A stretch of 32,600 nucleotides of DNA, from positions 1-32,600 of the IMG/VR virus record IMGVR_UViG_3300036783_000171; one strand, 5' to 3'. Position 1 is the stretch's first letter. Every line of letters starts with the position of its first letter. A model generated the notes under the pieces. It was given only the letters and a program-made list of their open reading frames with translations, ran no database searches and was not told the DNA's origin. The DNA comes from a virus (taxonomy: Duplodnaviria; Caudoviricetes). The translations under genes were made by a program, and so were the position numbers. Of the stretch, positions 1 through 32,600 are shown piece by piece.

Positions 1-1
1 C

Positions 2-40
2 ACGTATCATCTCGGCAAGCAGCTTATGGAGTACACATGA
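2..40 (+). CDS. 3' end of an upstream gene (…TYHLGKQLMEYT*), truncated by the window edge
   Basis: Frame is open from base 2 to TGA at 38-40, which forms an ATGA overlap with the next start at 37. Confidence 0.4.
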   Translation, partial: TYHLGKQLMEYT

Positions 41-261
41 ACCCGGTGCCGATATGTATAGGACAGAAGATAGGTCCCTGCGCGGTATGCTACTTCCCGA
101 TCATAGCATACGGCATCATACCGACTGAAGAAGATGCCGGAATGTTCCGGATGGATCATGACTTCATATGGTACAATCTATACTGTGACTGGGACACCTG
201 CGACTGGTTCTTCCGCCTATTCCACGACATGGAGGATAGCCCATGGAACCTACATCCCTAG
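37..261 (+). CDS. Small Cys-rich hypothetical protein (74 aa)
   Basis: GGAG at 28-31 before the ATG, ATGA coupling, and CxxC plus CxxxxC motifs. Confidence 0.6.
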   Translation: MNPVPICIGQKIGPCAVCYFPIIAYGIIPTEEDAGMFRMDHDFIWYNLYCDWDTCDWFFRLFHDMEDSPWNLHP

Positions 262-2522
262 AGGGCAGCCGTCCTGAAGCCGAGGAACTGCTCTGGCAAT
301 GGATAAGATATGGCTGGTCATATAGACGTATAGGCTCACTACCGCGCGCAGACATCGACTGGTACACTGATCGCATCCAGTATGAGATGTCCCTTATCCT
401 GCCGCGCGGACTCGCGGACTTTTTCCTGTTCACGAGCGACACGATCCGCTGGGGTAAGGACAACGGCATCCCCTTTGGTCCTGGCCGTGGCTCCACGGCT
501 GCCTCGGCCGTCGCCTACCTGCTCCGCATAACAGAGATACCGCCGCATAGGTACAAGGGTATGATCTTCGAGCGGTTCATCGACATCACGCGCCCTGACC
601 CTCCGGACATCGACGTCGACTGTTCAGATGAGGATCGCTGGCGAGTCTGGGAATACCTGGAGGGAAAGTACGGTTCCGACCGAGTCGGCCATATAGCTAA
701 CTTTGTTCGGTATCGCGGCAAGAATTCCCTGGCCGATGTTACGAACGTCTATAACATACCTATCTGGGCACGAGAGGGCGTAGCTGACCTAGTCATTGAA
801 CGGTCGGGCGGCGACTCTCGTTTCGATGCGTCCTTGGAGGATACGTTCGAGTTCTTCCCGGAAGCCAGGAAAATCCGCGACGAGTTCCCCGACATCGAAA
901 AGGCATGCCGCCTGGAAGGGGACGTGCGCGGGATGTCTGTTCATGCGGCTGGACTCGTCATAGCAAACTCCCCACTAACCGATATCTGCGCTATCTATGA
1001 GAAGGATGGCGTCAAGGTGATGAGCATCGATAAATATGATGTCGAGTACGCCGGTGCCCTGAAGCTTGACTTCCTCGGCCTTACGACTATGGGGATGATC
1101 GCGCGGTGCCTGAGGATGGCCGGGCTTACCCTAGCCGATCTCTACGCCGTGCCGGATACCGACCCGAAGACGATAGAGCTGTTCCAGAAGGGTGATGTCG
1201 TTGGGGTCTTCCAGTTCGAGGGCCGCGCCACGCGAATAGTGAACCGCAACGTGCATCCCGAGACCTTCATGCACATAGCGGATATCAATGCTCTGTCCCG
1301 GCCCGGTCCGCTCTACTCCGGACAGACTGAGAAGTATGTATTCGTGAAGCACGGGCAGCAGAAAGCGGAACACCTTCATCCGCTTGTTGATGCTGTTACC
1401 CAGGACTCATACGGGCAGATTATTTACCAGGAGCAGATCCTGCGAATCCTGAAGGAAGTGGGAGGGTTCGACTGGGGTCACGTAGGACATATCCGGCGGG
1501 TTATCTCAAAGAAGCTTGGCGAGGCTGCGTTCCAGATGTCGTACAAGATGTTCGAGGATGGCGCCATGGAGCTGCACGGCATCAACGCGGAGCTAGCCGA
1601 CCGGATATGGCGGCGACTCGTTACTGCCGGTACGTACAGCTTCAATATTGCGCACGCGATCTCCTACGCGATGCTGGCGTTCTGGACCGCATGGCTAAAG
1701 GCCAACTACCCGCTAGAATTCTACGCGGCATGCCTCCAGAAGTCGGCGGGCAATGCCGAGATGTCCTTTAGGCTTATGCGGGATGCCCTAGCGCACTCGT
1801 ATGATGTAAAGCCGCCCTCGTTGCAGTACTCGCGAGCTAACTGGAGACCGCTGCCGAAAGCCGAATGCCTAGTGGCAGGATGGCAGCAGATCCCGAAGAT
1901 AGGTGACAAAACCGCGCAGCGCATCGAGGAACTTGGAGGTGACTACGGATTTGATGACTGGATCGAGTTGCAGGCAATTCCCGGCATCGGCGATAAGACG
2001 ATCGCCCGCATGGAAGAATGGACCCTAGCCAAGGACCCGTTCGGCTTGTACCGTACGGAGAAGCGGCTAGCTTCTGTCTCCCGGTTCCTGCGCGGTCCTG
2101 GAAAGGGAACTGCACCGCTCCCGACACACGACGGGGAAGCTATGGCCTCGATGAAGGTTAAGCGCTATGAGAAGGGAACTAAATGGCAACCAGGACCGCG
2201 CGTCATCTATATGGGGATGGTAAAGAAAGTGGAATACAAGGACGTCATCGAAGACGAGCGTGCTACGACCGGTGAGGAGATACCGCAGATCCTGGCGCGG
2301 CTCTATAGGCCGGATCTCGTTAAGCGGGCAACGCTGCACTGTTACGACAACACTGACGAAGAGGTCTACGCGCGGGCTAACCGGTTCCACTTCCCAGGCT
2401 TGAAAACAAAGCTCGGGCTTATCCGGCCGAATCACGACGTAGTGGTCTTGGTCGGCCATCGCATCGCCGGATTCGGCACGCCTATGAATATATCGGAAAT
2501 GTGGGTTCTAGATCCCGATTAG
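243..2522 (+). CDS. dnaE: DNA polymerase III alpha-like (family C) catalytic polypeptide lacking the N-terminal PHP domain
   Basis: Motifs GPGRGSTAAS, FERF, PDIDVD, SVHAAG, KLDFLGL, GVFQFE, IYQEQI, YSFNIAHA and LKANYP, with C-terminal HhH/OB-like regions. GGAGG at 231-235 and an in-frame TAG at 237-239 fix the start. Confidence 0.95.
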   Translation: MEPTSLEGSRPEAEELLWQWIRYGWSYRRIGSLPRADIDWYTDRIQYEMSLILPRGLADFFLFTSDTIRWGKDNGIPFGPGRGSTAASAVAYLLRITEIPPHRYKGMIFERFIDITRPDPPDIDVDCSDEDRWRVWEYLEGKYGSDRVGHIANFVRYRGKNSLADVTNVYNIPIWAREGVADLVIERSGGDSRFDASLEDTFEFFPEARKIRDEFPDIEKACRLEGDVRGMSVHAAGLVIANSPLTDICAIYEKDGVKVMSIDKYDVEYAGALKLDFLGLTTMGMIARCLRMAGLTLADLYAVPDTDPKTIELFQKGDVVGVFQFEGRATRIVNRNVHPETFMHIADINALSRPGPLYSGQTEKYVFVKHGQQKAEHLHPLVDAVTQDSYGQIIYQEQILRILKEVGGFDWGHVGHIRRVISKKLGEAAFQMSYKMFEDGAMELHGINAELADRIWRRLVTAGTYSFNIAHAISYAMLAFWTAWLKANYPLEFYAACLQKSAGNAEMSFRLMRDALAHSYDVKPPSLQYSRANWRPLPKAECLVAGWQQIPKIGDKTAQRIEELGGDYGFDDWIELQAIPGIGDKTIARMEEWTLAKDPFGLYRTEKRLASVSRFLRGPGKGTAPLPTHDGEAMASMKVKRYEKGTKWQPGPRVIYMGMVKKVEYKDVIEDERATTGEEIPQILARLYRPDLVKRATLHCYDNTDEEVYARANRFHFPGLKTKLGLIRPNHDVVVLVGHRIAGFGTPMNISEMWVLDPD

Positions 2523-2530
2523 GAGTAACA

Positions 2531-2764
2531 ATGTCTATGGCAGAGCAGCAGTACGATGAAGAGGATTTCATCACCGTCAGGAATGCAGACCGCATGGATA
2601 CTGACACCTTCATCAAGCATATGGAATATAGGCACGCGGACTCCCTCGGGGGACTCCGCTACCTAAACTTCCCTACCGACTATGTAGAGGGATGCTGGCG
2701 TACCTTCCACGAAGCCCTGCACCACTTCAGGCTAACGCGCTTTAACCACGATCACGGACAGTAG
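2531..2764 (+). CDS. Hypothetical His-rich protein (77 aa)
   Basis: AGGAG at 2521-2525 then ATG at 2531; packed directly after dnaE. Confidence 0.75.
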   Translation: MSMAEQQYDEEDFITVRNADRMDTDTFIKHMEYRHADSLGGLRYLNFPTDYVEGCWRTFHEALHHFRLTRFNHDHGQ

Positions 2765-2765
2765 G

Positions 2766-2966
2766 ATGTTCTACGGCAGGTGCAAGGTAGAGGGATGCGG
2801 ATGGGTAGCTCTCATGCACAGTAGGTTCAAAGCACAGTGCGCCTCTACCTGGCACATATATGAGGACCACCCGGACATCTGGCTAGCGCAGGTAGGCGAC
2901 CGGCCCCCGAATGACCCTGACCCCCGCGATCCATTCTTTGACATGCTCTACGGCGGCGAGAACTAG
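2766..2966 (+). CDS. Hypothetical protein with a C2H2-like metal-binding pattern
   Basis: Starts 1 nt after the previous stop; CKVEGC…HIYEDH. Confidence 0.7.
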   Translation: MFYGRCKVEGCGWVALMHSRFKAQCASTWHIYEDHPDIWLAQVGDRPPNDPDPRDPFFDMLYGGEN

Positions 2967-3027
2967 GGTCGACTACGGTCGATTAGTATTCTAGCTGCAC
3001 GGGCCGGAGCGGTACCGCAGGCGCGAG

Positions 3028-3064
3028 TAGGCCGATCCGGCTACCCTAGCCCGGATCGGCCCTA
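3028..3064. terminator. GC-rich hairpin between convergent operons (probable terminator)
   Basis: GCCGATCCGG (3031-3040) pairs with CCGGATCGGC (3051-3060), with flanking TAG/CTA. No U-tract. Confidence 0.6.
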
Positions 3065-3135
3065 TCTAGCGAGCGTGCGGCCTGCCCGCGCGGCGGGCCG
3101 GAGAGCACCGGCCGGGTACCCTCCGGTAGCCGGGC

Positions 3136-4266
3136 CTAGGGGACCTTGAAAGCGGTCCAGACGGACCAGGTACCACCTACCGCGCGGACACGCCACAGGT
3201 AGGATATATGCCTCATGACGGCTATGGACGCGATGTGCGGGGTTGTCACATGCCAGTCCGTTATGAGCGTTCCGTCCGCCAGCGTGAGCTGGAAGTCATA
3301 TCCGGCGGCTCCATCGACCGGCAGCCATCCGAAGTTGATGGCAACAATTGCCGTCTGCGACAAGTTCGTCGGAGGTGGCAGCAGTGTCGACGTTGGGGTG
3401 GGAGTCGGGGTCGGGGTAGTCGTTGTCGGAGTTGGAGTCGGCGTAGGGCCAGGACCCGTTCCGTTCACTATCAGGGTGAAGTCGGTGAGCGGGTACGTCA
3501 GGGTAGCACCACCGGTCGAGGCGATCTCTAGCCCATAATCGATCTGGTCGAAGCTAGTGCCGGAATTGACGTAGCCGTTCCGCTCTAGCCATTCCATCGC
3601 CGCATCGATATCGACTGATCCGGCCTGCGCATTCCCCACGCGCACCAGGGTAATTGTCCCGTAGGCCGATGAGTTCGATGATGGACCGCGCAACCACAGT
3701 TCATACTGCGTGCCGTCCGGCGACTGGTACGTTAGGCCAGTATCATGGCCGCCCGGAGTCTGGCCATGGTTGTCGGTCCAGATCATGAGCTCGGTGTCGT
3801 TCTGCCAGGCCCCGGCTCCCTGCGGCGATAGCCACAGATCATAGGCCCACTCGTAGTCCTGACCATCCCCGGAAGGATCTCCCTGGGCATACGAGGACAC
3901 TAGCGACGTGCCGAACTGCGTGAGCGGTGGCGTTACGCCGGGCGGAAGGGTCAGGGTTACCTGCGTGTCCGGGTAGGAGACGACTGCCTGATTACCGTCC
4001 GCCATGTTCGCGGCGACACTCCAGTCACTATTGCTGTTCGCCGTGAGCGTCTGGTGCCAGTTAGCGGACGGATTCCATACGTCCTGGATGACCCACGGCA
4101 AGCCGTTATCATTGTAGATATTGGGGCTGGGATACGGACCACAGGTTCCGTCTCCAGCTGACGTTACGCACGGAGCCGCGCGAGCAACACCGCCGAACGC
4201 GACGGACAATGCCGCCATTAGGATTAGGGCCAGGAATATGGCCAGCGGACGCTTGCGAACTCTCAT
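3136..4266 (-). CDS. Secreted glycoside hydrolase family 12-like (endoglucanase/xyloglucanase fold) with Pro/Thr linker and C-terminal FN3-like domain
   Basis: Signal peptide ending ARA-A. GH12 motifs VVSYP, AYDLW, ELMIW (nucleophile Glu) and GLEI (acid/base Glu). PTPTPT linker, then a beta-rich domain with W…Y…Y.WRVRA. Confidence 0.8.
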   Translation of the reverse strand: MRVRKRPLAIFLALILMAALSVAFGGVARAAPCVTSAGDGTCGPYPSPNIYNDNGLPWVIQDVWNPSANWHQTLTANSNSDWSVAANMADGNQAVVSYPDTQVTLTLPPGVTPPLTQFGTSLVSSYAQGDPSGDGQDYEWAYDLWLSPQGAGAWQNDTELMIWTDNHGQTPGGHDTGLTYQSPDGTQYELWLRGPSSNSSAYGTITLVRVGNAQAGSVDIDAAMEWLERNGYVNSGTSFDQIDYGLEIASTGGATLTYPLTDFTLIVNGTGPGPTPTPTPTTTTPTPTPTPTSTLLPPPTNLSQTAIVAINFGWLPVDGAAGYDFQLTLADGTLITDWHVTTPHIASIAVMRHISYLWRVRAVGGTWSVWTAFKVP

Positions 4267-4280
4267 CTCACTCCATTCGA

Positions 4281-4901
4281 TTAACCACCTGGCCCAGGTT
4301 CAGGCACTAGCGGGTCGTGCGGTTCCATTCTGCTGATCATCGCGTCGTAGACCGGTATTGAGCGAGTATGCTCTAGCGGTTTCGACCATACACCCCTGAA
4401 GGGCGCGCGGTAATGACATGGCCACGAATATGGCTTCACGGCCGTGTACGCCATCATAACTATAGCGCCAGGGCGCATTTCCTCCCAGATAGACTTCTCC
4501 CAGGCAGTCTCGACATCATCATCCTTAAACGGCCGAGACGAGTAGATGATATCATACTCGGCGAATGGAGGATGTTCCTCACGAAAGTCCATGTACCGCG
4601 CGTCCACTTCAATCATGAGGGCTTTCGCGAGGTAGTCATGGCTTATCTCATAGCCGACTGCCTCCAGGCCATGGTAGCGCCCGGCCAGGTACAGCTTTGT
4701 GCCGATACCGCAGCCAGCCTCACAAAACCGTATCAGGTCCGTCCCCGCTAGCTGGTGCGTTGCGATCGACAGCATCCGGTCGAACTCAGACAGCTCTAGC
4801 GGATTCCACCGCCACATATCAGGATCTGGCTCGCCTCTTGCCTGCTCGATTGATAGCTGGGCCATCTCCATATCCCAGAGTTCCTGCCTGCTGATAAGCA
4901 T
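4281..4901 (-). CDS. Class I SAM-dependent methyltransferase, substrate unknown
   Basis: Motif I FCEAGCGIG, motif II GYEI and YDIIYSSRPF. Start placed at ATG 4901, downstream of GAGG. Confidence 0.85.
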   Translation of the reverse strand: MLISRQELWDMEMAQLSIEQARGEPDPDMWRWNPLELSEFDRMLSIATHQLAGTDLIRFCEAGCGIGTKLYLAGRYHGLEAVGYEISHDYLAKALMIEVDARYMDFREEHPPFAEYDIIYSSRPFKDDDVETAWEKSIWEEMRPGAIVMMAYTAVKPYSWPCHYRAPFRGVWSKPLEHTRSIPVYDAMISRMEPHDPLVPEPGPGG

Positions 4902-5083
4902 AATGACGATTTCCTCAGATGATCTGCCATCCTGGCTACCGGAATAAGCGCAAAGCACTCGTCGCACATCGCTACAGTAAGCGTGCCGTCCGAGCGGATA
5001 ACCTCAGCGATAACCCGTATAGGCTCATCAGCCGTGTCATCAATATCGATGACTAGCCGTACGGGAACTTCTATTGTACTCAA
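4796..5083 (-). CDS. Small hypothetical protein with CxxC…H motif; protein-like part appears to end at TTA 4901-4903
   Basis: GGGAGG SD then TTG at 5083; CDEC…DH. The ORF overruns the methyltransferase start by about 105 nt. Confidence 0.65.
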   Translation of the reverse strand: MSTIEVPVRLVIDIDDTADEPIRVIAEVIRSDGTLTVAMCDECFALIPVARMADHLRKSSLCLSAGRNSGIWRWPSYQSSRQEASQILICGGGIR

Positions 5084-5102
5084 GGTCTTTTCCTCCCAGT
5101 AG

Positions 5103-5134
5103 TGGCTGCGGCGGGTAAGAACCCGCCACAGCCA
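5103..5134 (-). terminator. 14-bp hairpin after the endolysin gene
   Basis: Minus-strand TGGCTGTGGCGGGT-TCTT-ACCCGCCGCAGCCA. It is fully paired with one G-U on the minus RNA and has a C-A mismatch on plus. Confidence 0.65.
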
Positions 5135-5145
5135 TATTGCCGCCT

Positions 5146-5937
5146 TTACGTCACCGGGGCGTTCCACGTCGCGTTCCAGGTGTCCGGCCCGACTAGCCCG
5201 TCAGATACAAGCCCCTTCTCAGCCTGGAACTGACGACACTGCCCTTCCGACTCCGGGCCGTACTCGCCATCTACGGACAGTGACCAGCCGCGCGATGACA
5301 TCTTGTCCTGCCAGACCTGGACGTCTGGGCAGGTATAGTTGTGTCCGTTCGCCGGGCCGAAGTAGTCGACATGGAGTGTCGGCGCTGAACCTCCACCTCC
5401 TCCACCACCCGAAGGTGGCGCCGGAGTACCGCCTCGTGCCAGGTCAAGTACGTAGTCCATGGGGAATCCGTTCCCACAATCGGAATGGTTGGTTCCCCAT
5501 GATCCGAGATCCCGGTGCTGACAGACACCACGACCACTTCCCTGTGCTTGCGAGGCTGTCAGCTTGGTGATCGGGATGCCGAACTTGCCAGCCTCCTCCT
5601 TCACCCAGTCGGCCGCGTTCAGCAGCATGTTGTTATGGCTGTTCTGCCACGTAGAGGTAGACCAGGAAGCAAACCCGCATAGCTCAGCCGCAACTGCTAC
5701 CGGGTTGGCATTTCCTTGGGTCCAGGCCTTGTTACCGCGCGAGACGTACTCGCCGATCTTGCCACGCTTGTCGTCGATTCCGACATGTGATGACACGCCG
5801 ACATCGCCCTGGAAGTAGTTCCCCAGGGACTCGTACGTTGTAGAACCCTCGGCCGTGTGGAGCACGATGAGGCGCACTGACGAGCCACCGCGCGACGAAT
5901 AGTTGGGGCTGGGAATCCAGACCCGCTGAAGACTCAT
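5146..5937 (-). CDS. Endolysin: N-acetylmuramoyl-L-alanine amidase (Amidase_2) plus peptidoglycan-binding domain
   Basis: SPNYSSR, IVLHTAEG, SSH, AWT, HRDL…HSDCG zinc ligands; Gly linker; DGEYGP…FQ…GL..DGLVGPDTW. Confidence 0.93.
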   Translation of the reverse strand: MSLQRVWIPSPNYSSRGGSSVRLIVLHTAEGSTTYESLGNYFQGDVGVSSHVGIDDKRGKIGEYVSRGNKAWTQGNANPVAVAAELCGFASWSTSTWQNSHNNMLLNAADWVKEEAGKFGIPITKLTASQAQGSGRGVCQHRDLGSWGTNHSDCGNGFPMDYVLDLARGGTPAPPSGGGGGGGSAPTLHVDYFGPANGHNYTCPDVQVWQDKMSSRGWSLSVDGEYGPESEGQCRQFQAEKGLVSDGLVGPDTWNATWNAPVT

Positions 5938-6227
5938 GACTGGAGCTTCCCTTCACTAACTCCAGGACCCGCGTCCCTGCGGTTCCACGGTTCCGTCTGG
6001 CGTTCGACCGGTGGCTCCGGACGTGCCCTGACCTGACGGAGTTCCGGCGCTAGGGGGTCGCGCGGAGCCTCATCCTCTTGCTTCTGTTCCATTCTGTTCA
6101 TCCTTTCTACAAAGCGCCGGTAGCGCTTCCGCTGATACATCTCCCATGCATCCAGCAGCTTCTCCACAGGAACAACAGCGAGCGCAACCGCTAGGCCCGC
6201 TATGCCCATCCAGAAGATCACTGCCAT
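5934..6227 (-). CDS. Single-TM membrane protein next to the endolysin (possible holin/lysis accessory)
   Basis: Hydrophobic N-terminus (AVIFWMGIAGLAVALAVV) with a charged tail; ATGA-coupled to the endolysin; ATG lies 6 nt after a -10 box. Confidence 0.55.
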   Translation of the reverse strand: MAVIFWMGIAGLAVALAVVPVEKLLDAWEMYQRKRYRRFVERMNRMEQKQEDEAPRDPLAPELRQVRARPEPPVERQTEPWNRRDAGPGVSEGKLQS

Positions 6228-6233
6228 GCATCG

Positions 6234-6262
6234 AGTATACTCCCCTCGCGCGGATTCGTCTA
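6234..6262 (-). promoter_or_regulatory. Sigma70/HrdB-type promoter for the lysis cassette, leaderless
   Basis: TAGACG-N17-TATACT-N6-ATG. Confidence 0.7.
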
Positions 6263-6265
6263 GCC

Positions 6266-7198
6266 CTAGAATCCGAAGACCATCAGGGCTGCTTTCGACA
6301 GCCTCCACGATCCTGAAGCTGGCGTAGCATAGGCCGTATTGGTGATTGTATGGTTCCCAGCCGAAAGCACTCCGATCCAGTGTCCTGATATAGCACTCGG
6401 GTCATTCTGTGGGACATTACGGTCACGTCCGCATTCAAACGTAGTGCCATCAACAGTAACCCTGTTGACATGCGCCAGGCTTGACTGCGTAACCTGCGTG
6501 CCGATGATGTCTGACAGAGCCGCTATCGTCATCGGCGATACGAGCGTAAAGCTGACCGTCGCCTGGTCCATCCATCCGGCAACGTCTCCGAGCGGTCCGG
6601 CCGCGTACCCGATCAGGTTGCCGCCTATCGCCGCCCACGAGTTGTTGCCATTGTTGTACGAGAAGCAGTTCCCGGTATCCACTTCGATGCCGATTGTCGG
6701 AAGCTCCGGAGCTGGATGTCCAATACCGGACAGCATCGGGAAAACTCCGCGACTAGCGAAGATCCTCTCATCGACCATGCCAGATACCGCGCCACCAGTA
6801 CCGGTTGACCAGTGGCTAATCGGTATGTCATAATTTCCCGCAGTAGTTTGCTGTAGCGGTGGCAGTCCGGGGGTTCCTGCCATTACCACTGGCTGAATTA
6901 CAGCAGGCGATGATGATGCCGTACGATTGTATCGAAGTACTAGCCTATCTGTACGGGCAGTTCCGCTGCCAGCCGGAATCGCTGTTGAGAGCGAAGCATC
7001 CGAACGCCATAGCTGCCCCTTGATGAGAACTGTTCCGGCCGACATCACGGCATTGCGACCCGAGGTATCAAGCGTCGGAACGAATGAGCTGCTGTTCGCA
7101 ACTCCACTAAGAACTCCGCAGTTGACTATGAAGTTCTCCCAGTCGGCCGTGGTTGTAAGCTGCGTGAACCCACTAGGCCGCGCGTCGTATGTAACCAT
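6266..7198 (-). CDS. Minor tail protein
   Basis: Position after the hub gene; actinophage minor-tail pattern R.DRLVLR…G.P..P.L…YDIPI…DER. Confidence 0.8.
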   Translation of the reverse strand: MVTYDARPSGFTQLTTTADWENFIVNCGVLSGVANSSSFVPTLDTSGRNAVMSAGTVLIKGQLWRSDASLSTAIPAGSGTARTDRLVLRYNRTASSSPAVIQPVVMAGTPGLPPLQQTTAGNYDIPISHWSTGTGGAVSGMVDERIFASRGVFPMLSGIGHPAPELPTIGIEVDTGNCFSYNNGNNSWAAIGGNLIGYAAGPLGDVAGWMDQATVSFTLVSPMTIAALSDIIGTQVTQSSLAHVNRVTVDGTTFECGRDRNVPQNDPSAISGHWIGVLSAGNHTITNTAYATPASGSWRLSKAALMVFGF

Positions 7199-7206
7199 TG
7201 CTACTC

Positions 7207-10200
7207 CTACTTTGTCGATAGCTTCTTTTCAAGTGCCTTTATACGATTGATAAGCTGCGCAACAATCTTGTTGTCCGAAGCCGTAGTGTCCCCGGTAACA
7301 CCGATAGTGGGAACAACATTAATAGGTGGCGTCTGCGATGCGTCAGCCGTAAGCGTTACGCCGGAAACGATGTCCGTATATGGATCGCCATTGCGCACTA
7401 CAATAGTTACCGTATCGCCAAGGTTGTAATCGCGACCATAAATCAAGTATGGCGTGTCGGTTACGGTAGTGCTCATGTACGGACCACGACCGCCACTAAT
7501 CAGCGCATCCTGCGCGGCAGCCGTTAGGTTCTTGGTGTCTGTCTCGTTGCCATTATCAATAAATGACTCAACCATATTCCATTGTGTCTTGCCAGAGGCC
7601 GTTTGAGACACGAACGTCGTCGATCCCCGGACTAGGGCATCCGTAACGGTAGCATCGGCTAGGGAGAATGAGATAGATGTCAGGTTGCCGGTATCCTCCG
7701 AGAACAATGCGGTAGAAGACAGATCGCGCGGAGTATACACGTCAAATATAATTCTGGTTCCCCTCCGCTTCACGCTGACGCCCATTCGCGTACCGCTGTT
7801 CGATATTAGCAGCCTAATCACATCAAGCAGGTTAAGGTCAACTCCCGCGCCGAACTTGGCAGTATAGTTTACAGCTGGACCGCGCCCACCATCAGCAGCT
7901 ATGGACAATAGCGTATGCCGACGATTTGAAAGCGCTCCTGGTCCAACATTAACATTAACAAGCTGCTTAATGGTTGTCTCTAGTGGGAAGTTAATCATTG
8001 CCCAGCCATCACTTTGTAGCTGAGCATTCCACGCCTTAGCCGGAGCCGGGTACACTATCCGGTTCGCGATAACCGCGAGGTAATCCGCGCCAGACAGGGA
8101 TATGAACGGACCAGCATTAGACGCGCCCGGACTACCGCCACCACTATTCGCCCCTGGAACGGAATCCAGGTATGCTGGCGTCTCACACTTTCCCCCGAAC
8201 GTAAAGAGGCCGCGCCAGTTAATGCTTATGATGAACTCACCATTAAGCGGAGCCTTCATCAATTGATTCCATAGCGCGTCCGAATACTGCGCGATAACTG
8301 TCCATGATCCTACCGTGTTATAGTAAAGCTGGGCATTAACCGAAGAATAGTTGATCATCCCTTGACTTACGAGGTTATTGTCTAGCAGCTCAACCCACAC
8401 CATTTGATCAGGAATCGTCGGAGTAGGAGCGGCAGAATTAACCCAGGCAATATAATGCGATGCCACTTCACCTGGCAGCAGGCGGCGCGGATAGATGGCC
8501 ATGTGCGCAATGCTGCCAGCATAGTACGCCGGGCCAGTACCAGAACCAGCCATGAACGTATGCCCTATGCGCCAGTAGCTCGGCGTGCCCCACGTGCTCT
8601 GGCAAGCTATGGTACTCCGCACTACACCATCACGATACAAGGACAAAGTTGAAAATCCATCGAACGTTATTGCAGCATGATGCCACTTACCACCATTAGT
8701 AGTAGTGGTATCGACGACAATGACTGATCCGCCAGTAGGTCCGTTATTCCGGCACTGTAGGGTCGTGTTGTTCTGCATGTTGACGGACTGGATATAATTC
8801 GTCGTAGAGATCCCGGAACCAGGACCCGTGCCAGCGTTGTTCTCGATGATTCCGCCGAACGAGGCAGTATTCTTGTAGAAGAATTCAATTGACCAGGAAG
8901 CACCTGTACCCGTAAGGCTCCATGCCGTAGGGTCAATTATCTCACCCGAGGAACCATCGAACGTAGCTGCCCTTGGCTGTCCCCATGGATCAGAAGTCCC
9001 GAACGTTACTCCGCCAAATACCGCGCCAGTCGAGCTAGCAGCCATCTCACGAGCGTTCTGCGATCCGGCAACATCATCTAGTGGCCAGTACCTATTCGGG
9101 CCGGACGACATAACCTGGTTCTGATACGCTAGTGACTTCGTAGCTATGGGCGGGATAGGAATTGCCGGATTTATCCAGTAGCTGTAATGAGTAGCTACCT
9201 CGTCAGATGTAATGCACCTGCTGTAGATCGCTACGTGCGCAATGCTACCGGTATACCAGCCGCCATTCCCGAACCCGGTACTCGTCCGGAATGTATGGCC
9301 AATCCTCCAGTAGTACTGATTCGGAGGCGTGGGAGGTGGCTGTGGTGCATAGGTGTTCGTGTTCGGCGCGGTACCCTGTAGAACACCATCCCGGTACAAA
9401 GACAATGTCGAAGAACCGTCGAACGTTACGGCACCGTGATGCCAATTCCCATCATTAGTCGGAGCAGAGTCGTTAACGTTAACAGCACCGTCAGCAGTAG
9501 AGTAGTCATGACCTTGGAATGTAGTACTCGCACTCATGTACGAGCCACCAATATAATTACCTGTCACGCCAGTATTGGCCGAGCTATATATTCGCCAGCC
9601 TACCGTCGCATACAAATTGGATGCTCCGCCGGTACTGGACGTCGGCTGCGTAAACCCTGCCGGAACCGCCTCTACCTGCCCGACATTCCCCGATAGCCAT
9701 ATCGCCACACGCGGACCAGAGCCAATGGCAACATTATTCACCGCAGCCGTCGCACTGCTGCCATTAGCAGCGCCGGTAAGTGGAGATGGCGCCTGCGACA
9801 TCCCTTGCATCCGAAATACCTGAGTCCAGCCAGTCGAGGCATTCCCGTTCGTCATGGTTATCGTATCACCAACGGCAAACGTCACCGGATTGTTCGACAT
9901 CTGAATCGATACGCGCTGCGTCGATCCGGTCGCGAACCAGTGAACCTGCTTGTACGTATTGCCATGGTTATCCGTCATCGCGAGCGAGCCGGTCGGCCCG
10001 GTCGCGGTATACAACACGAAGACATACTCATTAGCCACGGCCTGCGCCATAGTGGTGACCCATGATGTCACAGCCGAGAACGTCGCGTACGTCCCGGTAT
10101 AGACCATATGGACATCGTTGCCATAGTTGAACGGTACTACGGCAACCTGCGCGCCCCACACAGTAGAGGCGGCATACGAGTTGGTGAATGATGCCGTTGC

Positions 10201-10545
10201 CGGATTGGCTGAACCGGCCGCAGATCCAAGGTTGTGCTCAAGCATCCCGCCAATCGCAGCAGTATTCTTGTAGAAGAACTCCATCGACCATGGCTGGGTA
10301 ACGGCAGTGATCGCCCAGCTAGCCGAGTCAACAATTTCCCCGGAGACCCCATCGAACGTTGCCGCGCCAGGATTTCCCCACGGGTCGGTATCCCTAAGCG
10401 TAACGCCGCCATAGATGTTGCCATATGAGTTGGACACCATCTCATTAACGGTGCCTGCTCCCTGGCCATCATCTAGCGGCCAGTAACGATCGGGACCAGA
10501 ATCAAGAATGCCCGACTTGTACACATCGGATGAAACTCCTGTCAT
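7207..10545 (-). CDS. Tail protein: two LamG/concanavalin-like domains fused N-terminally to a siphovirus Gp37-like baseplate hub domain
   Basis: Two copies of RYWPLDD…ATFDG…WS.EFFYK…WHH.A.TFDG…LYRDGV…GSIAH.AIY; C-terminal YN.VGSW…YGRDYNLGDTV. Directly follows Dit by ATGA overlap. Confidence 0.85.
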   Translation of the reverse strand: MTGVSSDVYKSGILDSGPDRYWPLDDGQGAGTVNEMVSNSYGNIYGGVTLRDTDPWGNPGAATFDGVSGEIVDSASWAITAVTQPWSMEFFYKNTAAIGGMLEHNLGSAAGSANPATASFTNSYAASTVWGAQVAVVPFNYGNDVHMVYTGTYATFSAVTSWVTTMAQAVANEYVFVLYTATGPTGSLAMTDNHGNTYKQVHWFATGSTQRVSIQMSNNPVTFAVGDTITMTNGNASTGWTQVFRMQGMSQAPSPLTGAANGSSATAAVNNVAIGSGPRVAIWLSGNVGQVEAVPAGFTQPTSSTGGASNLYATVGWRIYSSANTGVTGNYIGGSYMSASTTFQGHDYSTADGAVNVNDSAPTNDGNWHHGAVTFDGSSTLSLYRDGVLQGTAPNTNTYAPQPPPTPPNQYYWRIGHTFRTSTGFGNGGWYTGSIAHVAIYSRCITSDEVATHYSYWINPAIPIPPIATKSLAYQNQVMSSGPNRYWPLDDVAGSQNAREMAASSTGAVFGGVTFGTSDPWGQPRAATFDGSSGEIIDPTAWSLTGTGASWSIEFFYKNTASFGGIIENNAGTGPGSGISTTNYIQSVNMQNNTTLQCRNNGPTGGSVIVVDTTTTNGGKWHHAAITFDGFSTLSLYRDGVVRSTIACQSTWGTPSYWRIGHTFMAGSGTGPAYYAGSIAHMAIYPRRLLPGEVASHYIAWVNSAAPTPTIPDQMVWVELLDNNLVSQGMINYSSVNAQLYYNTVGSWTVIAQYSDALWNQLMKAPLNGEFIISINWRGLFTFGGKCETPAYLDSVPGANSGGGSPGASNAGPFISLSGADYLAVIANRIVYPAPAKAWNAQLQSDGWAMINFPLETTIKQLVNVNVGPGALSNRRHTLLSIAADGGRGPAVNYTAKFGAGVDLNLLDVIRLLISNSGTRMGVSVKRRGTRIIFDVYTPRDLSSTALFSEDTGNLTSISFSLADATVTDALVRGSTTFVSQTASGKTQWNMVESFIDNGNETDTKNLTAAAQDALISGGRGPYMSTTVTDTPYLIYGRDYNLGDTVTIVVRNGDPYTDIVSGVTLTADASQTPPINVVPTIGVTGDTTASDNKIVAQLINRIKALEKKLSTK

Positions 10546-11450
10546 GCCCGCCCCCACCTATTAGACCAGCTACAAATAATGCTCGATGCCGGTGTAGCAT
10601 TCGCCATAGTAATCGTTACATTATTGGGACCTCCCAGTAGTGGCCACAGGTCGCGCGGACTGCCGATAACTAGCTGACTCCACATATTGGCACCAGTCGT
10701 CTTGTTGACAACAGACTGAAATCCGCGCTTCGTCGTTACCTGAACCTGTTGCCCGGCCGGAACCGAACTCTTCAATGACCATGTTCGCTGCGGAGAAGCA
10801 GACTTGTTCGTTATCGTCGGAGTTCCAGGACCGGTAATTAGCCAGGTCGGAAACGTCATCGACGTGCCAAGGTTATTGATTACGGTATCGCCGATAACTG
10901 CTGGTCCATTAAACGCGACCGGCAGCAACGGCAGGATACCGGCATTGGCGGTTGATATCTGATAGGTAAGACTACTCGCATTGACATCGGTCCAGTACGG
11001 GTCCGGAGTCGCGAGCGCAAACGTATACAGCGCCATGTTGTTCGCGCCGACAGTAGGAGTATCAAAACCTGAAGTTGTATACGTCGAAATCTGCCGCTGC
11101 CCGCCATTCGGCCGCGTAATTATAAGCGTTCCCGCTTTCGGAAGCTCATTACGCCGCGTAAGGAATGCCCTGATCAGGTTATCAAGAGTAGAGTAGTAAT
11201 CATTCTCCGAGTCGCTAGCCGGACGTGAAACAAGAATAGCAATGCCAATAGTGCCCGGCTGCGGAATATAGATGTTGGCAGCAGCGGTGCCATCCAGGAA
11301 CGGGATCACCTGGAACATTACCGGGAAACCCTCGATGCCGGAGATCGCCGAACAGACATACCCCCGCGACATCGTTAGATCAGACAGGTTCCAGGGATTG
11401 CCATCAGGATCAATATACGTGATGCCCAATGGTGTAGGTGGCGTAGACAT
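10542..11450 (-). CDS. Distal tail protein (Dit-like)
   Basis: First gene after the tape measure; ATPDPYW, N.G….P…ITGP, LWPL..G.N motifs. Confidence 0.85.
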   Translation of the reverse strand: MSTPPTPLGITYIDPDGNPWNLSDLTMSRGYVCSAISGIEGFPVMFQVIPFLDGTAAANIYIPQPGTIGIAILVSRPASDSENDYYSTLDNLIRAFLTRRNELPKAGTLIITRPNGGQRQISTYTTSGFDTPTVGANNMALYTFALATPDPYWTDVNASSLTYQISTANAGILPLLPVAFNGPAVIGDTVINNLGTSMTFPTWLITGPGTPTITNKSASPQRTWSLKSSVPAGQQVQVTTKRGFQSVVNKTTGANMWSQLVIGSPRDLWPLLGGPNNVTITMANATPASSIICSWSNRWGRA

Positions 11451-14400
11451 CAGGACCGCCTCCCCTGCCTATACATATTGCCCTGCTGTAGCGTCATCAG
11501 GTGGAACGCAGTCCGGACATGCGATTCAATCGCCGCGCCGGTAAGCCCATCGAAGTGCGCCTCATAAACGTTCCCGTTATGCACGTTACCCTTGCCATAT
11601 GCCTCGTACTCAGCCGGAGATAGCACCCGCTCCGGCTTCCCAGTCATATTGTATGCCAGGGTTACGCCGGTCGGCAGGAATCCTCCAGTATCGTAACCCT
11701 TGCCGGAACCAATGCCACCACGGTTATTCCGGAGGTTCCGGCCGTACACATGCATCGCGTAGTTAATAGCTGCCGCGATGTTAGCTAGTGGATCATAGAT
11801 ATTGAACGCGGTACCGGGAACGTGGTACCTAGCGAACGTGGAGCCGGTCGTCTGCATAAGCCCGCGCGACGGGTCACCACGCTTGGCGTTTATGTCCCAG
11901 TTGTTGATAGCGTTCGGGTCTCCACCCGACTCCGTTTCCATCTGATACAGTACCGGGGCAACTAGCTGCTGCGGCAATCCCAGCATAGTCAGCGCTTTTG
12001 ACACTAGGCCAGACCATCTCGTAACGCCACTTCCGGAACTGGACACCTTGTTCCACAAGCCGATAAGCTGCGCTATTCCTGGTGCCCCTCCCGTAACTCC
12101 CAGCGCACCGCCGAGTGCTTGTAGGGCCTTTTTCGGGAGGCTGCTAATGCTAACAAGGCCCTTTGAGACGAACTTGAGGATTGCCTCGGGCCAGCCGCCG
12201 AATACGTCGGCCACGAACCGGCCAATATGCTTTCCCTCTTTAATCATTCCCGTGATAACGCCGGTAATGATCGACCGGCCGATAGGGATCATCTTCTTTG
12301 CCGGAGACGTAGCCCCGAACCAGGCGATGACCGCATTGACTAGCGGATGATAGATATGCGTGCCAATCCAGTCGTGGATGCTATTAAAGATATCGAGCAT
12401 GCCATTAAGCAGGCCCTGAATGATACTTTGGCCTATCGAGAACATGCTAGTGTTGTTAGTATTCTCGTTCTTGCCGCCGCCACCAGTACCTATCGACCCG
12501 AGACCGAACGCACCGAGGATAGCATTAATGATCGGCTTGAAGATATGATTATCGACCCATGTACCGACAGCAAGCAGGGCATTGACTATTCCGCTAAAAA
12601 TGCCATCAATGATAGATTGACCAATTGGCTGTGTCTTCTTTGCCGGAGAGGCGATGCCGAATGAATTGGTAAGAGCACTGATAAATGGCTTGAGAATGTG
12701 ATCATTAATCCAGGTGCCAATAGTGTCTAGTACCATAAGGATACCATGATATATCCCAAGAACAATATTTTGACCAATACTTACCAAATCATTGAATAGG
12801 GTTACATTAGCTTGCCAGAATGAAACGACGCCATGAGCTATATTGCGGCTCATGTCTATCCCGAGGGACGCTAGCTCATTGGCATGCGCAGCTATGCCAT
12901 GCCTGAGACCACCAAGGAAATTACCTATTGATTGGTCAGAAATTGCCTTCATCCAGCTGGGAGGATTTGCAATAGAGAAAGCTCCCTTTATCAAATTGCC
13001 AATTTGAGCCTGCCATCCTCCCTGCGGAGTCCCTGGCACAGCAGGCAAGAGTGGATTGCCTCCTGGTAGTTTCGGCAGAGTTACCCCACCTCCTGGGAGT
13101 TTGGGTCCAGGTTCCTGTGGTGTACCACCAGCACCGGAAACCAGTGCGGCAAGTGGAAGTATAGCTTGTACTATATCGCCGATATGCCGGGCAATAGCAC
13201 CAAGAGCCTTACCGGCTGCACCATTATCCCACTGTTCGATATTCGTAGCAACATTAGCCAGCTTTGTCGCGGCACTAATTAGGAAGTTAACAATGTTGAC
13301 GATATACTGGAACACATTAGCCATTGCCTGCGGGTTCTTGCCAATAGCAGTAGCCAAATCCGTAATCGAGTTAGCTATCAAATTCATGTCAGGCGCGATC
13401 TGCGGCGTTACAGCAGTAAGAATCGCCGCAAAGGCACCGGCAACAGCAAGTATCGACTTCGCAACGGCAGGCTGACCGAATGACTTAACAATAGCCGTAA
13501 CGAATGGAGTGAATGCTTTCGCTATGATGATGCCAGCCTGTGTCATGGCTATCATAAACGGGCTGCCGGGGGAAAGAAGCTTCCCAATAGTGGCAAAGAT
13601 CTTACCCAGACTCCCGATAAACGGAGTCCCGATAATGGTCATAAATGTTTTGATCTGCTTACCAAGATCCTTTAGCCACCCAGTAAGCTTTCCGCTCATA
13701 ACCGCGCCAGCAATGCCCATTCCGGCCAGACCCGCGCCGAGCACGCCGACGATAGCGCCACCAACAATCTGCCCGATAAACGGGGCAGCCGCCGTAATGA
13801 GCGGTATTAGTACTGCGGGCTGCATAAACCCGCCAGCCATCAATGATGATAGGCCACCGCCACCGCCTCCGCTAGAGGCTGCCGCTGCCGCTGCGGAAGC
13901 GCCACCGCCACCACCACCCGCGCCGCCTCCGAAAAATCCCTTAATCCCTCCGAAGAACGACATAATATTGCCAAGAATTGTACCGCCAGCTCCGGCAGCT
14001 CCGGCTCCAGTTCCAATCAAAGTCTCAGCGCCGCTTAGAGTTGGACCCTTACGTCCTGAAACTCCACCGCCAAGAGCACCAAGCTCTAGCTTCGTCGCAT
14101 CGCGCATAATCTGGAGCTTTGTCAAAGCACTCTTGATATTGAAGTCTACCTTGATGTCTTTGGACATCCTAGCCAGGGCCTTGACATCAGTCTCAAGAAG
14201 AGTTATGCTCTCTACGGCTTTCCTTGGGTCGATAACATCCTGCCGATGCAGCTCCTCAATCTTGGCACGCAGCTCCGCTACCTTGCGATCAGCTTCCGTC
14301 GAGTCAGCATTGAGCTCAACCTTAGGAATCGAATCGAGAACTTCCTTCAGCTTTGCCTTGTAGCTCTTGCCGAAGTTAGCAGCCGCGTCATCCCCTTCCT

Positions 14401-14560
14401 TCGGCATCTCATCAGCTATATGCTTACCAAGTTCCTTGCCAGCCTCGTCGCCGACCTTCTTTGATGGCTCGACAATCTGATCCCTGAGCTTTTGCTCCCA
14501 CCCGCGCGCATCCGGGACGACGCCGACCGCTACCGATCCGACAAAGATCTCTCCTGCCAT
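11450..14560 (-). CDS. Tape measure protein with C-terminal lytic transglycosylase (SLT) domain
   Basis: 1036 aa, Ala/Gly/Ile-rich with repeated FG..SPAKK units; ESGGDPNAIN.WD.NA..G.PS.GLMQ…DPLANI.AAINY; GYDTGG…GKPERVL. Confidence 0.95.
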   Translation of the reverse strand: MAGEIFVGSVAVGVVPDARGWEQKLRDQIVEPSKKVGDEAGKELGKHIADEMPKEGDDAAANFGKSYKAKLKEVLDSIPKVELNADSTEADRKVAELRAKIEELHRQDVIDPRKAVESITLLETDVKALARMSKDIKVDFNIKSALTKLQIMRDATKLELGALGGGVSGRKGPTLSGAETLIGTGAGAAGAGGTILGNIMSFFGGIKGFFGGGAGGGGGGASAAAAAASSGGGGGGLSSLMAGGFMQPAVLIPLITAAAPFIGQIVGGAIVGVLGAGLAGMGIAGAVMSGKLTGWLKDLGKQIKTFMTIIGTPFIGSLGKIFATIGKLLSPGSPFMIAMTQAGIIIAKAFTPFVTAIVKSFGQPAVAKSILAVAGAFAAILTAVTPQIAPDMNLIANSITDLATAIGKNPQAMANVFQYIVNIVNFLISAATKLANVATNIEQWDNGAAGKALGAIARHIGDIVQAILPLAALVSGAGGTPQEPGPKLPGGGVTLPKLPGGNPLLPAVPGTPQGGWQAQIGNLIKGAFSIANPPSWMKAISDQSIGNFLGGLRHGIAAHANELASLGIDMSRNIAHGVVSFWQANVTLFNDLVSIGQNIVLGIYHGILMVLDTIGTWINDHILKPFISALTNSFGIASPAKKTQPIGQSIIDGIFSGIVNALLAVGTWVDNHIFKPIINAILGAFGLGSIGTGGGGKNENTNNTSMFSIGQSIIQGLLNGMLDIFNSIHDWIGTHIYHPLVNAVIAWFGATSPAKKMIPIGRSIITGVITGMIKEGKHIGRFVADVFGGWPEAILKFVSKGLVSISSLPKKALQALGGALGVTGGAPGIAQLIGLWNKVSSSGSGVTRWSGLVSKALTMLGLPQQLVAPVLYQMETESGGDPNAINNWDINAKRGDPSRGLMQTTGSTFARYHVPGTAFNIYDPLANIAAAINYAMHVYGRNLRNNRGGIGSGKGYDTGGFLPTGVTLAYNMTGKPERVLSPAEYEAYGKGNVHNGNVYEAHFDGLTGAAIESHVRTAFHLMTLQQGNMYRQGRRS

Positions 14561-15365
14561 CAGATTCGCCCCGCCATCCGCTCGCGCACTTCATCATCAT
14601 CAAGACCGCGCAGGCGCGGGTCTAGCAGCCTGGCGTTCTCGATAGACATTACCTTACCGCGCTTTGTATTCATTCCGGGTCGGCGAACTAGCTCTGGCTG
14701 CGGAATATGCGCATTGTCGGAATGCGACATCGCGTACATCCAAGATAGCTGCCGCACTTCATCGATGAGCGCGGCAACTAGCAGCTCAAGCGGACTCCAC
14801 GGTGCCTGTGCGGAATCGCCAGCCGCCACAGCAAGCGTCTCGGCCGGAGTCGCATTCCGTATCGCAGTATTCAATGCACTCTCCGCTGGTAGGTGGTCCA
14901 CCAGTACGAGTAGCTTCCGCCAGGAAAGGCCATCACCTAGGCTGGACAGGGCTACACCGTAGTAGCGCTGTAGGTCTGCCTCTACCTCCTCCGGGAATGA
15001 TTCTGTGACCCAGAGCGCCTTCTGGATTTTCCCGTATTCAGCCTCGACTGCCTACCGCACTCGTTGAAGACTGCTTCTACCTGGTAATTGAGCAGGTCGG
15101 CATCGACCCACACTTGGAATTCCCCGTTGTCGTCGATGACTTCCCGCGCCCATGTATCCCAGTCGCCGGAAGCCGCTGCCCGCATCGCGGTAGCCGACCA
15201 CGACTTGGCATGCGCCACATGCACGATCTTGCCATCAAGGCGCACTGTTGTAGGCTCACCGACGTTCTCCTTCCGCAGGATGTCGTCGAGCTGGTCAAGG
15301 TCAAGATCGACCTGGACGTCGTCTTGGGCATCCTCGACAGGAATCCACTCGCCGTCGGTGGTCAT
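14560..15365 (-). CDS. Tail assembly chaperone, long form made by -1 frameshift
   Basis: The -1 frame after GGGAAAA reads KIQKALWVTESFPEEVEADLQRYYGV…LSWRKLLVLVDHLPAESA and stays open to the TGA overlapping the tape measure ATG. Confidence 0.88.
14982..15365 (-). CDS. Tail assembly chaperone, short form
   Basis: Lies between the major tail and tape measure genes; ends …NTGKSRRRSGSQNHSRRR. Confidence 0.88.
   Translation of the reverse strand: MTTDGEWIPVEDAQDDVQVDLDLDQLDDILRKENVGEPTTVRLDGKIVHVAHAKSWSATAMRAAASGDWDTWAREVIDDNGEFQVWVDADLLNYQVEAVFNECGRQSRLNTGKSRRRSGSQNHSRRR
15027..15033 (-). other. Programmed -1 ribosomal frameshift site G GGA AAA
   Basis: X XXY YYZ heptamer in the correct phase (ACG GGA AAA) at the canonical position. 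Confidence 0.88.
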
Positions 15366-16285
15366 GCGAAGTACCCCGACATGTCCTTGCCGTAGCCGAT
15401 GTAACGCTGGGCAACGGCGTTGGTGACAGTCGTGCCGCCGGTTACGATGTTGCCCGGGTAGAACGTGAAGGTGAGGTCGGTCATGGTGATGTCGCCCTGC
15501 TGCACCTGGTTGTTGCCGCGAGCGGTCACCTTGGCGAACGGAGCGTACAGACGCTGCCGCTTGACACCGTCGATCGAGTCGAGGATCAGGGAATACCTGT
15601 TGTCGGCCGGAGGGTCCGGGATGACGTAGACAGCCATGAAGCTGCCGATCGTCAGTGACACGCTCGGCGCGGTCGCCGTCGCCGGTACGTTCATCACGAA
15701 GCTGGTGTTCGCCGTCACGGACACGATTGTGGCGCCGGACGGGATACCTGGGCCGGACACGCCCTTGCCAACGTCCGTCGACAGGACAGCCGCGTCAGTG
15801 ACGAGCGTCTGGCCGGTCGTAGTGGCACAGGCCGAGTCAGTACGGCCAGCTACCGGCTTGAGCGGCGACGATGACCCAGGGAAGATGGACACGTCGTCGT
15901 ACAGCGCCTGGACATTCGGGTTGAACGCTTCCAGGAACACGACCTGCGCCGTCTTGACGCCGCCAGTGAGGATCGACCGGATCGGGGTAAGGACTCCAGC
16001 CGCTGGGATATCCTTGATCGTCTCGTCGAGCTTGAAGATGTACCCGGTCACGTCGGTCCAGCCGCAGCACTTGTAGCTAGCACCGGTAATGGTCGTCGGG
16101 TCCTCAAACCCGGCCGGAGCCGCGAGGTTCGGTGGGCCGACCCACACGACGACATCGCCCGCCGCGTAGAGAAGCGTGTTGTCCTTGTATGGCCCAGTAC
16201 CAGGAGCCGGTAGGCCAGTGAGCAGAGTTGGGCCGCCTGTTGTAACGTCTCGTTCGTCTACCGCTGCTTGCTTAGCAGGTGACAT
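15362..16285 (-). CDS. Major tail (tube) protein with an inserted beta domain
   Basis: Position; G+ motif CGWTDVTG, FLE.FNP.V.ALY, and YSLILDSIDG…R.Y.P…VT.RG. Confidence 0.88.
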   Translation of the reverse strand: MSPAKQAAVDERDVTTGGPTLLTGLPAPGTGPYKDNTLLYAAGDVVVWVGPPNLAAPAGFEDPTTITGASYKCCGWTDVTGYIFKLDETIKDIPAAGVLTPIRSILTGGVKTAQVVFLEAFNPNVQALYDDVSIFPGSSSPLKPVAGRTDSACATTTGQTLVTDAAVLSTDVGKGVSGPGIPSGATIVSVTANTSFVMNVPATATAPSVSLTIGSFMAVYVIPDPPADNRYSLILDSIDGVKRQRLYAPFAKVTARGNNQVQQGDITMTDLTFTFYPGNIVTGGTTVTNAVAQRYIGYGKDMSGYFA

Positions 16286-16296
16286 TTGATTTCCTC

Positions 16297-16686
16297 CTAA
16301 GGATGGACTGACATTTCGTACGATGCCGAGTAACGGACTAGATTTGGATTAACCTCCGGTAGCTGTCGCGGACTCATGATCGTGCTGACGTGCTGTATAA
16401 CTCCGTTCGATACGATGGCGCTCATCAGAGACATCATCTGTGACTGAATACCTCTCGCAGCAGCAGAGACGTTATCGACCTGGTCCTTAGGACCAAACAC
16501 ATCAATATCAATTGTAGAGCGATCAAGACCAACGTGAGCAACCGCGCCACCAGTACGCCGGATGCGCGCAGTTATCTTGGCTGGGTCGCCGTACGGCAGG
16601 ATTGTAACAAAACGGACGTTAGGGTTCTGCGGCACGAGTGCAGATATCAGCATGATTTCCGGATCGGGGAAGACTGGGTACGTCAT
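16297..16686 (-). CDS. Tail terminator protein
   Basis: FPDPE, RRTGG, IDIDVFG, RYSASY; directly precedes the major tail gene. Confidence 0.8.
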   Translation of the reverse strand: MTYPVFPDPEIMLISALVPQNPNVRFVTILPYGDPAKITARIRRTGGAVAHVGLDRSTIDIDVFGPKDQVDNVSAAARGIQSQMMSLMSAIVSNGVIQHVSTIMSPRQLPEVNPNLVRYSASYEMSVHP

Positions 16687-17006
16687 CTCTTGATCGCCCT
16701 CCCCCAGCCAAATGCCGCATCGCGAAGAGTACTGAACGGTTCCTTTCCACTGTGCCCATACTCCACAAACACAGCGTCTGGAGAGTCGTTATACACAATA
16801 GCCTCGGCGCGGTCATTCGTTGCGCCGCCATGCAAGTGCGAGCGGACATGGAAGCTTCTAATGTACCGGCCGGTATCAATTGGAGCTCTAGCCTCTGCCT
16901 TGGCCTTGATCTCCATTCCACGATCTTCCATCCGGTTGCGCATCCAGTCAGAGTTGAGCATCTTGCCAAATCCTTCATGATCAGCAGTGTACGTCGCAGT
17001 AGTCAT
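16683..17006 (-). CDS. HK97 gp10-like neck/tail completion protein
   Basis: APIDTGRY..S and A.FVEYG motifs. Confidence 0.85.
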   Translation of the reverse strand: MTTATYTADHEGFGKMLNSDWMRNRMEDRGMEIKAKAEARAPIDTGRYIRSFHVRSHLHGGATNDRAEAIVYNDSPDAVFVEYGHSGKEPFSTLRDAAFGWGRAIKR

Positions 17007-17353
17007 GACGACCCTCCCGTAATCAGCGTTACGGCAATACGCATTGGGGATACCCGCCCGGAAAACGGAGACTGCCAGGAACTTGGTGCACCAGTAACCT
17101 CGTATCGATCTCCTTTGTACTCAATAAGATCCAAAGCCGTCACGTCGGTACCGTACGGCATAAAAATTGTATCAGTCGTAGCTACCTGATCAGCGAAGAC
17201 AAGGTTCTCGGTACTTCCTGACGGCTGGAACACACACTGAACAACCTTTGTCGAAGCTTCCGAGTAGACATCATTCCCGTAATCATCGACACCGGATACC
17301 GTACGCTTGATAAGTGTCATCGTATCCGGGTACGGGAAGAACGGATAGCCCAT
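17003..17353 (-). CDS. Head-to-tail stopper
   Basis: DDYGN, FQP..S.E, D.IEY.G..YEV.G.P..W..PF. Confidence 0.85.
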   Translation of the reverse strand: MGYPFFPYPDTMTLIKRTVSGVDDYGNDVYSEASTKVVQCVFQPSGSTENLVFADQVATTDTIFMPYGTDVTALDLIEYKGDRYEVTGAPSSWQSPFSGRVSPMRIAVTLITGGSS

Positions 17354-17361
17354 GACACCTC

Positions 17362-18009
17362 CTACAGCCTTATCTTGACAGTACCGTAGCTCTTGTGGTA
17401 AGGCATAAGCACTGTCTTCATACCGGCATCGATAAGCGCAGCATTCAGGCCCGCGCCGGACGTACGCCGCATCGAGTACGAGTAGGCCCCGACAGACTCG
17501 CTCATCAGGGTAGCCGACATGGTCGGAGTCGCTAGCTCGGACGTTACCGCCGATGCCAGCACAGCTACGACATCATCAGGAACTTCAACAAATCCATGCG
17601 AGCCGGTTATCTTGAATGACCCTCCCCACCAGAATGTCTCTTCGTACCAGTACTCCGGAAGGTTAATAATCCCGGAGTAAGACGGGTTGAACACCGTTAG
17701 CTTTTCAACACCGTCCCAGTTGTACCATGTTACCGGAATATCGGCAATCCCCGGCGTTCCCGATAGAGCGATAACAGAGTCAATGCTCACTACTGGCCGC
17801 CAGGTAGTCAGCATCATGATTCCGCCATCAGCCACCATCGTCTTGGTGTCGGAATCATAGTACAGGAAATCCCGGTTGCAGTACGACCTGATGATTGCAC
17901 TGCCGTCCGAGAGCAAGCCATCGACCCGCGCGGCCTCAGTTGGATTCAGGGTGCGGCCCAGCCTCGCCGCGATATCATCCGGCGTGGCGAGACTGGGCAG
18001 CGACGACAT
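17362..18009 (-). CDS. Head-to-tail adaptor
   Basis: LAT.DDI.ARLGR.L…E..RV..LL.D.S..IR, HGF..VPDDV, SESVG.YSYS. Confidence 0.88.
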   Translation of the reverse strand: MSSLPSLATPDDIAARLGRTLNPTEAARVDGLLSDGSAIIRSYCNRDFLYYDSDTKTMVADGGIMMLTTWRPVVSIDSVIALSGTPGIADIPVTWYNWDGVEKLTVFNPSYSGIINLPEYWYEETFWWGGSFKITGSHGFVEVPDDVVAVLASAVTSELATPTMSATLMSESVGAYSYSMRRTSGAGLNAALIDAGMKTVLMPYHKSYGTVKIRL

Positions 18010-18015
18010 GGAGAC

Positions 18016-18894
18016 CTACTTCCTCTTGTCTTCGATCTCAGGCGGTTCCGTGCTGGTCTCAGCCGACGGAATCCAGCACCACGTCAGCAGGCCAGTCGGG
18101 CCAGGACCCGGCGGCTGTGCGACCAGTACCCACTTGCCCGGCAGGCCATCCTCCGGGTAGTTCGGGTCATAGTCCGGGTGCGTCACCGCGAGCGGCCACG
18201 GAATGAACCCATGGACGACAGTCCCGATATCCGGATCATCCACGAACGCCCAGTTCCCGACGTTCAGGTCCGGAACTTCCGGGTGATCCGGCAGGTTGCC
18301 CGGATCTAGGGTTGGGAGTCCCGGTTGCGGCCCAGGCGGCGTCGTATCGACCCACGGAGGTGCAACCCCGCCCCAAAACCCAGGCGGCTGCGGCTGTTGT
18401 CCAGGCGGCCCGATGTCCACATACTCGGGCGGCCTACCTCCCCAGATGCCAGGAGGCTGTGGTTGCGGCTGCGGCGGCGTGGTGTCGACCCACGGCGGCG
18501 CTGTCCCTCCCCAGAATCCCGGAGGGTTGCCCGGACCCGCGCCGGGCGGATTCGGCCAGACCACCGGCGGGATCGGGTGCGACACGGACGGCGGCGGGCC
18601 ACCGGGAGCGATCGGATGCGCCGGATATCCTGGTCCGGGCCAGACTCCCGGAGGGGGGCCACCTGGCGCAATCGGATGCGCCGGGTAGCCGGGTCCGGGC
18701 CACACCGAGGGTGGCGGACCCCCTGGTGCGATCGGGTGTGCTGGGTAGCCGGGTCCCGGCCAGACGGACGGCGGCACCGGCAGGCCCTGGTCGGGATACG
18801 GCGGCGGCCCTCCAGGTGCGATCGGGTGTTCCGGACGCCCGTGCTCACGTTCATCCAGGACCCATGCTTCAACTAGTACATAACGCTTGCCCAT
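18016..18894 (-). CDS. Proline/glycine-rich repeat protein of unknown function
   Basis: GGGAG SD then ATG at 18894 (MGKRYVLVEAW). Repeats differ mainly at synonymous positions in this frame. Confidence 0.8.
   Translation of the reverse strand: MGKRYVLVEAWVLDEREHGRPEHPIAPGGPPPYPDQGLPVPPSVWPGPGYPAHPIAPGGPPPSVWPGPGYPAHPIAPGGPPPGVWPGPGYPAHPIAPGGPPPSVSHPIPPVVWPNPPGAGPGNPPGFWGGTAPPWVDTTPPQPQPQPPGIWGGRPPEYVDIGPPGQQPQPPGFWGGVAPPWVDTTPPGPQPGLPTLDPGNLPDHPEVPDLNVGNWAFVDDPDIGTVVHGFIPWPLAVTHPDYDPNYPEDGLPGKWVLVAQPPGPGPTGLLTWCWIPSAETSTEPPEIEDKRK
18589..18828 (-). repeat. Coding tandem repeat, four HPIAPGGPPP units spaced 60, 60 and 90 bp
   Basis: Plus-strand GC(G/A)ATCGG recurs near 18608, 18668, 18728 and 18818. 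Confidence 0.85.
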
Positions 18895-18980
18895 AACAAC
18901 TCCCTGTTCGGTTGTGGGCCGGGTTGGGGCGCGGCTGCCGGTCACCCGGCAGTAGAACCGACAGCCGCGCGTCCACTGGG

Positions 18981-20183
18981 TTAGTCGTCCTTGCCGGTCG
19001 AACGACGTGTGTGAGTCGTACGGGTCGTAGTGGTCGAACGAGTGCCGCCATTGCCGGTATCATCCTCCTGAGCCCGGCTCACGGCATCTTCCCTGGCCTG
19101 CTGTGCGTCCTGCTCCCACTGCGACGTCTGGTCCTCGCCGACAGTTTCGCCCTCAGCGGTGACCGCGCGGGTACCGCCGGGGTAGGACTGGATGACGGTG
19201 ATCGGGCCTGCGGTCGGGGCAGTCGTGCCGGTACCAAGAACCGTGCCGAACGGCCACCGTTGAGTGATCGTCTTGGCCTTGTTCATGACGGTGACCGGGT
19301 TAACTGTCGCGTAGGCGAGCCGCATTGTCATGCGCATCGCCACCGCGTCCTGCTGCATCAGGTTCAGGATGACGACACCGGCGTCGTTGGAGATGACGCC
19401 CTGGTCGAACATCTTGAAGGAGATGTCGTTCCGGATGCCGATGATGGCCTTGGTGAAGTCACCAGCGAGCATGAGGGCACCAGCAGTCGGGTTGACCCAG
19501 GAGCCGTTGTTGATCTCGGACATCTTGTATCCGTACAGCATCCCTCCCGGCTTCCCCGTCATGTCCGGCTGGTAGATCGGCACGCCCTGCGCCGACCGGA
19601 TTCCGGCCAGGTTCCAGCTGATGCCCGGCATTGCGGCAAAGCCGTTCACCGTGTAGCCGGTCTGTGCCATCATTGCGCCGAGCGATGTGACGTCCTGGCC
19701 AAGGTCGACGCCGGTACCCTCGATCACGAAGTGCCCGGACTTCCCGGCTCCAGTGTAGACTGCCTCTCCCCAGGTCGCAGGCTTGTTGATGCCCCACAGG
19801 ACTGCCGAGTCGATCAGCGCGCCGACCGCCTCTGTGATGCGAGGCTGCACCTGCGACCACAACGGCACGTCCGCGTCGTCAAGGTACGCAACCGGAATCG
19901 GCACGATACAGGCCAGTTCCTCGACGACCATGATGACGTTCTGCCACGCCATCTGGGACGTCTGCTTCATGCCGGTGTCGCCACCGACCCAGTACGCCAT
20001 GGGGAGCACGTCGAGCACGGGCATCCGCTGCGTCTTGGATGAAAGGGTGGTCTTGTTCATGAGCGTGAGGGCCGCCGATGACGTCGGGGCCTCCTGGATA
20101 ATTGCCGTTGCCAGTGGCTGCGGCACGAGGGGGTCCGGCGTACCGGACGACCGGAACACACCCTCATTGTAGACGCCTGCCAT
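18981..20183 (-). CDS. Major capsid protein (HK97 fold) with a low-complexity C-terminal extension
   Basis: P.AYWV, EELA.IVPIP…LDDA, D.AVL.G..KP, GDF….IGIR.DI, NL.QQD.VA.R…R.AY; follows the scaffold gene. Confidence 0.95.
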   Translation of the reverse strand: MAGVYNEGVFRSSGTPDPLVPQPLATAIIQEAPTSSAALTLMNKTTLSSKTQRMPVLDVLPMAYWVGGDTGMKQTSQMAWQNVIMVVEELACIVPIPVAYLDDADVPLWSQVQPRITEAVGALIDSAVLWGINKPATWGEAVYTGAGKSGHFVIEGTGVDLGQDVTSLGAMMAQTGYTVNGFAAMPGISWNLAGIRSAQGVPIYQPDMTGKPGGMLYGYKMSEINNGSWVNPTAGALMLAGDFTKAIIGIRNDISFKMFDQGVISNDAGVVILNLMQQDAVAMRMTMRLAYATVNPVTVMNKAKTITQRWPFGTVLGTGTTAPTAGPITVIQSYPGGTRAVTAEGETVGEDQTSQWEQDAQQAREDAVSRAQEDDTGNGGTRSTTTTRTTHTRRSTGKDD

Positions 20184-20217
20184 TTGAGGCCCTTCCGCGC
20201 TACGTCACCCGCAGCGC

Positions 20218-20889
20218 CTATGTATTGTGGAGCAAGTTACGGAACCATTGCTCATTGGTTGTTGGCGTGGAGCCTGACGGGGCCGACCCGGCCCTGAGGG
20301 ATTCAACCGGGCGTGTACCGCCCTGCTGTTGCGGCTGGAGCTGCGGCGTTCCGCCGTTCTGCCCTTGCAGGGCCTGGATGTCAATCCCAGCATCCTTGAG
20401 CATTTGTTCCGCTATCGCCTGGGCCGTTTCCTCTATGACCTGGGCGAATAGCTCTGCCCGCTCATTGATTTCCTCTTCCGTTCCGGTACCGAGGTGCTCA
20501 ATAAGTTCGACGGGAAGGTCGTTGGCAGCAGCCGCCATCATGCGCGCGTGAATCTGCATGGCCTCATCGCGCTCAAGCTCGGCCGCTTTCTGGGCATCGA
20601 GAGCCTTCTGGAGTTCTGTCTTGTTCGCGTCTTCGATCTGCTGAAGACGCTGAGCAGCCGAGGCGTTCTGCTTGGCGCGCTGCTCATGCTTACGAGCCTG
20701 AGACTTCCAGTGAGCTAGCTGTTCAGCTAGGTCATCGTCTCCCTCGCCACCTTGGTCACCTTCCATCATGGTGCCAAGCAGGCCAGCGGCGTCACCCTCG
20801 TCTGAGCCAGCGGCACCCGTTCCAGGTGCTCCGCCAGCGTTGCCCGTTGCGGGCCCAGACCCGGTCTCTGCCGAAGACTCGCTCATCAT
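20218..20889 (-). CDS. Capsid scaffolding protein
   Basis: WK..ARKHE.RAK.N, EDANKTE.QKA coiled coil, RPVESLR.G; directly precedes the capsid gene. Confidence 0.9.
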   Translation of the reverse strand: MMSESSAETGSGPATGNAGGAPGTGAAGSDEGDAAGLLGTMMEGDQGGEGDDDLAEQLAHWKSQARKHEQRAKQNASAAQRLQQIEDANKTELQKALDAQKAAELERDEAMQIHARMMAAAANDLPVELIEHLGTGTEEEINERAELFAQVIEETAQAIAEQMLKDAGIDIQALQGQNGGTPQLQPQQQGGTRPVESLRAGSAPSGSTPTTNEQWFRNLLHNT

Positions 20890-20911
20890 ACCTCCAGTAT
20901 GCCTCTCCGGG

Positions 20912-20940
20912 AGTATATACCCTCCGGCCGGAGAAGTAAA
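20912..20940 (-). promoter_or_regulatory. Internal promoter for the scaffold/capsid genes
   Basis: TTTACT-N17-TATACT, followed by GGAGG and ATG at 20889. Confidence 0.7.
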
Positions 20941-20949
20941 GACCCCCGC

Positions 20950-21204
20950 CTAGCGGGCTTTCCGGGCCGCCGAGAGGGACTGCTCCAGTCCAGGAGCATG
21001 GCCGGGCCATCCTCCAGTCGCGTGCCGGTGTATGTTCGCACAGAGACCCTTGACCATCCCTGGTGAGACGTACTTCGACAGCGTTGTTACGCAGGCATCG
21101 AAGTCACCAGGAACTCCCCAGTGTAGCTTTGCCGCGCCAGGACCACTAGTCCAGTACTTGAGCAGCTGGTCCGGCATGTTTGTATGTTCAGGACTCTGCA
21201 CCAT
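20950..21204 (-). CDS. Small conserved phage head-region protein
   Basis: GGAGG SD. The YW..G.GAAK..WG.PGDF..C…L.KY…GLCA..H..ATG.WPG pattern is one I recognise from actinophage head-region proteins. Confidence 0.75.
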   Translation of the reverse strand: MVQSPEHTNMPDQLLKYWTSGPGAAKLHWGVPGDFDACVTTLSKYVSPGMVKGLCANIHRHATGGWPGHAPGLEQSLSAARKAR

Positions 21205-21584
21205 AACATTGCCTCCACAATAACAGTTCCGTACCCGACTGTACTTCTATTGTCAGAAGAATCAACAAGATCAGCTCTCCACCAAAGCGCACCTACCGTC
21301 TGATTATCTGCACTCGGAATATGGAATGTAGACATGCACGTTCCAGTACTATCTGGATTGTCAATAACGTCAGCTGTATACTTCTTGGTTGTCGGGTCCG
21401 AGTCCGGCGTCTCGCGCTCCGGCTTGTAGTAGAACTCAGACGACGCCCCGGTGCCGTCCGAGACATTCGGGTAGTACACATTGACCACTACATCATTGCC
21501 CTGTGGGAAGTACAGCACCATCATGGCATTCGGCGTAGTATCAACTACGACACTAGCCCCGGAAACATCAAGAGGCGTCGTCAT
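21087..21584 (-). CDS. Beta-rich (Ig/BppU-like) hypothetical virion protein; protein-like part appears to end at TTA 21204-21206
   Basis: TGATG-coupled start; QGND…WWR.D.V…T..YG…VEA pattern. The ORF overruns the next start by 118 nt. Confidence 0.7.
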   Translation of the reverse strand: MTTPLDVSGASVVVDTTPNAMMVLYFPQGNDVVVNVYYPNVSDGTGASSEFYYKPERETPDSDPTTKKYTADVIDNPDSTGTCMSTFHIPSADNQTVGALWWRADLVDSSDNRSTVGYGTVIVEAMLWCRVLNIQTCRTSCSSTGLVVLARQSYTGEFLVTSMPA

Positions 21585-21877
21585 CAGGAACCTCCAGTCG
21601 TAAGTGTCCCGTCCGGCTTCCAGGTCTTCGGAATGTCATCTGACCATCCCTTAGTCTTCGCCACTCCCATGATGTACCTCCGGACCTTGGCCCGTTCCTC
21701 GGGCGTGTTCGGCCGCGCCCGGCCGACTGCCGATATGGCCGCTGACAGCGAGTTCGACGGCCCGGTACGCGAATTGATCGGGAATCGCGGCGAGTCACTC
21801 TGGTTCTGCTGCGACGGGGGCATTGCCTGCTTGTTCTTGAGGAGGTTCCGCAGAGCCTCCTCCTTCAGATCCGACAT
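21584..21877 (-). CDS. Small basic head-region protein
   Basis: GGAG SD. The FPI…L..AI.AVGRA…VRRYI…A…G….IP..W pattern resembles a module seen fused to phage prohead proteins. Confidence 0.7.
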   Translation of the reverse strand: MSDLKEEALRNLLKNKQAMPPSQQNQSDSPRFPINSRTGPSNSLSAAISAVGRARPNTPEERAKVRRYIMGVAKTKGWSDDIPKTWKPDGTLTTGGS

Positions 21878-22610
21878 CTTTCTCACTCCAGTACTGATTC
21901 CAGGCAGCCTCGGCGCTCTTGCCGCTCTTGCCAGATGTTACTGACTTCCATTCCGCACGTATTCCATCATTCGCCGACTGCTGACCAGCAAACACAGACC
22001 GCGCCAGACACTGACATCTATCATGAGCATGGAACTTAGCATCCAAGCTCTTGCTAACCACATTACTGCCAGCCAACATCGAGCAGTAATTGCATGGCTT
22101 CACACCAGATTCCATAATTCGCTCCCATCCAAGCGAATTTGGATCGTATGAAGCTGCTCGCGTGACAGTATTCCGTCCGCCATTCATAACCAAGCGCACT
22201 GCTGAGCCAGCAAGGGCATCCAAAGCCATTGCAGACGCTGTAGGAGCATCATTTCCGCCACCAAGAAAATGGAAGAACTGCCCCGCTCCCATAATATTGA
22301 CTACATGCGGAAAGTAATCATCGGAAACCATAATTCCTGGCACACCAGCGCCATAAAAGCCAGCTACCGCGCGAGACATTGAATAGTACTGGGCGGCATC
22401 GGCCGCCGATGCACCATGATATGTATCAACAATGCCAACTATGAATGGCTCAAGCCTATGCCACGAGTCATTGAAGTGCTCGGGATCGATCAGCGAGCCC
22501 CAAAGACCACGGATTGCCGTCTCGACCCACTGTCCTATCGCGTACTGATTGCCACGGTACCGATCAAACAATAGCACCGACGACTGCTCATCCGAAATTG
22601 GCATCGTCAT
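21795..22610 (-). CDS. Minor head / capsid maturation protein (MuF-like)
   Basis: Follows the portal; R.V.NGGR.T, GWER, C.YC.MLA, HAHDRC.C. Confidence 0.85.
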   Translation of the reverse strand: MTMPISDEQSSVLLFDRYRGNQYAIGQWVETAIRGLWGSLIDPEHFNDSWHRLEPFIVGIVDTYHGASAADAAQYYSMSRAVAGFYGAGVPGIMVSDDYFPHVVNIMGAGQFFHFLGGGNDAPTASAMALDALAGSAVRLVMNGGRNTVTRAASYDPNSLGWERIMESGVKPCNYCSMLAGSNVVSKSLDAKFHAHDRCQCLARSVFAGQQSANDGIRAEWKSVTSGKSGKSAEAAWNQYWSEKDVGSEGGGSAEPPQEQAGNAPVAAEPE

Positions 22611-24166
22611 TGCGGTGGCCCTTCAGGCGGTGGTGCTGGCGGCAGCGGAGCAGGAACCGGCGGCTGAGGCGGCGTGCCAACAGGTGCGCCGGGAGGTGGA
22701 AGCGCACCAGGAACCGCGCCAGGCGCTGCCGCCCCAGCCTGCTGAGAAGCTATCTGCTGTACAAGCTCTTGAGCCTTCTGGCGCTGCGCGGCCAGCTGCC
22801 ACGATGAAACGTCATCAGCCGTTGCCCCAGGAACCCGCGCCCACAGTTCCTCTTCAGGAACTCCAAGCATCTGCGCGATCTTCGTCAGGCCGTCGATCGT
22901 CGCCCCGAATGCCCGTGCCGACGTGTCTCTCCACACGACAGTTCCGAACAGGTCATTCCAGCCATCCTTGTTCCCGGCCGCAAGGTCCGTAAGCCGGAAC
23001 ACGTTGCGCCATGGGTCCGTCATCCCAGCCTGTAGCTCCTGGATCTTCCGGTCAAGGCCGTCACGGGCCGCTGCGAGCGCTTCAGCTGACATGTTAGCCA
23101 CTTGCCCAAGAAGATGGTACGGCGGGATCTGTGAGATGGTCGACATGTGCCGAATGCCATCCTCGCGTACAGTCGAGTATGGCTGTAGCGCCGTCTCCCC
23201 AAACTCGCCAAAACGAGTCTCGGAGTCGTCGGACGCCCACACACGGTCCACGCCGGGCCGGAATGGCGCAGCCTCGTCACCTACCTCATCAACAGGCGCC
23301 ATCCCGGTCACCCAGCGCTGCCGAAAGGCAGCAAACTGTGTCGAGATCATCAAGTTGAACGTGTCGAAGTTGATTTGGTCCTGTATCGGGATCAGTGGCT
23401 CGATCTCCCCGGTGCAGTCATCTTCTCCATCGAGGTCCGTCTCATGCAGGAACCGCACGACCGGGCACATATTCATGCCATGCGCTGCGATGACCGGCTG
23501 CCCGTTCAGCAGTACGTTATCAGGATCAGCTATCGCTAGCCCTGATTGCGCCGGTTCCCGGGAAGCATTCCCCATCAGGATGTACCTGTTAACTTCATCA
23601 TACACGTACACCATGAGCCGCGCGGACCCCTGCGGAAGATTGATGACATTCACCTCGATGGCGAACTGCGGCCACTCGTCATCGACTTCATCAGCATAGA
23701 ACGCCGTCATGCGGCGTGGCGACACCGGACGGATCACCGGTACGTTCTGGCCCTGTTCCTCGTCTGAAGCCATACGACCCGGCAGCACGACAACGTACGA
23801 TGACCCATACTTGATGACGGACCGGTGTACGCCGTGCTGCCGCGACACCATACGGTTCGCCCGGAACGCATCCCACTCTGGCTGTGGCTTCTGCGGAGCC
23901 GCCATCTCATTGGCCGTCGTACCTGATGCCCGGTAGCCATCAACGTGCAGGTTTTCAGAGATCACCGAGATAACCAATGGCAGGAAGTTCCTCTTGGCCT
24001 TCTTGGCAATCCACCTGTACTCGGCGTTGACACCTTTGGGCGTATACGGCGGGTCCTGGTGGCCTTTGATGTAGTTTGAGATGCGCCGGAGCCGCGCCTG
24101 CTCGGACTGCCGGGCCATTAGCGCCCGCACCGACATGTCAACAACGTTGTCGATCCCAATAATCAT
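22607..24166 (-). CDS. Portal protein (SPP1 gp6-like)
   Basis: N.LPLV, W…N.M, YG.SY, CPVVRF, GEIEPLI..QD.IN, AFRQRW.TG, N.SAEAL, W.D. Confidence 0.95.
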   Translation of the reverse strand: MIIGIDNVVDMSVRALMARQSEQARLRRISNYIKGHQDPPYTPKGVNAEYRWIAKKAKRNFLPLVISVISENLHVDGYRASGTTANEMAAPQKPQPEWDAFRANRMVSRQHGVHRSVIKYGSSYVVVLPGRMASDEEQGQNVPVIRPVSPRRMTAFYADEVDDEWPQFAIEVNVINLPQGSARLMVYVYDEVNRYILMGNASREPAQSGLAIADPDNVLLNGQPVIAAHGMNMCPVVRFLHETDLDGEDDCTGEIEPLIPIQDQINFDTFNLMISTQFAAFRQRWVTGMAPVDEVGDEAAPFRPGVDRVWASDDSETRFGEFGETALQPYSTVREDGIRHMSTISQIPPYHLLGQVANMSAEALAAARDGLDRKIQELQAGMTDPWRNVFRLTDLAAGNKDGWNDLFGTVVWRDTSARAFGATIDGLTKIAQMLGVPEEELWARVPGATADDVSSWQLAAQRQKAQELVQQIASQQAGAAAPGAVPGALPPPGAPVGTPPQPPVPAPLPPAPPPEGPPQ

Positions 24167-24175
24167 AGCCCCACC

Positions 24176-25843
24176 CTAAGAAAATGACCAGACACGACCC
24201 CGCCCCTTCTTCACAGCTTCCTTACGGTCCTTGTAGGACTTCGATGCCAGTACTAGCCGCCGGGCATGCCGTGCTCCAATCATGCAAACGCACGCATCAA
24301 TCTTATTTGGCGACTTAGGCGACTCCTTGCCAATTGAAATTCCATACCGGTTCGGCCGCCGTCGCGCATTCGTAACGTGGCGGCCAAGAGTCGAGTCGCC
24401 ATCATGCCTAAAACCATTGCCATTCTTGGCGTTCTGGTCTATTTCCGACAGTACCATCTCACAAGCCTGCGTGAATTCGCCAACATGCGACCTCATATCC
24501 CACGCTACAGGCTGTGGATCACGCCCTCCGGGCACAGACCAGACGTCTAGGCCATCCTCAAACCACTCACGCCAGGTTACTTTGGTCGACTCTTCCCACT
24601 CTTTGACGTCAGCAAAGAACGCGCAGACGTGCCAGCGGTCCTTGGCCTCACGAACCGCAAGGTGAACTTCATCCACCGGTATTGATCTGCCAGTCCCGCG
24701 CGGCTCCCAGACTCCTAGCGTGAAGATGAATCCAGTTTCGACATGGCAGCCAACCAGCGCTGTGGCGTCTTCCACACGCGAGCCGTCGAAGAACATCGTG
24801 ATGTCGTCACCGTCGCCGATGCGGAAATCAGGATCTGCCATGATGGACCACTTTTGCTGAGTAGTCCAGGCATCCTCGGCCGATTCCGGCCAGTTGAGGT
24901 AGTAACGCTTAGACACATCGAGTTTGATCCTAGGCGACAGGATACGGTTCTCGACAATGTCTTCGACGTCGGCCCAGTAGGCATCTCCGTACGCAAACGT
25001 GACAGCCTTACGAATGGATGCAACGTCATCCCAATCGACATCCGGGGGCGCCATGCGGCAGTCATAGAGAATTTTCCCCTTACCCTTGAGCTTCCCTTCC
25101 TCCTGCGATACCCAGGCATCGAACGTCGTCTCGGCAACAGTCTCCTTACCAGGTTCCCAGGCATTCGATGTCTCCAGAATGCGCGACCCCGACTTGGCAA
25201 CATTGCGGTCCATAACTTCCGCAAGGTCAACTCCACCGTTCGACGACGTAAACGACTCCGTCTGGTCCAGAATCGCAAATGTGACCAGGGCCCCCTCTTC
25301 CGTCGTCGGCGACGACGTGATGACCATTAGCTGCCCGCCGCCGGGGATGTGGAAAATCGTCTTCCCGGCGTCGATATCATAATCCTTCAGCAGCCGGGAG
25401 TTCTTCGGCAGCAGCGCCCGCACCATTCGCATCGTATTGATGTTCGCCTGGTCATGTGATGACGCCCCAATCTGAACGAGCGGCATCGATACCGGCTTGC
25501 CAACACAACCACCAGGAACCGAAGCATCGAACCGCGCCAGCCGTACCGGAGCTAGCAGCTCTATCATCGCTAGGACAGCCGCGAATGGCGACTTCCCCGC
25601 CCCCTTTGGCCATCGACGCACTCCATGGTAGTATACCCACCGTGCGTCCGGCGTTAGGGCGTACCACCACAGCAGGAATCGCACCTGCGACTCAACAAAC
25701 TCCCATCGTTCCCCCGCGTCCGGGCCGTCCGGCTGCTTCAGGTACTTGCTAGACCATCGTATCGCTTCCCAGCCAAGTGTTAGCTCCGGTATCCCATCTG
25801 GCAATGTTACCAGGCGGTCTCTCGGAGCCAGCACTGCATTCAA
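24176..25843 (-). CDS. terL: Terminase large subunit
   Basis: TLGW, Q.RF.LWWY, Walker A-like RRWPKGAGKSP, Walker B AILDQTE, nuclease FDGS..DATAL, KIDA. Confidence 0.95.
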   Translation of the reverse strand: MNAVLAPRDRLVTLPDGIPELTLGWEAIRWSSKYLKQPDGPDAGERWEFVESQVRFLLWWYALTPDARWVYYHGVRRWPKGAGKSPFAAVLAMIELLAPVRLARFDASVPGGCVGKPVSMPLVQIGASSHDQANINTMRMVRALLPKNSRLLKDYDIDAGKTIFHIPGGGQLMVITSSPTTEEGALVTFAILDQTESFTSSNGGVDLAEVMDRNVAKSGSRILETSNAWEPGKETVAETTFDAWVSQEEGKLKGKGKILYDCRMAPPDVDWDDVASIRKAVTFAYGDAYWADVEDIVENRILSPRIKLDVSKRYYLNWPESAEDAWTTQQKWSIMADPDFRIGDGDDITMFFDGSRVEDATALVGCHVETGFIFTLGVWEPRGTGRSIPVDEVHLAVREAKDRWHVCAFFADVKEWEESTKVTWREWFEDGLDVWSVPGGRDPQPVAWDMRSHVGEFTQACEMVLSEIDQNAKNGNGFRHDGDSTLGRHVTNARRRPNRYGISIGKESPKSPNKIDACVCMIGARHARRLVLASKSYKDRKEAVKKGRGRVWSFS

Positions 25844-25852
25844 CCAAGCCTC

Positions 25853-26704
25853 CTAAGGCGTTGCTACATACTTGGCCAGGTTCGCCATCACCTGCGCTGA
25901 CGGCGTGATCTTGACTGACACGCCCTTGCCCGCTGCCCCTGCTGGTTTCTTGCCCATCTGGGCATGCGTCCGCGCCGCCAGTGCCGCGCCACGCCGGTTC
26001 GCTGCTGCCTGGGCTGTTGCCTTGCGCCGTGCCGCTGCCGCCGCAGCACGCGCCTTGGCCGCTGCTGCCCTCTTGGCAGCTGCTGCCTGTTGAGCTTTCT
26101 TCCGGGCCAGGGCTGCCGCCGCCCTCTGCGCTGGAGTAAGCGCAGTCTTTTTCTTGGTACCGGCAGCCTTCTTTTTGGCAGGGGCCTTCTTTTTCTTGGC
26201 CGCTGCCGCCTTCTTGCGATGTAGGCCACCTAGCGCGCTGAACGCGCTCGACCCGTACATACCGAGCTGCCCAACGTTTGCCGCGCCAGCAAGGATTCCG
26301 CCAGCGCTAGGGCCACCTCTGCCACCACGCTGCTGTTGTGTCTTCTTCTGGCCTGGGGTCTGTGCCTGCCCACGCTTGCCGGTCGGGGCTTTCTTCTTGG
26401 TAGGTGGCCTAGCCTCTTTTGGCTTGGATGGCGGCCTCGGCGTCACCCCGGAGCGCTTGGCATGTGCTTCACGCATAGCCTGCTTCTGCTGTTCTGAAGC
26501 AGCATGGCCTGAAACAGCCCTCTTGGTCACATGGCTCGGTGCCGCTCTCTTGGCAGTCTTCTCGGCCGCCTTGACCGGAGCCTCCGGTGTCTTGTCTCGC
26601 GTGATCTTCCCGCTCTTGAGCCGCCGTAGGTGCCCGAGCCGGACCCCGCCAAGAATCCAGCGGCCATGGTACCCCCGCATCTCTCCAAGCCTGAACCCAG
26701 CCAT
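25853..26704 (-). CDS. Very basic Lys/Ala/Arg-rich protein (histone H1-like composition)
   Basis: TGATG-coupled to TerS; KKAAAAKKKKAPAKKKAA tracts and almost no acidic residues in the C-terminal half. Confidence 0.75.
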   Translation of the reverse strand: MAGFRLGEMRGYHGRWILGGVRLGHLRRLKSGKITRDKTPEAPVKAAEKTAKRAAPSHVTKRAVSGHAASEQQKQAMREAHAKRSGVTPRPPSKPKEARPPTKKKAPTGKRGQAQTPGQKKTQQQRGGRGGPSAGGILAGAANVGQLGMYGSSAFSALGGLHRKKAAAAKKKKAPAKKKAAGTKKKTALTPAQRAAAALARKKAQQAAAAKRAAAAKARAAAAAARRKATAQAAANRRGAALAARTHAQMGKKPAGAAGKGVSVKITPSAQVMANLAKYVATP

Positions 26705-27153
26705 CAGCCCCCTCCTACATCCTTGACAATCCCGAGCCTTCCATGCCAGGCGATTACAGCTTCCTCGGCCGCTTCCTCATCAACGTCGGAAACCTCAGGC
26801 TCATCCAGCTCGATGCGCCCGCGCTTCCGGTCGATGACCGTTACGCCAAGCCGCTCCGACAGCTTCAGGAACTGCGGCAGGATCGAGACCTGGTGATTCC
26901 TCAGGTACCTATCGTACAGCTGTGCACAGAACACCGCAGTGGCCCAGTCGGAAGCCTCATAGAATTCCGCCTGTCCTGAAAGCTTTAGCGCCCTGAACCA
27001 CGACTGCGCTTGCGGAAGCCAATCCGGTGACGCATCCGGGATCGGAATTCCCGCCCGCCGCGATGTTCCCCGCGCCGTCGAGACAAAGCGTGGGTCATTG
27101 TACGCCCCCGACGCCGCGCCCGTACGCTGCTCAGGCTTTTTCTTGAAGGGCAT
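26704..27153 (-). CDS. terS: Terminase small subunit
   Basis: P.A..DW.P.A..WF..L..SGQ..FYE.SDW, LG.T..DR.R.RIEL (actinophage TerS pattern). Confidence 0.88.
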   Translation of the reverse strand: MPFKKKPEQRTGAASGAYNDPRFVSTARGTSRRAGIPIPDASPDWLPQAQSWFRALKLSGQAEFYEASDWATAVFCAQLYDRYLRNHQVSILPQFLKLSERLGVTVIDRKRGRIELDEPEVSDVDEEAAEEAVIAWHGRLGIVKDVGGG

Positions 27154-27422
27154 CAGTCACCACCCTTCGGGCCACCAGGCATGGGCTTCTTAGCCGGGGG
27201 CGTCGGTGGCGGCGAAGCTGAAGGAGTACCCATCTTCACAGGGTTGCCCGGCTTCACCGGCCCGTCACCCTGCTTCCACTCCTTCGGAACAACGCCAGCA
27301 TGGTGGCATGTCTTGCAAACGTGGGTGTCGACGTTGCCCGATCCCTGGCAGGTCGGGCAAGCCTTCTCGCTGGCGCCAGGCTTCCGGTTCTTCTGGAACG
27401 GAACGAACGGTGGTGCAGCCAT
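27153..27422 (-). CDS. Small Pro-rich protein with a DnaJ-type CxxCxGxG zinc motif
   Basis: CPTCQGSG…CKTCHHAG; TGATG-coupled to TerS. Confidence 0.7.
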   Translation of the reverse strand: MAAPPFVPFQKNRKPGASEKACPTCQGSGNVDTHVCKTCHHAGVVPKEWKQGDGPVKPGNPVKMGTPSASPPPTPPAKKPMPGGPKGGD

Positions 27423-27428
27423 CAATAA

Positions 27429-27530
27429 TCACAACCATCCCCATGCTATGTGCCCGAGTGCTAGTACGATAACGATCAGGCAGGCCAGTATCAACAATGC
27501 GTAGATAATTCGCTGTGTCTGAGGAGTCAT
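27429..27530 (-). CDS. 33-aa single-pass membrane peptide
   Basis: ATGA overlap with the HNH stop; MTPQTQRIIYALLILACLIVIVLALGHIAWGWL. Confidence 0.65.
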   Translation of the reverse strand: MTPQTQRIIYALLILACLIVIVLALGHIAWGWL

Positions 27531-27847
27531 GATGAACTTCCCTCGCGAATGATTCCAGGATGTGGCTCCATGGGCCGCAACCGCAGCGCCGCACGGGCAG
27601 CGTTCTGAGCAGCCACCTGCCCACTTGTTCTTCGACGGTGATGCGAATGACATAGCCCGCGCAGCGCCACGAGGCGATGGTCCCACGGCTCCCCGATGTG
27701 GTCTACTTCCGTCGAGTCCTGGCCACAGACATCATCCTCCCCCGGCAGCAGCCCCCATCGACACACAGGGTCCCGCGCCAGGACAGCCATGCGCAGACGC
27801 CCCCACCCTTTGGGCAGGGGCGCCGAGCGCCAGGAACCGCGACTCAT
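27527..27847 (-). CDS. HNH endonuclease (terminase-associated type)
   Basis: W.RLR..VL.RD..C…C….TEVDHI…L..LC..HH..RT; lies upstream of TerS. Confidence 0.9.
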   Translation of the reverse strand: MSRGSWRSAPLPKGWGRLRMAVLARDPVCRWGLLPGEDDVCGQDSTEVDHIGEPWDHRLVALRGLCHSHHRRRTSGQVAAQNAARAALRLRPMEPHPGIIREGSSS

Positions 27848-28066
27848 GGCTAGGTACCTCGACCAATGTCAAAGCCAAGGGGGATTCGGCCAGACACATG
27901 ATAGCCAGGCGAACGGAGCGGTCCTGGTGAGCACGTTTGAGGAGCGCTGGCTGCAATGGCGATCCATACCATTCCATCAACCTCCCTCGGGGTGGCCGTG
28001 CTCATATCGAATCCTACCCGATCCGGCCCGGAAGCGCAAGCCCCCCGGTCGACCGCCGTCGACTAC

Positions 28067-28095
28067 TTGCCCTTCCTTTCTTGATAAGGTATAAT
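28067..28095 (+). promoter_or_regulatory. Strong sigma70-type promoter, leaderless transcript
   Basis: TTGCCC-N17-TATAAT-N6-ATG (28102). Confidence 0.8.
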
Positions 28096-28101
28096 CTAAG
28101 C

Positions 28102-28446
28102 ATGCTCACCGGAGAACTCGCCGACCGCCTTGAGCCACTCGGCACCATGGTAGTTGTAGTCAGAACCGAAGATCGCAAGTACCTCATGCACATGCGCATC
28201 ATCCTGATCATTAGCGCGCTCCAGCACTGGGACAGCCTGATCGAGGCCCACAACACGGGAACCCCAAAGACTGCCATCCAGGCATCCCGTGAACTGCGAC
28301 GCCTCGACAAGCAGGGAACTGCTCAGCTCGCATACCATGAACGTGAGGACGATCTCGCGTACGCATACTTTGATGTTGGCAAGATTGTCCCAGACTACGA
28401 TACCCACACCGTAGCAATCCACGTCGGTGACTTCCGTACCGGATGA
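28102..28446 (+). CDS. Hypothetical protein (114 aa), stand-alone transcription unit
   Basis: Start moved from 27937 to the ATG 6 nt after TATAAT; no SD; followed by a large hairpin. Confidence 0.7.
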   Translation: MLTGELADRLEPLGTMVVVVRTEDRKYLMHMRIILIISALQHWDSLIEAHNTGTPKTAIQASRELRRLDKQGTAQLAYHEREDDLAYAYFDVGKIVPDYDTHTVAIHVGDFRTG

Positions 28447-28464
28447 GGTATACGTAGATGATCC

Positions 28465-28584
28465 GGGGCGTCTCCGAACCGGTACCCCCGCCCCCCTTTT
28501 TAATAGAGGGGGGCGGGGATACCGTATCGGGAGACTCACGCCCTAGCAGACGGTACCGATACGGTATCACAGTATCATGATACT
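28465..28584. repeat. Cluster of nested inverted repeats (terminator and/or origin candidate)
   Basis: CCCCGCCCCCCT/AGGGGGGCGGGG stem (28486-28518), GATACCGTATCGG/CCGATACGGTATC (28518-28530 and 28556-28568), and palindrome AGTATCATGATACT (28571-28584). Confidence 0.85.
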
Positions 28585-28587
28585 ATG

Positions 28588-29667
28588 TTATGCTGCCGTA
28601 TAGTGCTTTACACGACCCTCTACAGTCTCGAAAATCTCACCATTTTCAACAGCATCTCGTATTCGTTCAAGCCTCTTTTGCTTTCTTCCGGCAATCCTAT
28701 CTTGTAGTTCAGTAGCCGTAACGAAGTCGCGTCCAGTACTTATCATGATGAGATCGACAATTTCCGATACGGTAGCTTCGTAACCTATGTACTTGGTATT
28801 CCACTCGCCCGGCCTAAAGTCCATTTCATCAGAACCAAGACATTCTATTCCTATCTCGATGGAAGAACCTATCGCTAGTGTGCCCGAACGGTCCTTATTT
28901 ACCACCAGGGAAACACTTCCTGGCTGCTCAATAGCGAACGGTTCTCCGCGCTTTAGCATCATATCCACATCGCACCCGGCCCCCTTGTCAGATGTTCCCC
29001 GGCTCCGGGAGTTGTCCGCATGACCGGTATGGTCAAGTATAATAACACAAGGCATCCCCGATGCTGCTACGGTCCAGTTTCGCACCTCGTGAGCATCATT
29101 TTCCGACACTCCGGACGCCCCGAGGAATGTAATCTGTGAGTCGTATAGCACTCCATGGTAACCGCTGCGCTGTAGCATGCGCCCTAGCGCACGTCCATGT
29201 TCCATGATATCAGGAACACCACCGTCGAGTGCGTCCATGTAATAGATGTCACCCAAGACATCATCGTCCGCGCCGAGCTGCTTCATGGTCTGCTTGTAGC
29301 GAATCTGGCCCATCTCGGCATCGAGGATGGCCCATTTCTGTCCGGCGGTAACGCGCTGGATTATCTCCCAGTACGCCAGCCGAGTCTTCCCGGAGCCAGG
29401 TGGCCCAGAAATTCTGTGTATTCCTTCATCCAGTAGTAGCCCACTCTCGCTGAACTGAATCGGTTCGGCTTCGGCGATGTTCTCTGGGAGAACCCGGATC
29501 TTCCTGAATATGTTTTCGTCGCCACCGGCACGTAGCTTCTTTTGCCTAATCAGTACCTTAGCCGCATCCTGGGCCGTGTACATTTCCTCCCAGTGACTTA
29601 TGGCCCTATCTACCTCGGCCGAAAGCTGCACGCCACCACGTAGGTTGCCGGAGCCGTTCATATTCAC
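28588..29667 (-). CDS. RecA-fold P-loop ATPase, probable replicative helicase (AAA_25/RepA-like)
   Basis: Walker A GPPGSGKT, ILDAEMG, Walker B VLYDS, ILDHTG, RGTS.K. GTG start at 29667 overlaps the Prim-Pol stop and has a GGAGG SD. Confidence 0.85.
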   Translation of the reverse strand: MNMNGSGNLRGGVQLSAEVDRAISHWEEMYTAQDAAKVLIRQKKLRAGGDENIFRKIRVLPENIAEAEPIQFSESGLLLDEGIHRISGPPGSGKTRLAYWEIIQRVTAGQKWAILDAEMGQIRYKQTMKQLGADDDVLGDIYYMDALDGGVPDIMEHGRALGRMLQRSGYHGVLYDSQITFLGASGVSENDAHEVRNWTVAASGMPCVIILDHTGHADNSRSRGTSDKGAGCDVDMMLKRGEPFAIEQPGSVSLVVNKDRSGTLAIGSSIEIGIECLGSDEMDFRPGEWNTKYIGYEATVSEIVDLIMISTGRDFVTATELQDRIAGRKQKRLERIRDAVENGEIFETVEGRVKHYTAA

Positions 29668-30683
29668 GACATCTTCCTCCAGTCTGTGCCCTGTAGCGAG
29701 CATACGTCAGTTTCCTCCTGCGGCATCGCGGCGGCGTTAGCCATGGCAGTGTTGACTGCCCCTGCCCATTCACTTTTAAGGTTCCGGTGCCGCGCGGAAT
29801 GTGAGAAGTCCCACTCCAGTATCGAGAGAGCTTCATCAAGACCGCGGTGCCCCTCGGCCGCGTTCATGCACACGTGCGTAACTGCTGAACATAGTACATC
29901 GTGCAGCCCGCCAAGTACAGCGGCGACGCGGATCTTGGTTGCCTCCTGCTCAGAAGATCGCGCCATGTACTTACACATTCGCCCGGAGCTAACCCGCGCA
30001 TACCACTCAGCCGCTTCTGCTGATCCAGTACGGCTCGTGGTAGCATAATCCCTTGCTGACAGCAGGTACCGAACCCATTCTTCGGGAAGGTCCGGCAACT
30101 CGTCTGGGCGCGGAATTGTAACAGGATCATCACCGCGCCACCACCTATACTGACGCCCTGTCGAATTGTGTATACTGGGCGCTACCGTGGCAAAGCGATG
30201 ATGGTACTGTGCTATCTCGACTCCGGAGCCAGGACCAAGGTCCGTTACCCATACTTGCTGCGCGGTTCTTGGAGCGTGGAACAGGTAGATCCCCGAGACG
30301 CCATCCTCCGGCATGCGCGATGTCGACCGCCAGGTAAGCGGCAGGTACCGCCCGAGCCTGTCAACCAGGCGCATTATCGTGTTGTGCCCGTCGCGACCCT
30401 CGTAAGCGTCAACGTCAATCCCGATAAAGTCCCACGGGAGCCGAAGTCCAAGATTCGCCTGCGGGTATTGCAGCAGCAAGCTTGTCATTTCCTCGTCGGT
30501 TGCATCCAGTCCCTGATGCCCGGTAACCCCTTTGACAAGTGGAGCTTTCGTGCCGGTGCGAGCGACAGGTATAACGCCTGTCCATCCCCGGTCCCGGTAG
30601 TACGCTGCCCCGTCGCGGAACGGATAATGACGCTTACCGCGCGGCACTTGCGCTCCGGCCGAATCCCGGCTATACTCGTGCAT
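29664..30683 (-). CDS. Bifunctional DNA primase/polymerase (Prim-Pol, AEP superfamily)
   Basis: A..Y..RGW..VIP…K.P, N.GLRLP…IGIDVD.Y, LP.TWRSTSR, APSIH..TG..YRW, LP.LP..W. Confidence 0.92.
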   Translation of the reverse strand: MHEYSRDSAGAQVPRGKRHYPFRDGAAYYRDRGWTGVIPVARTGTKAPLVKGVTGHQGLDATDEEMTSLLLQYPQANLGLRLPWDFIGIDVDAYEGRDGHNTIMRLVDRLGRYLPLTWRSTSRMPEDGVSGIYLFHAPRTAQQVWVTDLGPGSGVEIAQYHHRFATVAPSIHNSTGRQYRWWRGDDPVTIPRPDELPDLPEEWVRYLLSARDYATTSRTGSAEAAEWYARVSSGRMCKYMARSSEQEATKIRVAAVLGGLHDVLCSAVTHVCMNAAEGHRGLDEALSILEWDFSHSARHRNLKSEWAGAVNTAMANAAAMPQEETDVCSLQGTDWRKMS

Positions 30684-30772
30684 GGGACCCTTACTCCCTC
30701 ACTACGGCGGGCCGGAGCGCCAACTCCTGGCCCGCCATCTATTTGCCTGATGTTTCCATGGTCGAAACCTCT

Positions 30773-30801
30773 AGTATACCGCATCTTAATCTTCTCGTCT
30801 A
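30773..30801 (-). promoter_or_regulatory. Promoter for the primase-helicase operon
   Basis: TAGACG-N17-TATACT, the same hexamers as at 6234-6262. Confidence 0.7.
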
Positions 30802-30807
30802 GGGCCC

Positions 30808-30836
30808 TTCCCTTTTCCCGGCCGGTACGGTAGGCT
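30808..30836 (+). promoter_or_regulatory. Rightward promoter, copy 1
   Basis: TTCCCT-N17-TAGGCT; shares CTTCCCTTTTC and CGGTA.GCT with 31478-31506. Confidence 0.65.
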
Positions 30837-30947
30837 TGCCCTAGCGGCGTTCCGGCGTTACTAGCCTTTCAACGGGATGTCGTCCAGGCCGGTCATGGGA
30901 TATGGGAGAGCGCCCCCGTGGCCGGTCTGGCATTGAAAGGAGGGGGA

Positions 30948-31469
30948 GTGCCAACTGACCACCTGCATATCATGGGCGTTGATCCCGGAGGAACCACGGG
31001 TTGGTACCTGCTTACCGTCCCGAGGGATTGCATCTTTGGCGATGCCCCGTCCCAGATCCTTGAGCACGACTGGGGCGAGTTCGACGGGCCGGAATGGCAG
31101 CAGGCCATAGACATAGCCCGTCTGGCCCGCGAGATCCAGTCCCTTGACTATAAGACCGGCGTTGCTATCATAATGGAAGCCTGGGATCAGGACCCAACCT
31201 TCCACTCGACCGACCCGGAAGCCTTGTCGCCAGTTCGGCTCGGGGCGATGCTTGACCTACTGTTGCATCAGCGTATGATTGCCGACGCGACGCTGCACTT
31301 CCAGTCCCGCGCGCTGGCATTCTCAACGGTAACGGACGAGCGCCTCAAAAAGTGGGGATTGTGGGTGCGCGGTTCTGATCATGTCCGCGCGGCCCTAAGA
31401 CATGCCATAACAGCATTGCGCCGTGCTCGTGAGAACCCAGAGTTTGCTGGCGAACTTTGGCTCTACTAA
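30948..31469 (+). CDS. RuvC-like (RNase H fold) Holliday junction resolvase homologue
   Basis: IMGVDPGGTTGW, IIME, FQ, D.RLKKWGLW…H…A.RH. AAGGAGG SD before GTG at 30948. Confidence 0.8.
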   Translation: MPTDHLHIMGVDPGGTTGWYLLTVPRDCIFGDAPSQILEHDWGEFDGPEWQQAIDIARLAREIQSLDYKTGVAIIMEAWDQDPTFHSTDPEALSPVRLGAMLDLLLHQRMIADATLHFQSRALAFSTVTDERLKKWGLWVRGSDHVRAALRHAITALRRARENPEFAGELWLY

Positions 31470-31477
31470 ACTCGGGC

Positions 31478-31506
31478 TTCCCTTTTCGGCTCGGGTGCGG
31501 TAAGCT
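31478..31506 (+). promoter_or_regulatory. Rightward promoter, copy 2
   Basis: TTCCCT-N17-TAAGCT in the intergenic gap. Confidence 0.65.
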
Positions 31507-31535
31507 AGGTGCGAACGGAGAGAAAGGCTAGCGTC

Positions 31536-31922
31536 GTGATCGAACCGGCATTCAAGAAATGGCTCGCAGAGTCCGATACGGTAATCCTAGTGTGCTGGGA
31601 TCTCGGGCATATCTGGGACGCGGACATCTACAACAGCATCGAGAAGCAGCCGCATGGCGCACACCGCCTCATTGGCACCTGCGATCGTGGCTGCGGAGTC
31701 GAGCGCTCCCGGTACCTGACCAGTTCATGGTCTCCCGAGCCGAATAAGAACCTCTACAGGTACCCAAAGGGATACTCGCCGCGCGGGATTGTAGGCACCG
31801 GATTCTTTATGGATGCCCAGCACCGCGCAGCCATTCGCCGGGAGATCGCCCGCAGGTACAAGGCTGGCGAGTCCGGACACGCCGACGGTGGCACCGTAGT
31901 CCACGCAAAGTTCTCGGGATAG
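31536..31922 (+). CDS. Conserved actinophage-type hypothetical Zn-binding protein
   Basis: C..LGH.W…C.RGC…R…Y.YPKGY pattern. GTG 31509 is only 2 nt from the -10 box, so GTG 31536 is preferred as the start. Confidence 0.7.
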   Translation: MIEPAFKKWLAESDTVILVCWDLGHIWDADIYNSIEKQPHGAHRLIGTCDRGCGVERSRYLTSSWSPEPNKNLYRYPKGYSPRGIVGTGFFMDAQHRAAIRREIARRYKAGESGHADGGTVVHAKFSG

Positions 31923-31931
31923 GAGAGGCAA

Positions 31932-32045
31932 ATGGCAAAGATCTGGGACAAGGACAAGCGCGACTGGGTCGAGTTCGTGCTGATGCCTCCGGGGCGCATC
32001 CGCGTGCTACCGCCGCCAGAGTGGGAACTGCCGGATAACAGCTAA
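31932..32045 (+). CDS. 37-aa hypothetical protein (not in the ORF track)
   Basis: AGGAGAGG SD at 31921, ATG at 31932, MAKIWDKDKRDWVEFVLMPPGRIRVLPPPEWELPDNS, TAA at 32043-32045. Confidence 0.6.
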   Translation: MAKIWDKDKRDWVEFVLMPPGRIRVLPPPEWELPDNS

Positions 32046-32051
32046 CAGACT

Positions 32052-32096
32052 TCCGCCCGGTCTCGCACTCCCCCAGAAACCGCCGGGCCGGGCGGA
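32052..32096 (+). terminator. Intergenic hairpin element, copy 1
   Basis: TCCGCCCGG/CCGGGCGGA stem enclosing CTCCCCCAG. Confidence 0.55.
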
Positions 32097-32129
32097 GCTA
32101 TTTCCCAGCAACACAACGAAAGGCACAAC

Positions 32130-32549
32130 ATGTTCAGGAAGTCCGCAGTAGCAGTCGGAATCATGGCACTGGCCATAGGAGGGACAGCCAGCGCCGCGCT
32201 GGCATCGACGGGGCCCAGTGTGGTCGGCTCGTTCGTGGTCGCCGACAACGGGCAAGGATGTTGGACTGGAGGTGGCCTGCTATCAGACGGCACAGCTACG
32301 TCGCAGGGCGGTGCGTGTTCGTTCTTCATCGCCCCCGGCGTACACGAGCAGCTGAAATTCACCAGCAAGACCTGGACCAACAACGGCGACGGCACCGTTA
32401 CTCTCTGCGCTACTGTCGAGCCTACCCATTCGGGCAGTGACCCGGCCGGGATCGCCCCGAACCTTGGGTGTGTCGGCCCGATCCCGGTCAACGTCGGCCC
32501 GGTTAAGGTTGACGGCGAACTCGTCAAGGTCGACCTGAAGACCCCATAA
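32130..32549 (+). CDS. Secreted hypothetical protein with four Cys
   Basis: GAAAGG SD; Sec signal MFRKS…ASAALA; beta-rich mature part. Confidence 0.8.
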   Translation: MFRKSAVAVGIMALAIGGTASAALASTGPSVVGSFVVADNGQGCWTGGGLLSDGTATSQGGACSFFIAPGVHEQLKFTSKTWTNNGDGTVTLCATVEPTHSGSDPAGIAPNLGCVGPIPVNVGPVKVDGELVKVDLKTP

Positions 32550-32550
32550 T

Positions 32551-32587
32551 TCCCGCCCGGCCCTGTCTCCCCCAGGGCCGGATGGGA
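32551..32587 (+). terminator. Intergenic hairpin element, copy 2
   Basis: CCGGCCCTG/CAGGGCCGG stem (32557-32581) with outer TCCC/GGGA; contains CTCCCCCAG. Confidence 0.6.
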
Positions 32588-32600
32588 CAGAGCTATCCCC

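What the first reader, a model, noticed from the sequence alone, without database searches (positions are those of the whole stretch)
4901..21206. Window-wide TTA exclusion except at two stop-like positions: possible UUA-based recoding or translational switch
Seen (manual frame-by-frame scan, needs recount): no in-frame TTA in dnaE, tape measure, LamG-hub, TerL, portal, capsid, helicase, Prim-Pol or the other called genes, although CTA, CTT, TTG, ATA and GTA are used freely. The only in-frame TTAs are at 4901-4903 (plus 4895-4897) and 21204-21206, and both first occurrences overlap the next ATG as TTATG. Five other junctions are TGATG (11450, 14560, 21584, 26704, 27153). Known: in Streptomyces UUA is read by the developmentally controlled bldA tRNA, and UUA-linked bypassing has been proposed for a Streptomyces phage. 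Inference: UUA may act as a conditional stop or stall that couples or fuses neighbouring late genes according to host tRNA supply. Caveats: only two cases, both downstream genes have their own SD, TTATG also occurs at 18894 with no upstream ORF, and other overlaps (243-261, 21795-21877) lack TTA.
Basis: partly seen in the sequence, partly recalled or inferred. Interest (0 to 1): 0.8.

Follow-up and report, generated by a model that had tools for sequence, protein, structure and literature searches.

The report
Leucine codon TTA became a stop
In this uncultured phage and its relatives the leucine codon TTA is missing from inside genes and sits where related genes have a normal stop, so it likely works as a fourth stop codon; the actinobacterial genus Trebonia, its likely host group, shows the same pattern in its own chromosome and carries an altered release factor predicted to read it, a code change I found in print only for mitochondria and plastids.

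Summary
Observation confirmed: 0 TTA in 10,404 codons of 39 genes (about 35 expected). The two terminal TTAs (4903-4901, 21206-21204) align with TAATG and TGATG in relatives. In 171 related phage loci TTA ends 55 of 1,053 genes and occurs inside genes 6 times, as rarely as true stops (7; 731 expected). At one terminase ribosome-hop site three phages have TTA and a fourth has TGA. The phages searched carry no tRNA or release factor. Following the lysin led to Trebonia: 39 of 39 RF2 genes found have SKY instead of SPF, their tRNA-Leu(UAA) has C33, and chromosomal genes end in TTA where orthologues stop, never deep inside (0 in 21,567 Leu). Relatives with SPF do not end genes in TTA. Best reading: UUA is a weak fourth stop, likely read by the altered host RF2; TTATG is ordinary stop-start coupling, not fusion. 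The host link is indirect and nothing is tested biochemically. The scan noted TTA stops in four other phages before; its notes showed no host or release-factor link.

The parts
4901..4903 (-). TTA ending orfA; its A is the A of the methyltransferase-like ATG (TTATG)
   Evidence: 7 of 7 homologues end within a few residues with TAG or TAA; L103 has TAATG opening the same MLSRQELW gene. Leu reading would add 35 residues.
4904..5083 (-). orfA, about 60 aa, CxxC protein of no known family; start TTG 5083 inferred from a GGAGGA site, alternative GTG 5167
   Evidence: Sequence; homologues of 58-66 aa align to this part; no Pfam or PHROG hit.
4281..4901 (-). methyltransferase-like gene, 206 aa, started by the overlapping ATG
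   Evidence: Weak Methyltransf_23, E 0.0011, below cut-off.
21204..21206 (-). TTA ending orfB; overlaps the ATG of the next gene (TTATG)
   Evidence: 26 orthologous ends: 14 TGATG, 3 TAATG, 3 TTATG (window, L002, L049), 6 other true stops; column-exact. Leu reading would add 39 residues.
21207..21584 (-). orfB, 126 aa, head-region gene of no known family
   Evidence: Four homologues of 117-127 aa end at the aligned V; P0002 (141 aa) continues L-W, as a TTATG read by table 11 would.
20950..21204 (-). 84-aa gene (phrog_6439) with its own GGAGG, started by the overlapping ATG
   Evidence: PHROG E 2.9e-24; upstream sequence.
11448..11452 (-). TGATG junction, tape measure to distal tail (comparison case)
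14558..14562 (-). TGATG junction, tail chaperone to tape measure; relatives have TTATG, TAATG or ATGA here
21582..21586 (-). TGATG junction, orfC to orfB
26702..26706 (-). TGATG junction after small terminase; TTATG in L017 and L023
27151..27155 (-). TGATG junction, zinc-finger gene to small terminase; TTATG after this gene in L004, L005, L019, L021
24176..25843 (-). large terminase, uninterrupted here; after its K-Y-L motif 4 of 59 distinct relatives carry a stop-plus-repeat insert (3 TTA, 1 TGA)
5146..5937 (-). amidase endolysin, the lead to the host group
   Evidence: Pfam Amidase_2 and PG_binding_1; best GTDB hits in two SKY-carrying assemblies.
37..32549 (.). whole coding set free of internal TTA

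Best explanation
TTA is absent from gene interiors in this phage clade and stands where relatives have TGA, TAA or TAG, so UUA likely acts as a fourth, probably weak, stop codon, likely read by the altered release factor 2 of a likely Trebonia-group host. Steps. (1) Shown: exclusion inside genes and interchange with true stops at gene ends, in the phages and in Trebonia chromosomes. (2) Shown: Trebonia RF2 has SKY for SPF, and its tRNA-Leu(UAA) has C for the near-invariant U33. (3) Inferred: the C33 tRNA decodes UUA poorly, the codon left coding sequences, and RF2(SKY) then captured it. (4) Inferred: at TTATG the ribosome terminates and restarts on the overlapping ATG, as at TGATG and TAATG. 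(5) Inferred: because termination at UUA is slow, some relatives use it, interchangeably with UGA, as the pause for short matched-codon hops. (6) Inferred, weakest: that this phage infects that group.
For: Window: 0 of 701 Leu, 35 expected. Clade (171 loci, marker identity 60% or more, dereplicated by context): 6 internal TTA in 294,089 codons against 731 expected and 7 internal true stops; TTA ends 55 of 1,053 genes, counted against 26 query proteins, and Leu reading would add 1-244 random residues. Control at SD-supported -1 overlaps: TAA 60, TGA 53, TTA 28, all other NNA codons together 2; TCA|TG was ATGA in 14 of 14. Terminase hop site: CTT-TTA-C-CTC, CTT-TTA-GC-CTC twice, and CTT-TGA-CTT. 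No tRNA in the window or 43 loci, no RF-1 domain in 5 of 5 near-complete genomes, so the machinery is likely the host's. Trebonia: SKY in 39 of 39 RF2 matches among 44 genomes against 3 SKY and 238 SP(F/Y) of 251 in the order; SKY aligns to S205-P206-F207 of E. coli RF2. C33 in 30 of 30 tRNA loci read. 800 kb of five Trebonia genomes: 0 deep-interior, 18 end TTA; U33 controls 5 deep-interior, 1 end (Fisher p 1.4e-4); C33+SPF relatives 0 and 0 in 336 genes (ends per gene p 0.003). Orthologues: DAHP synthase ends TGA 15, TAG 6, TTA 5, TAA 4; over 95 loci TTA 10 of 354 ends and 0 genes cut short by TTA. Precedent for RF2 codon-loop changes with UUA stops in organelles (PMC12574857).
Against: Host link is indirect: no CRISPR array at the 6 of 15 short DNA matches inspected, no terminase relative in GTDB, the amidase domain found in 1 of 44 Trebonia genomes, and similar lysins also lie in a Casimicrobiaceae (63%) and an Acidimicrobiaceae (55%) assembly. 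The tRNA-Leu(UAA) gene is kept in 39 of 44 Trebonia genomes, whereas the organelles have lost it. The organellar change hits the serine, which Trebonia keeps. In the phages 38 of 55 TTA ends are TTATG and 9 of the other 17 have a true stop within 4 codons, while Trebonia's are mostly free-standing; this is unexplained. Three relatives have substitution-type internal TTA (L122 V to L, L061 F to L, L093 F to L), though L122 and L061 also carry an internal true stop. A hop in a major capsid gene (L049) would need high efficiency. Some Trebonia 'end' cases lie in frameshifted stretches (L210, L220, L225). No biochemical or proteomic test.
Confidence: 0.7

Rival explanations
1. UUA is an unassigned or hungry codon, not a release-factor stop. 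The host (for example a C33+SPF relative) has only a poor tRNA; the ribosome stalls and the chain leaves by drop-off, rescue or near-cognate release, tolerated only at gene ends and helped by the overlapping start.
For: Most phage TTA ends are TTATG. C33+SPF genomes exist and nearly lack TTA. Hop sites resemble Hau3, where bypass is ascribed to a missing charged tRNA (PMC10732093). Host not proven.
Against: C33+SPF genomes had 0 TTA ends in 336 genes while SKY genomes had 18 in 755. Stalls at unread codons often lead to tmRNA rescue and proteolysis (PMC10732093), which would destroy the upstream product. TGA replaces TTA at the terminase hop site.
Confidence: 0.15
2. bldA-like switch: UUA stops in one host state and is read as Leu in another, so tails, fusions or hops are made according to tRNA supply.
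For: The C33 tRNA gene is conserved at 85% or more in 39 of 44 genomes, so it probably does something. Hop sites fall in terminase, capsid, PHP and RuvC-like genes. Three internal substitution-type TTA.
Against: Read-through tails are of random length and not shared between relatives. Only 2 of 28 TTATG have a matching take-off codon. No deep-interior TTA in Trebonia, unlike Streptomyces where TTA lies inside 147 S. coelicolor genes (PMC4255298).
Confidence: 0.11
3. TTA is an ordinary rare Leu codon; the end cases are stop-loss mutations, sequencing errors or a T-rich spacer before ATG, and the extra tails are tolerated.
For: TTATG also occurs at a start with no upstream gene (18894). TTA is one base from TGA and TAA. 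Raw reads were not seen.
Against: Other one-step changes such as TCATG with a tail never occur. 731 expected against 6 inside genes. The same TTATG recurs in independent assemblies, 13 times after the HNH gene. Distant phages use TTA inside genes (L524, L537).
Confidence: 0.03

Closest known systems
UUA-to-stop codes of labyrinthulean mitochondria and peDinoflagellate plastids (PMC12574857; NCBI table 23 is recalled)
   Same: UUA only at gene ends where homologues stop; altered codon-binding region of RF2.
   Different: Here a free-living bacterial genus and a phage clade; the RF2 serine is kept and the next two residues change (P to K, F to Y); the cognate tRNA gene is kept with C33; TTA ends 2-5% of genes, not a third to a half; UCA stays serine.
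Streptomyces bldA / UUA control (PMC4255298, PMC10732093)
   Same: Actinobacterial setting, UUA singled out, atypical tRNA-Leu(UAA).
   Different: In Streptomyces UUA lies inside genes and is read as Leu late in growth; here it is absent from interiors and replaces stops, and RF2 is altered.
Phage Hau3 terminase bypass at UUA (PMC10732093)
   Same: Short TTA-opened inserts (6-9 nt here; 7 and 10 nt there), also in a terminase gene; here the take-off codon is repeated at the end of the insert.
   Different: None in this window, only in relatives; different site; one relative has TGA at the same site, so it reads as a stop-hop; also in capsid, PHP and RuvC-like genes.
Candida tRNA-Ser(CAG) with G33 (PMC5041475 passage)
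   Same: A reassigned Leu codon goes with loss of the near-invariant U33.
   Different: There Leu to Ser in a yeast; here Leu to stop with C33.
Stop-to-sense recoded phages such as Crassvirales (search listing)
   Same: Phage with a non-standard code.
   Different: Opposite direction, and no phage tRNA or release factor was found here.

Membership tests
UUA-to-stop reassignment (organellar type) | UUA absent from gene interiors | tested here: met
   0 of 701 Leu in window; 6 against 731 expected in the clade; 0 deep-interior in Trebonia.
UUA-to-stop reassignment (organellar type) | UUA at columns where homologues have a stop | tested here: met
   phage; Trebonia.
UUA-to-stop reassignment (organellar type) | No cognate tRNA-Leu(UAA) | tested here: not met
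   Gene present in 39 of 44 Trebonia genomes, with C33 in 30 of 30 read; none in the phages.
UUA-to-stop reassignment (organellar type) | Altered codon-binding region of a release factor | tested here: met
   SKY for SPF, and W144 to F near the helix-5 tip, in Trebonia RF2; RF1 keeps PVT. Holds for the phage only if the host link holds.
UUA-to-stop reassignment (organellar type) | Substitution of the conserved RF2 serine | tested here: not met
   Serine kept in 39 of 39.
UUA-to-stop reassignment (organellar type) | Peptide release at UUA | not testable with these tools
   Needs biochemistry or proteomics.
bldA-type regulation | UUA inside specific genes, read as Leu | tested here: not met
bldA-type regulation | Growth-phase control of the UUA tRNA | not testable with these tools
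   No expression data seen.
Hau3-type UUA bypass | Gene broken by a short TTA-opened insert | tested here: inconclusive
   Not present in the window; present in six relatives' sites; translation product not tested.
Phage of Trebonia | Direct host link (spacer, prophage, infection) | tested here: inconclusive
   No array at 6 matches inspected; lysin similarity only.

The most novel reading that the evidence does not exclude
A free-living actinobacterial clade (Trebonia and near genera) has turned UUA into a fourth stop codon in two steps that both survive among relatives: a C33 tRNA-Leu(UAA) that emptied the codon, then an RF2 with SKY that captured it. Its phages have adopted the code and use UUA and UGA interchangeably as stop-hop sensors of RF2 activity in terminase and other genes.
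Probability: 0.55. Interest if true: 0.95.

Novelty: new variant of a known kind. Interest (0 to 1): 0.88.

Why it matters
[quoted passage not shown] A bacterial case would come with a named release-factor motif, a surviving intermediate (C33 tRNA with normal RF2) and a described species (Trebonia kvetii is listed), which makes codon-capture models and the rules of second-base stop recognition directly testable. It would also mean that table 11 mis-ends about 2-5% of genes in these genomes and phages, and would offer a natural release factor for a sense codon.

Tried and rejected
Phage-encoded machinery: no tRNA in the window or 43 loci, no PF00472 in 5 genomes. Prophage by terminase in GTDB: 14 pattern hits, none a relative. 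Cultured phage relatives: best 51% (Corynebacterium phages). CRISPR link: weak DNA matches in 16 of 44 Trebonia genomes, no array in the 6 loci inspected. GH12 as host marker: unnamed hits, one 36% match in 1 of 5 genomes. 'Host lacks tRNA-Leu(UAA)': suggested by patterns that assumed U33, rejected. 'C33 marks only the SKY clade': rejected, two SPF genomes have it; the 253 of 401 count is a 12-nt motif with visible background. DNA-motif avoidance: rejected. Gene fusion at TTATG: rejected. UCA as a further stop: rejected, 1,658 interior uses. The zero for interior TTA is by construction and is not used; one search was too strict and was replaced. No shared SD or hairpin was evident at the seven hop sites (folds without shuffles). 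SKY genomes outside Trebonia (G011, G159, G182) were not tested for TTA ends.
Full report
1. The window. It is a 32.6-kb fragment of a tailed phage, 57.7% GC, with DnaE-type polymerase, lysin, tail, head, terminase, helicase and primase genes. Its best cultured terminase match is 51% (Corynebacterium phages); many uncultured relatives match at 64-88%.

2. In 39 curated genes (10,404 codons, 701 Leu) TTA is the only unused sense codon; 35 are expected from TTG x CTA/CTG, and TTA is frequent in other frames. The two cases are TTATG at 4903-4899 and 21206-21202 on the minus strand. The five TGATG junctions are as stated.

3. Both TTAs sit on stops. For orfB the alignment gives GAG GCA ATG TTA TG in the window, GAG GCT GTG TGA TG in L001, and TTA TG again in L002 and L049. 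Of 26 orthologous ends, 14 are TGATG, 3 TAATG, 3 TTATG and 6 other true stops. Four protein homologues end at the aligned valine, and a fifth runs on as L-W, as table 11 would read TTATG. For orfA, 7 of 7 homologues stop within a few residues, one with TAATG opening the same downstream gene.

4. The clade. I compared 264 query proteins with 224 phage loci, including ten long records. In the 171 loci with marker identity of 60% or more, after dereplication by context, 294,089 aligned codons hold 6 TTA (731 expected) and 7 true stops; that call did not itemise the six. TTA ends 55 of 1,053 genes, 38 as TTATG, and Leu reading would add 1-244 residues. More distant loci use TTA inside genes (4 against 8 expected at 45-60%; 6 against 1 below 45%). 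The key control: at SD-supported -1 overlaps other than ATGA the codon is TAA 60, TGA 53, TTA 28 times, and any other NNA codon twice. Only 2 of the 28 have ATG before TTA, so hop-fusion onto the next start is not the rule.

5. Internal exceptions. Six sites in relatives are inserts that open with TTA and close with a codon matching the one before it: terminase CTT-TTA-C-CTC and CTT-TTA-GC-CTC (twice), capsid ATT-TTA-C-ATC, PHP GGT-TTA-CTC-GGC, RuvC-like GGA-TTA-GGA. A fourth phage has CTT-TGA-CTT at the same terminase site; 55 others are plain. These look like the 7- and 10-nt UUA gaps of Streptomyces phage Hau3 and two prophages (PMC10732093; I read the abstract, the first part of the introduction, section 3.4, the first part of the discussion and passages), but the TGA version says UUA and an RF2 stop are interchangeable there. 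That ribosomes hop is inferred. Three substitution-type TTAs exist (L122, L061, L093); L122 and L061 also carry an internal true stop and L093's lies 14 codons from a contig end, so noise is a fair reading, but rare Leu decoding is not excluded.

6. Whose machinery. No tRNA was found in the window or 43 loci, and no release-factor domain in 5 near-complete genomes. A GTDB scan with the lysin gave 27 loci; the closest catalytic-domain hits were a Streptosporangiaceae assembly (66%), a Trebonia assembly (69%, in a phage tail region), a Casimicrobiaceae (63%) and an Acidimicrobiaceae (55%) assembly. The first two, and a third hit, have RF2 with ISKYD where the Acidimicrobiaceae has MSPFD; RF1 is normal. 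SKY aligns to S205-P206-F207 of E. coli RF2, and W144 is F; that SPF reads the second and third stop bases is established knowledge, recalled. SKY was in 39 of 39 RF2 matches among 44 Trebonia genomes and in 3 of 251 genomes of the order, against 238 with SP(F/Y) (unpublished G028 is one of the 238).

7. Trebonia ends its own genes with TTA. In 800 kb from five genomes (755 called genes, 21,567 Leu) TTA was deep inside 0 times, within the first 30 codons 6 times (five lie before the first Pfam domain, likely before the start), and at the end 18 times; ATA and CTA gave 166 and 365 deep against 31 and 68 at ends. A few end cases lie in frameshifted stretches. Two controls with U33 tRNA (SPF seen for G038; RF2 of G016 not read) gave 5 deep, 5 N-terminal and 1 end, several inside Pfam domains. 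Orthologues: DUF3043 ends TAG 20, TGA 5, TAA 4, TTA 1 at one column; DAHP synthase TGA 15, TAG 6, TTA 5, TAA 4; YceD 5 TGA, 1 TTA; epoxide hydrolases 17 true stops, 2 TTA. These four genes were picked because one genome had shown TTA, so one case in each is circular. Across 95 orthologous loci TTA closed 10 of 354 genes and cut none short, over 7,160 Leu.

8. The tRNA. Trebonia keeps a short-arm tRNA-Leu(UAA), among the lowest-scoring tRNAs of two genomes, with loop CC-TAA-AA in 30 of 30 read; 13 relatives had CT-TAA-AA, but they were found with U33 patterns. U33 is near-invariant, a listed exception being the G33 of the Candida tRNA that reads a Leu codon as Ser (PMC5041475, passages). C33 is wider than SKY: five SPF genomes with the motif (tRNA seen directly in two) had 0 deep and 0 end TTA in 336 genes (motif count 253 of 401 with background, including unpublished G370). 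The three states, U33+SPF (Leu), C33+SPF (nearly unused) and C33+SKY (ends), fit a stepwise capture; the order of events was not tested on a tree.

9. Mechanism. Most likely UUA is a weak stop read by RF2(SKY), with TTATG giving ordinary termination and restart. Shown: codon positions, RF2 and tRNA sequences. Inferred: poor decoding by C33, release by RF2(SKY), hopping, and the host. Against: no spacer or prophage link, lysin in 1 of 44 Trebonia and in no other of 251 order genomes, the kept tRNA, the kept serine, and the excess of TTATG over free-standing TTA in phages. I put UUA as a termination signal in the phage at about 0.88 and the whole chain at 0.7.

10. What is known. UUA stops with an altered RF2 are described for labyrinthulean mitochondria and peDinoflagellate plastids, the latter called the first case outside mitochondria (PMC12574857; abstract, passages and one discussion section). 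bldA control is described as possibly limited to Streptomycineae (PMC4255298, passages). A 2026 survey of tRNAs in 42,109 genomes has no mention of Trebonia, Streptosporangi- or SPF in its main text (PMC13092985, passages). Searches found no bacterial or phage UUA stop and nothing on Trebonia's code; one search listed 20 of 163 papers, the library lacks most subscription journals, and I read no supplements, which could list such cases. The scan's own notes report TTA stops in four other phages and a UUA hop in one; I did not check them. Word searches for a host or release-factor link returned nothing, nor did a look-alike search.

11. Verdict. A real feature; a new variant of a known kind (organellar UUA stop), here in a phage clade and apparently in a free-living bacterial genus. 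Interest 0.88.

Noticed in passing
window 15365-14560 (-): Tail chaperone pair with a GGGAAAA site near 15030; a -1 shift joins the first frame to the second, the usual G/GT arrangement.
   Followed up: partly
window 243-2522 (+); L122:12506-13441: The DnaE-type polymerase lacks its PHP domain, which relatives encode as a separate upstream gene.
   Followed up: partly
window 3136-4266 (-): Secreted-looking GH12 glycoside hydrolase with a PT-rich linker, beyond the lysis and methyltransferase genes; relatives mostly unnamed.
   Followed up: partly
window 18016-18894 (-): Proline-rich repeat protein right after the major capsid gene, no family hit.
   Followed up: no
window 25853-26704 (-): Lys/Ala-rich basic protein between small and large terminase.
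   Followed up: no
window 29703-28588 and 30683-29664 (-): Primase and helicase are separate overlapping genes; L124:5382-7601 has one 740-aa Prim-Pol gene.
   Followed up: no
L122:301-1119, L104:7117-7953: Relatives carry a TET-associated glycosyltransferase, Thy1, NT5C and methyltransferases, hinting at modified DNA.
   Followed up: no
L173, L266-L277, L308-L337: tRNA-Leu(UAA) in the Streptosporangiales read here has a short variable arm (about 75 nt), unlike the long-arm Kitasatospora copies L172 and L175.
   Followed up: partly
L261, L262, L181, L185, L197, L204: Large tRNA arrays (13-29 genes seen) in several Trebonia genomes; none of the array stretches read held a tRNA-Leu(UAA).
   Followed up: no
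L135: A 72% GC contig with a lysin 66% like this phage's but no tailed-phage genes matching the window; a P-loop ATPase nearby suggests another kind of element.
   Followed up: no
L414-L443, after the DAHP synthase stop: A conserved CCCGAACG motif follows the stop in about half of the Trebonia loci; role unknown, and it may favour TTA there.
   Followed up: no
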